Source: Candidatus Bathyarchaeota archaeon (GTDB lineage Archaea > Thermoproteota > Bathyarchaeia > Bathyarchaeales > Bathycorpusculaceae). Taken from it: DNA of 64,000 bases. Both the position numbers and the translations under genes were made by a program. Positions 1 through 64,000 of this stretch are shown here, piece by piece. Numbering within the stretch: position 1 is the first letter of the stretch; each line of letters begins with the position of its first letter. Location: the NCBI GenBank assembly GCA_963828195.1, contig CAWHDT010000009.1:32001-96000 (forward strand). The letters are read 5' to 3'. The notes under the pieces were generated by a model. It saw only the letters and a program-made list of their open reading frames with translations, was not told where the DNA came from and ran no database searches.

Positions 1-461
1 CGGAAAGTTATGCCCTTTACGACATCAATTTTTGAGAAGTCAGATGGTTGCTTGGCCAACTCTACAATTGTTTCTTCTCCCTCGCCTCTTACGATGACAT
101 CGACTGATTTTTCGTCGTTGAGGATTTGTTTGTCGGCGAAGGTGGCGTGGGGACCTCCCATTACAACTTTGGCTTGGGGGCAAGCTTCTTTGGCGACACG
201 GGCGGATTTGAGGGCTGACTCTATCGTCGGCGTCATAGATCCGATTCCGACTATTGTAGGCTGGAAAGCCTCCAGTTCAGTTTTGAGTTTTTCATGGTTT
301 ATTTGGCATGCTGGGCAATCAAAAATTTTGACTTCAAAACCGTTTTGTTCAAGCACAGCCGCCATGTACGCTAAACCAAGCGGCGGAAAAAGCGGGTGAT
401 GAGCGACTCCTTCAATGAGTGGTGTAGTAACCAGCGCAATCTTGGTTTTGTTTGTCGTCAT
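1..461 (-). CDS. B12-binding domain radical SAM protein, N-terminal part (runs off the window)
   Basis: Manual translation from ATG 461: MTTNKTKIALVTTPL..PPLGLAYMAAVLEQNGFEVKIFD..VVMGGPHATF..VDVIVRGEGEETIVEL, typical cobalamin-binding module of class B radical SAM enzymes; not in ORF track. Confidence 0.85.
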   Translation of the reverse strand, partial: MTTNKTKIALVTTPLIEGVAHHPLFPPLGLAYMAAVLEQNGFEVKIFDCPACQINHEKLKTELEAFQPTIVGIGSMTPTIESALKSARVAKEACPQAKVVMGGPHATFADKQILNDEKSVDVIVRGEGEETIVELAKQPSDFSKIDVVKGITF

Positions 462-564
462 CAGTATACACGTTGACTAAGATTTCTTGAATGACTATTC
501 ATTCTGGTGCAATAGGCTTAGGCAATGTTGTTTTAAGATTTTAAGTTTATGCTAAACAAAAAAT

Positions 565-660
565 TCCAGCCAGAATCGGCTGAACAGGAGCTTAAGCCTG
601 TCGTTCAGAATGTTTTGAACAGGCCCGGTACCGCGGTGAGCGGATAAGTAGACCAGCTAA
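565..660. ncRNA. Candidate structured RNA (GC-rich, alternative hairpins)
   Basis: CAGCC/GGCTG, CTGAAC..GTTCAG and GCCTGT..ACAGGC pairings; T-run after it on the minus strand; no family recognised. Confidence 0.3.
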
Positions 661-674
661 CGTCGAAGAATTCC

Positions 675-897
675 CCCTAAACTAAGAAACCACTTCAAAG
701 CAAACCCTGAATCCAAGCAGCCTACCCTAGACCTACCCTATGAGGAGGTCTAGTATTTGTGCCAAAAAAACGCCACAAATATGGCATGCAGGAAGAAGAA
801 GAAGAAAAATTGTTTTCATCAGCTTCTTCTTCTTTTAAAAAAATGTTGCCGAGAAGAACAACAGTCGTTTTCCGGGTGTTGTTGTTCTTTTAAAATT
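675..897. repeat. Dispersed four-hairpin repeat element, most complete copy
   Basis: Hairpins CTAGACCT/AGGTCTAG, TATTTGTG/CACAAATA, GAAGAAGAAG/CTTCTTCTTC, AAGAACAACA/TGTTGTTCTT; homologous segments at 16404, 48356, 63860. Confidence 0.85.
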
Positions 898-3157
898 AAC
901 AATTAGAAATTGTTGGCTTCTGCCTCTTTTTATAAAGAACTATTGCTAACAGCGCTGTAGCCAATATTATTGCCACAGCCAAAATTGCTGAAATAAGAAC
1001 TGGGAATGGCATTGGATGAGATTGTGTGCTGACAAGAGAACCGAAAGCGTAGAGAAAATGGTTGTATGAACCAATGTAAACTACATTGTCAGCGATCGCT
1101 GGCGAAGAAACAACCATTGCGCCAGTTAAGTAGCTCCAGATGTAGGCGCCGTTCTCGGCGTTTAGGGCATAGACGTTTCCATCGTACGAGCCGACATAAA
1201 CAACTCCATCTGCAACAGCGGGCGACGAAGCCACTTCTCCTCCAGTCGCGAAGCTCCAAACTAGCTTGCCGTCGTCTGCGTTTAGGGCGTAAACTTTGTC
1301 GTCTGCTGAACCTACGTAAACTAACCCGTTTGCGATGGCGGGTGATGAAGCAACAGAGCCTCCTGTGGTGAAATTCCAGACAAGGCGCCCCGACGCGGCG
1401 TTTAAAGCATAAGTTTTGTTGTCGTATGAACCCACGTAGACTAAGCCGTTGGCGATTGCTGGAGAAGAAATAACGTAGCCTCCTGTAGCGTATTTCCAGA
1501 CAAGAGCGCCGGTGGCGGCATTCAAACAATAAATGTTGTCATCGTTTGACCCCACATATATTCTGCCGTTTGAGACGGCTGGAGAGGACACCGCGATAAC
1601 CCCGCCTGTAGTGTACTTCCAAATAAGGTCGCCGCTGGACGCTTTTAGGGCGTAAACGCTGTCGTCTTCTGAACCCACGTAAACTACGCCGTTATCCACT
1701 GCAGGGGAAGAAACAACGGGGCCGCCTGTTCTGTAGCTCCAAATGTACGCTCCTGTCGTAGCGTTTAGTGCGTAAACATTGTCGTCGTATGAACCGACAT
1801 AGACTACTCCGTCGGCAACGGCTGGCGAAGAAAACAGTATCATGCCGCCAGTCGCGTAGCTCCACACAACGCTGTTATGCATTTCCAGATTGAAACCCAC
1901 CATGCCCGTCGAAGCATTCAAAGCATACACCACGCCGTTATGAGAACCGACGTAGACTAAACCAGCTGCAACAGCAGGGGATGAATCTATTTCGCCACCA
2001 GTTGCGTAGCTCCAAACCAAGCCGCCGTCCAAAGCGTCTAAGGCGTAAATCTTGCCATCCCACGAACCAACATAAACTACACCTCCGGAAACAGCAGGAC
2101 GAGAAATCACTATGTCACCTGTCAGGTAGCTCCACAAGAGCTCCCCGTTTGCCTCATTTAACGCGTAAACTTTGTCATCTTCAGATCCAACAAAAACTGC
2201 TCCGTCGGCAACTGTCGGAGAAGACGCCACGCTGCCTCCTGTTGTGAATTTCCAAATAGAGCTGCCGTTTGACGCGTTTAAAGCGTAGACGTTTTGGTCA
2301 TCTGAGCCTACATAGACAACGCCGTTATCGACAGCTGGCGACGACTCTACTGGACCGCCCGTTTTATAGCTCCAAAAATAAGCCCCCGTCGTTGCGTTTA
2401 AAGCATAAACGTTGTCGTCGTCTGAGCCAACGTACACTATTCCATTTGCAAAGGCTGGGGAAGAAGCTACTTCAGCATTTGTGGTAAAGTTCCAGAGTAG
2501 TTCGCCGTCTGTAGCGTTTAAAGCGTAAATCTTTTGGTCTAATGAGCCGATGTACACTGTGTCTTGGTTTACTGTGACTGCGGCGGAGGACAACATGATT
2601 TGGGCGTTTGTTTGGTAGCTCCAAATGTATTGGCCTGTGGTGGCGTTCAAAGCGTAAACTTTGGTGTCTTCCGAGCCGAAGTAAACTACTCCGTTGGCGA
2701 CAACGGGATCTGAATCCACGTAGTATCCTGTGGTGTAATTCCACAGTTGGACACCGTCAGCAGCTTCAAAAGCGTAGAGATTGTGGTCTTCAGAACCTAC
2801 ATAAACTACGCCGTTAGCCACAGCAGGACGAGAAATAACAACGCCACCAGTGGTTGAATTCCAAATTAGCGCTCCGTTAGAGGCGTTAAAAGCGTAAATG
2901 TTGTGGTCATAGGAACCCACGTACACAACGCCCCCAAACACGTTGGCTGAACCAACTTGGCCGCCAGTGTTAAATTCCCATAGAGTTTCGTTTGTATCTG
3001 GAGCCGCCGTATTTGAATAGCCCGTGTGCGCAACAATATTGTGAAACATAGGCCAACCTGTGTTCAGCTGGACAGCTGCGGAAACAAAGCTCCCTGCGAC
3101 GCCTGCGGCTAAAAAAAGCACTATTAAGGTGAGACAAATAACGGTTTTTTCCTTCAT
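896..3157 (-). CDS. Membrane-anchored PQQ-like (BamB-type) beta-propeller repeat surface protein
   Basis: Signal peptide, ~16 ~40-aa repeats SSPAVADGVVYVGSxDxxVYALNAxTGxxxWxY, C-terminal TM plus basic tail. Confidence 0.9.
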   Translation of the reverse strand: MKEKTVICLTLIVLFLAAGVAGSFVSAAVQLNTGWPMFHNIVAHTGYSNTAAPDTNETLWEFNTGGQVGSANVFGGVVYVGSYDHNIYAFNASNGALIWNSTTGGVVISRPAVANGVVYVGSEDHNLYAFEAADGVQLWNYTTGYYVDSDPVVANGVVYFGSEDTKVYALNATTGQYIWSYQTNAQIMLSSAAVTVNQDTVYIGSLDQKIYALNATDGELLWNFTTNAEVASSPAFANGIVYVGSDDDNVYALNATTGAYFWSYKTGGPVESSPAVDNGVVYVGSDDQNVYALNASNGSSIWKFTTGGSVASSPTVADGAVFVGSEDDKVYALNEANGELLWSYLTGDIVISRPAVSGGVVYVGSWDGKIYALDALDGGLVWSYATGGEIDSSPAVAAGLVYVGSHNGVVYALNASTGMVGFNLEMHNSVVWSYATGGMILFSSPAVADGVVYVGSYDDNVYALNATTGAYIWSYRTGGPVVSSPAVDNGVVYVGSEDDSVYALKASSGDLIWKYTTGGVIAVSSPAVSNGRIYVGSNDDNIYCLNAATGALVWKYATGGYVISSPAIANGLVYVGSYDNKTYALNAASGRLVWNFTTGGSVASSPAIANGLVYVGSADDKVYALNADDGKLVWSFATGGEVASSPAVADGVVYVGSYDGNVYALNAENGAYIWSYLTGAMVVSSPAIADNVVYIGSYNHFLYAFGSLVSTQSHPMPFPVLISAILAVAIILATALLAIVLYKKRQKPTISNC

Positions 3158-3340
3158 CTTTTTCTCCTTGCAGCCTAGCTTGGCGTTTTTTGGGTTCTAG
3201 TGAATCGAGACAGAGGTTTAAACATACAGTTAAGCTGCAAGATGATAAATATTTAATTAAATTCTTCCCTCTTGTTGCCGCAATCCTGTAGGATTGATTC
3301 TTCAAAGGCATTTAAAGTCAAAAAGTGGTAGTCACAGCTC

Positions 3341-4702
3341 TTATGAATTGCGGAATTTTTCAAATTCCCGCTTGTACCCGCTCTGTTTCCAGATTAAATC
3401 GTAGGAGTTGTGTTCGGGGTCAAGCTTGTTGATTATCTCGGTGAAGTCGTCGGGGACAATTAGGATGAGGCAGAAATAGTCGCTGTAGAGTTTTCGGAAT
3501 CTTGATAGTTTGAACAGGAATTCTCTGAGGTAGTTTTTGACGCCGTGAGGTTCAAGCAAAACTTTTCGGCCATTGTTCGTTAATTGTGGCAGGAAAAAGT
3601 CTGGTTTGTAGGTTAATGACCGATCTGTTTTCGGGTTTTCTTTTGATAAACGGAACTCCATAAATTCATAGCTGAACGTCACTTGGTTGTTTTTTAGGAA
3701 GTCGTAGACGTCTTTTTCTAACCCAGTGAACGCTCCGGGCTTAAACGCTTCGCCGGCTTTGTTGTAGTGAGAAACAACCGTTAAGTACTGCATAAGCGGC
3801 TGAAGCAGCTCCTCGTATTTTTGGATGAAAAACCGCAGAGACCGCTCCAAAGAAACCTGGGTTAAATCAGAGTTTTCAAGCCATGTCCCCAAAATAAAGA
3901 ATGGAAAATCGACTTTGGCGGGGTCAGCTGGAAAAAGAGAGCGCGCAAAACCCGTTAACCTCTCTGCGTCTCCATCAAACTCTGCCGTGTCATTCCACCA
4001 GCTCTCCGGCGCGTTTTTAACGTTTAACTCAAAGGGCAAGTTCTCGTTATCGCTGAGCCCCAAAGCTGCATAGACTCTGAATTTAGGCGTGCTAAGCGGC
4101 ACCATCAAATCTTTTGGGTTAAAAGGGAAAAGCCCCAAGTCAGGGAAGCTTCGAGTCATCCAGCGCAGATAAAGCCATGACTTCGCCTTGTTTTGTTTAT
4201 TCATCCGTTTTACGGTGTACGAAAGCAGTTCAACGAAGTCTTTTGGCTTGTTTCCTTTTTGACTCAGCTCAGACGTGTACTTCATGAGGTCTCTTTGAGC
4301 TTTCTTTTCTACGAATGCGTTAACCGACGATAATATCTCTGGAATATCCTCTTTCGCTTCCCCCAGCTGATCCAATTTTTTGATTTCTTGCTCAAATTTG
4401 CGAATTTCAACTGAGAATTCAGCGGGATCCTTCGCAGTGTACATTTTAGAGCCGAGTTTAGAGTAAAGGTGGGAAAGCAGCATTCGAATGTTTCTTGGGT
4501 TCCCAGTTAACCTGTTGTCGCTGAGGGATGCAGCAAGCAAAAAATATTGGGCAGCCTCTCTTTTCGCCAAATCATTGTTCAGAGGCATGAACCATGGTTT
4601 AGGATTCAAGTAATGGTCCAGCTCTAAATCAGGGACGCTGCTGTAAATTTGAACGAACCGTGCGATTAGATCTCGTAAACCTTTTGGAACCTCTTGAGTC
4701 AT
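3341..4702 (-). CDS. DUF2400/TIGR02757-like (HhH-GPD-related) domain fused to C-terminal PD-(D/E)XK-like nuclease
   Basis: LYLRWMTR..DLGLF..PKDLMVPL motif; C-terminal YKPDFFL..VLLEPHG; likely start MTQEVPK at 4702. Confidence 0.55.
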   Translation of the reverse strand: MTQEVPKGLRDLIARFVQIYSSVPDLELDHYLNPKPWFMPLNNDLAKREAAQYFLLAASLSDNRLTGNPRNIRMLLSHLYSKLGSKMYTAKDPAEFSVEIRKFEQEIKKLDQLGEAKEDIPEILSSVNAFVEKKAQRDLMKYTSELSQKGNKPKDFVELLSYTVKRMNKQNKAKSWLYLRWMTRSFPDLGLFPFNPKDLMVPLSTPKFRVYAALGLSDNENLPFELNVKNAPESWWNDTAEFDGDAERLTGFARSLFPADPAKVDFPFFILGTWLENSDLTQVSLERSLRFFIQKYEELLQPLMQYLTVVSHYNKAGEAFKPGAFTGLEKDVYDFLKNNQVTFSYEFMEFRLSKENPKTDRSLTYKPDFFLPQLTNNGRKVLLEPHGVKNYLREFLFKLSRFRKLYSDYFCLILIVPDDFTEIINKLDPEHNSYDLIWKQSGYKREFEKFRNS

Positions 4703-4890
4703 GCTTCTAAATTTGGTTGCGCTTGTCTTAATACTTTGGGTTTGAAAAGCTGTTAACGAAAGAGAAAGTGTTAAAATTGCGCCCAATCAAATGGGTATCA
4801 CCATTTTTTCAGGACAGGGGACCTGTATTTTTGAGCCTAAAAAGATTTTTTTTAACAAAGATTAAGTACTATGGGCTTACCTATCTCGAA

Positions 4891-4971
4891 GCAGGAAGAG
4901 AGAGCGGGGCGAAAGACTTCAACCGACCACTTTACGAGAGGCTTGGTTGGTTCATCAGCCTTACGGCCTGC
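4891..4971 (+). ncRNA. Structured 5' leader / small RNA candidate
   Basis: GCAGG/CCTGC closing stem, GAAA-capped hairpin, AACCGACCA/TGGTTGGTT stem; begins ~25 nt after TATA-like ATTAAGTA (4861). Confidence 0.35.
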
Positions 4972-4997
4972 AAACAAAAAACGGGGGTACTACGGGG

Positions 4998-5225
4998 ATG
5001 TTTGCAAATTTGAAAGATGCATTTCACATTGTAGGGATTTCTTCGCTGTTTAGCGCTGTCTTTATGATGTGCTGGACTTTTTATGACATATCAACACAGG
5101 GCTACTTCATTCTTGGAGAAACTCACTTGCTGGTTCGTTGCTTTGAGTTTGGTTTAGTTGGTTTCAGCGTTATTTACGTTCTTTACTTACTTGTAGCGTT
5201 TGTCAAGAAAAGAGCGTTTGTCTAA
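4998..5225 (+). CDS. Small two-TM membrane protein
   Basis: ATG at 4998 after G-rich RBS; two hydrophobic segments. Confidence 0.6.
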   Translation: MFANLKDAFHIVGISSLFSAVFMMCWTFYDISTQGYFILGETHLLVRCFEFGLVGFSVIYVLYLLVAFVKKRAFV

Positions 5226-5458
5226 AATTTGAGAACTAGAAGCTCACAGTAAATGGAACAATGTTTCATTTGCTTGCTTCAGGCTGTAGTCACAATTCTA
5301 TATATGTTTCCATACAAAAAATGTAGTGAAAGGAATGACCTTTTTTTCGGTGTTATGAATGATAAAAACAGCTTTTTTTCTGCCAGAAATCGCAGTTAGT
5401 TTGCATAGTTCAAAGTCGGATTCTAAAGCGCTTGCGCTAAACTGGAGGTTAGAATAAC

Positions 5459-7363
5459 TTGCTTAAGAACAAAGTAGCCGCAAAACTTATGATCACCCTT
5501 CTTCTTGTCGGGGTGATTGCGGGAATCGGAGTCGTTGCATACCAATCTTCTTTTAGCCAGCAGACCTCCAAAGTCGTCTACGGTCAAACTCTTGTTCCGG
5601 TTCCAGGCGCTTCAGTATATGCTTCGGGCGATAACGGCGCGGGATCTGCGACAGCTGACTCTAATGGCAACTATGAAATAAGCAGTTATCTTGACACAGG
5701 CAGTTATTCAGTAACAGCTTCCGCGCCGGGTTTCCTTGACCAAACAATCAACGAAATTAACGTAACTTCAGGCGCTGAAACCACAAACGTCAACATAGAT
5801 CTCAGCGTCTCAGGCGGCATTTCAGGAACAGTAACTGATGCCACAACAGGCTTGCCATTAGCAGGAGTCTTTGTCACAGCTTTCAACGCAACAGATGGTT
5901 CAGGTGCCGAATATGCAATTACGGATTCGAATGGCAACTACCAAATTACTCAAAATCTTCCAAGCGGAACCTATAATGTAACTGTTGATTTTGCGACAGG
6001 ATATCTTTACACAACTGTGAGCGATGTCTCAGTTACTGCTGGTTCAATGACAAGCAACGTGAATTTTGCCCTTGCTCTCTCTGGAATAATCACTGGAACA
6101 GTAACAGATGCAACTACAGGCGCTCCCCTGCAAGGCATTAGTGTTGAGGCAATAAGCGATGATGAAGCGTATGCTGGATTTGCAATAACGAATTCTGCTG
6201 GACAATACACGATGAACACTAATTTGGCTTCAGACACTTACAACGTAACAGCAGATTTTCCGACAGGTTACATCACAAACATGGTTTCGGACATAGTAGT
6301 AACTGCTGGACAAACAGCTACAGCTAACATTGCACTTAGTCAATCGGGCGTCATCTCTGGAACAGTAACAAACATAGCCACTGGACAGCCCCTTGCAGTC
6401 GCATCCATTTACGTTTCTTCGTCATCGGGCGGTTTCGGCTTTGCAACAACCGACGCGTCAGGGAACTATATAGTTAACACTGATTTGACAACAGGAAGCT
6501 ACATTGTCGAAGCGTTCTATGGGACTTCTTTTGCAACTTACCCTACAGCTGTTAATGTTGTCGCAGGCCAAACGACGTCTAACATTAACTTCCAGCTTAC
6601 CGTCGCGCCTTCGGGAACGATAAATGGGCAAGTCACGAGTTCAACAGGTGGTCCAGTAATCGATGCATCTGTTAGCGTGCAAGGTCTCGGCGGCTCCAAC
6701 AGCAATGACACAGACATCAACGGCAACTACATCGTATCAAGCGATCTGGGAACCGGAACCTACTCAGTCACCGTTACGGCAACAGGATATGTCTCGCAAA
6801 CCCAAACTGGAATTTCAATCACAGTGAATCAAGTAACAGGCAACGTTAATTTTGTGTTGACTCCTGAACCTTCAGGAAGCATTTCGGGCCAAGTATTGTC
6901 CACACAAACCAACCCGTTCCCAACTCCTACACCAGCACCTACCCCGTCACCTACAATTGCGCCAACCCCAACCCCGTCCACGACTCCTGCGCCCACTGCA
7001 ACTCCCGCACCAACCCCGACACCTGCACCTACAACAACCCCGGCTCCCACTGCCACACCTGCCCCAACAGCAGCTCCAACAACCGCGCCATACCAAACAA
7101 CCACACCTGTAACATCGCCAACCGCCGCTCCAACCACGGCACCCACAACCGCGCCAACAACTCACCCATCAGCTACACCAACACCCACTGCTAAGCCAAC
7201 ATCAAAACCAACGGTTGCCCCCTCCACGACGCCAGTATCCTCTTCAGGCATACCACAAGGGTACGTCTATGGACTAGTTGTTGTCGTAATTATAATCGTA
7301 ATCATTGCAGCCGTGCTTACGCTAAGATGGCGTGGAACAAGAAAAAGCAAAGTACAACCATGA
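5459..7363 (+). CDS. Surface glycoprotein with ~5 carboxypeptidase-regulatory-like (beta-sandwich) repeats, Pro/Thr linker and C-terminal anchor
   Basis: Repeats SGxISGTVTDATTGxPLxG..TDSNGNY..LxxGTYNVT; PTPAPT tract; terminal TM; GGAGG RBS. Confidence 0.85.
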   Translation: MLKNKVAAKLMITLLLVGVIAGIGVVAYQSSFSQQTSKVVYGQTLVPVPGASVYASGDNGAGSATADSNGNYEISSYLDTGSYSVTASAPGFLDQTINEINVTSGAETTNVNIDLSVSGGISGTVTDATTGLPLAGVFVTAFNATDGSGAEYAITDSNGNYQITQNLPSGTYNVTVDFATGYLYTTVSDVSVTAGSMTSNVNFALALSGIITGTVTDATTGAPLQGISVEAISDDEAYAGFAITNSAGQYTMNTNLASDTYNVTADFPTGYITNMVSDIVVTAGQTATANIALSQSGVISGTVTNIATGQPLAVASIYVSSSSGGFGFATTDASGNYIVNTDLTTGSYIVEAFYGTSFATYPTAVNVVAGQTTSNINFQLTVAPSGTINGQVTSSTGGPVIDASVSVQGLGGSNSNDTDINGNYIVSSDLGTGTYSVTVTATGYVSQTQTGISITVNQVTGNVNFVLTPEPSGSISGQVLSTQTNPFPTPTPAPTPSPTIAPTPTPSTTPAPTATPAPTPTPAPTTTPAPTATPAPTAAPTTAPYQTTTPVTSPTAAPTTAPTTAPTTHPSATPTPTAKPTSKPTVAPSTTPVSSSGIPQGYVYGLVVVVIIIVIIAAVLTLRWRGTRKSKVQP

Positions 7364-7638
7364 ATTAGGCAAACAGCAAAAATTCCCCTTTCTTTTTTTG
7401 TTAAAAGCAACTAAATACAATCTGAGACTTTTGTGTTCCGTTTCTCTTCAGTTTCCCTAAACCAAATGTTTTATACGAGTCAGCCTTAAACCATCCTTTT
7501 TTAAAGGTTTTTTTTCGTGAATACGCAAACGAGGATCTTTCACGATTCAAAGCATTGATAAATAAGGCGTACAGTAGTTTATCGCCGAATTTTAAAATAG
7601 AAAAACTCGCCTCGGAGAAAAACTCTGTTTAAGCGGTG

Positions 7639-7743
7639 TTAGGCACATAGGGGCAAATCGTAATGTTTGTGGGCATGCAAATCTAGTTCTTTGCTTTCCC
7701 TAAAATTTGAGCCGCACCACGGGCACTCAAAATGTTCTTTCAT
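7639..7743 (-). CDS. 34-aa C2H2 zinc-finger microprotein
   Basis: MKEHFECPWCGSNFRESKELDLHAHKHYDLPLCA: C-x2-C-x3-F-x5-L-x2-H-x3-H; dyad motif and TATA upstream; below ORF-track cutoff. Confidence 0.7.
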   Translation of the reverse strand: MKEHFECPWCGSNFRESKELDLHAHKHYDLPLCA

Positions 7744-7792
7744 AACACTTGCATCTATCAAACAAGTTAGCTTTATTTTGTTTTTAAGTTTA

Positions 7793-7816
7793 TGTGGGTG
7801 GCAATCCGATACAACA
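7793..7816 (-). promoter_or_regulatory. 24-bp dyad regulon site
   Basis: TGTTGTAT-N8-CACCCACA-taaac-TTAAAA. Confidence 0.6.
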
Positions 7817-7962
7817 CCTTTAAAGCAAAATGCGACGTTTTCACATTTTTTTTGTTATAATGCAGATTATTCCAGCTACCAGCAACAAAGCCGTCAATAT
7901 CACTGTCGAAGCGGCAAAAACACCAGTAGCCCGCAAGCTACCGTGGTTCTATGCATCCGCAA

Positions 7963-9096
7963 TCAGGTTGCTTGTTGATTTTCACTTTTATTATTGTGCA
8001 GTTCTGAAAGTCTTAGGAGCGTTTCCTTGTAAACCGCAATCGCTTCTAAATATTCGTTTACTTCAATGTGCTCGTCTAAGGTATGGTCTAGATGTGAGTC
8101 GCCTGGTCCATAGGTGACTATTGGCAGGTTCATGGCTTTGCCTAGAATATTCATGTCGCCTGTTCCAGTTTTATGCAAAAGCGTTGCTGGTTTATTTAGG
8201 ACTTTACGAACCGAAGATGACAATACATGGACGAGCGGCGATGTCTTGTTAACTTCAAACGGCTCAACGGTGTCGAGAACAGTTGCTTTGACGAATACAT
8301 TCGGGTTGGCAACATGATACTTCGTAATTATCTTCTCTATCTGCTCAAAAACCTGAGCGGTCGAAAACTGAATTGGCACTCTGACATCAAGATTCATTTC
8401 CACTTCAAAAGGAACAACAGAAGTCGCTCTTCCCCCCACAACTTTAACCAAACACGCCGTCACAGCATTATACGGGCTGGCTGAGGGATCCAGCGACGGA
8501 TACGAGGAAGCATTTTTGATTTGCTCCCAGAGCTCATAAGCCTTCTCCAGGGCGTTGTCAAACATCCATGGCGTGGACGAATGTCCCGTCTCAGTTTTGC
8601 ACACGATTTTAAGTTGGATTTGCCCTTTATAGCCGACAGTTACGTTTTCAACGCCGCTGGGTTCACCGAAAATCGCGTAGTTAGCCTTAATCCCCTGAGT
8701 AATCAGATGTTTAACGCCTCTGCTGGTTGCTTCTTCTTCCACAACGGCAGCGACCAGAATTTCACCCTTAAACCCTGGCTCTTTAGCTGCGGCAACTGCA
8801 GCCATAATCATTGCGGCAAGCGGACCCTTAGCGTCCACAGCGCCCCGAGCATAGATTTTGCCTTCCTCAATCCGAAGCGGTAGATGCCCAGCTACAGTAT
8901 CCATGTGCCCACACAATAAGATGACAGGTTCGCCTTCACCGACAACGCCTATGACGTTTCCCATTGCGTCTTTGCCAACCTCAAAACCCATCCTTTTCAT
9001 TTCAACCTCTAAAAAGTTGGCTGCATCCTCTTCTTTTCCTGAAGGGCTGTAAATGCCCAAAAGGTTAGTTAGAAATCGTACCGCTTGCTCGCTCAT
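7963..9096 (-). CDS. lysK: [LysW]-lysine/[LysW]-ornithine hydrolase (M20 family)
   Basis: GHMDTV, RGAVDAKG, EEE, GEPS, HT.DEHI motifs; operon context. Confidence 0.9.
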   Translation of the reverse strand: MSEQAVRFLTNLLGIYSPSGKEEDAANFLEVEMKRMGFEVGKDAMGNVIGVVGEGEPVILLCGHMDTVAGHLPLRIEEGKIYARGAVDAKGPLAAMIMAAVAAAKEPGFKGEILVAAVVEEEATSRGVKHLITQGIKANYAIFGEPSGVENVTVGYKGQIQLKIVCKTETGHSSTPWMFDNALEKAYELWEQIKNASSYPSLDPSASPYNAVTACLVKVVGGRATSVVPFEVEMNLDVRVPIQFSTAQVFEQIEKIITKYHVANPNVFVKATVLDTVEPFEVNKTSPLVHVLSSSVRKVLNKPATLLHKTGTGDMNILGKAMNLPIVTYGPGDSHLDHTLDEHIEVNEYLEAIAVYKETLLRLSELHNNKSENQQAT

Positions 9097-10276
9097 TTTC
9101 CTCTTCCCCCAAAACTTCATCGAGAACTGCTATTGCCTGGTCGATCTGCTCTTTCTTAATCACCAAAGGCGGCAACAACCGAACCACCGTTCTTCCGGCA
9201 TCCAGCACCAAAACGCCTTTTGATAGTGCTTTCAGAATTATGTTGTGCACGTCGAAGCGCAGTTCCATGCCCAGCATTAATCCTAAACCGCGCACTTCCT
9301 TGACGATTTTATGCTTAGCCTGCAAATCTACCAGTTGAGCCTTGAAATACTTCCCTATTGTAGCTGCTTGATCCATGAGTTTCTCTTCCAAAAGTGCATC
9401 TATGGCGGCGCATCCAGCTGCACAAACCAGCGGGCTTCCACTGAAAGTGGTTGAGTGCTCACCAATTTTAAGCGATGACATAATGTTTTCTTTAGCCACC
9501 GTTATGCCGATGGGCAAACCGCCCGCAAATGGCTTCGCCAAACACATCACATCGGGGGTAACGTCCCAGTTTTGGCATCCGAAAAGTTTTCCCGTTCGCC
9601 CGAAACTGGTCTGCACTTCATCAAGCATTAACAGAACATTTTTTTCATCGCAGATTTGACGCACTTCCTGCAAGTAACCGTCAGGTGGAACACGAATGCC
9701 GCCTTCGCCGCGTATGGGCTCCATCAAGACAGCCGCTGTCTTTTCAGTTATCGCTTCTCGGATTTTCTCTGCGTTGTCGGGGACTACATGCTTGAACTCG
9801 GGAACCAGCGGCATGAAAGGCTCGCGGTATTTCTTGTCCCATGTTGCTGATAGTGCCCCCATGGTTTTGCCGTGGAAAGCGCCCATTAAAGCGATTATTT
9901 CTGGTTTACCCGTGTATTTGCGGGCCAGTTTTATGGCGCACTCGACGGATTCGGCGCCGCTGTTTGAAAGAAAAGCTTTGTCTAAGCCTTTCGGCGTAAT
10001 CGACACCAATTTCTGTATGAATTCCGCCCGTTTGTCGTTATAGTAGCCGCTGTGGCAGGTGATAAGTTGTTCCGCTTGAGCTTGGATTGCGGCTACAACT
10101 TTTGGGTGACAGTGCCCCAGCAAAGCTACGCCGTAGCTGCTTGAGCAATCAATGTATTCTCTGCCGTTAATATCCCAAACAACTGCGCCTTTGCCTTTTG
10201 TCAGCACGACTGGTTTTTTGGAGAAAACGTTCGCCATGAACCGATTTTCAATATCCATTACTTCTTTTTCATTCAC
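9065..10276 (-). CDS. lysJ: [LysW]-aminoadipate/glutamate semialdehyde aminotransferase (class III)
   Basis: NSGAES, FHGKTMG, EPIRGEGG, DEVQT, AK motifs; context. Confidence 0.9.
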   Translation of the reverse strand: MNEKEVMDIENRFMANVFSKKPVVLTKGKGAVVWDINGREYIDCSSSYGVALLGHCHPKVVAAIQAQAEQLITCHSGYYNDKRAEFIQKLVSITPKGLDKAFLSNSGAESVECAIKLARKYTGKPEIIALMGAFHGKTMGALSATWDKKYREPFMPLVPEFKHVVPDNAEKIREAITEKTAAVLMEPIRGEGGIRVPPDGYLQEVRQICDEKNVLLMLDEVQTSFGRTGKLFGCQNWDVTPDVMCLAKPFAGGLPIGITVAKENIMSSLKIGEHSTTFSGSPLVCAAGCAAIDALLEEKLMDQAATIGKYFKAQLVDLQAKHKIVKEVRGLGLMLGMELRFDVHNIILKALSKGVLVLDAGRTVVRLLPPLVIKKEQIDQAIAVLDEVLGEEENERASGTISN

Positions 10277-11078
10277 CAGTTATCACTGTACCAACTTTAT
10301 GATTCAAAGCGTGGCTAATGGGCTGATTTCCCGTGCCCGAGGTAACTAAAACCTCTTTGACGCCTTGGTTAAGAGCTTCGAGCGCTGCGTGGACTTTAGT
10401 GCTCATCCCCTGCCCAATGCTTGACATGACCTCTTTGACCTCTGTCGCGGTAATTTTTTGAACACACTCGCCCTTAAGCATTAGACCCGCCACGTCGGTC
10501 AGCAAGATTAACCGGTCTGCTTTGAGAGCACCTGCGATTATCGCGGCTGTTCTATCACCATCAACATTGAGGGGTTCAAAATCTTGGCTAAGCGCTATAG
10601 GCGTCACAATCGGCAAGTAGCCCTTTTCAAGCAAAAGGTTTAGCAGTTCAGAGTTAACCTGAGTTATTTTTCCCGTGTAGCCGCCGTCGATTACTTTTTT
10701 TCTACCCCGTTCATCAATGTGGATAAGTTTGAGTTTTCGTTCAGCCTTTAAGGTTCCAGCATCTAAACCAGTTATGCCGACGGCTTGGATACCTTGACTC
10801 TGCAAAGCAAGAACTATTTGCTTGTTGATTTTGCCCGCCATAACCATCGTGTAAATTTCAATTGTTTCTTTATCGGTGTAGCGGCTTCTGAACCCTTCAG
10901 GAGAAACTATGAATTTCTGCTCTTTACCCAGTTTAGACGCAACTTCAGTGACCTCTACGCCGCCGCCGTGGACCAAAATGACCTTGTTGTTTTTTGCAAC
11001 TTCCTTTAGGTCGGCGACTAAATCTTGGGATGCCCCCTCTTTGAGTATGCTTCCGCCCATCTTGATTACAACTAGCAT
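10269..11078 (-). CDS. lysZ: [LysW]-aminoadipate/glutamate kinase
   Basis: VIKMGGS, VHGGG, DGGYTGKI, NVDGDR. Confidence 0.92.
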   Translation of the reverse strand: MLVVIKMGGSILKEGASQDLVADLKEVAKNNKVILVHGGGVEVTEVASKLGKEQKFIVSPEGFRSRYTDKETIEIYTMVMAGKINKQIVLALQSQGIQAVGITGLDAGTLKAERKLKLIHIDERGRKKVIDGGYTGKITQVNSELLNLLLEKGYLPIVTPIALSQDFEPLNVDGDRTAAIIAGALKADRLILLTDVAGLMLKGECVQKITATEVKEVMSSIGQGMSTKVHAALEALNQGVKEVLVTSGTGNQPISHALNHKVGTVITGE

Positions 11079-11083
11079 AGCTC

Positions 11084-12139
11084 TCACATCGGGTGGAAAC
11101 CCGTACTTTTTAGCCCTGTCGATTCATCGATGCCCATTAAAATGTTGAGGCATTGCACACCTTGCCCAGAAGCCCCCTTGCACATGTTATCCAAAGCAGA
11201 AAAAATCAACAGCCGATTCGCATGCTCATCAATCTCAAACCCTACGTCGCAGAAGTTTGTGCCCAAAGTTACTTTCGGGTCAGGCAGCTGGTACGGTCCC
11301 TTCTGGTACTTCACTAAGCGTATAAACGGTTCATTGCCGTACATTCCGCGAAAAGCTCGCCAAAGATCTTTGTTTTCTAATTTTTGTTTTGGAAAAGTGT
11401 GAATCGTCGCAAGTATGCCGCGAACCATGTTTACAGCGTGCGGAGTAAAAGATATTTTCACTTGCTCGCTAGACAAAGCATCCAGTTCCTGTTCAACCTC
11501 AGCGATGTGACGGTGCCCAACAACCTTGTAGGGGCGCACTCCACTTGACCGCTCAGGGTGATGAGAAGCAAGCGAAGGTGTACTGCCTCCGCCGGAAGAA
11601 CCGACCTTAAGGTCTACAACGATTTTGTCTTTGTCAACAAACCCAGATTTCACTATGGGCGCTAACCCTAAAATGGCGGCTGTTGCCTCGCAGCCTGGAC
11701 AAGCGACAAGTTTTGCGTTTTTGATTTCTTCCCGGTGAAGCTCGGGCAAACCGTAGACTGCGTCTTTAAGCATTTCGGGATGAGCATGTGTCCAGCCGTA
11801 ATAGGTTTCGTAGTCTGTTGGGTTTTTGAGGCGAAAATCAGCGCTCATATCAATAACTTTTAAGCCAGCCTCCAAGAGTTTAGGAACTAGGTTAACTGAG
11901 CCTCCATGCGGGGTTGCAGTGAAGATCAAGTCGCAGTTTTTCTGCAGTTCAGCCATATCTTGGGGCACAAATTTCAGCTGGGTTAATCCACGCAAGTTAG
12001 GATGCACGTTGAATATGTATTCGCCGACGCTTTGGCGTGAAGTAACCATAGTTACTTCTACTTGGGGATGAAGAAGCAGCAGACGCAAAAGTTCGCCGCC
12101 GACATATCCTGAACCGCCGATTATTCCAATTCTCAACAT
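11084..12139 (-). CDS. lysY: [LysW]-aminoadipyl/glutamyl-phosphate reductase (ArgC family)
   Basis: GGSGYVGGE, ACPGC, HPER, HRH, DN..KGASG. Confidence 0.92.
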   Translation of the reverse strand: MLRIGIIGGSGYVGGELLRLLLLHPQVEVTMVTSRQSVGEYIFNVHPNLRGLTQLKFVPQDMAELQKNCDLIFTATPHGGSVNLVPKLLEAGLKVIDMSADFRLKNPTDYETYYGWTHAHPEMLKDAVYGLPELHREEIKNAKLVACPGCEATAAILGLAPIVKSGFVDKDKIVVDLKVGSSGGGSTPSLASHHPERSSGVRPYKVVGHRHIAEVEQELDALSSEQVKISFTPHAVNMVRGILATIHTFPKQKLENKDLWRAFRGMYGNEPFIRLVKYQKGPYQLPDPKVTLGTNFCDVGFEIDEHANRLLIFSALDNMCKGASGQGVQCLNILMGIDESTGLKSTGFHPM

Positions 12140-12158
12140 TTCTATTCACCTTTTATTA

Positions 12159-13343
12159 TTAATGGTCAATTAGGCTTTGAGCACTTTTCAAGAGGGGAAC
12201 AGCCACATTGAGGCCTGTAGCCAGCCGAGTGTTCTCCCAGAATTCTGGGCAAGAATTCGACTCGTGAAACACCAAAGCGCCCTTATTTTTTTCTAAACTT
12301 TCTTCAATTATCTTTTTAACATTTTCGTAATGCTCACTGCTCGCGTAAGCTTGAAACGCCTTTTCCAGTTTACTATTCCAAGCTTGGAAGGAAGTTAAGC
12401 GCGTCTCATCCTGCTTGACTCTTTGAACAGGCAAAAACTCTTTTCCAGCCTTATCAAGTTCACCTTTAACGTAAGCATCATCAACCGATTTGTTCTCTTT
12501 AACATTTACCATGGCGTCTAAAGCGAAAATCCATGCTTCACTGCCTTTGCCTAGGGTCTTGCCACTTTTCACCGCCAACTCCTGAATGCTTCTGGGTAAT
12601 TTGGCGCCGAAAACTAGGTTGCCCAAAAAAGTGTTTGTTCTGAAATCTTTAAAGCCTGCTCTTGCCATCGCGGTCTTGTAGCAGACTGGCTGTTTGCCTT
12701 TTTCCTTGAAAACTATTATTCGTAAATCATAAAACCACTTCTGAACCATTTCCTGCGCAACGACCCCAACAGGGTTAATTATTGAGGGCTTGTCTTCTTG
12801 GATGCTTGCTATGAGTTCTTCCTGGTTTTGTGACAGCATGATCATTTTGCCGTGGGTTCCAGCGTCGGCTTTAATCACTATGCCTTCTGAGAGGGGGATT
12901 TCCTGTTGAAACAGCTCGGCAATGTCTTTCTCATTGTGGATTACCTGACCGTTCTTCAAAGTGTCGGTGGGGTCACATGGAACATAAACGGTTTTGGGAA
13001 TCGGGATGCCTTCTTTCCAAAGATTCAGCAGGGTTCGAAGCTTGCTGTAACAGACAAACTCGATTTGAGAGCTGTTCAACGTTTTTTTGCCCAGTTGCTC
13101 CATCATGTACGAAGCTTGAAGGCGACGGTTTTTGCTTTGCGCCCGATTAAGCACAACTGCTGTGTCTTTGATTATGTTTGTGTAGTCTTTGCCTTTGGTT
13201 TTAGCGCTAAAGCCGTCTTTAGATATGGCTAGGGAGATTTTTCGGAACGGCAGAAACGTCAAATCAATGCCTAATTGCTGAGCCGTTAGTTTTATGCCGT
13301 TTTCGTCGTTTTCAGACCGCTCATACAACAGTGCAATGCTCAT
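12159..13343 (-). CDS. Divergent RimK/LysX-ArgX-type ATP-grasp ligase
   Basis: Between lysW and lysY; NRAQS, GIPIPKT, QEMV, DLR, RTN, ESN..PEF motifs; ~100 aa longer than typical LysX. Confidence 0.75.
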   Translation of the reverse strand: MSIALLYERSENDENGIKLTAQQLGIDLTFLPFRKISLAISKDGFSAKTKGKDYTNIIKDTAVVLNRAQSKNRRLQASYMMEQLGKKTLNSSQIEFVCYSKLRTLLNLWKEGIPIPKTVYVPCDPTDTLKNGQVIHNEKDIAELFQQEIPLSEGIVIKADAGTHGKMIMLSQNQEELIASIQEDKPSIINPVGVVAQEMVQKWFYDLRIIVFKEKGKQPVCYKTAMARAGFKDFRTNTFLGNLVFGAKLPRSIQELAVKSGKTLGKGSEAWIFALDAMVNVKENKSVDDAYVKGELDKAGKEFLPVQRVKQDETRLTSFQAWNSKLEKAFQAYASSEHYENVKKIIEESLEKNKGALVFHESNSCPEFWENTRLATGLNVAVPLLKSAQSLIDH

Positions 13344-13412
13344 CGCTTTCTGCTTCCACCAAAAAAATTAATCAAAAAACTCTTTTAAATAAATCAAGGC
13401 TGACGGGAGTGC

Positions 13413-13589
13413 TTATTCGCCCCAGTCTTCGCCTTCAATGGTTAATTCTTGAAGGTCCACGCAGCCGCCTTTTACTTGTTTAACTTCGAGTTCAAGTCCG
13501 CAGCCTGGGCAGCTTAGGATTTCTCCTTTTTCTGTGTCTGCTGGAACGTCAAGCACTGCGTCACAGTCGGGGCATTTTGCCTTGTTCAT
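13413..13589 (-). CDS. lysW: Amino-group carrier protein LysW
   Basis: CPDC..CPGC zinc ribbon and C-terminal EDWGE. Confidence 0.95.
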   Translation of the reverse strand: MNKAKCPDCDAVLDVPADTEKGEILSCPGCGLELEVKQVKGGCVDLQELTIEGEDWGE

Positions 13590-13796
13590 TGCCTTTGTTT
13601 CTTGAGGGTTTATATTTGCTGGTTTAATCATTTTATTCGTCACTTTATTTGTATTCGGAAATGTCTTTTTCATTAAGTCGAGTTTCTTTTAAACATTTTG
13701 ACTAATTTGTTACAAGTCGGACTGTTAATGTTCCATTTGGTGCAATGTTTAGATTCCGAAAGACCCTTAGAAACTGAAAACGCATAGTAAACGCTT

Positions 13797-13823
13797 GTTC
13801 GCAACGAAATTCGCATTCGAACC
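13797..13823. promoter_or_regulatory. Candidate Lrp/LysM operator
   Basis: Two adjacent TTCG-N3/4-CGAA dyads between divergent lysW and Lrp genes. Confidence 0.35.
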
Positions 13824-13886
13824 CATGATGGTGCAAGGGAAAACGTTAAATTTTTCCAGTATGTAATAGCCAATCGGCGACAAGAA

Positions 13887-14297
13887 ATGGATGAGAAAGA
13901 TAAACACATTATCAAGCTCCTACAAAGTAACGCAAGAGCAGGCTACGGCGAAATCGGCGCGACCATAGGCTTATCTGAAGGAGCTGTACGGAAAAGAATC
14001 AAAACACTTAGCGACGACGGAGTAATACGCAAATTCACAGTAAAAATTGCCGTTGCAGAAGGAGCCCAAGCCATAACTTTACTCGCAACCAACCCCGCCC
14101 AACCAACCCAAGAAGTGTCAAAAAAAATTCAAGTAATCCCAAACGTTGAAACAACATATGAAGTCAGCGGCGAATACGACATCGTCGCAGTCATCAGCGG
14201 ACTGAACATGACCGAAGTCAATGAATGCATAGAGAAAATACGGATGGTTGACGGCATCGTAAAAACCAACACAATGATCGTCCTACGAAGCTCCTGA
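13887..14297 (+). CDS. Lrp/AsnC-family regulator (LysM-like)
   Basis: MDEKDKHII..GLSEGAVRKRI HTH plus RAM domain; divergent from lys cluster. Confidence 0.9.
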   Translation: MDEKDKHIIKLLQSNARAGYGEIGATIGLSEGAVRKRIKTLSDDGVIRKFTVKIAVAEGAQAITLLATNPAQPTQEVSKKIQVIPNVETTYEVSGEYDIVAVISGLNMTEVNECIEKIRMVDGIVKTNTMIVLRSS

Positions 14298-14336
14298 CAA
14301 CCTGTAATCTTGTGCCGTTTCATTATTGCCAGCATT

Positions 14337-16352
14337 CTATTTTTGAGCTAAAACGAAAGCGGTGCGCGCTGGCAGATAGAGGCTGAGCGCATCTTGATTT
14401 TTAGCTCCTGATTTTTGCAGTGAGGTGAAATGGGTTTGATCGGGAACCAGCCTGCCATACCCGCCATATTTCGGTGCATCGCAGTCTAAGACCATAACGT
14501 ATTTGCCGGAAGGGGCAGCAAACTGATAGTCAGTAAAGGACTGCTGAGGATTAAAGTTGAAGGCAAAAATCAGCTCAGCCCTTTTGAAAACGACGATTTT
14601 CTGATTAGAATCTAAATGCAGCAGCTGAGGCGTTGACCCCTCGAGAAGACCCTGCGTCTCGGCTAGCGAAATCATGTCGCGGTCAAACTGAGCTAGCAGA
14701 AAATATTTCAATGAAGGGTCGTCTGCAAGGTGCCACATTCGACGGGCATGCTTAAATGACCAGTTGTTTCCTTCGCGGGGAAAATCTATCCAGTCCGGGT
14801 GCCCGAATTCGTTGCCCATAAAGTTTAGGTAGCCTCGGTCAGCCGTCGCGAGGGTTATCAAACGGATCATCTTGTGCAACGCTATTCCGCGTGCAACTCT
14901 AAAGTTGTCGTCGTCAATGCGCATGTGGTAATACATGTCTTCGCCGATGAGCCGGAAAATAATTGTCTGATCTCCCACTAACGCCTGGTCGTGAGATTCA
15001 ACGTAACTGATTGTTTTCTCGCCAGACCTGCGGTTAATAAGTTCAAACCACAGGTGACCAATGGGCCAATCCTCGTCTTTGAAGTCCTTTGTCAGGCGGA
15101 TCCAGTAATCCGGCACCCCCATTGCAAAACGGTAGTCAAACCCGAATCCCCCTTCTTGCTGTGGAACGGCTAAACCAGGCATCCCGCTGACATCTTCAGC
15201 TACAGTGGCTGCTTCTGGCTTGACATCATGAATGACTTGATTTGCAAGGGCTAAATAGGTTAAGGCGTCTTCATCCACGCCTGCACCGAAGTAATCATTG
15301 TACGAGGTGAATACTCTGTTAAGACCGTGGTCCAAAAACAGCATGCTGGTGACGCCGTCGAAGCGGAAACCGTCAAAATGAAATTCGTCCAGCCAATACC
15401 GACAGTTCGAAAGCAAAAAATGCAGAACCTCAGGTTTGCCGTAATCAAAGACGCGTGACCCCCAAGCTTCATGTTTTCCCCGTGGACCCTTATGAAAATA
15501 TTGATAAGGCGTCCCGTCGAAGCAGCTTAACCCTTCGACCTCGTTCGAGACAGAGTGGGAATGAATAAGATCCATGAAAACGCTGAGACCCTGAGCATGA
15601 GCCGCGTCAATTAGGGCTTTTAAGTCCTCTGGCGTCCCATAGCGTGACGAGGGCGCAAAAAAACTCGACACCTGATACCCAAATGACCCGTAGTAGGGGT
15701 GCTCTTGAATAGCCATCAACTGCACCACATTATAACCCGCTTTGACTATCCGAGGAAGCACGTTGAGGGTAAATTCTTGGAAAGAACCGATTTTTTCTTC
15801 CTCTTGAGCCATTCCCACATGCGCTTCATAAATAAACGGAGCGTCTTTAGGCCGTTTGAAATCGATTTTCCAGCTGTACGGCTTCTGTGGAGACCATACT
15901 TGAGCGTTGAAAATCAGGGTTTTGGGGTCTTGAACAACCCGCCTGGCATAAGCGGGAATGCGGTCGCCTTCTCCCCCTTCCCAATGAATTCGGAGACGAA
16001 ATAAGTCACCATGAGCAAGTGCGTTGGCATTCAAGTGAATTTCCCAGACCCCGTGATTGTTGAGCTTTTTTAGCCCGAATTCTCTTTTCTCCTGCCACTT
16101 GCTCATGTCGCCGATAAGGAAAACCGCTATTGCATTTGGTGCCCACTCGCGGAAAACCCATTCGCCCCTCTGAAAATGTAGTCCGAAATATTCGTGGCCG
16201 GAAGCAAAATCGGCAAGGCTCATTTTTCCCTGAGTGAGACGCTTCTCAGTTTCCTCCGTACGCTTGAGGCGATCTTGAATCTGGCTGGAAAACGGCTCAA
16301 GAAGGGAATCGCTTCTCAGCAGGCGAACCAAACGGTTTTCAACATCACTCAT
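14337..16352 (-). CDS. glgB: 1,4-alpha-glucan branching enzyme (GH13)
   Basis: REWAPNA, IYEAHVGM, QEHPYYGSFGYQV, FDGFRFDGVTSM, AEDVSG, YVESHDQ, NFMGNEFGHP. Confidence 0.92.
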   Translation of the reverse strand: MSDVENRLVRLLRSDSLLEPFSSQIQDRLKRTEETEKRLTQGKMSLADFASGHEYFGLHFQRGEWVFREWAPNAIAVFLIGDMSKWQEKREFGLKKLNNHGVWEIHLNANALAHGDLFRLRIHWEGGEGDRIPAYARRVVQDPKTLIFNAQVWSPQKPYSWKIDFKRPKDAPFIYEAHVGMAQEEEKIGSFQEFTLNVLPRIVKAGYNVVQLMAIQEHPYYGSFGYQVSSFFAPSSRYGTPEDLKALIDAAHAQGLSVFMDLIHSHSVSNEVEGLSCFDGTPYQYFHKGPRGKHEAWGSRVFDYGKPEVLHFLLSNCRYWLDEFHFDGFRFDGVTSMLFLDHGLNRVFTSYNDYFGAGVDEDALTYLALANQVIHDVKPEAATVAEDVSGMPGLAVPQQEGGFGFDYRFAMGVPDYWIRLTKDFKDEDWPIGHLWFELINRRSGEKTISYVESHDQALVGDQTIIFRLIGEDMYYHMRIDDDNFRVARGIALHKMIRLITLATADRGYLNFMGNEFGHPDWIDFPREGNNWSFKHARRMWHLADDPSLKYFLLAQFDRDMISLAETQGLLEGSTPQLLHLDSNQKIVVFKRAELIFAFNFNPQQSFTDYQFAAPSGKYVMVLDCDAPKYGGYGRLVPDQTHFTSLQKSGAKNQDALSLYLPARTAFVLAQK

Positions 16353-16403
16353 AAAAATAACTTATTCCGATTAAACATATAAATAATTTAATTCTATTTG
16401 GGA

Positions 16404-16447
16404 GAAGAAGAACAACGGTTGTTTCCCACGTGTTGTTGTTCTTCTTT
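16404..16447. repeat. Partial copy (hairpin 4 only) of the dispersed element
   Basis: GAAGAAGAACAAC-loop-GTTGTTGTTCTTCTT. Confidence 0.7.
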
Positions 16448-16526
16448 CAATTGAAGATTATTGCCTCTGGATCGAAAAATCGATGCATGCAGCTTTGGGC
16501 GATCATTTGCCGCCTTTCCCCGGAAG

Positions 16527-16783
16527 GTAGAACTTAAATTTTCATGGTTGGCGCGCAACAGTCACATAGTCTTAAGAGTTATCTTGTTTTTTCTTTTTTG
16601 TTTCTCCTTGAGTGTGGAGGTGAATGTTTTGTCAAAGAATACGCGTTCTTCGGAAAATATGGAGCCCAAAACGACTTCCGACGGCAAATACCTCTGTGAA
16701 GCGGACAACAAAAAATTCAGCACAAAAGAAGACTACACTAAGCATTGCTCAGAAGCGCACACGAAAAGCAGAGAAAATAAAGC
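16527..16783 (+). repeat. ~255-bp duplication of 43305-43558 (promoter plus zinc-finger gene)
   Basis: Near-identical sequence from GGTAGAACTTAAATTTTCATGGTTGG to GAAAATAAAGCA. Confidence 0.9.
16543..16566 (+). promoter_or_regulatory. 24-bp dyad regulon site (degenerate left half)
   Basis: CATGGTTG-N8-CAGTCACA-tagtc-TTAAGA. Confidence 0.55.
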
Positions 16784-16832
16784 ATTTCATGCAAAAAGAC
16801 GCATCACCCGGAAGCAATTAGTTTTAAATTAA
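16629..16832 (+). CDS. Small variant C2H2-like zinc-finger protein, copy 1 (altered C-terminus)
   Basis: GGAGGTG RBS, TTG start; YLCEADNKKFSTKEDYTKHCSEAH. Confidence 0.6.
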   Translation: MSKNTRSSENMEPKTTSDGKYLCEADNKKFSTKEDYTKHCSEAHTKSRENKAFHAKRRITRKQLVLN

Positions 16833-17697
16833 ATTATTTTATCGAGAATTAGCCCAAACATCAAACACGCTAAATAGGGCATTGAGGCAAGAAACACTTT
16901 GAACCCGGAAATTTCGGAAGCTTTAGCGAGTAATCCGCGATTTTGAAAAAGAAAAACAATTCCCGCCGTCAAAGCAACAACTAGGTAAATCGGGCCTGTA
17001 AGGTGCATCAGCGGAAACAAAAATGAGGACGCAACCGTCAAAACATTAAGTCCGAAAACGATCTGTGAAGCCCTAGTTATGCCTACGGTAACTGGCAGCA
17101 TGGGGATCCCGGCGGCTTTGTATTCATTCATTTTTTTTATGGCGAGCCCCCAAAGATGTCCTGGCGTCCACAGAAAACCCACCATAGCCACAAGCAGCGG
17201 CAGTAAACTAACCGTGTTCACGGCAGCTGTCCATCCTGAAAGAGCCGCAAAACAGCCAGCAAAACCGCCTATGACAACGTTCCAAGGGCTAATGCGCTTG
17301 AGCCAAACCGTGTAAACAATCAGGTAAAAGGCTGCGCCTAAGCCAATCATGTAGGCGGTTAACGGGTTAAAGAATAAGAGTGATAAGCCAAAACTTACAG
17401 CAAGCATAGCTACTCCAAAAGCTATTGCCCTATTGGCAGCCACGTATCCAGCAGGAATTGCTCTTTTTGAAGTTCGAGTCATCATCCTGTCAATGTCTTG
17501 GTCATAGGCACTGTTTAAAACGCCGCAACCGCCCGCCGCTAAGTAACCCACAACAGAAAATAGAGCTATTTTAAACCAGCTGATCGCGGGGAACGCTGCC
17601 AAAACAAAACAGGCAACACCTACAAGCAAGTTCAGCAACGTAACTTTAGGTTTGGTTAACTCTAAATAATAGCCAATTTTTGCTATAATTTCGCCAT
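16829..17697 (-). CDS. cyoE: Protoheme IX farnesyltransferase (heme O synthase); start ATG appears 1 nt out of frame
   Basis: LELTKPKV, N..YDQDIDRMMTRTSKR.IP.G, YT.WLKR, WTP.H, EYKAAGIPMLP. Confidence 0.85.
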
Positions 17698-17712
17698 TGA
17701 TTCGCTTGATTT

Positions 17713-18210
17713 TTATCCACCCGTTATTACTACTGAACCATACATGCCACTTTCAGCGTGACCTGGAACAGGACAAATATAATACATCGAACCCGCAGTG
17801 TTGGGCGCAAAAATCACCGATCCCTGTTGCCCGGGCGGAAGCGGATTTGACGCTGAACCAATTTCCGCGCCGAAGAGCACTTTAGCGCCTGTTTTAGCTG
17901 CATTGGTTACTGCAAAAGCGTGAGGCATCTTCCCCACATTAATCACTGTTACGTTCACGATATCTGTAGTTTTGAATGTGAGAGTGGGTCCAGGCGAAGT
18001 TAAAGTGATTGATGAGTTGCCAAATCCATATGTGCTGCCTGTTATTTCCCCCTCATAAAGAACTATGTTTACTGTCGGTGTCTTGCCCGAAACGTTTGAA
18101 ACAGGCGTTAAGGGGGGTTGAATGTTGAATACAAGCACAACCATGGTTGCACAATAGAAGCTTGCCGCAAGCAAGATCACTGCGATAAGGGGTAAGTATG
18201 ATTTGCGCAT
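17713..18210 (-). CDS. Membrane-anchored blue copper protein (rusticyanin/sulfocyanin-like cupredoxin)
   Basis: N-terminal TM; H..YYICPVPGHAESGM type 1 copper ligands. Confidence 0.85.
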   Translation of the reverse strand: MRKSYLPLIAVILLAASFYCATMVVLVFNIQPPLTPVSNVSGKTPTVNIVLYEGEITGSTYGFGNSSITLTSPGPTLTFKTTDIVNVTVINVGKMPHAFAVTNAAKTGAKVLFGAEIGSASNPLPPGQQGSVIFAPNTAGSMYYICPVPGHAESGMYGSVVITGG

Positions 18211-18214
18211 TCTG

Positions 18215-18484
18215 TTACATCCCCATAACGATTGTCAGGGCAGCCGAAACCGCTAGAAAAACAATGCCTACAACAGCTGCTAAGGGCAAAGCAGCAAGCC
18301 TGATTCCTTCATAACGCAGATGCTGATAGTACAATGCTATAGCAACGGCTTTTCCTGCAGCAATCAAGCCAATGATTGAAACAATCAAAGATGCTTCTCC
18401 GGGCAGCGATCGGACTACAACTTCCATTACTGTCGCTATGACCAGTCCCAGCCAGATTCCGATGTAAAGTTTAATTCCGGGCAT
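18215..18484 (-). CDS. Heme-copper oxidase subunit IV-like
   Basis: 3 TMs with KA..IALYYQHLRYE motif; start MPGIK. Confidence 0.75.
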   Translation of the reverse strand: MPGIKLYIGIWLGLVIATVMEVVVRSLPGEASLIVSIIGLIAAGKAVAIALYYQHLRYEGIRLAALPLAAVVGIVFLAVSAALTIVMGM

Positions 18485-18492
18485 TTTTTCAC

Positions 18493-19266
18493 CTAAATTA
18501 AATAGAAAAGCGGGAAGAGAATCATCCAAACGATATCTACGAAGTGCCAGTACAAGCCGACGTTCTCGACGGCAACGTGGTTTGAGCTGGTGAATCCACC
18601 TCTGTTCGCTCTGAACATAAGGTATCCGACCGCCACCAATCCAACCGCAACATGAGCCGCATGGAGACCTGTTAACACAAAGTAGCTGGATGCTGGTAAC
18701 CCGCTGTTTATGGTGAAGCCGTTGCGGTAAAGGGTGGGCCATTCAATTCCAAGCTTGATTGCAAGGAAGGCTGCGCCTAATGCAAATGTGCCGCCTAAAC
18801 AGATTTTCAACGCTTTCACGTTGCCTAGCCGTATGTAGTAAAGACCTAGAATCATAGCCAGGCTGCTTGTTAGAAGGATAATCGTGTTTGTCATTCCTAT
18901 GTAGACGTTATGTGTTTGCGTTGCTACAGGCCATGACCCGCTGCTTACTCGAACGTACAGATAAGCGACGATAAGTGATCCGAAAATCAAGATCTCTGAT
19001 GCGAGAAAAATCCATAACCCCAGTTTCTCCTTACTTACTGATTCAAGCGGGTACTTCTCTTCTTCGGCTTGCTTGTGCTGGGCAAATTTTTCTGAAGCGC
19101 CATCTTTGAACACTTTGAATAGCGCCGCTCCAATGATAATTAAGCCAGCTATGATGAGCGGAACATAAATTACAATTCCCAAAAATAAAACTGCGATTCC
19201 AGCCGAAAGCATCAGCGGTACATAGGTAGTTTTGTTTTCTTCAGTACGTGTTTCTTCATCTTTCAT
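18493..19266 (-). CDS. coxC: Heme-copper oxidase subunit III
   Basis: [37 protein letters not shown]. Confidence 0.92.
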
Positions 19267-20880
19267 TTTAAATCACCATTCTCGTGTACATCTGAATGCT
19301 CAGATTTAGTCGCCGAATAAGTAGCCGTGCTATCATTGTCAACTGCCTCCGTCGATTCGGTGTCTGATGATGATCCACTGTAGTTGCCTGTCCATTCCAT
19401 TTCTCTTGCTTCCCAAGGGTTCGGCTCACATGCTACATTTTTTCTGTAGCTTATAATGAGGTTAAGAAGGGTCAGTAATATGGCGGGTCCGAAAACGAAA
19501 GCGCCGACTGTTGCATCAAAATTTAAGGATGCCCACCCAGTGCTTGCTGCGTAGGTGGAAATTCTTCTCGGCATATCCAGAAGGAAGAAGTAAGGAAAAT
19601 AGAGGACGTTAAATCCGATGAAAGAAATTGCAAAGGTGATTTTGGCGAAGGTTTCATTATATTTTCTGTTAGTTATTTTTGGCCACCAATAGTAGAGCCC
19701 TGCTATAAGCGCAAACAATGTCGTTCCAGCCATAACGTAATGAAAGTGACCTACAATCCAATACGTCCCGTTAAAAGCGTAATCTAAAACTGGGAATGCT
19801 TGCAAGACGCCAGTGACTCCGCCAAGAGTGACCGTAAATATTGCAGCTAAACAATACAGCATTGGCGCTGTAAGCTTTATCCTGCCTTTGTAGAGAGTTA
19901 GCACTAAACCAAGAACTAGCCCCTCAAAAGGCACAGAAATAGCTAGTGTCATCACAGAGAAAACTTGTAACTCATTGTAGTTTACACCCGTAGTGAACAT
20001 GTGGTGCATCCAGACGCCCATGCTCAGAAAAGTGACGGCGGCAAACTCTATTATGAAAATTTTTTTCTGGAAAAGTGGTTTTTTAGCGAATGTCATGAAA
20101 ACTTCGGCAATAATGCCTAAAGCGGGAAATACTACTATGTAAACTTCTGGGTGTCCAAAAAACCAGAAAAGCTCTTCCCACATGATGCTTCCTCCCTGAA
20201 CGGAGCTGAAGAAGACGGTTCCCAGGACTCTGTCAGTTGTAAGCAGCAGAAGTCCCGCGGCTAATGGTGGGAAGGCGAAGAGCGCCAGCACCATCGTCAT
20301 AAGAATGGACCAAGTGAAAACTGGGAGCCGCGTCCAAGTTACGCCTTTAGCTCGGTTCTTTGCTATTGTTGTAATGAAGTTAATTGAGGACATTGTAATT
20401 GAGACGGCGAGTAACGCGAGTCCCAACGCGACAAGGGTTGCTCCAGCTTGGGGAGAGAACTGTATAGTGTTTAGAGGCGCATAAAGAGTCCAGCCTGTGT
20501 TTGCGCTGCCTCCTGGAAGAAAAACTGAGCCAACAAGGAGTAAGCCGCTGAAGAGATATGTCCAGTAGCTAGTAGCGTTTAAACGGGGAAACGCCAGGTC
20601 CTTTGCGCCAATTTGAAGTGGCACAATGTAGTTGGCTAGTCGCAGCCCCGAGAGGCGTTAAAACCCACAGTATCATTAAAAGACCATGCAACGTTACAAT
20701 TTGCCCGTAAGTGAAGGGGTTAAGTAAAGTTTCGTCTGGGGTGGCAAGCTGTGTTCGCATAAGCATGCCAAGCGAGCCCGCAATGATTAGAAAAAACACA
20801 GCTGTTACGATGTACAATATGCCTACGCGTTTGTGGTTGGTTGTAGTTAACCATTCTTTGATCGAGAACTCGCTGTACAA
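19263..20880 (-). pseudogene. coxA: Heme-copper oxidase subunit I (A1 type), +1 frameshift near 20641
   Basis: Two ORFs join (..PLGAA/LANYIVPLQIGAKDLAFPRLN); HG, WFFGHPEVY, WMHHMF, GHFHY ligands all present. Confidence 0.85.
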
Positions 20881-20884
20881 CCTT

Positions 20885-21568
20885 TTAGCCTCCCGGCATT
20901 GTTGCGTTTGTAACTGTCTGGTTGGTGAGCCACTGGTTAAAAGCGGTTGGATTCATGACGACAAGGTTCGCCATCATGTCTGTGTGCCCTACGCCGCAGT
21001 ATTCAAAGCAGCGAATAGTGTAGTTTAGTTCACTGTTTCCGTTTAGCGGCGGAGTGGTTATTCCAATAACATTGTATCTTCCCGGTATGGCTTCAATTTT
21101 AACTCTAAAATCCATCAATCCAAAACCATGCATGACATCGGTGCTAGTGACGTTGAAAATTATGCTTTTACTTGCGGGAACATAGCAGGTTCCAGTAATG
21201 TTTACTCCGTTCGGATAGGTAAACCTGAAATCCCACTGGTAAGCCGTGACTTTTATAACTAAACTCTCTGAAACTGGCGGTGGAAAACGCGTATTTGGAG
21301 TTAAAGTAAAGGAGGCTATTGTTAAGCTAAACAAAAGTATAATTGAGATTGAAGCGAATATCAAAGCTTCCTTGGCGCGGCTTTTAGGTAAGCTGATTTG
21401 TGCGAGGAGTTTTGGCTGCCCCTTTCTTTGGCGATATTTTATCACAAAGTAAACCATTGCCACCATGACAATGATTACAGCAGTTACAGCTATGTAGGCA
21501 GCTAAATTGAAAAGATTATTCCACTCTGCAGTTGAGGGAGGCATTGGTTGTGACATAGCATAACCCAT
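20885..21568 (-). CDS. coxB: Heme-copper oxidase subunit II with CuA site
   Basis: Two TMs, YQWDF.F.Y, DVMHGF, CFEYCGVGHTDM. Confidence 0.92.
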   Translation of the reverse strand: MGYAMSQPMPPSTAEWNNLFNLAAYIAVTAVIIVMVAMVYFVIKYRQRKGQPKLLAQISLPKSRAKEALIFASISIILLFSLTIASFTLTPNTRFPPPVSESLVIKVTAYQWDFRFTYPNGVNITGTCYVPASKSIIFNVTSTDVMHGFGLMDFRVKIEAIPGRYNVIGITTPPLNGNSELNYTIRCFEYCGVGHTDMMANLVVMNPTAFNQWLTNQTVTNATMPGG

Positions 21569-21677
21569 TTTGTTTTTTAGAATTATCTAAAGTGAGGATA
21601 AACCACAAGAGGAAGATTCCCAGAAGCAAGCGGTCTTTCTTCAAATATTAGTCTGAAAAATTGAAGTTTTAAACTTG

Positions 21678-21701
21678 TGTGGGTTGCTCTGTACAGTCAC
21701 A
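21678..21701 (-). promoter_or_regulatory. 24-bp dyad regulon site heading the cox operon
   Basis: TGTGACTG-N8-AACCCACA-caagt-TTAAAA. Confidence 0.65.
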
Positions 21702-21769
21702 AGTAAACGAGGTTGAGAAACAGGATTGGAATAAATCTGTCACTTTAATGTAGCTCTATATTGTCAAGG

Positions 21770-23795
21770 TTAGATGGCTTTCTTGGGTTCACCGCGTACT
21801 AGATCCCGACTCCGAAACCTCTCCCTCAACCAATGCCTTACATCGTAGAAGGATATATTTCTGTGTGGGCAGGCCGAAACGCAGTTCCCGTCGCCAATGC
21901 ATTTGTAGTTTCTGAACTCGCCCTTAGCAGCGAATGCCGCCGGCTGACCTGTGAGCCCCAGGGGGCAGACCTTCGAGCAGTCCTTTGTCGTACAGCTGCT
22001 GCAAAGCGCTTTGTCCTTCACCTTTAGCCTAAACAACCCAGCTCGGGATATAAGTTGGTTGAAAGCTCCCCAGCCGCACATGCCAGTTGAGACGCAGCCG
22101 TACGTCCCGACAAAGGGAATCATCATCCAGATAACGTACCAGAGAAAGCCGAAGTAGAACATGAACAGGAAGTAGGCGGGATCCATGCCGAAGACGGAGA
22201 CACCTAAAATTCCTGACAGATGTCAAGTAGGATAGTAAAGCTGCAGCCAGCAGCGAGATCCACACCGCCGATATGGCTACCTTATAGGCGGATGATATCT
22301 TGTTCGTGTGCAGCCTGCATGCAAGCTTGGAAGTTCCACTAAATGAGTTCATGGCATCTAAAGTCGTCCCCTGATACATGAGGGGAGCCATACACGTTAC
22401 AGAGCAGAGTTGCCTGCTGCCGAAAAGAAAGGAAAGGATGCCGCTGATCAGAAATGTGCCGAGCAACGCCATTACTACGGTTGAAGCTATGGCACCTGAG
22501 CTTCCTATCCCAGATGCCCAGCCTAGCCACGGGGTCTGCCTAAGGAGGTTGAACGGGATTACGAATATGGGCAGGAGTATACTGTATACGCCGTAAGGCG
22601 AGAATCAAAAGCAGGAGCCTTACCTTAGTTTCGAGCTCCCGTGTATACTTGATTCTGAAGGCTACAAGCGCGCCCATCTCTATGCCCATCATTATCAGGT
22701 ACCACGGAGACATGGTTATTCTGGTGAAGAACATGATGAAATTGAAAAAGCCCGCACTTAGGGCATTCACAAAGGACCCTGCCGTAGAGGCAAACATCAT
22801 CATATTGAAAAAGCCTGCGCCATACACTTGGATGTCCAAGACTCCGCCCATGAAGAACTCTGCCACGAAAAGGAGCCCCAGGAAACCGAAGACCCAATAC
22901 GGCTTTGCTTGCCAACTTGCGGATTTGGATGAAACAAGTCTTCCTTCGTCCAGCACGATTCCGAAGTACACCACCATCTCGACTATTATGGATAGTACGA
23001 AGACTGTGGCATCGCCGTTAAGAAGCCAGATGAACTGGCCCGCCATCATCAACGCATAAGCCAGCATAAGGAAGAGCAGATAGTTCAGGATGCCTGAACT
23101 GGTGGTCCGATTCTTATAAAGGAACTCAAAGACGTAAATGAAAAGAAAAACCATGACGGCGCTGCCCGCAACCAGGGAGATGCTGGTCCAGAGAGAGTTG
23201 TCAATCGCTGTGGGAGACAGAATCATTATGATGGTTTGAGATGCCATGATCCAGATGAGTGGCTTCGGCAGCCTGCTTCTTATGAAGAAAAGCGTTATTC
23301 CCATCTCGGCGGACATCATGAAGATAAACCAGAAGGAGCTCGTAGCGTGAATAAGGGCTGAATAGACCCATTGTAGACCGCTAGAAATCGATACCGTACC
23401 GTCAAGGAGCGCAAAGGTCCAGCCCATAAACATCTCAGAAAGGACGACCAAGGCGATGATCGACGCGATCAAAAGAAATCTGATGTTGCCCTCCTTATTC
23501 TTCAGCAGGCTATCGTTTCCCCTGCGTGTTGCAAAAAGAGCGGCAACAGTTGCTACGCCTGCCACCGCCAGGTTAATGGCCCCCAGATCAATGAGTGTAA
23601 CTGATGTTTGAATGTAAAGGTAGACGACTGTGCTGATGAATGTCGTAGCAATCATTGAGAGGAGGAAGAGCACCATCCAAGCTTCCCTTGGAGCCTTGAT
23701 TTCCGAGCCTTTTTTGATAAGCCCGTGAAGACAGCCATCAATCCTTCGATTATCCAGAAGGGAATTAGAGTAGCAAAACCCAAGTCCTTCACCAA
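21770..23795 (-). pseudogene. Polytopic membrane protein with C-terminal 4Fe-4S (NapH/YccM-like) domain; ~3 frameshifts
   Basis: Frames join at ~23720, ~22596, ~22214; CSVTC, C..TGMC, CSSC..DCSKVCP, CIGDGNCVSACP. Confidence 0.7.
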
Positions 23796-23871
23796 TTTTT
23801 CTAGTTTTATTTATTGGGCGTAGTGTATGGCATAGCCAAAAGCCTATTGACGTGCAAGCTATATAACGCTG

Positions 23872-23895
23872 TGCTGTCAGTGTTAGCCAACAACA
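23872..23895 (-). promoter_or_regulatory. 24-bp dyad regulon site (variant right half)
   Basis: TGTTGTTG-N8-TGACAGCA-cagcg-TTATAT. Confidence 0.45.
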
Positions 23896-23969
23896 GCCCA
23901 TAGTCGTTTAGAGAAATAGCCCCTTACAAAAGCTCAGTTTTTCTTCAATGATGTGACGCTTCAGGACAC

Positions 23970-24267
23970 ATGAGCAAGGAATCGAAATGGTTAGAAGAAA
24001 AGTTGCATTTAAACTTGGTTGTGATTTTTGTGATGATGTTTCCTTCGCTATTCATATTTTACATTGACCCAAATGTAACCTTCTTTTCATCCTTCTCGAT
24101 ACTTCAGATCGTTCATAGTATTATCGGGTTTCCAGCAGTCACACTGGCCTTGATGTTGCCTTCAATGATTTGCCGAAAAACACCAAGAAATGGATGCTTG
24201 CCACATCGATTTTATGGTTAACGAACATTGCCTTAGGCGCAACTGTGTATTTCACCATGCCAAGTTA
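23970..24267 (+). pseudogene. Truncated, frameshifted small membrane protein (DUF420-like)
   Basis: LNLV..MMFPS..IVHSIIG; a 1-nt shift at ~24157 restores AFNDLPKNTKKWMLATSILWL..GATVYF. Confidence 0.45.
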
Positions 24268-24334
24268 AAAACTCGGTAATTAGTTATTGTAATTGTGGAA
24301 AAATGACCGCCTTTTTAGCTACAATTCGGTTTTG

Positions 24335-25903
24335 CTATTTTTTATGGAACTTAGGAATCTCCTTAGAAATCAATAGCTCATCTATCCTCAGCATAAGCGC
24401 CGAAACCTCATTAGCCCTCCTGATTACCGAGCGCTTTATCCTTGCAGGTTCCACGCAAACCATCTCGCCGCAACCTTGCTCCCTCACACCATGGCTTGTT
24501 AATCTGTTTGCATGATTATTTCTTAATTGAAGAAGCACATCTATTGAGTTTAGCCCGTAATTTTCCGCCAAACACCTTGGAACCTCCATCAACGCCGCCC
24601 CAAAGGATTCGATTGCAACCTGTTCCCTGCTTGGAAATCCCATGGCAAAGCTTTTCAATTCCTCGGCAATTTGAGCTTCTGCTGCTCCACCTCCAGGCAA
24701 AACTCTGTCATCGCTAGCCATTACATTTAGGACCACCAAGCTGTTGCGGATCGCAGTTTCAAGTTCGTCAATTGCTTGCGGTACGCTTCCCCTAAGCAAG
24801 AAAGTAGCTCCCTTGCATCCTTGGATAGTCACGGTTTTTTCAAGCTCTATTTTCCCAGTGTACAGCTCCTCTGCAACGCCTAAATCTTCCTCTGTAAGCT
24901 CACGGAGTTGCCCAACAATCTTAGCTCCAGTGGCCTTAGCGACTGCTTGCGAATCTTTTATATCAACACTCTCAAGAGCAAAAATGCCCTGCAAAAACAA
25001 TTTATCTTTCACACTTTGATCAAGCGGCTGTTCGCAGAGAAGCACGTTTGCTTTAAGCGCAATCATTTTCTCTAAAGCTTCAGTCCTCAACTTGGTCTCG
25101 GTTTCTTTGAATTTTCTCATTTGATCTGCACTTTGAATGCTCAACTTGATTTGGGGTGGTCCCTCCCGCCTCATTTTAGTATCTAAACGATTTATCCCCG
25201 GGCTTTCACTGGTAATTGCTATACGCAGATTTTTAATTCTATCAGGCATGTTAGGGTGCGCTTTTTCCTTTTTTACAACGACGCCTTTGACTAGGCTTGA
25301 TTCTTGGATGTTGCCGCCTGGTTTCTTTAAAAATCTCACGTTCTCCTTTTCGAATTTACCCTCCCATGAAGCCAGTGGATACGCTTCCCTTATCATCGAG
25401 CGCACATGTGACGTCAAGAGGTTTCTTCTGCAGTCAACAATATCTAAAATATCGCTGTTTACGCCATCAGGCGTTGTCGCTTGCTTGTCAATTATTTCCA
25501 GCGCCTTATTTGTCGCCAAATGATAACCGTGAATGATGATGTTTGGGTGAATCTTTGCTGATATAAGCTCGTCCGCTTTTTTTAGCAGCGCCGACAAGAA
25601 CACCACAAAAGTTGCCACGCCATCGCCAGCCTCTTCGCGCTGCATTTTGGCGGATTCAGAAATGATAACCGCTGGCGGGTACATGATTGCCAGTTCATCC
25701 AAAATTGCAATCGCGTCCTTCGTGACTTTTGTCACCTGCTCTGGACCACGATTGTAGCTGACTATCTTGTACGCGCCCTGTGGACCGAGGGTGCTTCGGA
25801 TTTTGTCTGCGGCGAAAATGGCTAAGCGTAGATTTTCTCGCCAGGCCTCTTTTCCAGTTGTGCGTTTGATTTTTGGAGAAATTACTGTTTCCATAGGTAT
25901 CAT
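24335..25903 (-). CDS. Divergent group II chaperonin (thermosome-like)
   Basis: RSTLGP.G, GDG, IHPNIIIHGY, HPNMP.RIKN.RIA, LPGGGAAE, LAENYG, LMLRIDE. Confidence 0.85.
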   Translation of the reverse strand: MIPMETVISPKIKRTTGKEAWRENLRLAIFAADKIRSTLGPQGAYKIVSYNRGPEQVTKVTKDAIAILDELAIMYPPAVIISESAKMQREEAGDGVATFVVFLSALLKKADELISAKIHPNIIIHGYHLATNKALEIIDKQATTPDGVNSDILDIVDCRRNLLTSHVRSMIREAYPLASWEGKFEKENVRFLKKPGGNIQESSLVKGVVVKKEKAHPNMPDRIKNLRIAITSESPGINRLDTKMRREGPPQIKLSIQSADQMRKFKETETKLRTEALEKMIALKANVLLCEQPLDQSVKDKLFLQGIFALESVDIKDSQAVAKATGAKIVGQLRELTEEDLGVAEELYTGKIELEKTVTIQGCKGATFLLRGSVPQAIDELETAIRNSLVVLNVMASDDRVLPGGGAAEAQIAEELKSFAMGFPSREQVAIESFGAALMEVPRCLAENYGLNSIDVLLQLRNNHANRLTSHGVREQGCGEMVCVEPARIKRSVIRRANEVSALMLRIDELLISKEIPKFHKK

Positions 25904-25984
25904 TCTTGAATAGGTTAATCAGGTAAGTACATGGAACCCGCAAGTCTACGCATACTTGCTTAGTTTTTTGTGCTCTTAAAACTA

Positions 25985-26008
25985 AGTGGTTGTAGAGACA
26001 CAGCAACA
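25985..26008 (-). promoter_or_regulatory. 24-bp dyad regulon site heading the chaperonin
   Basis: TGTTGCTG-N8-CAACCACT-tagtt-TTAAGA. Confidence 0.65.
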
Positions 26009-26057
26009 AATAGGAAAAATGTGCGAAACTTTGGATCCTAATATCCAAAGTAATGGT

Positions 26058-26410
26058 TTAACTGACTGGATTGAGCATTGGAGGCGATTGTTGCTTGCGT
26101 TTTCTTAGCATAACCACGGTTGTGATAGCTATTACCACAATGATTCCCGCTACTATCGCGTAAATTACTTCTGAAGGCATGGATTTTGTTGGCTGAGGGC
26201 TTGGCGTCGAGGTCAGATTCGGCACTGGGCTTGGGTTTGCCAAAGGCAATTCCACGATGCCTTGGGAGATGTTAATTGGAGACAGAAGCGGGTATCGGTC
26301 TAAGACGTTTGGGTTAGTGGAAATCAAATAAGCGGTGTTGCCTATTCCTGAATTGTCAATTTCTTTGACATTGGGGTATTTGTTAGTATAGTCGCTCCAG
26401 TAGTTTGCGG
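26058..26410 (-). pseudogene. C-terminal remnant of a NosD/beta-helix-type surface protein
   Basis: NYWSDY..YP...EIDNSGIG..Y.I....DRYPL plus Pro linker and TM; no N-terminal part. Confidence 0.6.
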
Positions 26411-26849
26411 ATGCAAAGTCTATGAAGGCGGCTATAGAGAAACAATCAAAGGTCGAGAATTGACGTTTTGCTGTTGCCACTGCGCTGCGTCATATAAAGA
26501 AAGCCTCAAATTATAACAAAAAAGAGCTAAGGTCAGTTCTAAAAGTGTTAACATGTGAGAGGAAAAGCTTAGGCTTTTTGGAGTGTTGCCATTTTGATTT
26601 ATTAAGGTAAATTGCCATTATACTCCGCAAAATTAATACGAATGTTTGATGCCAAAGCCATAACTATACTCTTTCGGAAAATTATTAATTTAGCTACTGA
26701 CTCGAGGCTGTTTTTTTGTGTTACCAAAATTAGCGCATCCTTCTTTGATGTGATCATTATATAGCTTAACATCCTCCAAGATTTGTACTATACAATCACA
26801 AGTTTTGTTCGATACATAATATTTGCAATAAAAAGTAAACAGCTAACAA

Positions 26850-26948
26850 GGTTGGAACTGCTAAGGCGCTCTAACATCTGGAAAGGGGTTTATTGCATTT
26901 TCCTCTTCCTGGTCTTCCTTCAAATGCCTTAGCAGTTCAGCTTTTTTA
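26850..26948 (+). ncRNA. Rod-like hairpin RNA candidate
   Basis: 13-bp perfect stem GAACTGCTAAGGC/GCCTTAGCAGTTC with inner purine/pyrimidine stem, followed by T-run. Confidence 0.4.
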
Positions 26949-27130
26949 TTACTCCGCAACTATCAAAATAAGCCTTGCAAGAACGGGAAACCAGAATTAT
27001 TTTGTGAACAAATAATAATGAAGCTCTATAGCCCGACTAGAACAAAGTTGTATGCTAATGGCCTCTATGGCGTCTTAGCTTTAAAAATATTTTGTGCAAG
27101 CCGCCTTTCACCACCATCGGTTTTGAACAT

Positions 27131-27190
27131 AAACTAACGCGGATAAACGCAGAAAGACGCAGGAAAACGCGCTTCAACGCGAAACAACAC
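27131..27190 (+). repeat. Six AACGC-like motifs phased at exactly 10 bp
   Basis: aaactAACGC ggataAACGC agaaaGACGC aggaaAACGC gcttcAACGC gaaacAACAC. Confidence 0.7.
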
Positions 27191-27375
27191 GAAAACACTC
27201 AACCTGCAAACGCAGCAACTCCTGACGCAAAAAAGCAAACTGAAACACAAAGAACAAAATTTGCGAAAAAATGAAAATTAGAATGTGTCACCTAACTAAG
27301 CTGATGATTTAATTCCTTCGATCGGTATGCACGTGATTTATTAAGGTATAATGCTGTTATAATTGCGGAATTAAA

Positions 27376-27723
27376 ATGAGTGCTCGATGCGAAACCATAG
27401 GAAAATATGTGCTCCCAATCTTCAGGTCACTTGTCGCCAAAGAATTAATCGGCACATTTCACTTAACACAGGTTGAATCGGCAAAGAAACTTAAAACCAC
27501 CCAAGCCGCAGTGAGCCAATACATAAACTCTAAACGCGCCATCAAAGGCACCGAACAGTTCATCGACATCCTGCCCAAAATTCAGGAAGAAGCCAAAAAA
27601 ACCGCAAAGCGCCTCGCAAACCAAGAAACAACATGGGACGAGGTTACGCTTGACTTCTGCAAGCTATGCTCAACATTCTACGCCAAAGAAGAAGACAAAA
27701 CAGGCGACAGCTACATAATATAA
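27376..27723 (+). CDS. Archaeal HTH transcriptional regulator (COG2522-like)
   Basis: CE..LP.FRSLVAKEL..TQ..AKKL.TTQAAVSQY..KR; C-terminal CxxC. Confidence 0.75.
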   Translation: MSARCETIGKYVLPIFRSLVAKELIGTFHLTQVESAKKLKTTQAAVSQYINSKRAIKGTEQFIDILPKIQEEAKKTAKRLANQETTWDEVTLDFCKLCSTFYAKEEDKTGDSYII

Positions 27724-27788
27724 CCCTTGCGGGAAAGGGTGTCAATTTTGCCATTTATTTTCTCTACCTAAATTGGGCGTGGCAAAGG

Positions 27789-30623
27789 CTATTGGAATGG
27801 TTTTATCATGCCTTTCTTTTCTTTGATTGCTGCTTGTGCCGCTGCCAACCGTGCCACTGGAACTCTATAAGGCGAGCAACTGACGTAATCGAGGTTTATT
27901 CTGTGGCAGAACTCAATTGATGATGGTTCACCGCCATGTTCGCCGCATATTCCAATTTTGAGGTCAGGCCTTGTTTTGCGTCCCCAATCAACGGCGATAG
28001 CCATCAACCTGCCAACACCTTTCACATCTAAAATTTCGAATGGGTTATCCTGCAAAATCTTATGCTCATTGTAGAAGGGCAAAAACTTGTTTTCGGCGTC
28101 CTCTCTTGAAAAACTAAATGTTGCCTGAGTCAAATCGTTTGTTCCGAAACTGAAAAACTCTGCCAACTCAGCTAGCCTTCCCGCCCTCATGCACGCGCGG
28201 ACCACTTCAATCATGGTGCCAACTGAGTATGGGATGGTTATGCCCAACCTATCTTTCACCCTTCGCTCGACCCTGCGGATTAAGCTGTAAACTCGTTTAA
28301 GTTCCTGGCTTGTGCAAACCTGCGGAATCATAATCTCCACCTTCACCGGAACCGTCTCTTTGATTAATTCGCCAGCGGCAAGCAAAATCGCTTCAACCTG
28401 CACCTCATAAATCTCAGGGTAAGTAATTCCAAGGCGTACACCGCGGTGACCAAGCATCGGGTTCACTTCTCTTAATGTACGGATTTTCTGCAGCGTATCC
28501 ATTTTTTTCTTTAATTCGGCGGATTGGACCTCTGCAAGATTCGAAAGCATGTGGTCGTCCTCAGCTAAAACCGATTGAAGTGAAGGGTCAATATCGCGGA
28601 GTACCTGAGGCAACCTGCACACGTTCCCCAATGCTTCCTGGCATTTCTGCAATGTTTCAATTTGTTTTTCAATCATTTCCTCCGAAGGCAAAAACTCATG
28701 CAAAGGAGGATCAAGCAAACGAATCGTAACGGGGAAACCCTGCATAACACGCAACATCTCTTTGAAATCATCCTTCTGCAGTGGCAAAAGAAGTCTCAGT
28801 GCAGCAAACCGTTCCTCAGGGTTATCTGCCAAAATCATATCCTGGAACAGTCCAATTCGGTCAGACGCGTTAAACATGCGTTCAGTACGGCAAAGACCAA
28901 TGCCTTGTGCCCCAAACCTTAGGGCTTTTTCAGCATCAAAAACTGTATCAGAATTGGTTCGAACCTCCAACCTGCGAAACTCATCTGCCCACTTCAAAAT
29001 AGTATTCATATGCTCGGAGATTTCTGGTTCAACCATGGGAACTTCACCAAGCCAAACATTCCCCGAAGTGCCATCGATAGTGACGACGGTTCCCTGCACA
29101 ATTCTGTTGCCTCCCACGTAAGCGACGTTTTCGACGTGGCTGATTTTGATTTCGCCTGCTCCAGAAACGCATGGTTTACCCATGCCTCTTGCTACAACTG
29201 CTGCGTGGCTGGTTTTGCCTCCGACTGAAGTTAGAATGCCTTGTGCCACAAAGAAGCCATGGATGTCTTCGGGTTTGGTTTGTTCTCTTAGCAAGATGAC
29301 TCTTTTTCCTGCTTTGGCTTGTTTCTCTGCTTCGTCTGCATCAAAAACTACTTCTCCCGACGCTGCACCAGGAGACGCTCCCAACCCAGTCGCAACTGGA
29401 ACAACGGTGTTGTTTGGGTCAATTTGACAATACATTAACTGTGTTAGCTGTGATGCATCCAGCCTAAGCAGCGCCTGTTCTTTGGTGATTAATTCTTCAT
29501 TCACCATATCCACTGAAGTTTTCATGTTTGCCGCAGCGTTCATTTTTGCGTTGCGGGTTTGAAGCATGTAGAGTTTGTCTTCTTCAATAGTGAACTCCAT
29601 GTCTTGCACTTCTTTGAAATGATGCTCCAGCGTCTCCCGTACTCTCATAAGTGCCACATACATTTTTGGCATGGTTTGCTTCATTTCTAAAATTGGCTTA
29701 GGCGTCCTGATTCCTGCAACTATGTCTTCGCCTTGGGCGTTGTCAAGGTAGTCTCCAAAAAGAACATTTTCGCCTGTGCCCGGATCGCGCGTAAAAGCAA
29801 CTCCAGTCGCAGAGTTAGCTCCCAGATTTCCGAAAACCATAGCTTGCACGTTGCATGCAGTGCCATTGGCTGTTTTAGAGCTTATTTTGAATTCTCGACG
29901 GTAATCCTGTGCTCTTTTGCCGTTCCAAGAAGCAAATACAGCTTCTATCGCCATAAAAAGCTGCTCATATGGGTCTTGCGGAATCGGTTTGCCAGTGTTC
30001 TCCAAGATTATGTGCTTGTAAATGTTAACTAGTTTCTGCATATCTTTTGCTGTAAGATCTGTGTCTTGGGTTACTTTTCGTTCTTCTTTTAGCGTCTCCA
30101 TTGCCAAGTGGAACTTTTCGTCACTGATGTTGAGAACGATGCTTCCGAAAAGCGACATAAAACGCCTATACGAATCCCAGCCGAAACGTTCATTCCCACT
30201 TCGTTTTATAAGCCCCTGAACTGTGGTGTCATTTATCCCCAGGTTCAATATAGTATCCATCATTCCAGGCATCGATATTGCAGCGCCGCTGCGAACTGAA
30301 AACAACAGCGGTTTCTCAGGGTTTCCAAAACTCAAACTCATGACGCGCTCAACCTCCGTCACTGCCTGCTTAACTTGGCTTTGGAGTTCTTTTGGAAGTT
30401 TGAAGCCGCCGTCAAAGTATTCGAGGCATGTTTGCGTCGTTATCACAAAGCCTGGGGGAACAGGCAAGCCTATCTGGGTCATTTCGCAGAGGCCCGCTCC
30501 TTTGCCGCCTAAAAATTTCTTGTCTTTTCCGTTTCCTTCTTGGAAAAGAAACACGTATTTGGTTGCGGTTTTAGCGTCAAAAGGGTGTGGTTGCGCATAG
30601 CTTTGGCTGATCTGTTCGTTCAA
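27789..30623 (-). CDS. ppdK: Pyruvate, phosphate dikinase
   Basis: LGGKGA, SVRSGA..SMPGMMDT, GGKTSHAAVVAR, GIGLCRTE, FSFGTNDLTQ, GICGEHGG. Confidence 0.96.
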   Translation of the reverse strand: MNEQISQSYAQPHPFDAKTATKYVFLFQEGNGKDKKFLGGKGAGLCEMTQIGLPVPPGFVITTQTCLEYFDGGFKLPKELQSQVKQAVTEVERVMSLSFGNPEKPLLFSVRSGAAISMPGMMDTILNLGINDTTVQGLIKRSGNERFGWDSYRRFMSLFGSIVLNISDEKFHLAMETLKEERKVTQDTDLTAKDMQKLVNIYKHIILENTGKPIPQDPYEQLFMAIEAVFASWNGKRAQDYRREFKISSKTANGTACNVQAMVFGNLGANSATGVAFTRDPGTGENVLFGDYLDNAQGEDIVAGIRTPKPILEMKQTMPKMYVALMRVRETLEHHFKEVQDMEFTIEEDKLYMLQTRNAKMNAAANMKTSVDMVNEELITKEQALLRLDASQLTQLMYCQIDPNNTVVPVATGLGASPGAASGEVVFDADEAEKQAKAGKRVILLREQTKPEDIHGFFVAQGILTSVGGKTSHAAVVARGMGKPCVSGAGEIKISHVENVAYVGGNRIVQGTVVTIDGTSGNVWLGEVPMVEPEISEHMNTILKWADEFRRLEVRTNSDTVFDAEKALRFGAQGIGLCRTERMFNASDRIGLFQDMILADNPEERFAALRLLLPLQKDDFKEMLRVMQGFPVTIRLLDPPLHEFLPSEEMIEKQIETLQKCQEALGNVCRLPQVLRDIDPSLQSVLAEDDHMLSNLAEVQSAELKKKMDTLQKIRTLREVNPMLGHRGVRLGITYPEIYEVQVEAILLAAGELIKETVPVKVEIMIPQVCTSQELKRVYSLIRRVERRVKDRLGITIPYSVGTMIEVVRACMRAGRLAELAEFFSFGTNDLTQATFSFSREDAENKFLPFYNEHKILQDNPFEILDVKGVGRLMAIAVDWGRKTRPDLKIGICGEHGGEPSSIEFCHRINLDYVSCSPYRVPVARLAAAQAAIKEKKGMIKPFQ

Positions 30624-30674
30624 TAGAAGTTCCTCACGATAGGATAGGCTACTTCGTATGGTGAAATAAAGATA

Positions 30675-30698
30675 TGTGACTGCAAAGCAAAGCCAACA
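30675..30698 (-). promoter_or_regulatory. 24-bp dyad regulon site heading ppdK
   Basis: TGTTGGCT-N8-CAGTCACA-tatct-TTATTT. Confidence 0.65.
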
Positions 30699-31038
30699 AC
30701 GGTTTCTAAAAATTAAGGGGGCGTAACTTGGTTTCTTTTCTAAAATTTTTTCTTGTGCACGCTAAGTGTTTTTTAGGCTTATTGTGTAGGTCAGAGCTAA
30801 AATTTTAATGTTGAAAGCTTTCATGCATGCGGGTGAGCGGATTTTCTGTTATTTGTACTTATCAACCTAACTTCTTATGCACTTAAACGCATATACTTAT
30901 AAGCATGTATGCACTTAGTATGCTTTGTGAACAAGCGAATCAAAGCAAAAGGACGCAAAGAAACACGAAAACCGAAATAAAGATCCATTCTCTCCAAGAA
31001 TACATTGAACTCAAAACAAACAAAAAAAGTGACTAAAA

Positions 31039-31182
31039 ATGGGCCGAATCAACGTTGACATCTCAAACGATCTAGAAAAACAGCTAAGAATAAAAACAGT
31101 GGAACGATTCGGCGGCAAAAAAGGCGACTTATCCCGCGCAGTGCAAGAAGCAGTAAAAACATGGATCAGCGAAAAGCAATAA
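31039..31182 (+). CDS. 47-aa ribbon-helix-helix (CopG-like) protein
   Basis: MGRINVDISNDLEKQLR..GGKKGDLSRAVQEAVKTWI; not in ORF track. Confidence 0.8.
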   Translation: MGRINVDISNDLEKQLRIKTVERFGGKKGDLSRAVQEAVKTWISEKQ

Positions 31183-31250
31183 CGCATCAAGTCGCCTCCT
31201 CTTCAAGCCCAATAACTATATTATAAAAGAATGCCTAGCCAAAAGGCGCA

Positions 31251-31325
31251 GGGAAGCCAGTTAGCCTCGAACACACCCAAACGCGCAGGTGTTATTATGG
31301 GCAATCTAGCTGGAAGCCCCTTTTT
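31251..31325 (+). ncRNA. Small hairpin RNA candidate
   Basis: TATA-like TATTATAA upstream; GGG-AAG-CCAGTTAG/CTAGCTGG-AAG-CCC stem; T5 after. Confidence 0.4.
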
Positions 31326-31429
31326 AGAATTGTTATCCAAACAAGTAACGCTTAACAGGCATAAGACAATGGCGAGAAAAGTTTAATCGCTCAGTAAACA
31401 AACAAGTATTAGATTAACAGGTGAAAAAT

Positions 31430-31582
31430 ATGGTTAATAAAAAGTTGGAACTTGTTTTCATCGACAAAGAAGGCAAATGGTACCCGCTAGACGAAGTTGA
31501 TCGAGAAGATTTGGCGGCTGGTTTAGAAAAAATTTCTAAAGAAGTTGCCAAAAGATTGCAGTTGCTGAAAGATCAAAGGTAG
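31430..31582 (+). CDS. 50-aa hypothetical protein
   Basis: AGGTGA RBS; MVNKKLELVFIDKEGKWYPLDEVDREDLAAGLEKISKEVAKRLQLLKDQR. Confidence 0.6.
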   Translation: MVNKKLELVFIDKEGKWYPLDEVDREDLAAGLEKISKEVAKRLQLLKDQR

Positions 31583-31669
31583 AGGTTTATTCGAAAAACC
31601 CAGTTTCTCAAAAGCTTTTGAAGCTTAAAATATAACTGGACACTAAAAGATAGTGGAGATTGTGTTTAC

Positions 31670-31978
31670 ATGGGCAGTTTTTCAGTGTCTTTACCCGCAA
31701 ATTGGGAAGAATATTTGAAGGCTCTAGCTGACGACCACGACGTTGACGTCAGTAAGGTCATTACCGGATTATGTGACTGGGCCTTTTCTGTTTCTGATAG
31801 CAAGCGGCAGTTCGAAGTTTGGCTCGATAAAGCTTATCCGCCGAAAGGCGAAGCTGAAGACAAAGCAATTGAAGAAGGAGAAGAAGCAAGCGAAGCTGAA
31901 GAAGAAAACGAAGACAAAGCTGAAGAGGAACTTCACGAGGACAGAAATTACAGTGAAGACAAAGAGCCAAAGTCTTGA
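31670..31978 (+). CDS. RHH-like protein with acidic tail
   Basis: FSVSLP..E.YL..LA..VSKVI pattern; Glu-rich C-terminus; GGAG RBS. Confidence 0.6.
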   Translation: MGSFSVSLPANWEEYLKALADDHDVDVSKVITGLCDWAFSVSDSKRQFEVWLDKAYPPKGEAEDKAIEEGEEASEAEEENEDKAEEELHEDRNYSEDKEPKS

Positions 31979-32049
31979 CTGCCTCTTTTTAAAAATAGGC
32001 ATTTTGGATAACTTTTTTCTAGAAAGAAATAGGGCCAGAGGTGAAAGAA

Positions 32050-32244
32050 ATGAGTAAAAAAGAGAACAATCCTATCCCCAAAGAACCAAATCAACCAACC
32101 AAACACGCACCAAAAGAAGCACAAAGATACACAGGAACAAACAAGAACGTACCTGAAACCCTAAATAAAACGGAAACTGGAATACGGCCTTCTCGCGGAA
32201 AAAAACAAAGACGCCAATTCAAACTTGCCCCAAACAGAGGATAA
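32050..32244 (+). CDS. Small hydrophilic hypothetical protein
   Basis: GAGGTGA RBS then ATG. Confidence 0.4.
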   Translation: MSKKENNPIPKEPNQPTKHAPKEAQRYTGTNKNVPETLNKTETGIRPSRGKKQRRQFKLAPNRG

Positions 32245-32373
32245 GACGGCTTGCTCTAAAGTCGAAACTAAGACTTAAGTTACCTTCGATCTGGAGATAC
32301 AAAAAAGTCTTAGTATTAACGCTGAAATAGTATATATAGCAACTTTGTCTTTTAGTCTGTAGGTTGAAAAGTT

Positions 32374-32598
32374 ATGCCGAAGTGTCCAAATTGTACTGCC
32401 CATGTGAAAGACCCTGATAAGGAATGGGACTTTGGTCGATTCCGCGTTAAAATGTATAAGTGTAATAAATGTGGAAATCAATTTAGAGAATTTTTCAAGG
32501 AAAATACGCTGCAATTTGTGTTAAGTGCACATAACGGTGGTTTAGGAAAAACCAGGGTAAACAAGGAAACGCTGGATAGGCATAAAAGCTATCAATAA
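32374..32598 (+). CDS. Small zinc-ribbon protein
   Basis: CPNC..KEW..VKMYKCNKCG..FREF. Confidence 0.7.
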   Translation: MPKCPNCTAHVKDPDKEWDFGRFRVKMYKCNKCGNQFREFFKENTLQFVLSAHNGGLGKTRVNKETLDRHKSYQ

Positions 32599-32673
32599 TT
32601 GTTTTTGATGCACTTTATCTAAAGGCGTTTTAACCAACTTGACATTTCCAACTCTGGAACGGCAGCATTGTGT

Positions 32674-33000
32674 TCATCGAATTCGTAAATCTTTTTTTCT
32701 TTCAATCAAGTCTGTAATTTCATCAAATTCATTTGTGTAGTCCTTATGTTCCTTAACTAATCTTTTGAGTCTATTTTGGTTAAAGTATCCTTCATAAAAT
32801 CCGAAGAACATTATTGCAAAGAGCATGTCTTTGGTTTTGTGATATTCCATGGTTGCTTTCCAATGCCTAAGCGTATGGAAGGTTATTTTCTATAGTCTTG
32901 GGTTCTTGCTTTTCGATACTGCGATTTTTCTGCTGTGCTCTAAGAGTATAGCTGTGATTTTTAGGCTTGTTCCACCGAAGACGTACTTTGATGTTTTTGG
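32674..33000 (-). pseudogene. Tyrosine recombinase (integrase) relic fused to a fragment paralogous to the 36636-37664 gene
   Basis: KNPRL*KITFHTLRHWKATMEYHKTKD (HxxR box, in-frame TAG at 32890) running into FAIMFFGFYEGYFNQNRLKRLVKEHKDY. Confidence 0.75.
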
Positions 33001-33083
33001 TAAATCTGTTAAGTGTTCTATGAAACGATACAAAATCTCTGTAGTTGGCGTTATTTCTAAAAATAATAAGTTCTGCACTATGT

Positions 33084-33107
33084 TGTAGGTGTTAACTCAC
33101 ATCGACA
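33084..33107 (+). promoter_or_regulatory. 24-bp dyad regulon site upstream of the glycosyltransferase
   Basis: TGTAGGTG-N8-CATCGACA-tagtt-ATTTAG. Confidence 0.5.
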
Positions 33108-33227
33108 TAGTTATTTAGGGCATGAATGGGAATACAGAGTTAAGGTTGAGCGGGTTGGAGTACAACCATTTTTTCCCGCATCACTTTTAATAAGAGTTGA
33201 ATTAAACGATTTAACTTTTTAAGAGGA

Positions 33228-33935
33228 TTGATCAAAGTGGAAAATGGAGAAGAAAACGAAAGACTTTCGACGCAAGTTATCATAGCTGCGTTAAACGAGG
33301 AAGAAGGAATCGGATTAACAATAGCTGAACTCCAAGACTATCTGGGTTCCGCTAGAATTTTGGTAGTTGACGGAAATAGTATTGACAGGACCGTAGAAGC
33401 CGCCAAGAACTTGGGCGCTGAAATCGCTTTTCAAGATGGCAGGGGCAAGGGAGACGCGTTAGCCAAAGCTGTTGAACTTATTGACGTTAAAACTGATTAT
33501 GTAATAATTACGGATGCCGACTTCACATACCCAGCAGAATTCATTCCCAAAATGATCCAAATATTGAAAGATGACCCATCCACTGGTATGGTTTGTGGCA
33601 ACAGATTTACTGAAAATTTAGATTCACGTGCCTTGCACAATGTGTTCTACGTTGGAAATCGGCTCATAGCTTTTACTCATAATTTTTTAAACGGAATTCA
33701 TTTATCCGATCCTTTGACTGGGTTACGAGTCGTGCGTGCTGAAATTCTTAGAAACTGGAAAGTTAAATCCAAAGGTTTTGACATCGAGGTGGAGCTTAAT
33801 CATCGAGTAGAGCGAGAAGGTTTTGGTATTATTGAAATCCCAATTAATTATAGAGAAAGATTGGGTGAGAAAAAATTGGGCGTTAGGCACGGCACTGAAA
33901 TTTTAAGACGCATAATGCTGGAAACGATTTACTAG
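33228..33935 (+). CDS. GT2 glycosyltransferase (Dpm1-like)
   Basis: IIAALNEE, VVDGNS.D.T, GKG.A, DAD.TYP, D.LTG.R, FDIEVE. Confidence 0.9.
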   Translation: MIKVENGEENERLSTQVIIAALNEEEGIGLTIAELQDYLGSARILVVDGNSIDRTVEAAKNLGAEIAFQDGRGKGDALAKAVELIDVKTDYVIITDADFTYPAEFIPKMIQILKDDPSTGMVCGNRFTENLDSRALHNVFYVGNRLIAFTHNFLNGIHLSDPLTGLRVVRAEILRNWKVKSKGFDIEVELNHRVEREGFGIIEIPINYRERLGEKKLGVRHGTEILRRIMLETIY

Positions 33936-34434
33936 GGCAAAATTCTTAACGCATAAATAAAGTCTTTTCAAGTGGACGAATTATTAAAAAGCTTCATGAA
34001 TAATTTTGAGCAAAAAGAACACTCCGGTCCGAAGCAGGGACACACAGATCATCAACAGGCATTCCTGCCGAAATCATGATGTCCCCCAAAATAGGATATT
34101 TTGGCGGCGTTGCGAGCATCGGCAAAATGTTGAACCTTTTCTTAAGACCCGACGCCTAAACTTGCGCTTATAACGTTAAAGTCATGGTGTAAAATCCGCA
34201 GTATTCTTCTTTCTCACCTGGTTTTCAACATTACTAATTTGAAAAGACAAAATTTTTAGTCGAGTAAAAACTCGTATTATGTCTATACCCAAAATTTGAA
34301 GGATATTGTCCAACTTGTTCGCTGGAAGTTATTTTTTTGAAATGTGTAATAAAAAAAATGTACAAACTGTGAAAAAAACTGTAACGATGTCAAATATTTA
34401 TACTAAATGACAGCTCTTATGCAATATTAGCGGT

Positions 34435-34635
34435 TTATGCTTTTTTTGGCTTTATTGCTATTTTAACATTTACCTCGACAGTATATTCGTTTTCTAGTTT
34501 TCCAACAGTAAAATGCCAATCTTTTACGTTCACATCCATATCTTTAAAATGACTAGTTAGGGCATCTTTATACTCGTTAACTGTTTGACCTATTTTCTGT
34601 AATCGCTCGGTAACGTCAATATGTTTCTCAGACAT
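34435..34635 (-). CDS. 66-aa hypothetical protein
   Basis: GGAGGTG RBS; dyad motif upstream. Confidence 0.75.
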   Translation of the reverse strand: MSEKHIDVTERLQKIGQTVNEYKDALTSHFKDMDVNVKDWHFTVGKLENEYTVEVNVKIAIKPKKA

Positions 34636-34698
34636 TCATATGCACCTCCCAAAACAGGATAGACATTATAGTAATTTCTCACACTGCTCATAAGGTTG

Positions 34699-34722
34699 TG
34701 TGAATGTGGCTTAACAGCTACT
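34699..34722 (-). promoter_or_regulatory. 24-bp dyad regulon site
   Basis: AGTAGCTG-N8-CATTCACA-caacc-TTATGA. Confidence 0.6.
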
Positions 34723-34749
34723 AAACCCTAATTCATGCATAACTCAAGT

Positions 34750-35097
34750 TTACTTCATGGCAGACGGTTTAGGAGATCTCAATTGATTTTTTATAATTAT
34801 GATAAGCGATAAAATAAGCAGCGTACCTGTAACGCCTGAAATAATACCCATAATGTCCCAAGCCTTCCATGCCGGCATGAAAGTGCTAAGATATTCTTGC
34901 TGCCCAATTAATAAGAAAAGAGAAGCTGACCCAATTAAAGAAGTTACCAAGACTAACAAAACACTACTGATTACTCCAATGATCAGAAGTTTTTGGAGTC
35001 GTTTCTTGAGAGCAGCCTCAGTTTCGTGCAGATAGGCTCTGAGAATGGACTTAATCTCATTAAAAATTGCATCGACGATTTCCCTTACGAGCGGCAA
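34750..35097 (-). CDS. Two-TM membrane protein (YqjE/holin-like architecture)
   Basis: Amphipathic N-terminal helix then two TMs. Confidence 0.6.
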   Translation of the reverse strand: MPLVREIVDAIFNEIKSILRAYLHETEAALKKRLQKLLIIGVISSVLLVLVTSLIGSASLFLLIGQQEYLSTFMPAWKAWDIMGIISGVTGTLLILSLIIIIKNQLRSPKPSAMK

Positions 35098-35200
35098 CTA
35101 ATAGTTACCCCCAAATCTAAATAGCAAGCTAATCACAATCCCATTTGCGCATTATTCAGAAGTAAAACTGAGCGGTGTATTGAGGGTACTTATGCTCTGA

Positions 35201-35629
35201 TTATGGTATTGATGATTTAGGAGCTGCAGAGACCGTGGATGTGTTAGGAGCGATTGAGTTGTTAGCATAACCGGTGGAAAACGGTGCCTGGAATTTGCCT
35301 ATGTTTTCTCTGATTATTCCATAGCCCTGTTCTGCTTCAGTGTTAGGCAAATCACCTAATGATAGTGGTTCTCCGCCGAGCCTAAGGGTACATTTGATAG
35401 TCAACCGCAGTATGCCCTTTTCCAATACAACGTTGGCTATGTCTCGGTAATTGTAATCAGTATAATCCTTCTTTAAACCAAGTGCGTGAGGATGACGAAG
35501 AAGCATACGTTCATTTGTAAAGACGACAGAGTCAATATTAATCTGAGGATGGTAAATTTTCTGTTTAATATACAACTCAACCTTCTCGTTTGGACCCAGT
35601 ATTTTCGATATATCATCAGGAGCATCCAT
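35201..35629 (-). CDS. Bacterial PH (bPH) domain protein, paralog 1
   Basis: LGPNEKV..SVVFTNERM..DYTDYNYRDI.NV.LEKGI; paralog at 39763. Confidence 0.8.
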   Translation of the reverse strand: MDAPDDISKILGPNEKVELYIKQKIYHPQINIDSVVFTNERMLLRHPHALGLKKDYTDYNYRDIANVVLEKGILRLTIKCTLRLGGEPLSLGDLPNTEAEQGYGIIRENIGKFQAPFSTGYANNSIAPNTSTVSAAPKSSIP

Positions 35630-35692
35630 AAACTTTAACCAACTTTCCACTGTTAATTGTAGAATTGTAACGAGTGAGGAGATAAATAGCTG

Positions 35693-35716
35693 TGTGACTG
35701 GGAGGTCACATCTACA
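35693..35716 (-). promoter_or_regulatory. 24-bp dyad regulon site
   Basis: TGTAGATG-N8-CAGTCACA-cagct-ATTTAT. Confidence 0.7.
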
Positions 35717-36286
35717 TCGCACCGAAACTCGACAAAATGCACCTTTTTAGCAATAAGATTTAGAAGTTAAAGCATTAGGTTTTCGAATAACTTTCTAAAG
35801 TATTCAATTGTAAACAACTGCTTAAACGCGTAAACCATTAAATCAAACGCTATATTATTTCCACCAATTGTCGTGGCAATTAAATATCTTACAATATAAT
35901 TTCTAACAAAATAACGGCATTGCAGGGTTTAGACCAAAATCAATTTCGCCATTTACAAAAAAAAATCGGATATTATCTTCTTCATCTGGCGATCTTAGTA
36001 TTCTAATCATTTTAATTTTGGAGACTTCAAAGATATTTTTCTCGCTTTTTGTTAGCCGATTTATTTTTCTTTAAAGCGAAACCTAAGAATCGTTTTGGGA
36101 ACTGATTTTTATTAGAGTAAGTTGGCTTTTTGGGAGATGAGTATGATTAGCGCGGAATTGAGAAGGTCATTAGTAATGTATGAAAGACTGATTCGATTTG
36201 TTTTCGGCTGATGAAGCTCTAAGCTGCTTGAGATAAAAGGTGCAATTCACTCAAAAACAACTGGGCTGTAAAAGTGAATTAAAGAA

Positions 36287-36391
36287 CATGCTTTGGCGGA
36301 TCTACACACGTTATCAAGAAGCGAACACTAAGAAGATTTCGAAAGGTACAAATTATTCGCATCTTGTTTAACGCTGATCCGCCGAAGCGTG
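36287..36391 (-). ncRNA. ~105-nt rod-like hairpin RNA candidate downstream of a regulon promoter
   Basis: 16-bp outer stem CATGCTTTGGCGGATC/GATCCGCCGAAGCGTG plus three inner helices; no credible ORF; strand assigned from the promoter. Confidence 0.5.
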
Positions 36392-36437
36392 TGATATTAC
36401 ACTTTCATTAATGCTTATCTTTTACAATAAATAACCT

Positions 36438-36461
36438 TGTGACTGGGGGTCTACAGTAACA
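36438..36461 (-). promoter_or_regulatory. 24-bp dyad regulon site (near-consensus)
   Basis: TGTTACTG-N8-CAGTCACA-aggtt-ATTTAT. Confidence 0.7.
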
Positions 36462-36635
36462 GTATTGATAATTTCTAGAAATTTCTTTCTAAACCAGGTT
36501 ACTCAATCGGTCAGATAACAAAAACAACCTATCATTCAAATGTTTATTTCACTCAGTAACAGTTCAACGCTAAACCGCTATCAAAAAAAAAAAATGAAAT
36601 TGACAATTCGACCCATCAATCTATATACTTTCTAA

Positions 36636-37664
36636 CTATTGGACCACTTTGCCTGCAATTGGAAGGGATCTAATTCGCAGATCCTTTTTCCTTTCAATCA
36701 GATCAGTAATTTCATCGAATTCGCTGGTGTAGTCTTTATGTTCCTTAACTAACCTTTTGAGTCTATTTTGGTTAAAGTAGCCTTCGTAAAATCCGAAGAA
36801 CATGATTGCAAAGAAACCATAAACAAGATAATTACCAAATGCTGCAGCTCCTTGCGATATAACTAAGAGTAAAATCGGAAAAAGTACACCAAGAGAACCA
36901 ATGTAAGCCGACATTGCCCCAATTAGAGCGCCCATGACATCAATCTTATTATCATTTATGCTCTTGGCAAGACCAGCTTTTCTTTCCCATAATGTTGATG
37001 TATCGCTGAAATCAACTGCACTGAACAAGCTATCAAAAGCTCCAACCGAAATATTGTTTGTTCGACTTTTGAAAGCGCTGTTCATTTTTAGGTGGTAAAA
37101 CTCGCGATGCTCCTGATATTCACGCTTAATGATTGTGGCATCTATATACGGCGTTCGTCTAACCATACGAAAAGCATACTTTACGTTTTCAACAAACTTT
37201 TTACCTACCAATTCTTGTTCAGCTTTTTTTGCAGCACGCGCCTCATTAAGAATATCTTGTCTTTCTTCTTCCTTCAGAGTTTGCTTCTCTTTAGCAGTCA
37301 TCATTTTGTGAGAAAATCGATGATCATTAGAACATTTGTAAATTATGGTAGAAACCGGCGGAGGTATGCTGTATTCTGAAATTTTTTCTGCACAATAAGG
37401 ACAAATATATCCAGAATCGTCCCAATCTGGAGCTTCATCTATCTTCTTACTATTATCTTTCTCCCACTTTTTTATCCAATGTCTTGTGTGTCCCCAACCG
37501 CCGCTCAAGCTAAGGTATAGAACTTTTGAATCTTGTATCGCTTGCATGATTTCTTCTTCTGTTCGGACTTGACTTTTTTCACATTTTAGTGTGAGTTCCG
37601 CAGGTTTTTCAGGGACGTCTAATGTTTTTTTCTCTTCAACTGTTAACTGCTTTATTTTACTCAT
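36636..37664 (-). CDS. Hypothetical protein with zinc ribbon and two C-terminal TMs
   Basis: CPYC..CSNDH; coiled region; hydrophobic C-terminal pair. Confidence 0.75.
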   Translation of the reverse strand: MSKIKQLTVEEKKTLDVPEKPAELTLKCEKSQVRTEEEIMQAIQDSKVLYLSLSGGWGHTRHWIKKWEKDNSKKIDEAPDWDDSGYICPYCAEKISEYSIPPPVSTIIYKCSNDHRFSHKMMTAKEKQTLKEEERQDILNEARAAKKAEQELVGKKFVENVKYAFRMVRRTPYIDATIIKREYQEHREFYHLKMNSAFKSRTNNISVGAFDSLFSAVDFSDTSTLWERKAGLAKSINDNKIDVMGALIGAMSAYIGSLGVLFPILLLVISQGAAAFGNYLVYGFFAIMFFGFYEGYFNQNRLKRLVKEHKDYTSEFDEITDLIERKKDLRIRSLPIAGKVVQ

Positions 37665-37886
37665 TTTTTTCCTCTACACTCCAACAAGGGCCAGGGATTC
37701 GACTTGTTTTGATTGTTTGTTTTTGCACAAAAATAGAGGGCTCATGACCAATAATTGCATCTTCGTGATTAATCATTCTGCAGATCAACAATTGAGACTG
37801 AGCCATTACACTTTTACCGGGATAATCTGTTAAATTAAGAAAATATGTTGTTGAAAAGTTCGGGGTCATAATTTCAACCTATAGAG

Positions 37887-38042
37887 TTATAATAGTTTGC
37901 GTCCACGAAGCAGTCTAAGTACCACTAGAATTATAACGACAACAATCAAAAGGTCAACCAATCCACCAATTGTGAAAAAGCCAACAAGCCAAAGGACAAA
38001 TAAAACCATCGCGAGGAGTATTATTAAATCATCATTTTTCAT
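37887..38042 (-). CDS. 51-aa lmo0937/DUF5670-like membrane protein
   Basis: MKNDDLIILLAMVLFVLWLVGFFTIGGLVDLLIVVVIILVVLRLLRGRKLL (LWLxG..GG....L..GR pattern); not in ORF track. Confidence 0.75.
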   Translation of the reverse strand: MKNDDLIILLAMVLFVLWLVGFFTIGGLVDLLIVVVIILVVLRLLRGRKLL

Positions 38043-38089
38043 AAACTACTTCAACATCTTTTAAGGTATGAAAACTCTATTTAAATGTC

Positions 38090-38113
38090 TGTGAATGTGA
38101 AGTCCCAGCAACA
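38090..38113 (-). promoter_or_regulatory. 24-bp dyad regulon site
   Basis: TGTTGCTG-N8-CATTCACA-gacat-TTAAAT. Confidence 0.75.
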
Positions 38114-38328
38114 GTTAAGTTAGCTTTCTAATGCTTTTTTAAAATCATATTGTTTCCGGGCATTGTGAAGAATTAAGCTATTCGTGAATATAATTCCAAT
38201 CATAGAACTAATGAAATCTTGCGATAAATGAACCTGCTATTTATTTGAAAATTTTCTTTATCCATTGTAATTTAATAAAAAAAATGATTTGCAATAGCCA
38301 ACTAAGGCATTTATTGCAAATACTCAAA

Positions 38329-38619
38329 CTAAGTCTTAACTACTGGTCTTAGATACATGTGGAGCTGATCTTTTGAAACTTTCAGTTGTAATCCTTTGTC
38401 TGTCCAGCGTGCAATTCCTTTCTCTAGGGATGAAACGGCCAGCATGTTTCGTACTCCGCCTTTCTTTGCGCCAAGTACTGATTCAGCTATGTTCTTTTCT
38501 AATTCGATTTCAAGATGAGTTACTTTCCAATCTTCTGGGTCTATTCCTAATTCTTTGACTTTGCCAATTTTCAACTCTTCAGCAAAAACATCTTTATCTA
38601 AAAAATCTTTACTATTCAT
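38329..38619 (-). CDS. PRC-barrel domain protein
   Basis: FLDKDV...KIGKV.EL.ID..DWKVTHL.I; GAGG RBS. Confidence 0.8.
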   Translation of the reverse strand: MNSKDFLDKDVFAEELKIGKVKELGIDPEDWKVTHLEIELEKNIAESVLGAKKGGVRNMLAVSSLEKGIARWTDKGLQLKVSKDQLHMYLRPVVKT

Positions 38620-38688
38620 ACAATCTAACCTCCTCTACGCTTATAATTTTGAATACTTTATAAAGGGTCATTGGAAGAGTTAAGCGCT

Positions 38689-38712
38689 TGTGAATGTGAC
38701 CCTACACCGACA
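38689..38712 (-). promoter_or_regulatory. 24-bp dyad regulon site
   Basis: TGTCGGTG-N8-CATTCACA-agcgc-TTAACT. Confidence 0.6.
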
Positions 38713-38761
38713 CGGCTTTAAAGAATTTGAAACATAAATCCCATGAAAATGAATCTCTTAA

Positions 38762-39577
38762 TTATTCTTCAGCTTTTTTCCAATCAGATTCAAAACTAGT
38801 TCGAAGTACTCCGATAAGGTTGCAGTTATTTGTCCAAAGGGAGGGGCTTTCGCCTAATCCGCTTTCTTTGGAGGTGGTAATTAATGCTTCTTTATCGTCA
38901 GACATTATAAAGTGATTTAGAGGGTCACGATGAAACTTGACATGAACTGAGGCGGTACCGATGAGTTTTTTCACTTTCTCCTTAAGTAAAACATCTGGTT
39001 TTTCGCCTTCAAAAAGCAATCGAATCATAGCTCCCTGCTTTATCGCCAATTTGTATTCATCGGAAAATTGAAACAAAACAGGCATAATCCTTCCCTTGTC
39101 CGCTATTAACGCGACTTCTTTTTTAGAGTTCCTAATCAAATCTGCAGTTTTAGCAAAAATTGATTTCTTTTCCCCTATCAGTATGTAGGTGCTTTCTTCT
39201 TTGGGAAGTGTTTGCTTCCAGTCTTTAAGGGTCAGTTTTTGAACTATTCCCCTCATACCCACAAGTCGCTCATCAGATTTGCCTTTTTCTTCGGATACCA
39301 AGAGGCTTAAAGCATCTGAAATGAGGGTAGCCCTGATCTCAATTGGTTTGCCCAATAATCTTTCAATCAGGCCCATTTTTTCGAGTGACGGCAGAATTCT
39401 GTAGACATCTTCTCTGCGCACTTTTGAAAAGTTTGCTACTTGTCCTACCGTAGTTTTTTCGAGTTTAAGTATTGCTAAGTAAACCTTTGCCTGGTTAAGA
39501 GTTAAACCCAAACCAAGCAGCAAGTCAGTGTTTTCATCGTTCGTCATTCTATCAATTAACATTTTGTATCCTTGCAT
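38762..39577 (-). CDS. TrmB-family transcriptional regulator
   Basis: LGLTLNQAKVYLAIL..VRREDVYRILPSLEKMGLI wHTH; C-terminal FIMSDDKEALI..SLWTN..F...W effector domain. Confidence 0.88.
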   Translation of the reverse strand: MQGYKMLIDRMTNDENTDLLLGLGLTLNQAKVYLAILKLEKTTVGQVANFSKVRREDVYRILPSLEKMGLIERLLGKPIEIRATLISDALSLLVSEEKGKSDERLVGMRGIVQKLTLKDWKQTLPKEESTYILIGEKKSIFAKTADLIRNSKKEVALIADKGRIMPVLFQFSDEYKLAIKQGAMIRLLFEGEKPDVLLKEKVKKLIGTASVHVKFHRDPLNHFIMSDDKEALITTSKESGLGESPSLWTNNCNLIGVLRTSFESDWKKAEE

Positions 39578-39762
39578 ATTTATGTTTTTAATTTCTTTTG
39601 AAGCTAAAAAAGGGATTACAAAAAAGGATCCCGCAAACGTATTCGAATATGGCGCCTACAGTCAGATCGTGATTAGCTTTATTTTAATAAAATACAAACC
39701 TGCATCTAAAAAAAGTATTAACAGCAAAAAAAGATTTCTAGCGATCGCTAGCTTGCTGGTGG

Positions 39763-40179
39763 CTATTTGGGTACGTTGGGAACAGTCGCATATCCAGTTG
39801 AAAATGGCGATTGGAATTTGCCAATATTTTCTCTGATGATGCCGTATCCCTTTTCTGCAAGATCATTTGGTAAGTTATCCAAATCCAGATGTTCGCCTTC
39901 TTGCTGCTTTCCCTGATTTTCTAACCCGTGCTTAACCGTGAGTTTGATGGTTGAACGTTTTATTCCTTTTTCTAACGTTACATTCGTTATATCTCTATAA
40001 CTGTAATCAGTGTAATCTTTCTTTAAGCCAAGTGCGTGGGGATGCCGAAAAATTATTCGTTCATTCGTTATGATTATTGATTCAATGTTAATTCGAGGAT
40101 GATAGATTTTTTCCTCAATGTACAGCTCAACTTTTTCGTTAGAGCCAAGTATATTCTTTATGTCTTCTGGAGTTGTCAT
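39763..40179 (-). CDS. Bacterial PH (bPH) domain protein, paralog 2
   Basis: Strongly similar to 35201-35629, including the upstream promoter. Confidence 0.8.
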   Translation of the reverse strand: MTTPEDIKNILGSNEKVELYIEEKIYHPRINIESIIITNERIIFRHPHALGLKKDYTDYSYRDITNVTLEKGIKRSTIKLTVKHGLENQGKQQEGEHLDLDNLPNDLAEKGYGIIRENIGKFQSPFSTGYATVPNVPK

Positions 40180-40231
40180 AATAATCAACCAATTTACTTG
40201 TAGTAATATCACTTATTTCGATAAATAGCTG

Positions 40232-40255
40232 TGTGACTGGGGAGCCACATAGACA
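40232..40255 (-). promoter_or_regulatory. 24-bp dyad regulon site
   Basis: TGTCTATG-N8-CAGTCACA-cagct-ATTTAT. Confidence 0.65.
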
Positions 40256-40327
40256 AGAGAGTTACTTCTTGCTTTTCAGAATCTCTTTAGAGAGACTTCT
40301 TCAAAACCCGTAAGAGGAATGTTTAGT

Positions 40328-40654
40328 TTATCCCAATACGAAGCCGATGATTACTCCTACTATGAATCCAATGCTTAACGGTAGGATGCCTATGATGAGT
40401 GCTCCATACTGATAGACGATTGAGCCGTATTGTGTTGCGTAGTTTTTCAACACGTTAAGACTTAAACCGAAAAAGCCAAAGTAGGCAACCACAAAGAGTA
40501 TGATTGCAGCTATGATAGCAATTTTTAGAAATAAATGGATTAGAAAGCCAACAATCAATCCAACAACAAATATTATTATCATTAATATAATTGGTGACAA
40601 ACCGCCTATGCTTCCAGACGTAATGAAATGAAATACTTGACCTAACGCGTCCAA
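40328..40654 (-). CDS. Small membrane protein (FUN14-like pattern)
   Basis: GLIVGF...LK and C-terminal LP..GF..G...GF. Confidence 0.65.
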   Translation of the reverse strand: MDALGQVFHFITSGSIGGLSPIILMIIIFVVGLIVGFLIHLFLKIAIIAAIILFVVAYFGFFGLSLNVLKNYATQYGSIVYQYGALIIGILPLSIGFIVGVIIGFVLG

Positions 40655-40706
40655 AGTCTACAACTCCTCAACAAACGATAGAAGCATAAAAGGGCTTTTA
40701 AGCTTG

Positions 40707-40730
40707 TGTGGCTGTTTGCCACCAGCAACA
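40707..40730 (-). promoter_or_regulatory. 24-bp dyad regulon site (near-consensus)
   Basis: TGTTGCTG-N8-CAGCCACA-caagc-TTAAAA. Confidence 0.75.
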
Positions 40731-40922
40731 GGATGTCTGCTGCTATATTCAAACCCAACATTGTGGGATTATAAAGGAAGAGCGCTTATAAAGTAAAAGA
40801 GTGCTGACAAAAGGAAGGCACTAGTAAAACATAATGTAAATCGAAAAGATAAACAATCCTTTCTAAAAAACAGACTCAAAGAAGTTACAAGAAAAAAAGA
40901 TTTTTTCGATTTTTGGTCTCGC

Positions 40923-41252
40923 CTATTTTGGCTGCGACTTAACGAATATTGATAGTAATCCCAGAAGGGCTCCGAGAATAACTAAAACTCCTCCTATTCC
41001 GCCTGAAACAATTCCAAGCACTAATAGCACTATCGCCCATGGTAAAGTTCCAACAGACTTTGACCCAATTATGCAGATCGCCCCAATTACTATTGCTACT
41101 ATGCTGTACATTACTCCAGTCAAGTAGTGGCCAGCCGGCGAGAAAACGCTACCGAAAGAAGACCCTATAAGGCCAAACAAGCCAAAGACGATTATGAGTA
41201 TTCCACCTATCAACGCAAGGATATATCCCCAATACGCAAAATTATTCTTCAT
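40923..41252 (-). CDS. Gly-rich small membrane protein
   Basis: GAGGTG RBS; 3-4 TMs. Confidence 0.75.
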   Translation of the reverse strand: MKNNFAYWGYILALIGGILIIVFGLFGLIGSSFGSVFSPAGHYLTGVMYSIVAIVIGAICIIGSKSVGTLPWAIVLLVLGIVSGGIGGVLVILGALLGLLSIFVKSQPK

Positions 41253-41336
41253 TTTTTAGTTCACCTCTGCAGAAATTTGTTTAGCATCCTAACTGATTAT
41301 TTGAAATAATTTCGCGTGAAAAAATTCACGCTCATT

Positions 41337-41759
41337 TTAGATGTGGGGGAAGAATGTTCCCGGAACCACTATACCAAAGAGGGCCCCAAATATTATGCTA
41401 ACTACGACGAAGATTATCCACGCCAATATGGCTACTGCGATGGCTCCCAGCCAGCCAGTTCTAAAGCTTGCTTTGTAGACCCATATCCACGTTATGAGAG
41501 CTAAAATTAATGCGATTACATAAGCCGTTGAGCCAATTAGCGACCCCAGAAAGTAACCCACTATAATCAATGTGACAGCATAAACTATTGGGCCAAACAA
41601 TGTGGCAAGCATGGCTTCGCCGAAGGTGGCTTTTCCGCCAGTTACTGCTTTGCCGGCTAACCATACGGGTATTGAAACTACAACCCAAAGAATAATCAAA
41701 CCAATTATCGTTACAAGAAGACTCATTAAACTAATATTTCCAATAATAAGATTGCTCAA
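41337..41759 (-). CDS. Four-TM membrane protein
   Basis: AGGTG RBS; hydrophobic throughout. Confidence 0.75.
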   Translation of the reverse strand: MSNLIIGNISLMSLLVTIIGLIILWVVVSIPVWLAGKAVTGGKATFGEAMLATLFGPIVYAVTLIIVGYFLGSLIGSTAYVIALILALITWIWVYKASFRTGWLGAIAVAILAWIIFVVVSIIFGALFGIVVPGTFFPHI

Positions 41760-41808
41760 AGGCTACACCTGTTAAGTTACTTAGGGGTGTGGATAAGTAT
41801 TAAGTCTG

Positions 41809-41832
41809 TGTGGCTGTAGCCCCCCATCAACA
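41809..41832 (-). promoter_or_regulatory. 24-bp dyad regulon site
   Basis: TGTTGATG-N8-CAGCCACA-cagac-TTAATA. Confidence 0.72.
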
Positions 41833-41953
41833 AAGCGGTATGTTGTTTGAAAAAACCATAGTTCCGACCTAGAGCGCAAAACTGCACGATTAAGTGGGAC
41901 AGTGGAGCTTGATACTTAAGCCATCTGCAAACAAAAACCCCGTCATGCCCTGA

Positions 41954-41977
41954 TGTTGCCGTTACTTTGTAATCACA
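41954..41977 (+). promoter_or_regulatory. 24-bp dyad regulon site (divergent partner of 41809)
   Basis: TGTTGCCG-N8-TAATCACA-cacgc-TTAAGT. Confidence 0.65.
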
Positions 41978-42023
41978 CACGCTTAAGTTTGTAAATGACG
42001 ACCTATCGGTAGAGGTGAATGCA

Positions 42024-42161
42024 ATGGCAGGAGCGAAGAGAAAAGTTGAAAATGCCGCGGAAGAAACTGGAGAGGCAGTTGGCAAAGGCATCAAAAAGGG
42101 TGCTAAAGCTGTGGATGATTTTGGAAAGGGTCTAAAGAAGGAACTCAAGAAAAAAGACTAA
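42024..42161 (+). CDS. 45-aa LEA/CsbD-like hydrophilic protein
   Basis: GAGGTGA RBS; MAGAKRKVENAAEETGEAVGKGIKKGAKAVDDFGKGLKKELKKKD; not in ORF track. Confidence 0.75.
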   Translation: MAGAKRKVENAAEETGEAVGKGIKKGAKAVDDFGKGLKKELKKKD

Positions 42162-42255
42162 AATAAGCAAATTCCCTTTTCACAAACAAAAAAGAAAAGT
42201 ACTTGTTTTTATTTATTGACTCATAGAATTCAAACTGTTCTTGGATTGAAATTTT

Positions 42256-43257
42256 TTGGAAAACCATGAATATAACTTTCAGGAAACATTCAGGTTAGCC
42301 CTTAGACTGTATCGTGGTTTTCTCTTAAACTCACTGGGCATAAAAGCTCCAATGATAAGTGGACACAAATTAACTTATAACTGCAACCTTAAATGTAAAA
42401 TGTGTCCGTTCTGGAAACGATCCAACGAAAATTTAAGCACCCAAAAAGAAAAAGAAATTCTAAAGCAAATTTACGATTCAGGCGTTTGCGCAGTGGGGTT
42501 TGAAGGCGGAGAGCCGCTTTTAAGAAAAGACTTGCCTGAAATTTTAGCGTATTCTCGCTCTCTGCCTCTACATACAAGTCTTATCACCAATGGAACGCTG
42601 CTCAAATCAAGGATAGATGAGATCGCACCATACATCAACGGCATTCTGTTTGTTTCGCTGGATGGTCTGGAGAAAACTCATGACGCCATAAGAGGGGTTA
42701 ATGGCTGCTTCAAAAATGCGGTGCAGGGCATAAATGCTGCTAAGAGGAAGGTTTCTGTAACAATTAATACGACTATTATGGCTGAAAACCTCGATGACGT
42801 GGAAGATACGGTGAAGTTGGCTAAGGATTTGGGTGTGAGAATAGTTTTGTCAGCTTCTCATGAGTACCATGATGTCGAATCTTCTGCGCCTGAAGCCGTT
42901 GGAATCAAGAAGCTTGCAAACCAGCTTATTGAATTAAAAAAACAAGGCTACCCAATCATGAATTCAATTAATTACTTTAAAGTACTAGCTAAAGAGAAAA
43001 GCTGGCAGTGCAAACCATGGGCAATAGTAAACATTGATCCAAACGGACAAGCCGTCTTGCCGTGCTATGTTCACAATGATTACGCAAGCAGCATACCTAT
43101 TTCTGGAACTGGCATAAAAAACGCTGTTAATCAATTTGACTGGAAAAAAATCGAAAACTGCCAAAAATGCGGTCTGCATTGTTATGTTGAGCCTTCTTTG
43201 GTGCTTTCATGGGATTTTAGAGCGTACATGCATTGGGGTCTTCATGTTAACGTCTAA
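42256..43257 (+). CDS. Radical SAM protein with Twitch/SPASM-type C-terminus (PTO1314-like)
   Basis: CNLKCKMC, GGEP, TNG, VSLDG, C.PW..PC..CQKC..HCYVEPS. Confidence 0.88.
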   Translation: MENHEYNFQETFRLALRLYRGFLLNSLGIKAPMISGHKLTYNCNLKCKMCPFWKRSNENLSTQKEKEILKQIYDSGVCAVGFEGGEPLLRKDLPEILAYSRSLPLHTSLITNGTLLKSRIDEIAPYINGILFVSLDGLEKTHDAIRGVNGCFKNAVQGINAAKRKVSVTINTTIMAENLDDVEDTVKLAKDLGVRIVLSASHEYHDVESSAPEAVGIKKLANQLIELKKQGYPIMNSINYFKVLAKEKSWQCKPWAIVNIDPNGQAVLPCYVHNDYASSIPISGTGIKNAVNQFDWKKIENCQKCGLHCYVEPSLVLSWDFRAYMHWGLHVNV

Positions 43258-43321
43258 ACTTAGGCAATTGGGAATCTGAGCCAAAACTCGAAGACCAATT
43301 TTGCGGTAAAACTTAAATTTT

Positions 43322-43345
43322 CATGGTTGGTTCGATACAGTCACA
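43322..43345 (+). promoter_or_regulatory. 24-bp dyad regulon site (degenerate left half)
   Basis: CATGGTTG-N8-CAGTCACA-tagtc-TTATGT. Confidence 0.55.
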
Positions 43346-43399
43346 TAGTCTTATGTGTTATTTCGTTTTCTCTTTTTGTTTCTCCTAGTGTGGAGGTGA

Positions 43400-43573
43400 A
43401 TGTTTTTGTCAAAGAATACGCGTCCCGAAAATATGGAGCCCAAAATGACTTCCGACGGCAAATACCTCTGTGAAGCGGACAACAAAAAATTCAGCACAAA
43501 AGAAGACTACACTAAGCATTGCTCAGAAGCCCACACGAAAAGCAGAGAAAATAAAGCAAATGAAGAGTGGTAG
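43400..43573 (+). CDS. 57-aa variant C2H2-like zinc-finger protein, copy 2
   Basis: GGAGGTG RBS; MFLSKNTRPENMEPKMTSDGKYLCEADNKKFSTKEDYTKHCSEAHTKSRENKANEEW; T8 run after. Confidence 0.7.
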   Translation: MFLSKNTRPENMEPKMTSDGKYLCEADNKKFSTKEDYTKHCSEAHTKSRENKANEEW

Positions 43574-43699
43574 TCGTTAAATGCAACAAAGACGATTACC
43601 CCTTTTTTTTCGGGTGCCGCGGAAAAAAATTAGGACATGAATAAACCAGCTATTATGGTCTCTGGTTCACGCGATAATGTTTATTTTAATGTTAAAGAA

Positions 43700-44009
43700 A
43701 TGTTTATATCGGATAATGGTGCTTCTGATAGAATTCAGCTATAATTGCTAGCCCCGCAATTTTCACATGGCGGCGGCTCAACCCCTACCGAAACGGCGTT
43801 TGCCTTGCAGGAATGACGGAGTTGGCCTCCAATTGCGGGGACACGAATGTGGACCTGACTAATTGCTCAGTTAGGTCTGAATTGGGCTTTGACGTATTGA
43901 GTGGAATGTTTTTCCCTCCAAATCCAGTTAGGCACAAATCGTGCGAATAAGTGTACGAACGTACCACACAAAAAACTAAAGATCCGCAGATTCAATTTGG
44001 AGTGTCACA
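43700..44009 (+). other. 16S rRNA promoter and structured 5' external spacer with processing-stem arm
   Basis: TTTATA at ~43703; CCCCGCAATT/AATTGCGGGG stem; TCCAGTTAGGCAC (43923) pairs with GTGCTTAACTGGA (45523). Confidence 0.7.
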
Positions 44010-45504
<1,495 letters not shown>

Positions 45505-45986
45505 AAGAAAAAAGCATGAAGAGTGCTTAACTGGAGGAGCAAGGAAAGCATGGAAACCCACAAAGATACGTCAAAGCCCAATAAAACATTAGCAATATAG
45601 CGAATGGGTTTTATTTTCTTATTTTTTGTAAATTAGTGATTGAGTGTGATTTCATTCAATCGATGTTTTGGTGCCATAAATAAATTTGAGGCTTACGTTA
45701 TGTCAGGTGCTTACGTTTTGCCAGAATTTGGATTTGCACGACCGTGCTCGATTGGAGGAGTGTGGGAAGCTAAGCGCTCTACCTTGGTAGTTCACCGACG
45801 GAGAGCAGAACATCGCTTACTTGAAGCCTTATACAGCGAAAAAGCGTAACTTCTGTTTATAGCCCGGTTCGTTTGGTTTCTTTTGTGTTGTCGAAGTGTG
45901 GGTCGTCCGAGATTTTTTTTGCTTGGTTTCTTATGGCTGCATCGAGAAAAGGTTTGGATACGCTAACTAATGGCTAATTTTGTTAT

Positions 45987-46268
45987 TACGTCTTGTCTAA
46001 ACCAGTGTCTAACTTAACGTTTGTTTCTAAAAGATTTTTCAGTTTCGGATTGTCCGGAAACACCCAAATGATTCGCTTGTTGGATATTACAATCTTGTTT
46101 GAGCTTTCTATGTAAGTGAGTATTCGCACGAATGTTTGGTACTGTATTTTTCTGGGCAGGCTTTTGAGTAGTTCTTTTTTGTTGGGTATTCGCCGCAGTC
46201 TTTTTGGCTTTTTCCACCATTAAAATTGTGTCTAATCGAGGTTCATGCTCGTAATTCAATTGGTTCAT
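45987..46268 (-). pseudogene. Frameshifted small archaeal hypothetical (wHTH-like) protein
   Basis: HEPRLDTILMVEKA; two 1-nt shifts in A-runs restore EYPTKKELLKSLPRKIQYQTF.RIL.YIESSNKI. Confidence 0.6.
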
Positions 46269-46338
46269 GTATGCTCTGCCTAAAACCTATTGAGGGAATT
46301 TAAGTACGTAAGTTTGTGTAGTTTTAGCTTGAATCAAG

Positions 46339-46477
46339 TTAAGAGGCAAGCTTGAAAACGATTGTTTGGTTAACTATTTCTGCTGTTAGAATGTCTCCTA
46401 CTTTTATCCCTAGCTTCTTTTCTGACTTCCGCAGGAATCGTTACCAGTCCCAGTTTACCCACTCTGACTGTTGTCAT
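46339..46477 (-). pseudogene. AbrB/MazE-like DNA-binding protein with +1 frameshift
   Basis: MTTVRVGKLGLVTIPAEVRK/KLGIKVGDIL..EI....IVF. Confidence 0.65.
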
Positions 46478-46577
46478 ATCATCGTTAACTAATAAGGGCG
46501 GCACCGAATAAGACATTATCTCAAAATTTGGGGAAAAAAGAATATCTGCCTTCTTTTAATTATAACAGGGGACCTGC

Positions 46578-46829
46578 ATGTCAATTGAGGTTGGTAAATC
46601 CGGGCGCATCATTCTTCCGAAAAGAATCCGCAAAAAGTACGGCGTTCAAGAAGGTTCCAGGCTAATCATCACCGAATCTATTGGTCGCATTTGTCTTGTT
46701 CCAGTTAAAACTTACGAGAAGCCGACTGAAGCTTTGTATGGCAGCTTGAAAACAGACAAGCCTATTGGCAAACCAAAGAGTTTTGCCAGAGGTCACATTC
46801 GAAAGAAACTGCCTGAGGAAACCTCGTAA
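46578..46829 (+). CDS. AbrB/MazE-family antitoxin-like protein
   Basis: VGKSGRIILPKRIRKKYGVQEGSRL..LYGSLK. Confidence 0.85.
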   Translation: MSIEVGKSGRIILPKRIRKKYGVQEGSRLIITESIGRICLVPVKTYEKPTEALYGSLKTDKPIGKPKSFARGHIRKKLPEETS

Positions 46830-46949
46830 TCCTTCGGGCCTACTGACATCTTCATCTACGCTCTGATAAAACAAAAGGTACCACAAAACAGACAGATTCA
46901 GCCGCCGTAAAGATAATTTACTTAGATAACGTTTTGATTAAAAGTGTCT

Positions 46950-47042
46950 TTATACAGTGTTGTATTATACAGTGGTGTATAATTTTTAACGCTTTCGTAC
47001 GGAAAGTATTATACATTGGTGTATTATACACTTGTGTATAAA
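46950..47042. promoter_or_regulatory. Operator array: two pairs of interlocking TATACA-N4-TGTAT dyads
   Basis: TATACAgtgtTGTATTATACAgtggTGTATA and TATACAttggTGTATTATACActtgTGTATA, immediately before the ATPase start. Confidence 0.7.
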
Positions 47043-47057
47043 GCGAGGCGTTTATTG

Positions 47058-48197
47058 ATGAATCCTTTCAAGTATGGCGGAGTTGTCTCTGGCAGGGATT
47101 TCGCCGATAGAAAAAGTGAACTGGCACAAATGGTTAGAGAACTGTCAAGTGGACAAAAAATACTTCTTTACTCGCCCAGACGATACGGCAAAAGTTCATT
47201 GGCGGTTGCAGTTTTGGCTCAGCTGCAGAAGGAGGGATTCATGACGGCTTTTATTGATTTGTATGGGTGCGTCTCTGAAGCCGATTTGGCGAACAAGTTG
47301 ATAGAGAAAACGGTTATTCCAGCTTATGATACGACCGATAAAGTTGTAAACTTTTTCAAGTCAGCTTTTTCAGGCGTTAGACCTGAACTAACCATAGGCA
47401 CTGACGGAAGCATTAAAGTAAGCATTAGCCGGGAGCCACAGACTTTAGGTGAAAAGGAACTTTCCGAGGTGCTGGATACGCCTGAGAAGTTGGCTAAGGC
47501 AAAGGGAAAATGTTTAGTCGTTGTTTTTGACGAGTTTCAAGAGATTATGGAGCTCGATGGGGTTCGGCTGGAGAAGTTGATGAGGGCAAGTTTTCAGCAC
47601 CACAAGTCAGTGACCTATGTCTTCATGGGCAGTAAGAGACACATAATCGATCAGATGTTTGAGAATTTAAACGCACCATTTTATAAGTTTGCAAAACCTT
47701 TCCCACTAGAAAAAATTCCAATCGCAGAGTTCAAGAGTTTTATTCTTAAGAGGTTCAATGAGGAGCACGTAAGAATTGATTCATCCATCGTAGACTCCGT
47801 TCTTGCATTTACAGATGGGCATCCCTATTTTACACAGCAGTTATGCCATGAACTATGGAATATGGCGTGCGAGAAGGGCAAGGTGGAAGAAGCAGACTTA
47901 AGAAAAGCCGTTGAAAGCATCTTGAACTTGTATAATGACCTGTATCTGCGAATGTGGGATTCGATGACGCTGCCCCAAAGAAGATTAGTGATAGCACTAA
48001 GTTCAGAGAGCGCAGTTTCGTCAATTTACTCATTGCCCTGGATAAAGAAAAATGGGCTCCAATCAGCATCCCAAGTGAAGAGAGCAATGGACCAGTTGGC
48101 GAAAAACGGGACGGTTGAAAAGATAAGCTGCAACTATTTCTTATCGGATGTATTTTTTAGAGAATGGGTAAAAGTCAAGATTGGAAAGAGTTCCTGA
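47058..48197 (+). CDS. Archaeal P-loop ATPase (ATPase_2/STAND-like) with C-terminal wHTH
   Basis: MNPF.YG..F.DR..EL, SPRRYGKSS, VVFDEFQ, GHPYFTQ, D.FF.EW. Confidence 0.88.
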   Translation: MNPFKYGGVVSGRDFADRKSELAQMVRELSSGQKILLYSPRRYGKSSLAVAVLAQLQKEGFMTAFIDLYGCVSEADLANKLIEKTVIPAYDTTDKVVNFFKSAFSGVRPELTIGTDGSIKVSISREPQTLGEKELSEVLDTPEKLAKAKGKCLVVVFDEFQEIMELDGVRLEKLMRASFQHHKSVTYVFMGSKRHIIDQMFENLNAPFYKFAKPFPLEKIPIAEFKSFILKRFNEEHVRIDSSIVDSVLAFTDGHPYFTQQLCHELWNMACEKGKVEEADLRKAVESILNLYNDLYLRMWDSMTLPQRRLVIALSSESAVSSIYSLPWIKKNGLQSASQVKRAMDQLAKNGTVEKISCNYFLSDVFFREWVKVKIGKSS

Positions 48198-48355
48198 TTT
48201 ACCTCAAGAGGTCACTTTTGAGGTTCTCAGTAAGTTAAAAGAAAGCGGCTTTATGTCGGCATCTATTTGGATCCTGTAGATGCCCCAAACATGCCTCTTG
48301 AATCGAAACAGCGCTTTTTCCCAAAGGCGCCTGACTGCAATGGCTTTGATTTAAG

Positions 48356-48460
48356 CCCTAAACCAGAAAAACAACCGAAAACAAACCCTGACCAGCACCC
48401 GCCTGCCCATAGACCTACCTAGTATTTGCGTCAAAAAACCGCCACAAATATGGCATGCAG
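48356..48460. repeat. Copy of the dispersed element, left modules
   Basis: CCCTAAAC..CAAACCCTGA..TAGACCTAC..CTAGTATTTG..CGCCACAAATATGGCATGCAG matches 675-791. Confidence 0.8.
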
Positions 48461-48483
48461 TCACAAACCCATAGCTTTGTTTC

Positions 48484-48987
48484 TTATTCGGTTAGGGTTT
48501 TGGTGTAGTCCCAGATTTTGTCGCCGACGTAATGCAGTGTTTTTACTATGGGCCCTTTTTTGGTGGCTTTGGCGGTTTCTGCGTCGAGGAGGCTTTCGCC
48601 CAGCGCCAGGGATTTGCCAAACTTCACATCCACCACAATGACGAGGTCGCCTTTGCCGAATTCCCCTTCGATGCGCACGATGCCCGGAGCCATCACTGTT
48701 GCGCCCTTGCACACGTAGGGGACGGCGCCCATGTCAACCACGATTTTTGGGGCTTTGGCGGTGAACTCGGTGAAGTGCAGTGTGGGCAGGACTTCGCCGT
48801 TGCCTTTGAAGAGGAGCGGTTTTCCGCCGAGGAGGTAGACTTCCCCAACTTCGGATTCTGCGACTTCCACGGTTGTTTTGCCGCCGAAAAGTGAGTTTAG
48901 GTCAAGTTTTATTTTTGTTGAAGCTTCGGTTAGGATTTGTTTTGCTTCTTTTTCTTTTATGGGGTATCTTCGTTGTTTTGTTGGCAT
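48484..48987 (-). CDS. PUA-domain RNA-binding protein (MCT-1/Tma20-like)
   Basis: PTL..IVVDMGAVPYVCKGATVMAPGI..LHYVGDKIW. Confidence 0.9.
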   Translation of the reverse strand: MPTKQRRYPIKEKEAKQILTEASTKIKLDLNSLFGGKTTVEVAESEVGEVYLLGGKPLLFKGNGEVLPTLHFTEFTAKAPKIVVDMGAVPYVCKGATVMAPGIVRIEGEFGKGDLVIVVDVKFGKSLALGESLLDAETAKATKKGPIVKTLHYVGDKIWDYTKTLTE

Positions 48988-49277
48988 AGGTTCTCTTGGG
49001 TAAGTCACTGCAGGCATGAAATTTAACTTTGCTCTCGGTTAGCTGCCTGTGTCTTGGCGTCAAAATAGACTCCGAACCCGATTTCCACAACTAAACAGCC
49101 GTAAACCCAATCATTAAGCAAAAACAAATCACGCTGAAAAACAAACCCCAAACATAAGCAGCCACCCATAAAAGTCTGTCTTGCGATAAATGTTTTAAGG
49201 CTATATATTGAATATAAGAAAATGTTAAATACGCATATAGAAATACGCTATAAAAATCAAATTGCAGAGAAATCCGT

Positions 49278-50981
49278 ATGCTTGCTTACGAACTTTATTT
49301 AAAGAATAGAGAAAGCACAGCAGAGTATGTGAAAACAAAAGTCTCGATTAAGAAAGTGTTTGTCAAGGTTGATGATAACGTAACTCTCCAACTGGATTCC
49401 AAAACTTTAGAACACTACGGGGAAAGTTTAAGCCAAAATGATAAGAATTTTTATTTTCAACGGTCGCTTTCTATGCCCTCAAATAACCTTTCATCTGTTG
49501 GTCTTCCTTATAGGGGAACTGGGGCTGCCGCTAAGAAACCGTATGTAGAGTTTTATGGCAACTACAAAAAAGGCAAGTTGACAATCTCTCTTCAAGGTGA
49601 AGCAGGTAAAGATGGCAAACAGAAGTATGAATACCTATTTGACTTCGTAAATGGCAAAGAAGTTGCTATAGTTTCGGTTGATTATCTGGTTTTAAGGCTT
49701 GATAAGAAAAGCTATTTTGTTGGCGATAAGCTGCTTTTTGATTTCTACAAAGAAGCGGGAGTCATTGACGCAGAAGGCGCGTTGTCGTCCAAGGTGTTTC
49801 TTGAAGTTTGCAAAGCCTTCTCTTTGTTATGGAAAGAGAAAATAGTGTATGAAGAGCTCAAGGAGTTCAGCAGTTTTTCTTTTCTTATAGTTTTATTGCC
49901 TTTTTCGCTTATGTCTGATGGAAAAGTTGAGTATCATTGCGAAAAAGCTGCTGACTGCCCCGGCGAAGAGTTTCAGGATTCTTTTGGGAACCCTGCAACC
50001 GGTTATCCCTCAAAAGCGACCATAAATGCCAAGTTTATTTCTTTTGACGATGAAGCTTTCACTATCAATTGCAAAACAGGTAAAGAATTCTACTAGAATC
50101 TAGGTATAGGAGACCAATCTTTTCTTAAGATTAATTTACCCAGCACAATGCAGGGTTTAAACTGGTATTTTTTTGACGTGAACAATCCATTGTTACAATT
50201 TGATGAAAAGCGCTCAGGTATCTATGACCAACTTCTCAGCAACTATCAATTCTTATCCATAGAGGCTGGAAAATCGGCTATTAAGGAATCAGCGATGAAG
50301 ATTATATGCGCTAAAAAGGCGCAGGCCAAGCTTGAGGTATTGCTTGATGAGAATTTGACTTCAGAACAACTGAAGCATATGCTTAGCAGAGCGCAAGATA
50401 ACTTTGCCCGTCATCCAATGGCAATAGAGTCGCTTATAGTAAAAAGAAAAAATGACGTTATATGGACGGACTATATAACCGCAATAAGGCACTTCTTGAA
50501 CGGAACCTTTGTTGACCGCGCCTTTTTGATTCAGCGGTTTACCCTTATCCTTCGGGAAAATCTCCGAGAATGGTTAAAAGGTAACAAGCTGATCAAAAAA
50601 GAAACCGATGACTTTTTCGGTAAATCCCAGTTTTGCTTGAATCTATTAACTAAAAACGAGAGAGGATTAGCTTTGAATAAAAACGAAGAGTATGCATACA
50701 AGGTCGGCGTTATAGCCGGAAAGTACGTGAAGTTTAAACGTGAAAAGAAAGAGGCCAACAATTCAACCAATGACATTTTGACTTATTCCAAGTATGACCG
50801 GGAACGCCTTCGGTTTGTTTATCAGCGGGTCGGCATTGGCGTCTCGCTCTCCAAAGTCAACACCGATGCTATAAGTCAATCAATAAAAAATGAGCTGCCC
50901 AAAGAAGAAATAGATGACACCCAAGCCCATGAAGACTACTCTTACTTCTTCTACAAGGGCGTCTTTGAAAATCTAACTTAA
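49278..50981 (+). pseudogene. cas8b: Type I-B large subunit Cas8b, interrupted by an in-frame TAG at 50094-50096
   Basis: Two ORFs in the same frame separated by one stop; first gene of the cas operon; NAKFISFD and AY..G..AG motifs. Confidence 0.7.
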
Positions 50982-50982
50982 G

Positions 50983-51993
50983 GTGATAAACATGACTGCA
51001 AATCAACAACCCGATTTAAAAAATCTCAAAAAAGAACTCCTGTTCTATTATGAGTCAAGACAGAACCCAAACGGCGACCCTGGCTTTGAAAATCAGCCCC
51101 GCCTGATGCCCGATGGAACCATAATGGTTACTGACGTGCGGATTAAGCGAACAATCCGTGATTACGCAAAAAGCAAGTATGGCGACACTTTATTTGTAGA
51201 CTTCGGGGATGATGGTGGAGCGGTCAAGGCGGATGAGCGAGCAAAAGAAATCCTTGGTGGTAGTCTTAAAGATGCTATAAAGGGCTTAGCTGTTAAGACT
51301 TTTGATGTCCCGTTGTTTGGCGGTTTAGTCACTATTCGAGGCGAAAAAGGTGGCTCTCAGAAGTTGACGGGTCCTGTTCAATTCGCTATAGGTCGAAGCG
51401 TTAATCAGGTTCAAATTTTGAATCCCATGATCACGGGCAGGTTTGTGGGCAAAGAAAAAAAGAGTGAGTCGCAAGATGCCGGCGAGGAACAAAAGCAACA
51501 TAGAACTTTTGGGAAATTTTATGCAGTTGACTATGCTTTGATTAAGATACAGGGAGCCGTGAACCCCTCTAACCTTGGGGAATACTTAGAAGACGCCGCC
51601 GTGGTGGAGAATTTCAAGAAGGCAGAAAGCAAACTGTTCTATAGCCTTTGGGAGGGAACCAACGCCTTAATTACCCGATCCAAGTTCCCGCAGAGAAGCA
51701 TATTCCTCTTGGAGGTAACCTATGACTCCTCAATCTACAATGACCTGCCAGTTTTGGTTGAAGAGGACCCGGCGCTTAAAGGTCGAGCCAACGGCTTAAC
51801 AGATTCCCCGTTAAAGTTCACCAAATTGCTTGAAGCACTCAAAACCCGCAAGGTAAGAGTCAAAAAAGTACGGCTGGCATCCTGCAGAGAACTGCTCAAA
51901 GATACGCAGCAGCTCAAAGCCGACATAGAAGCCATTGGAATTTCAGTTGAATTAGTACCGACTGAAGAGCCTTTGGGGGCAACAGCGAGTTGA
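50983..51993 (+). CDS. cas7: Cas7 (Csh2/Cas7b)
   Basis: NPNGDP..NQPR..VTDVRIKRTIRDY, DV.LFG, TGPVQF. Confidence 0.92.
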   Translation: MINMTANQQPDLKNLKKELLFYYESRQNPNGDPGFENQPRLMPDGTIMVTDVRIKRTIRDYAKSKYGDTLFVDFGDDGGAVKADERAKEILGGSLKDAIKGLAVKTFDVPLFGGLVTIRGEKGGSQKLTGPVQFAIGRSVNQVQILNPMITGRFVGKEKKSESQDAGEEQKQHRTFGKFYAVDYALIKIQGAVNPSNLGEYLEDAAVVENFKKAESKLFYSLWEGTNALITRSKFPQRSIFLLEVTYDSSIYNDLPVLVEEDPALKGRANGLTDSPLKFTKLLEALKTRKVRVKKVRLASCRELLKDTQQLKADIEAIGISVELVPTEEPLGATAS

Positions 51994-52748
51994 GTATTGT
52001 CTCCTTCGACCTTGAAGGAGACTTTGCAGCCTTCAAAGACCCCTCGGTGACAACCAACCAGACGGTAACTGTCATACCGTCAAAGAGCGCACTAATAGGC
52101 TTATTAGGTGCTTTGCTTGGAGTCAAACGGTCCAACTCTTTTGACCGCCTATACAGCGAAGACTATCTTGAACTGTTTCAGAAAACCGCTATAGGCATTA
52201 GAGTTCGGAACCAAGCGACTAAATGCACCTTTTTTACTAACCACCGCTCACTCAAAGAAGCCAAAACTAAACCCTACAAAACCGAGCTACTGGTTAACCC
52301 CAAATACACGATTTATGTAAAGTCCACTGATGAGGTGAACAAGGCTTTGCTTGACAGACTCAAAGATAACCGGTTTGTGTTTTCGCCGATGCTTGGACAT
52401 GCGTATTGTCCAGCAAGAATACCTCGTTTTGAAGAGATCCGCGGCGCTAAACAGGTTGAACCAAGAAAATGTCAAGTCTCAACTGTCTTTTTGGATGAAA
52501 TAGTAGAATCACGTGGTGAGGATCCGGGTGTGATGTTTGGAGCTAAATTTGGTAAGGTGATAGTTGAGCGGCACCTGCATCTCTATCTCGAAGACGACCG
52601 CCTCAATAGAATCGTTTTGCGACACTTTATACCAGTCCCTGAAAATGGCGAAGCCTCAATCTTTAAAATTACCTCCTATGAATCCAGATTATCTTTAGCT
52701 AAATTTTTTGCACTTGAAGGTTCCAGTGAAGCGTTATGTCTCTACTAA
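51990..52748 (+). CDS. cas5: Cas5
   Basis: FDLEGDFAAFK.P..T..IPSKSALIGLLGALLG; ELL.NP.Y; P.LG. Confidence 0.92.
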   Translation: MSIVSFDLEGDFAAFKDPSVTTNQTVTVIPSKSALIGLLGALLGVKRSNSFDRLYSEDYLELFQKTAIGIRVRNQATKCTFFTNHRSLKEAKTKPYKTELLVNPKYTIYVKSTDEVNKALLDRLKDNRFVFSPMLGHAYCPARIPRFEEIRGAKQVEPRKCQVSTVFLDEIVESRGEDPGVMFGAKFGKVIVERHLHLYLEDDRLNRIVLRHFIPVPENGEASIFKITSYESRLSLAKFFALEGSSEALCLY

Positions 52749-52757
52749 TTTCATGGT

Positions 52758-55100
52758 TTGACAGGAGAACTGATTTCTATCTTGGATGAATTTTTAGCCC
52801 GACCAAGGGAAAGAGGTTCCCAAAAGATCGATAACAGTGGGTTGCTGGCTCATTCCTTGAATACTGCGCGTAAAGCGCGAGAGCTGGTTTCGGGCATGGG
52901 CATTGAGGACTCAGCATTTTATTCTGGCTTGCTCCATGATGTAGGAAAGCTTAACCCATATTATCAACTTCTCTTCTCCAGTGATCCTTCAAAGCAACAA
53001 GCGGTTAAAAAACAGCTTGACCGAGAATACCTCAGGGCACATGCAATATTTTCAGCGTTGGCAGTGTATGATCTTGCCAATATAGCCGCTTTACCGAAGC
53101 TTGTTCAAAAGCAAATACTCTTTGCTGTAGCAGGGCACCACACTAAACTTAACCAATTCTATAAGAGTCTCGGATATTGTGACCGAAATAAGGAGCGCTT
53201 TGAAAGAAGCTTTAAAGGCACTTACGATAACCTGCTTCGTTTCAGCAAGGACATAAAAGAAATTCAAGAACTCAAAGGACTGGATTGGGATGAATGTCTA
53301 AGCAATTTTCAAGATCAAATAATCCCCATGAGCGAGACTAATTATCGCGGAGATGAAAAGAATTTCGTCGGGGATTTTCTAGGTTTTTCCTCTGTGTATT
53401 CAGCGCTTATTCAAGCCGATCGGGGAAGCTTTTTTGATAGTTTGCGTCAGCCTACTTTTACCATCAGCTTAAACACGGCTGTGCTTGTAAGGGCTGATAG
53501 TACTTTATCCAAGATAAGGATGAGTTTTCAGGAAAGGCTTCTTTTAGAAAACAAGTTTCAAGATAACTTAGTTATTCTAAAAGCGCCCACCGGAATAGGC
53601 AAAACCAAGATTTTTCTTGATGTCGTTAACAAACTCTCACAAAGTCGGCAGTTCGAGAGGGTTTTCTATTTTTCGCCTTTGCTGGCATTAACCGATGATT
53701 TTGAGGGCAAACTCTTTCCAAAAAAGATCGAAAACGTCAGCCTTTTCCAAGGGCATTATAAGCCCTCAGTGCTAAACCAAGTTGATGCAGAAAAAGTGCT
53801 TGTTTATAATCATGCGTTTACCGGCAGTCTGCTTAAGAAGCAGTCAAAGGATTCTGATGCGCCTCTTGATGAGGAAGCTTTAGACCCACAATTTAAAAGA
53901 ACCCCCGAGTATTTTGAGCGCGAATCCTTCAACAAAGAATTAATCATAACCACCACTCAGCGGCTGCTGATGGTGCTCTACTCCAATGAACCCGCCGACA
54001 AAGAGAAGCTTCTTTCGTTTAAGAATTCTTTTCTGATAATCGACGAAGTCCAGACCATACCCAAAGTTATACTTCCAAACTTCATAGCACTGCTTAAGGC
54101 GCTCTCAGCAAAATATAATTCAAGGATACTTCTGGTCAGCGCCACTATACCTGATGAACTGCAGGGTTTACCCAAACTGGCAACCCCAAAAGAGGTCGAG
54201 GACCAATACTTGGAGATGACTACTAAACGGATAGAATATAGAGAGAATGGTTTGGATGCCGAAGAGGTTTCGCTTAAAGCCGATGGACATACACTGGTCA
54301 TGTTCAATACCAGACGTAAAGCCTTAAACTTCTTTGAGAAACTGTATCCTCTTAAGCCCGATGCGTTTTACCTGTCCACTGGTAAAAGAAAGTGTGATAG
54401 AGATCAAATCATCCAAAAAAGACTGCGTGAAAAGCCGCCGGCAACGGTTGTTTCGACGCAGGTTTTGGAGGCTGGCGTGGATGTGAGTTTCAACCGCATG
54501 TACAGGGAAATGGCGCCACTGGATAACATCGTGCAGGCTATGGGGCGACTCAACCGGGAAGGGGAACACAACGATCCTGTGCTCACAGTTTTCCTTGATG
54601 ACGGCGACTATAAGCCCTACAGTCGGCTTGAGGTAGATGAGTCCAAAAAATGGATTCCTAAGCTTAACTCCTCTATTGATCTCTACAATGCGTTGCCTGA
54701 ATATTATAAGACGGTTTCAGCTGAAAACCAGAGTAACAAAAACTTAGCCAAAGAACTAGACGATAAAATGAGAAACCTTAACTTTGATGATGTTTGGGAT
54801 TTCATCAAAAAACATGCTTTGCCAGATCAGCTGGGCGATTCGCTTCTTGTGCCAAGCCCCCAAAAGTGGGAAGAAGTGAAGCGGTTCTTATCTTCGGATT
54901 CAAACAAGGGCCATGGAAAACTCGCTCGGTATGCTAAATTTATGGCTCAGCTGCCCGGCTTCCTTGAGGAAATCGACGGCTTAGAAGCCCTGCTTGATGA
55001 GGAACTGCTTGACAAGGGAATTTTTCTGCCCAAGAAAGAGCACCTCGTCGAGGTATATGATTCTAAGGTGGGGCTGGATAAGTGGGTGAAAAAGAAATGA
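52758..55100 (+). CDS. cas3: Cas3 HD nuclease-helicase
   Basis: H, LHDVGK, HH, QAD; APTGIGKT, DEVQ, SAT, STQVLEAGVD, Q..GR.NR. Confidence 0.95.
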   Translation: MTGELISILDEFLARPRERGSQKIDNSGLLAHSLNTARKARELVSGMGIEDSAFYSGLLHDVGKLNPYYQLLFSSDPSKQQAVKKQLDREYLRAHAIFSALAVYDLANIAALPKLVQKQILFAVAGHHTKLNQFYKSLGYCDRNKERFERSFKGTYDNLLRFSKDIKEIQELKGLDWDECLSNFQDQIIPMSETNYRGDEKNFVGDFLGFSSVYSALIQADRGSFFDSLRQPTFTISLNTAVLVRADSTLSKIRMSFQERLLLENKFQDNLVILKAPTGIGKTKIFLDVVNKLSQSRQFERVFYFSPLLALTDDFEGKLFPKKIENVSLFQGHYKPSVLNQVDAEKVLVYNHAFTGSLLKKQSKDSDAPLDEEALDPQFKRTPEYFERESFNKELIITTTQRLLMVLYSNEPADKEKLLSFKNSFLIIDEVQTIPKVILPNFIALLKALSAKYNSRILLVSATIPDELQGLPKLATPKEVEDQYLEMTTKRIEYRENGLDAEEVSLKADGHTLVMFNTRRKALNFFEKLYPLKPDAFYLSTGKRKCDRDQIIQKRLREKPPATVVSTQVLEAGVDVSFNRMYREMAPLDNIVQAMGRLNREGEHNDPVLTVFLDDGDYKPYSRLEVDESKKWIPKLNSSIDLYNALPEYYKTVSAENQSNKNLAKELDDKMRNLNFDDVWDFIKKHALPDQLGDSLLVPSPQKWEEVKRFLSSDSNKGHGKLARYAKFMAQLPGFLEEIDGLEALLDEELLDKGIFLPKKEHLVEVYDSKVGLDKWVKKK

Positions 55101-55777
55101 GCAAAGAAGCAGACCAGCAGAAGGAGGCAGCGGTTAAAATCTGCAGGGTTAAATTAAATATTTCAGATCCGGAACAAGATTATATTTCCTCGGTTAAGCT
55201 TCGGGGATTCCTTGGCAGCCTCTTTGTCAACGATGCCGAGTTCCATCATCACTCGGAGCGGTCTTATCACTACCCGTTGATCCAGTATAAACGGGTTAAT
55301 GGGGAATTGATGATTCTTGGCCTTCAAGACTACGCCAGTGTTCTTATGAACAAGATGTCGACTGTGGATAGTATTTCCACAGGACGTGGGAGCTTTAAGG
55401 TTGACAGCCAAGAGATTAGTCTATCGACTTGGCGGGTACGCAATACATCCTGCTGCTATGATTTCGCTTCGCCTTGGCTTCCGCTTAACGAGGCTAACTA
55501 CTCTGCCTTTAAGGACTTGGGCGTGGAGAAGAAGAAAGCTTTTTTGGAGAAGATTCTGGTCGGCAACACTTTGAGCTGCCTAAAGGGCTTGGGCATCTTT
55601 GTGGATTACCGCGTTGAATCCTACCTTGTCTCGTTTCGTTCCTTTACTGTGAGGGCTCATGGGAACCCCTTTGAAGCGTTTTCCGCGCGTTTCTTCTCAA
55701 ACATCGATCTCCCCGATTTCATCGGGTTGGGAAAGAGTGTTTCGAAAGGGTTTGGCACGATAAGGCGAGTAACATGA
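55097..55777 (+). CDS. cas6: Cas6 (Cas6b-type) endoribonuclease
   Basis: LRGF..FHHH..YPLIQYK, PWLPLN, GLGKSVSKGFG. Confidence 0.92.
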   Translation: MSKEADQQKEAAVKICRVKLNISDPEQDYISSVKLRGFLGSLFVNDAEFHHHSERSYHYPLIQYKRVNGELMILGLQDYASVLMNKMSTVDSISTGRGSFKVDSQEISLSTWRVRNTSCCYDFASPWLPLNEANYSAFKDLGVEKKKAFLEKILVGNTLSCLKGLGIFVDYRVESYLVSFRSFTVRAHGNPFEAFSARFFSNIDLPDFIGLGKSVSKGFGTIRRVT

Positions 55778-56733
55778 TACTTGAAATAAGCGAGCATGGG
55801 AGCGTTTTAAAAAGAAATCATGACTGTTTCTTGGTCCAAACGCCAACTGATAAGATAGAGATACCTGCGGAAAAAGTCGATGCGATTATGGTCACTGCAA
55901 ACGCTCTGATTAGTACTCAAGCAGTAGCTTTATGCCGAGAGAAAAGTATACAATTAGTTCTGGCAAGCTGGTCAGGCAAACCCTTCGGCAGGTTCTGGGC
56001 CAGCACTCCAGGGCGAGCGACGGAAGTCAGACGAAAGCAATACCTCCATCAAGACTCACCCTTGGCCTTTGAACTCTCCAAGCAAATAGTGCACGGCAAG
56101 CTTAGAGAACAAAAAAAGCTCCTCGTTGATCTAAAAAATAACCGAAAATGTCCAAGCGAAGAAATACAAAAAGCTATTGAAAGCATTAACCGGTCACTTG
56201 TGAATTTGAAATCCCTTGAGTATACGCCTTCTTTTAAGCAGTCGCTTTTGGGCATTGAAGGTTTCGCCGCTTCAGAATATTTCTCGGCAGTATCGCAAGC
56301 TTTGCCTAAAAAATATGCTTTTAAGGAGAGAAGCCGCCAGCCTGCCCGCGATAAATTTAACGCAGTTCTAAATTACGCCTACGGATTGACTTATTCAAAT
56401 ATAGAAAAAGTTATCATTTTAAGTGGATTAGATCCAAATGCCGGAATATACCATGCAGATGCTTATGGGAAGCCAACTTTGGTTTTTGACGTAATAGAGC
56501 TTTTCAGGGCTAAAGTCGATCGGTTAGTGATAAAATTGTTCACTAAAAGAATGGTTAAAGACTCCTGGTTTACGGTTCCGCAACAAGGAGACCCAACAGC
56601 TGGAATTTTCCTCTCAAAAGAAGGGCGAAAGACCATAATTAACGGGTACATGACAGATGTGTCAGCGATGATAGACAAAGGGAGTTGGGTTTACTGCCGA
56701 AAAATTATAGCCAAACTAATTGAAGAGGGTTGA
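55774..56733 (+). CDS. cas1: Cas1
   Basis: LGIEG.AA..YF, R..PA.D.FNA.LNY.YG, GLDP..G.YH, D.IE.FR. Confidence 0.95.
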   Translation: MILEISEHGSVLKRNHDCFLVQTPTDKIEIPAEKVDAIMVTANALISTQAVALCREKSIQLVLASWSGKPFGRFWASTPGRATEVRRKQYLHQDSPLAFELSKQIVHGKLREQKKLLVDLKNNRKCPSEEIQKAIESINRSLVNLKSLEYTPSFKQSLLGIEGFAASEYFSAVSQALPKKYAFKERSRQPARDKFNAVLNYAYGLTYSNIEKVIILSGLDPNAGIYHADAYGKPTLVFDVIELFRAKVDRLVIKLFTKRMVKDSWFTVPQQGDPTAGIFLSKEGRKTIINGYMTDVSAMIDKGSWVYCRKIIAKLIEEG

Positions 56734-56736
56734 TTC

Positions 56737-57033
56737 TTGAAAAAGAACATGTATTATGCTGTGTATGATATTTCCGATGACAAAACACGTTCGCGTGTAG
56801 TTCAGGCTCTCAAAGACATAGGTTTTGTTCGGATTCAGAAAAGCGTTTTTTGTGGTTCTCTTTCGTCTCAGCAGAAAAAGGATTTGGCTGAGAGACTCAA
56901 GCGTATCGCGGGGGAGGATGAGTCTATTTACCTAATTTTAGCCTGCCAGACATGTTTTGGGAAAGTAACTATTATTGGTCACGGCTTCGATAAAGAATAT
57001 GTTGCAAATGACTTGGAGAGCATGGTTCTTTGA
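56737..57033 (+). CDS. cas2: Cas2
   Basis: VYDISDD..R..L...G..RIQKSVF. Confidence 0.95.
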   Translation: MKKNMYYAVYDISDDKTRSRVVQALKDIGFVRIQKSVFCGSLSSQQKKDLAERLKRIAGEDESIYLILACQTCFGKVTIIGHGFDKEYVANDLESMVL

Positions 57034-57623
57034 GTAACTGTTTAACGGTAACAAACGTCGTTGAACATGCATTTTGTCCCCGGTTCACTTATTTCCAGTT
57101 GGTTCTAGGAATTGAGCAGTTAGAGGGAAAACGAGGAACAGTGCTAGCGGGAAGAACTTTTCATAGTAAACACTCAAAGACTAATAAGAGCTATAAAATC
57201 AAAAGATTAACAGGTTTAAAACTGACAGAACTTTTGCTTTACTGCAAAGAATATGGCTTCTCCGGCAAAATTGATGAGGCAATAGAAACAGCCGATGAAG
57301 TCCTTATTATCGAGCGAAAATATTCCGACTATGTGATAATAAGCCAGACAATCAAAACTCAAGTGGGATTACTAGCAATCCTCGCAGAACGGAACTTTAA
57401 GAAAAAAGTGAAAAGAGCGATAATCGTTTTTGACAAAACAAAACGGGTTGAAATCCAAATAAAGATAACGGAAAAGATCAAACAACAAGCTCTAACCGAA
57501 CTTCAGAAAACAAATGCCGTGTTAAGTTCAGGTGTTATTCCTTCTTCTATACATGATAACCGTTGTTTGAATTGTTGCTACCGAAAAATATGTCCTCCGT
57601 CTCCTTCTAGCAGTCATCAATAG
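57030..57623 (+). CDS. cas4: Cas4
   Basis: FCPR, GKID, IERK, C..C.Y...C. Confidence 0.92.
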   Translation: MSNCLTVTNVVEHAFCPRFTYFQLVLGIEQLEGKRGTVLAGRTFHSKHSKTNKSYKIKRLTGLKLTELLLYCKEYGFSGKIDEAIETADEVLIIERKYSDYVIISQTIKTQVGLLAILAERNFKKKVKRAIIVFDKTKRVEIQIKITEKIKQQALTELQKTNAVLSSGVIPSSIHDNRCLNCCYRKICPPSPSSSHQ

Positions 57624-57759
57624 TGCAACTTTCCCTTAGCACATTGAGAAAAAACTGTTTCTTTATATAATCGCCAATAATCGCAAGACCCCAAAAAAAC
57701 AAGTTTTAAAAAGCCATAGAATCTACCTAATGAACGGAATAAAGCCAAATTTATGGGCT
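57624..57759 (+). promoter_or_regulatory. CRISPR leader
   Basis: AT-rich ~135 nt with TTTATATA box between cas4 and the repeat. Confidence 0.65.
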
Positions 57760-57796
57760 GTCCAAAAAGGTGATCCATCAAAACAAGGATTGAATC
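57760..57796 (+). CRISPR. Single 37-bp CRISPR repeat, no spacers
   Basis: GTCCAAAAAGGTGATCCATCAAAACAAGGATTGAATC; length and ATTGAA(A/T)C end fit I-B repeats; no second copy seen in the window. Confidence 0.7.
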
Positions 57797-57820
57797 ATCT
57801 CCAGAAATGCCGCTTAAGAA

Positions 57821-58014
57821 AAAGTCCCAACCGCGAAAAAGTCCCGCCCGTATCCGACAGTAACTTCAACATAGCTTCAACATGCAAAGTCGCATCCCGC
57901 CCATCCCAAAGTCGCAACGAAAAAACGCTTTCAAACCCCAAACCAAAAAAACAACCCAAAACACAAAGACCCAGAGCGGAAAGTCGCAACTTACGCCAGC
58001 CCAAAAGTCGCAAC
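57821..58014 (+). repeat. Six AAAGTCGCAAC-like 11-mers in three pairs
   Basis: Copies at 57821, 57838, 57886, 57908, 57980, 58004. Confidence 0.7.
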
Positions 58015-58112
58015 AAAAAATCTAAACAAACCCCTCTTTCCAAACAAGCCCAGATAGGTTTAAATGGGGAGAGTTCAAGTATAGAAGAGATATAGATTCG
58101 TGAGGATTCCAA

Positions 58113-58340
58113 ATGAGCGAAATGACAACCGAAATTCTTGAGCAGAACCTCAGCAAAATCGTACTTGTACGACTCAAAGGCGGAAAAAGCCTCAGAGGAA
58201 GACTGAAGGGTTTCGACCAGCACCTAAACCTAGTTCTAGAAGAGACAGAAGACACCACAAACATCGAAAACCAAAAGAGACTGGGACTAATCATCGTCCG
58301 CGGAGACAACGTAGTCCTTATTTCACCATCGCCTAGGTGA
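58113..58340 (+). CDS. Lsm/Sm-like archaeal protein
   Basis: [28 protein letters not shown]. Confidence 0.95.
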
Positions 58341-58345
58341 CCGCC

Positions 58346-58534
58346 ATGGGAAAAGGCACTCCATCAATGGGCAAACGCCAAGGCAAAACGGTCCACATAA
58401 AATGCAGACGCTGCGGAAGACGCGCATATCATGTACGCCACAAACGATGCGCAGCATGCGGCTACGGTGAAACCACAACCATGCGGCACTACACTTGGAT
58501 GCGAAAAACTCTTCAAAGAGTAAGAGTCGTCTAA
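58346..58534 (+). CDS. rpl37e: 50S ribosomal protein L37e
   Basis: [31 protein letters not shown]. Confidence 0.96.
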
Positions 58535-58612
58535 TCCTCAAGCCCCACTAGTTTTATTATTAATTTTGACGCTTTCTTAAAAATAATCCCAGCAGTTTCT
58601 CCTGAACTTGGC

Positions 58613-59165
58613 TTATTTCTTTACGTCTTTTTCAGGAAACTTTTCCACTATTTCAGTAATCGTGTTCAAGTTTCGGGTGGTTGCCTTCACTTTTAGTTTG
58701 GCCTCAAGAAAGGGGTTAGGTAACCCTCCTTCGCCGCCGCCGTGGGTCACACCGAAAACCTCGCCGTCCTTCGCTGAAATTATTTGTGCAGTCGATTTCG
58801 GGATAGCCAAAGGCAACTTGAGAGGAAATACCGTGGGCGGGTCAGGCAAGAAACGTTACTAGAAAACTGGTTCCTTCTTTGTTATAGCCTCTGAAGGGTT
58901 CAGACTCGACTAATGCTTGGAGCTGAGGAATTGTACGCACAAACGCTGCCACATCATAACCCAACAGTTCGCGAAGTTTTTTCTCCACTTTTCTCTTAAT
59001 TTCGTTTGGATTTGCCTCGTCAGTTTCGAGGATTATGTTGCCGCTTTGTTTGAAAGTGGAAACGTTTTGGTATCCTAAGCAGATGAATGCTTCCTGCAGC
59101 TTTGCCTTAGCTACAGTGTGGCCGCCGACATTAATCGCACGCAGGAAAACAACAAATCGAGCCAT
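58613..59165 (-). pseudogene. DUF1697 family protein with +1 frameshift near 58850
   Basis: FLRAINVGG..LG..NV.T..QSGN; second frame ends ATTRNLNT. Confidence 0.75.
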
Positions 59166-59232
59166 AAAAAACAGTAACGTTGACAACTAATAAATCTGAT
59201 TTATTATAAAAAACTAAGAAGTAAGCAAACGC

Positions 59233-59847
59233 TTACTCTGTTCCTGAGCTATAGTAGCCTTTGTCTATCTTGACAAAGATTAGTGGACCCCTGCTTTGCG
59301 CCATCTCACGAGCTTTCCTTAACGCCTCGTTAACAACTGTGAAAACTCTGTCTCTGTCGCTTAAGTTTTGAACGCTGCTTTCTCCCAGCTCCATCTTCAG
59401 CAGATTTTCAGATAAAATTTCGGTTCCGCAGATCTCCCCGTTTTTAACAAGTGTGGAGATTATGATCTCTTGGAGTTCCTGCTTTTGCTCAATTTTCTTC
59501 CATAATGGTTCAGCGTTAGCTAGGGTTTTTGAAACTTTATTCCAGCGGCTCGCGTTCTGGTCGCCTATCAGAAGCTTAACCCGTTCCTTCCATTTCTTGA
59601 ACCAGATACCAATCCAAACCGTCAGGAATGCATCTAGCTCAGATGAATCTTCCTTGAAAATGCTCTCTAACTTCTCAACCAGTTCGCATTGGCTTGCCTC
59701 TTTCCCCATTAGCTTCCAATGAAACTTTAGGAAATTCGTAAAGTCTTGGCAAGCAACCTGCAAAACTTTGCGGTCTGACCCCATCACGTCAAGAGCCGAG
59801 TCCGCTTCTTTCAATTTTTCCCCTATCATCAATTCAACAAAGTTCAT
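59233..59847 (-). CDS. Hypothetical protein
   Basis: 204-aa ORF with normal composition; no family recognised. Confidence 0.75.
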   Translation of the reverse strand: MNFVELMIGEKLKEADSALDVMGSDRKVLQVACQDFTNFLKFHWKLMGKEASQCELVEKLESIFKEDSSELDAFLTVWIGIWFKKWKERVKLLIGDQNASRWNKVSKTLANAEPLWKKIEQKQELQEIIISTLVKNGEICGTEILSENLLKMELGESSVQNLSDRDRVFTVVNEALRKAREMAQSRGPLIFVKIDKGYYSSGTE

Positions 59848-59980
59848 ACTGATTCCCGCTCCGAAGCCTCTCCATAACGACTAGAGATTAAGGTTTTTAT
59901 TAAACTTTATTTTTATTGAGGAATATAGCTGGCTAAGTATGGTTGTAGCAATATTTCAGATTCTGATAAATGCACGGCAT

Positions 59981-60640
59981 TTATTTGATAAACTTTGGAA
60001 GAGCATTAACATCGTTTAAAATTAAATCTGGGCATTCTTTGGTAAGCTCTTCGGATTTAAAAAGCCCAGATAAAACTGCCACCGTTCTTGCGCCAGCCGC
60101 TTTGCCAGCCCTCACATCGTTAACTGAGTCTCCGGCGATAACGCAGTCGCTGATGTCAACGTCTAAGGCGTGGACACAAGCCATTAACGCTTCAGGCGAA
60201 GGTTTAGGCTTAGAAGTATCCAGCGCCGTTACAACATGAGTAAAATATTTTGATATGCCAAAACACTCAAGCTCTTTTATTACAGCTTGTTTCGGAGCGT
60301 ACCGCATGGTTATCAGGGCAAGTTTGGTTTTTGCAGATAAGATTTCAAGCGTTTCTGAAACAAAGGGGATAAGTTTGGTTTTTTTCCGTGTAATTGAATA
60401 GTAAGTTTCAAAGTATACGCTTAGGAATTCTTTAGAGTCTCCCCCAATGATGTCGCCGATTGTGAATCCCTGTTCCAGTCTTCTCGGAATCTCAAGAGCA
60501 GCCTTTTTTCCTAGCGGTTTCCGCCCTAAGGTCTGCAACGTTATTTTCGCTGCCTCAATGTAAGCTTCTTTGGAGTCAACTATTGTGCCATCTAAATCCA
60601 AGAAAATACCTTTCACTTTTAATCCGTTTTCGTTTATCAA
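59981..60640 (-). CDS. HAD-superfamily phosphatase
   Basis: DLDGT, KP.PE, GDS..D..AG..AG. Confidence 0.9.
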   Translation of the reverse strand: MINENGLKVKGIFLDLDGTIVDSKEAYIEAAKITLQTLGRKPLGKKAALEIPRRLEQGFTIGDIIGGDSKEFLSVYFETYYSITRKKTKLIPFVSETLEILSAKTKLALITMRYAPKQAVIKELECFGISKYFTHVVTALDTSKPKPSPEALMACVHALDVDISDCVIAGDSVNDVRAGKAAGARTVAVLSGLFKSEELTKECPDLILNDVNALPKFIK

Positions 60641-60795
60641 GTTCTCTCTGGCTCTTGAAAGGCTGTTTCTTGTTTCTTAAAGGTTTCTTATAGTTTTTGA
60701 TGATTTAATCCATTATTTTCTATATAGATTATGAAGAGAATCTCTATAGGAACCAAAACATAATTTCTAATTGAAAATAAGTAGAGGTGAAAAAA

Positions 60796-60969
60796 ATGCT
60801 CTCAAGAGATTGCGACGGCTGCACGATGCTTAAAGAATGCAGTGTGCGATACAAAAAAACCTTAAAAGGCGACAAAGTTTACTGCCCGGATGGAACGGCT
60901 CATCTGATTGATTGTTACAGCGTAAATCAAAGCTCTGATGTAATTTGCTTCTTCGAAGCGTTTCAATAA
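60796..60969 (+). CDS. Small Cys-rich (metal-binding) protein
   Basis: GAGGTGA RBS; CDGC....C..CPDG..H..C. Confidence 0.65.
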   Translation: MLSRDCDGCTMLKECSVRYKKTLKGDKVYCPDGTAHLIDCYSVNQSSDVICFFEAFQ

Positions 60970-61346
60970 TCCAGGCAGCCCTGACTTTTAAGCCTCAATA
61001 GCTTAGATATGGAAAATGTAACTAAATTTTTTTTGTAATTTAATTGCAGTTCTTTTTTCTTTGTCCTTAGATTGTGCTTTTTTTATGTTGGTTATCTCGA
61101 ACATTTTTACTTGAATAACTGAACCGGGCAGTAGCTGGCAAGTGGGTTTCGCGGTTCGGTGGACTGCGTTTGCTGCGGATAACTATTGAGGGGTATTATC
61201 TGATATTTATTTTTTTAAAGTGGTTGTTATTTTTCTTCTTTTTTGGTAAAGAAAACTTTTTATATAGTGATTCTTCATAAAATAATTAGTCTATATAGCT
61301 ACACCTAATATAATTAGACATTATAGAAGGACATGGGGCCAAGCGG

Positions 61347-62396
61347 TTGACTAAAGAAGTAGAAAAACAAAATGAAGAACAGCGTAAACTTCAGGTAACG
61401 GGCGGATCAACATTCATTCTTTCCTTACCTAAAGACTGGGCTATACGAAACGAGCTGAAGAGAGGAAGCTCAATGGTGGTTCGCGAGGAAGACGACGGGT
61501 CGCTTTCGATAGCTCCTTCAAAGTTTGTAAAAAAGGAAAAGCAGGATGAAGCTTTCATCAAAGCCTCAGTTAACGATAACCCTGATGCCATAATGAGAAC
61601 GGCAATTTCTGCTTATCTCGACGGCTATAACATTTTGCACATAAGAGCTCAAGGACAAAAAGTGCTTTCTTCAAAAGTTCGAAATCACCTTAAGAATTTT
61701 GCGAGGCATTATTTGGTTGGGACCGAAATCGTGATAGATACACCTGCCGAATTGACGCTGCAGGTTCTGCTAAACTACCCCGAACTCACGGTTCAAAATG
61801 CGTTAAGTCGAATGTCTATAATCGCGTCATCGATGCATAAAGAAGCCTTAGCGGCGCTGAAAAAGCTGGATTATTCTTCTGCCAAATCCGTTATTGAAAC
61901 CGACCGCGAGGTAAATCGGTTTGGACTGTATATTGTGAGGCTTTTGAAGCTTGCAGTTTCAAACCCGAGGATTGTCAAAGAAATCGGGTTAAACACGCAA
62001 AGAGACTGTTTAGGTTACAGGCTTATAGCTAAAGCTGTTGAGAGAACCGCGGATCATGCGACAAAAATCGCTGAAAACACGCTGTCGCTAAAAGAGCCGG
62101 TGAATGAGGAGCTTATGGAAAAGATAAGTCAGTTGAGCATTTTGGCTATTTCAATGTTTGAAAATTCCATGGACGCCCTGTTCCGCCGCGACTTTAACTT
62201 GGCAGAAACCGTGATCGAAAAAATAAGTCAAGTTCATAAATTAGAAAAAGAAATCGTGCTTAGTCTGCAAAATATTAAAAATGAAGAAATCGTTAACTTG
62301 CGACTGTTGATTGAGAGCGTAAGACGAACTGCGGAATACGCCAGTGATATCTCCGAAATTGTGCTGAACTTGAATGTTGAATCAGTTTTGAGTTAG
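61347..62396 (+). CDS. phoU: Archaeal phosphate uptake regulator (AbrB N-terminal domain plus two PhoU domains)
   Basis: RKLQVTGGSTF.LSLPK.W, AYL.GY, DREVNR, ER.ADHA, RR.AEY..DI.E. Confidence 0.88.
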   Translation: MTKEVEKQNEEQRKLQVTGGSTFILSLPKDWAIRNELKRGSSMVVREEDDGSLSIAPSKFVKKEKQDEAFIKASVNDNPDAIMRTAISAYLDGYNILHIRAQGQKVLSSKVRNHLKNFARHYLVGTEIVIDTPAELTLQVLLNYPELTVQNALSRMSIIASSMHKEALAALKKLDYSSAKSVIETDREVNRFGLYIVRLLKLAVSNPRIVKEIGLNTQRDCLGYRLIAKAVERTADHATKIAENTLSLKEPVNEELMEKISQLSILAISMFENSMDALFRRDFNLAETVIEKISQVHKLEKEIVLSLQNIKNEEIVNLRLLIESVRRTAEYASDISEIVLNLNVESVLS

Positions 62397-62686
62397 CGGA
62401 TTGTTGTTGGAAGAGGTTCATGTGGTTTAGGGTAAATATTTGCGGAAAGCAGTTGAGCTAACCCCCTCATCCTCTTCTTTTGAATCGTTCAGGCTTTGCT
62501 TAAGCAATCCTGTTTTGCTCATAGCTCAATGGTTGCTTTCCACTCTATTTGCCGTTTTCCGCATGGACCTCTTCCATTGTTTGGCTCTTCTGGTTGGAAA
62601 GTTCCTGATTTTATACTGTTTTGGTGCATATTAAAGTATTATGTATTGCTACACAATACACATAAGCAGTAGCCACTATCTTGTTT

Positions 62687-63760
62687 TTACTGTTTTCGTG
62701 CTTGATCGTAGGCTTTTGCAACCGCTTCACTTGTTATGACACCCACTACTTTTGTCGGTGCATCTTTTTCGGTCACAGGCAGAAGGTCTATTTTTTCTTT
62801 GGTCATGGTTTTGTAGGCTTCAATAACCGCTTCGTCTGGGTGGGTTGAAATGTTTTTCAGCGGCATCTTTTCCACTTGTAGGGTGCCGCGTTGTGCGGGT
62901 GCGATTTTGATTATTTCGTTCCAGCTTACAATGCCTTGGAAAACGCCGTCTCTCTCTACCAGTACGTCGTGGTAGCGGTTTTTAAACATGACTTCGAAGG
63001 CTTCGGCGAGGGTTTGGTCCGGGCTAACTGCGCCGACCTCAGACTGCATAACGTCTTTAACCTTGACGTTTGCCAGCGTGGTGGAAACGATGGTTTGCTC
63101 TGCTTCTTCGCTGGCGCCGATGTAGATGAAGACGCCGATGATTATCAAGAGCGGATCAACCAAAAACCCCACTACAACCATAATGATTCCGAATATTCTG
63201 CCGATGTACGCCGCGTCTTTGGTGGCTTGACTGAACTTCATACGTTCTGCCAGCAAAGCCCTGAGAACTCTGCCGCCGTCCATGGGGAAAGCGGGGATAA
63301 AATTGAATGCGCCAAGCACCAGATTTAGGAATCCAAGATCCAAAAGAATGTTTCCCGTGGAGAAAAGCAAAACCGAAACTGCCGGAAAAGTCGGTATCTT
63401 GAATGGCAACGCGAAGTTTATGCCGATGAGGGCGGCTCCAAGCACCAGGCTGGTGAGGGGTCCCGCGGCTGCCATCCGCCACTCTATCTTGGGGTTTTCT
63501 GGGATTTCCTCGATTTCCGAGACTCCGCCGATGGGGTACAGAACGATTTTGCGCACCACAATGCCGTAGCGTCTTGCAACAACCGAGTGGGCAAGCTCGT
63601 GGAAAAGCACGAAAACAAATAAAAACACAACAAGGGCAAAAGCGTAAAGCTGATTATAGTAAACCGCTAACCCCAACACGGCTAAAATAAGCAGGATAAA
63701 AGTGAGATGCAGCTCAATAGGGATCCCCCATGCAGAACCAATCTTAAAAGACAACTTCAT
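62687..63760 (-). CDS. Site-2 (M50) intramembrane protease with CBS pair
   Basis: HELAH, AGP, FNFIPAFPMDGGR; two CBS domains. Confidence 0.92.
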   Translation of the reverse strand: MKLSFKIGSAWGIPIELHLTFILLILAVLGLAVYYNQLYAFALVVFLFVFVLFHELAHSVVARRYGIVVRKIVLYPIGGVSEIEEIPENPKIEWRMAAAGPLTSLVLGAALIGINFALPFKIPTFPAVSVLLFSTGNILLDLGFLNLVLGAFNFIPAFPMDGGRVLRALLAERMKFSQATKDAAYIGRIFGIIMVVVGFLVDPLLIIIGVFIYIGASEEAEQTIVSTTLANVKVKDVMQSEVGAVSPDQTLAEAFEVMFKNRYHDVLVERDGVFQGIVSWNEIIKIAPAQRGTLQVEKMPLKNISTHPDEAVIEAYKTMTKEKIDLLPVTEKDAPTKVVGVITSEAVAKAYDQARKQ

Positions 63761-63859
63761 AACACAAAAGAAGCCCACGTAAGCTTTTTAAATTTTCTAT
63801 AGGTTGCCTTAGCCTTGGGCTTCGGGTTGGCTTTTTACGGCTGAATTTTGCTGTAAATT

Positions 63860-63990
63860 TTAATTTTAAAAGAACAACAACACCTAGAATTCAAATGTTG
63901 TTCTTCTCGGCAATATTTATTTTCAAAAGAAGAAGAAGCTGATGAAAACATTTTTTCTTCTTCTTCTTCTTCCTGCATGCCATATTTACA
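63860..63990. repeat. Inverted copy of the dispersed element, right modules
   Basis: Reverse complement matches 777-897 (AAATATGGCATGCAGGAAGAAG..TTTTCATCAGCTTCTTC..TTGCCGAGAAGAACAAC..GGTGTTGTTGTTCTTTTAAAATT). Confidence 0.88.
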
Positions 63991-64000
63991 ATGGATTTTT

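Follow-up and report, generated by a model that had tools for sequence, protein, structure and literature searches.

The window, by which we mean the whole 64,000-nucleotide stretch of Bathyarchaeial DNA analysed here, belongs to genome G000 (genomes are given G numbers throughout) and carries a heme-copper oxidase operon, a thermosome paralogue, a pyruvate phosphate dikinase (PPDK) gene, a TrmB-family gene and many genes for small proteins, among which an imperfect palindrome recurs beside TATA boxes (Table 1). The initial annotation had listed 18 copies of this dyad. Scored with a 37-nt matrix of dyad, spacer and TATA box, built from 50 oriented genome sites and thus trained on the same genome that it then scores, 16 of them reached 20.3–34.3 bits in at least one orientation; the weak copy at 5271 dropped out, and the copy at 23872..23895 (minus strand) was rejected at 6.4 bits. 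No further window position reached 14 bits, so no site was missed in the window, and the regions before the lys, cas, rRNA and r-protein genes are free of the motif, as had been claimed. By our own crude ORF caller the sites mostly point towards a gene start, in line with the annotation, but several targets are ORFs of only 31–51 aa, and the stronger, minus side of the 36438 site faces no ORF of at least 30 aa. The labels COX2, Cpn60/thermosome, PPDK, bPH, TrmB and lmo0937 family stood, whereas the supposed PRC-barrel protein at 38329-38619 had no Pfam or NCBIfam match; this protein has an 88.5% identical, dyad-linked counterpart in G068. The membrane protein at 40328-40654 has dyad-linked orthologues in G047, G068 and G002, and the protein at 43400-43573 clusters by BLAST with other targets of this genome, of the DUF5752 / C2H2-finger kind. 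The TrmB gene is probably co-transcribed from the 40232 promoter and is a candidate or secondary regulator. The site-dense island is low in G+C.

Table 1. Dyad sites and the TrmB-family gene, in window positions, with scores from the dyad+TATA matrix.
Feature	Position	Strand	Score (bits)	Associated gene
Earlier weak site, not counted	5271..5294	+	9.2	Proximal half-site and TATA only
Dyad site	7793..7816	-	20.5	Downstream only 40-aa ORF 7639-7761
Two-sided site	16543..16566	.	+ 21.1; - 20.3	+: small ORFs 16608-16832 and 16624-16821; -: GlgB-like gene 14337-16352, 180 nt off
Site	21678..21701	-	28.2	COX2 20885-21568, heme-copper oxidase operon
Site	25985..26008	-	34.3	Thermosome paralogue 24335-25903
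Site	30675..30698	-	24.1	Pyruvate phosphate dikinase 27789-30623
Site	33084..33107	+	20.3	GT2 glycosyltransferase 33228-33935
Site	34699..34722	-	22.5	66-aa protein 34435-34635, paralogue of target G000:C5:87366-87608
Site	35693..35716	-	25.8	bPH-domain protein 35201-35650
Site	36438..36461	.	- 23.9; + 20.7	
Site	38090..38113	-	27.8	lmo0937-family membrane microprotein 37887-38042
Two-sided site	38689..38712	.	+ 25.8; - 18.3	-: 96-aa protein 38329-38619
TrmB-family regulator gene, 271 aa	38762..39577	-		Inside site-dense island
Site	40232..40255	-	24.9	bPH-domain protein 39763-40212, then TrmB gene on same strand
Site	40707..40730	-	28.7	108-aa membrane protein 40328-40654
Site	41809..41832	-	30.0	140-aa membrane protein 41337-41759
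Site	41954..41977	+	22.2	48-aa ORF 42015-42161 and radical-SAM gene 42256-43257
Site	43322..43345	+	22.4	57-aa protein 43400-43573

The palindrome TGT-N3-TG-N8-CA-N3-ACA is confirmed. Its exact core, TGTNNNTGNNNNNNNNCANNNACA, occurs 8 times in the window compared to a mean of 0.07 and a largest count of 1 in 100 dinucleotide shuffles, and with at most one mismatch it occurs 11 times compared to 1.91. Genome-wide (2.83 Mb) we found 36 exact cores versus 6, 1 and 1 in three Markov genomes, and 31 of the 36 are intergenic, intergenic sequence being 18% of the genome by our own calling. Intergenic strand matches to the dyad+TATA matrix at 16 bits or more numbered 100, versus 4, 1, 1, 0 and 0 in composition-matched sets. 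The earlier consensus, TGTTGCTG-N8-CAGTCACA, agrees with that drawn from the 50 genome sites, tTGT[T/G][G/A][C/T]TGt-N6-aCA[G/A][C/T]CACA. The matrix marks 75 distinct loci among 1834 intergenic pieces (roughly 4%), and 296 ordinary promoters have a weak A-rich BRE and no dyad, indicating that the element is special to a subset of promoters rather than a general promoter feature.

The site is kept in other species and genera, and its distribution among Bathyarchaeial genomes is patchy. A strict oriented pattern was found in 10 of 61 family genomes, with no match to a reversed-pattern control in any of them, and in 19 of 251 class genomes, with one reversed match in total. Dyad and TATA box precede the thermosome orthologue at 23 of 27 loci, where the proteins are 55–78% identical, and in front of orthologous genes the core holds as the N6 centre and the variable positions change. 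The genera of G047 or G068 share at least 12 orthologous targets, among them Hsp20, MsrA, TatA, a cupredoxin and DUF5752. The sites of G049 are near-identical to one another.

The dyad holds a narrow phase to the TATA box. Counted without conditioning on TATA presence at 71 intergenic sites with at most one mismatch, TTTAWA-type hexamers begin 17 times at offset 4, 4 times at offset 5 and 7 times at offset 6 (together 28 of 71), and each remaining offset within 0–34 has at most 3; TTTAWA at offset 4 is the same spacing as TTAWA after 5 nt, which confirms the distance originally described. Of the 52 one-sided loci, 30 have a called gene start within 150 nt on the TATA side, 7 have one on the opposite side and 17 have no called gene at that distance; another 25 loci are two-sided, with a TATA box at either flank. 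The dyad thus lies upstream of the TATA box and away from the gene, which is the geometry described for archaeal activators (PMC5512572). An A at -3 is present in 35 of the 50 dyad promoters, which carry TTTAWA; ordinary promoters have A at -3/-4 in 46–47% and otherwise no BRE signal. The BRE of this lineage is too weakly defined to be graded, and these figures do not show the substitution for a poor BRE that the initial annotation proposed. The fixed distance between dyad and TATA, together with the three TFB and three TBP genes of G000, would also suit a case in which a TFB or TBP paralogue serves as alternative general factor and reads the element as an extended promoter signal, the initial annotation having allowed for an alternative TFB. 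We consider this very unlikely: two full TFB genes are present in each of motif-rich G047 and G068 (24 and 30 loose matches) and likewise in motif-less G037 and G082 (G068 additionally has a weak fifth TFIIB-repeat match), a third TFB was seen in G000 and G013 only, and TBP copies number two in G001, G047 and G068 yet two in motif-less G082 as well. Moreover, a 24-bp palindrome reaching 28 nt upstream of TATA is neither a BRE nor what a single TFB helix-turn-helix reads.

The two arms do not co-vary towards pairing. At the variable mirror positions, complementary pairs numbered 16 observed versus 27 expected, and 24 versus 35, and the distal/proximal bases at the 71 sites were T/C in 37, G/C in 15, G/A in 10 and T/A in 1, so that one GTCACA-type half is nearly always present, usually adjoining TATA. 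This absence of co-variation and the TATA-side half fit protein recognition with functional polarity rather than a hairpin. That the element is no protein site at all, and is instead a mobile promoter cassette present in many copies or a hairpin of DNA or RNA, is in our judgement extremely improbable, even though the 16543 site is a near-identical copy of the 43322 site with shared flanks, the G049 sites resemble one another closely and the island is low in G+C. Over 50 sites information is confined to dyad and TATA, with none conserved in the flanks, which argues that the dyad is not a repeat element; complementary pairs fall below chance at variable mirror positions; centre and variable positions drift before orthologues, with the core kept; and an RNA hairpin upstream of the TATA box would not be transcribed.

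Genome-wide, the targets include the thermosome paralogue, Hsp20, MsrA, KGG/LEA-like proteins, two oxidase operons, cupredoxins, PPDK and many small proteins. Matches to Cpn60_TCP1, HSP20, PMSR and KGG/LEA_5/SASP-like families support the stress flavour first proposed for the set, although many members are unannotated; the stress label is carried by a minority of targets with names, since about half of those annotated have either no stress-related annotation or none whatever. Oxygen, the other theme proposed, did not prove to be the core, as COX1 was found in only two of the 61 family genomes (G000 and G068) while the motif is in 10. The targets form a large, previously undescribed set of stress-type genes that are probably switched together by a regulator protein.

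Reading these sequence patterns together, we lean towards the dyad being the site of one dimeric transcription factor that adjoins BRE/TATA and most likely activates a lineage-restricted stress- or dormancy-type regulon; protein binding, dimerization, activation and the stress signal are what we infer here. One sequence-specific, two-fold symmetric factor would bind immediately upstream of BRE/TATA at about 75 promoter regions, many of them divergent pairs, and from this fixed position would most likely contact TFB/TBP and so activate transcription. The predicted output comprises protein-quality-control, hydrophilin-type, redox/copper and carbon-reserve proteins and many small membrane or unknown proteins, as might suit a stress or dormancy-type programme. 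The proximal ACA lies 5–7 nt from the TATA hexamer, overlapping the expected BRE position, so steric exclusion of TFB would fit the same geometry. The same factor could then be a repressor, blocking TFB at the BRE from up to 4 nt off TATA, with the regulon de-repressed under stress, and perhaps acting both ways at divergent promoters, a reading we think somewhat unlikely. Consistent with it, in G046, G044 and G049 the dyad stands 25–27 nt before the start codon of a TrmB-like gene of about 480 aa, on the TATA-less side, where it would cover the initiation region, the divergent gene being on the TATA side. Phr, an archaeal heat-shock regulator, is a repressor. TrmBL1 is reported to repress one direction and enhance the other at a single site (PMC4706686). 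However, the dyad never overlaps TATA, a phase of ±1 nt is not needed for steric repression, and the site is upstream of the promoter, not over the start site (30 versus 7 one-sided loci). In published cases repressors cover promoter elements or bind downstream of them, and activators bind on the upstream side of the BRE (PMC5512572).

For the activator that we favour, every candidate from known DNA-binding families failed to co-occur with the motif across the genomes compared. A TrmB clade with a KVRREDVYR helix is dyad-linked in eight genomes, as a 271-aa form in G000, G013, G053, G084 and G038 and as the ~480-aa form in G046, G044 and G049. The proposed co-occurrence with TrmB failed for a universal regulator, and a single TrmB regulator wherever the motif occurs was rejected, since this clade was not found in motif-rich G001, G047 and G068; there the best DNA-binding-domain identities are 41–43% (G001, G047) and 32–38% (G068), with different helices and no dyad nearby, and G077 has the TrmB gene and no strict motif match. 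Three HTH_45 (PF14947) proteins were also rejected. L011 has the dyad in front at 13 of 15 orthologue loci but was found in only 10 of the 25 genomes of the genus, with none in G001, G002, G010, G012, G013 and G016; L091 is in 56 of 57 genera, and of its 13 orthologue loci outside G000, 12 have no dyad (in this comparison L107 had just a 14.4-bit matrix match); and for L034 there is no orthologue in G013, G047 or G068. No exclusive group emerged among 61 HTH_45 proteins, made up of 40 of the 60 that matched in five genomes, minus one without a usable ORF, plus four known orthologues and 18 G000 paralogues.

The gene that tracks the motif best of those compared is L211, which encodes a 90-aa protein outside the window (G000:C9:148885-149157) and has no relative in Pfam, NCBIfam or PDB and no Foldseek match. 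No other gene was found to travel with the dyad across three Bathyarchaeia families; L211 always bears a top-scoring dyad itself, and dyad and TATA precede it at 22 of 22 genus loci. A bolder and quite doubtful proposal is that L211 is a new kind of DNA-binding regulator, which together with its regulon would make up a portable module that lineages gain and lose, installing a general stress/dormancy programme and capturing newly acquired genes such as oxidase operons. If true, these archaea would have their own equivalent of a SigB-type regulon, run by a protein of unknown fold.

Bathyarchaeia are abundant, uncultured archaea of soil, peat and sediment, and no work on their gene regulation was found in the literature searched, where the papers that came up deal with RNA polymerase subunits and with gene duplication. 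With its fixed phase at about 75 loci, the 24-bp site offers a ready-made, testable regulon, naming genes predicted to be switched together (the thermosome paralogue, Hsp20, MsrA, hydrophilins, copper proteins and dozens of unknown microproteins), and could give a handle on Bathyarchaeial physiological state in metatranscriptomes. The dyad is also a clean probe for capturing the regulator, its strict TATA phase at so many promoters would suit the study of archaeal activator contacts with TFB/TBP, and its patchy distribution makes one ask how an entire regulon can spread.

SigB of Bacillus governs a bacterial general stress regulon, which resembles this set in its KGG-repeat/GsiB-like proteins, small heat-shock protein, methionine sulfoxide reductase and many small unknowns. 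SigB acts through sigma-factor promoters, whereas here a putative factor site stands beside an archaeal TATA box, so the resemblance is an analogy of content only. Among archaeal regulators, GvpE is a bZIP-like activator. The GvpE UAS of haloarchaeal gas-vesicle promoters is 20 nt long, adjoins the BRE and serves two opposite promoters, like our 25 two-sided loci, but it belongs to one locus and consists of two direct 8-nt portions (PMC2241852). Archaeal activators that bind just upstream of BRE/TATA include EarA, TFB-RF1, the ara-box and Ptr2; the sites of EarA, TFB-RF1 and the Sulfolobus ara-box lie 'immediately upstream of the BRE', as here, and help recruit TFB, but they serve at most a few weak-BRE promoters through direct 6-bp repeats or short boxes, in contrast to a 24-bp dyad at many promoters (PMC5512572). 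TrmBL1 activates from the Thermococcales glycolytic motif (TGM), TATCAC-N5-GTGATA, upstream of BRE/TATA, and this global palindromic site can likewise serve both directions of one divergent region (PMC4706686). The likeness extends to the TrmB-family gene in our island, dyad-linked in eight genomes. However, half-sites and spacing differ, and the TGM may lie up to 156 bp upstream or downstream, whereas our dyad is phase-locked (PMC4706686). Tar (TK0271) of Thermococcus kodakarensis, which activates transcription in vitro, recognizes TGGACA-N8-TGTCCA, and shares with our element a long-spaced palindrome upstream of BRE/TATA at several promoters, though with another sequence and at three operons compared to about 75 loci here (PMC6737238).

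Within the window, the 24-bp dyad TGT-N3-TG-N8-CA-N3-ACA occurred 8 times as an exact match compared to a mean of 0.07 and a maximum of 1 in 100 dinucleotide shuffles, and 11 times with at most one mismatch compared to 1.91 in shuffles. Across the whole genome (2.83 Mb on 9 contigs, with the window at G000:C9:32001-96000), we counted 36 exact matches, whereas three genomes simulated with a first-order Markov model gave 6, 1, and 1. Intergenic DNA, taken as the remainder after our own ORF-based gene calls (2756 genes) and making up 18% of the genome, contains 31 of these matches, and a TATA-like hexamer lies 3-7 nt from the dyad in 30. Fifty unique oriented sites gave the consensus tTGT[T/G][G/A][C/T]TGt-N6-aCA[G/A][C/T]CACA-(a)A-nn-TTTAWA, with zero information in the flanks outside the dyad and TATA box, which argues against reading the motif as a repeat element. 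A 37-nt matrix derived from these same 50 sites matched the genome at 113 strand positions (cut-off of at least 16 bits) versus 1 in a Markov genome, and matched intergenic DNA (500 kb, 38% G+C) 100 times versus 4, 1, 1, 0, and 0 in five sets simulated with the dinucleotide frequencies of intergenic DNA. After removal of two contig-end duplicates these intergenic matches form 75 distinct loci, 34 of which score in both orientations. The dyad that the initial annotation had proposed is therefore far above shuffled, Markov, and composition-matched controls. Sixteen of its 18 sites scored 20.3-34.3 bits, whereas those at 5271 (9.2 bits) and 23872 (6.4 bits) did not hold up; a matrix scan of the window found no further position of at least 14 bits.

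The initial annotation had also placed the dyad at a fixed distance from TATA, and this arrangement was upheld. Among 71 intergenic sites with at most one mismatch, chosen without a TATA criterion, the start of a TTTAWA-type hexamer lay 4-6 nt past the dyad in 28/71 (17 at offset 4, 4 at offset 5, and 7 at offset 6), compared to three sites or fewer at every remaining offset from 0 to 34. The 77 loci scoring at least 16 bits comprise 52 with a TATA box on one side and 25 with TATA-like boxes on both. For the one-sided loci, the TATA side has a called gene start within 150 nt in 30/52 and the opposite side in 7/52, while 17/52 are without a nearby called gene, many having small ORFs only. Because gene starts lie mostly on the TATA side, the dyad is positioned upstream of the promoter, roughly 5-28 nt 5' of the TATA hexamer. 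Half-sites are of either the GCAACA type or the GTCACA type, the latter nearly always present and usually TATA-proximal; the 71 sites include 37 distal-T/proximal-C, 15 symmetric, 10 reversed, and 1 double GCAACA-type combination. Complementary pairs at the variable mirror positions were fewer than expected under independence (16 versus 27.3 and 24 versus 35.0), which argues against a hairpin. Nor is the dyad a general promoter element, as would be the case if it preceded most promoters: 296 ordinary promoters aligned on a single TTTAWA lacked it, with A enriched at -3/-4 (46-47%) and nothing farther upstream.

We consider that the dyad is very probably a true binding site for a protein and marks a co-regulated set, and that, given such a site, activation is reasonably likely. 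A dimer docked on the dyad beside TFB/TBP would activate transcription, a reading that fits because of the +/-1-nt phase, the upstream position, and the half-site polarity; activation would run both ways at the 25 two-sided loci. A repressor blocking the BRE is a serious rival, and the final dyad triplet coincides with the expected place of the BRE. According to the available text of PMC5512572, activators in archaea usually occupy sites upstream of the BRE, where they recruit TBP or TFB, and repressors bind on or after the promoter.

Ten of the 16 window sites fall within 33-43.4 kb, in a stretch at about 32000-44000 where G+C is low (0.36-0.40 versus about 0.44) and a TrmB-family gene is included. 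Genes of this island recur with an adjoining dyad in G053, G084, G038, and G068 at 70-88% protein identity, and the stretch may be a transferable 'stress island'. Several further features are collected in the table. The duplicated promoters appear to be a recent duplication of a promoter-plus-gene unit, the contig-end copies an unresolved repeat or a collapsed assembly join, and the two-sided site may serve a non-coding RNA or a tiny protein.

Features of the genome under study (G000) and of two related genomes (G047, G068); plain coordinates count from the start of the window
Feature	Location	Observation
Island TrmB-family gene	38762-39577	271 aa
Duplicated promoters	16500-16620; 43280-43400	Near-identical dyad, TATA, and leader, flanks also conserved; precede small proteins related to DUF5752 / C2H2-finger targets
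Two-sided site	36438-36461	Good dyad; stronger side without an ORF of at least 30 aa
COX1, window oxidase operon	19494-20829 (G000:C9:51494-52829)	Pfam match split into two neighbouring parts (model positions 61-436 and 1-62) that share a few bases
CRISPR repeat (Rfam CRISPR-DR7)	57760-57796	Next to cas genes; dyad absent nearby
Contig-end copies	G000:C1:445456-446601; G000:C7:332696-333841	Identical; two KGG/LEA-like genes; genome's top dyads (34 and 40 bits)
L020, TFS/TFIIS-like zinc-ribbon paralogue	G000:C8:90086-90442	Dyad of 29.6 bits, 187 nt upstream
HTH_45 gene	G000:C8:22230-22577	Own dyad ~500 nt away, doubtful ORF between
L091, HTH_45 winged helix	G000:C8:101599-101892	97 aa
L211	G000:C9:148885-149157	90 aa
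L141, L156, L160, one protein family	G047:C103:71755-73378; G068:C24:5301-6924; G068:C42:3268-4891	77-84 aa; each behind a dyad with identical spacer and TATA; no BLAST match among our G000 proteins

Pfam and NCBIfam annotation of about 70 ORFs downstream of dyads identified proteins of quality control and damage repair (a thermosome paralogue, Hsp20, and peptide methionine sulfoxide reductase), hydrophilin-type KGG/LEA_5/SASP-like proteins, respiratory and copper proteins (two COX2-led oxidase operons, multicopper oxidase, cupredoxin, fasciclin, and TatA), carbon and sugar enzymes (pyruvate phosphate dikinase, a GlgB-like enzyme, a sugar-phosphate nucleotidyltransferase, and a GT2 transferase), and regulatory or signalling proteins (two HTH_45 winged-helix proteins, two receiver-only response regulators, two AsnC-ligand/GYD-domain proteins, a TFS-like zinc ribbon, C2H2-finger proteins, and DUF5752 proteins), together with bPH-domain proteins and an lmo0937-family microprotein. 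Many targets are small membrane or unannotated proteins. We lean slightly toward a stress or dormancy theme. Oxygen, which had been proposed alongside stress, did not emerge as a core theme: among 61 family genomes, COX1 was found only in G000 and G068, so that heme-copper oxidase is outside the conserved core and the oxidase operons of G000 appear to have joined the regulon later. A frameshift, an assembly error, or a gene that is truly split would account for the two-piece COX1 match. A search for AmoA gave no match, and since the control genomes also gave none in the same search, that search was weak. The zinc-ribbon paralogue L020 is possibly a stress-specific RNA-polymerase cleavage factor or inhibitor.

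We then compared related genomes; by their records, the lineage is one of Candidatus Bathyarchaeota MAGs from fen, bog, and soil. The thermosome orthologue has a dyad and TATA box (24-34 bits) upstream in 23 of 27 related loci, where the dyad core is kept and the centre and variable positions drift; of the remaining four, two are paralogues at 48-50% identity, one is a fragment, and one offers just 38 nt of upstream sequence. G047 and G068, from two other genera, have dyads upstream of orthologues of at least 12 G000 targets, including Hsp20, MsrA, TatA, cupredoxin, an F420-type oxidoreductase, DUF5752, the 96-aa and 108-aa island proteins, and the dyad-linked proteins L030, L211, and L011. 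A loose form of the pattern occurred 12-39 times per genome in 15 of 18 genus genomes versus 0-3 for the reversed control, and 0-3 times in 12 genomes from the order's other families; within the family, most genera were at background, with 11-30 matches in G047, G049, G068, G053, and G046. The strict oriented pattern (dyad, N4, TT) was present in 10/61 family genomes (control 0 in all 61) and 19/251 class genomes (control total, one match), and its distribution is therefore lineage-restricted and patchy. Beyond the family, it was found 24 times in G156 (another family of the same class), 4 times in G266, and once each in G167 and G295. The L141/L156/L160 proteins appear to be regulon members specific to other genera. 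In G049, the dyads on C33, C41, C52, C69, C75, and C119 are nearly identical to each other, centre included, which points to one promoter copy having spread recently and not to sites of independent origin.

An alternative TFB, initially proposed as a possible reader of the dyad, does not fit, nor does an alternative TBP, because copy numbers are equal with and without the motif: motif-rich G047 and G068 have two TFB and two TBP genes each, as does motif-free G082. G000 has three of each, and motif-free G037 two TFB and one TBP. Co-occurrence with TrmB likewise failed to single out a regulator. Orthologues of the island TrmB, 70-84% identical, lie beside dyads in G053, G084, G038, and G013, and a ~480-aa form with an identical recognition helix occurs in G046, G044, and G049. 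In motif-rich G001, G047, and G068 no member of this clade was found; DNA-binding-domain identity there was at best 32-43%, with other helices and no nearby dyad. G077 has the gene with 0 strict motif matches. TrmB is thus a regulator that is itself regulated, or one regulator among several, and is not the universal one. At the ~480-aa genes the dyad lies 25-27 nt before the start codon, on the non-TATA side, with a divergent gene on the TATA side; this arrangement suggests that a gene with the dimer over its start region could be silenced as well.

The HTH_45 proteins were rejected as well. L011 is dyad-linked in 13/15 orthologue loci but present in only 10/25 genus genomes, L034 has no orthologue in G013, G047, or G068, and a third gene is separated from its dyad (table). 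L091 is 81-91% identical in 56/57 family genera and not found in G006 and G018 (labelled same genus), at first a promising sign; however, 12/13 orthologue loci outside G000 are without a dyad, with one 14.4-bit match at locus L107. Because conservation is very strong for a small DNA-binding protein, L091 may be chromatin-like, and its absence from G006 and G018 means that these may be misplaced in the genus. An HTH_45 orthogroup comparison across five genomes (40 of 60 matches compared) yielded no exclusive group. The 100-aa protein L030 is a conserved target, yet it also occurs in motif-free G032, G087, G086, and G071.

The best correlate of the dyad was L211. Matches at E <= 1e-7 occurred in 8/10 strict-motif family genomes and 0/51 others, three of which gave weak matches (9e-7 to 7e-4). 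L211 is present in 19/25 genus genomes, the exceptions being motif-free G006 and G018, incomplete G009 and G011, and G017 and G095; distant motif-bearing G156 (5 copies) and G266 also have it, and their motif-free relatives G143, G159, and G024 do not. A dyad and TATA box precede L211 at 22/22 genus loci, in G047, G068, and G046, and at 2/5 copies in G156. Of 1127 homologues, the 120 listed carry only Bathyarchaeota or Bathyarchaeia as organism names and are nearly all 'hypothetical', with two source names judged spurious. No relative emerged in Pfam (best E 0.027), PDB (best E 0.92), or NCBIfam, and a protein atlas search gave no usable match. The AlphaFold model (mean pLDDT 71) predicts strand-strand-helix-strand, a basic linker, and a C-terminal helix, with 0 Foldseek matches in PDB at E <= 0.001; a two-copy complex prediction (score 0.23, mark 0.42) counts as evidence in neither direction. 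L211 is nevertheless unlikely to be the regulator, because relatedness makes the genomes non-independent and the identical pattern is expected of a constant target.

The initial annotation had recognised the motif from no described archaeal regulon, and we agree: literature on Bathyarchaeia/Bathyarchaeota yielded nothing relevant on a regulon, promoter, transcription factor, or oxidase. What is new is the regulon itself, its size, its strict phasing, and its lineage, and the regulator may come from an undescribed family. The kind of element, a factor site beside the archaeal core promoter, is already known. In the available portions of the respective papers, one UAS serves two divergent promoters in the case of GvpE (PMC2241852), and TrmBL1, an activator at upstream sites, is able to repress in one direction as it enhances in the other (PMC4706686). 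Tar, as described in the accessible part of its report, activates from TGGACA-N8-TGTCCA upstream of BRE/TATA (PMC6737238), and this site and the dyad are both widely spaced palindromes upstream of these elements.
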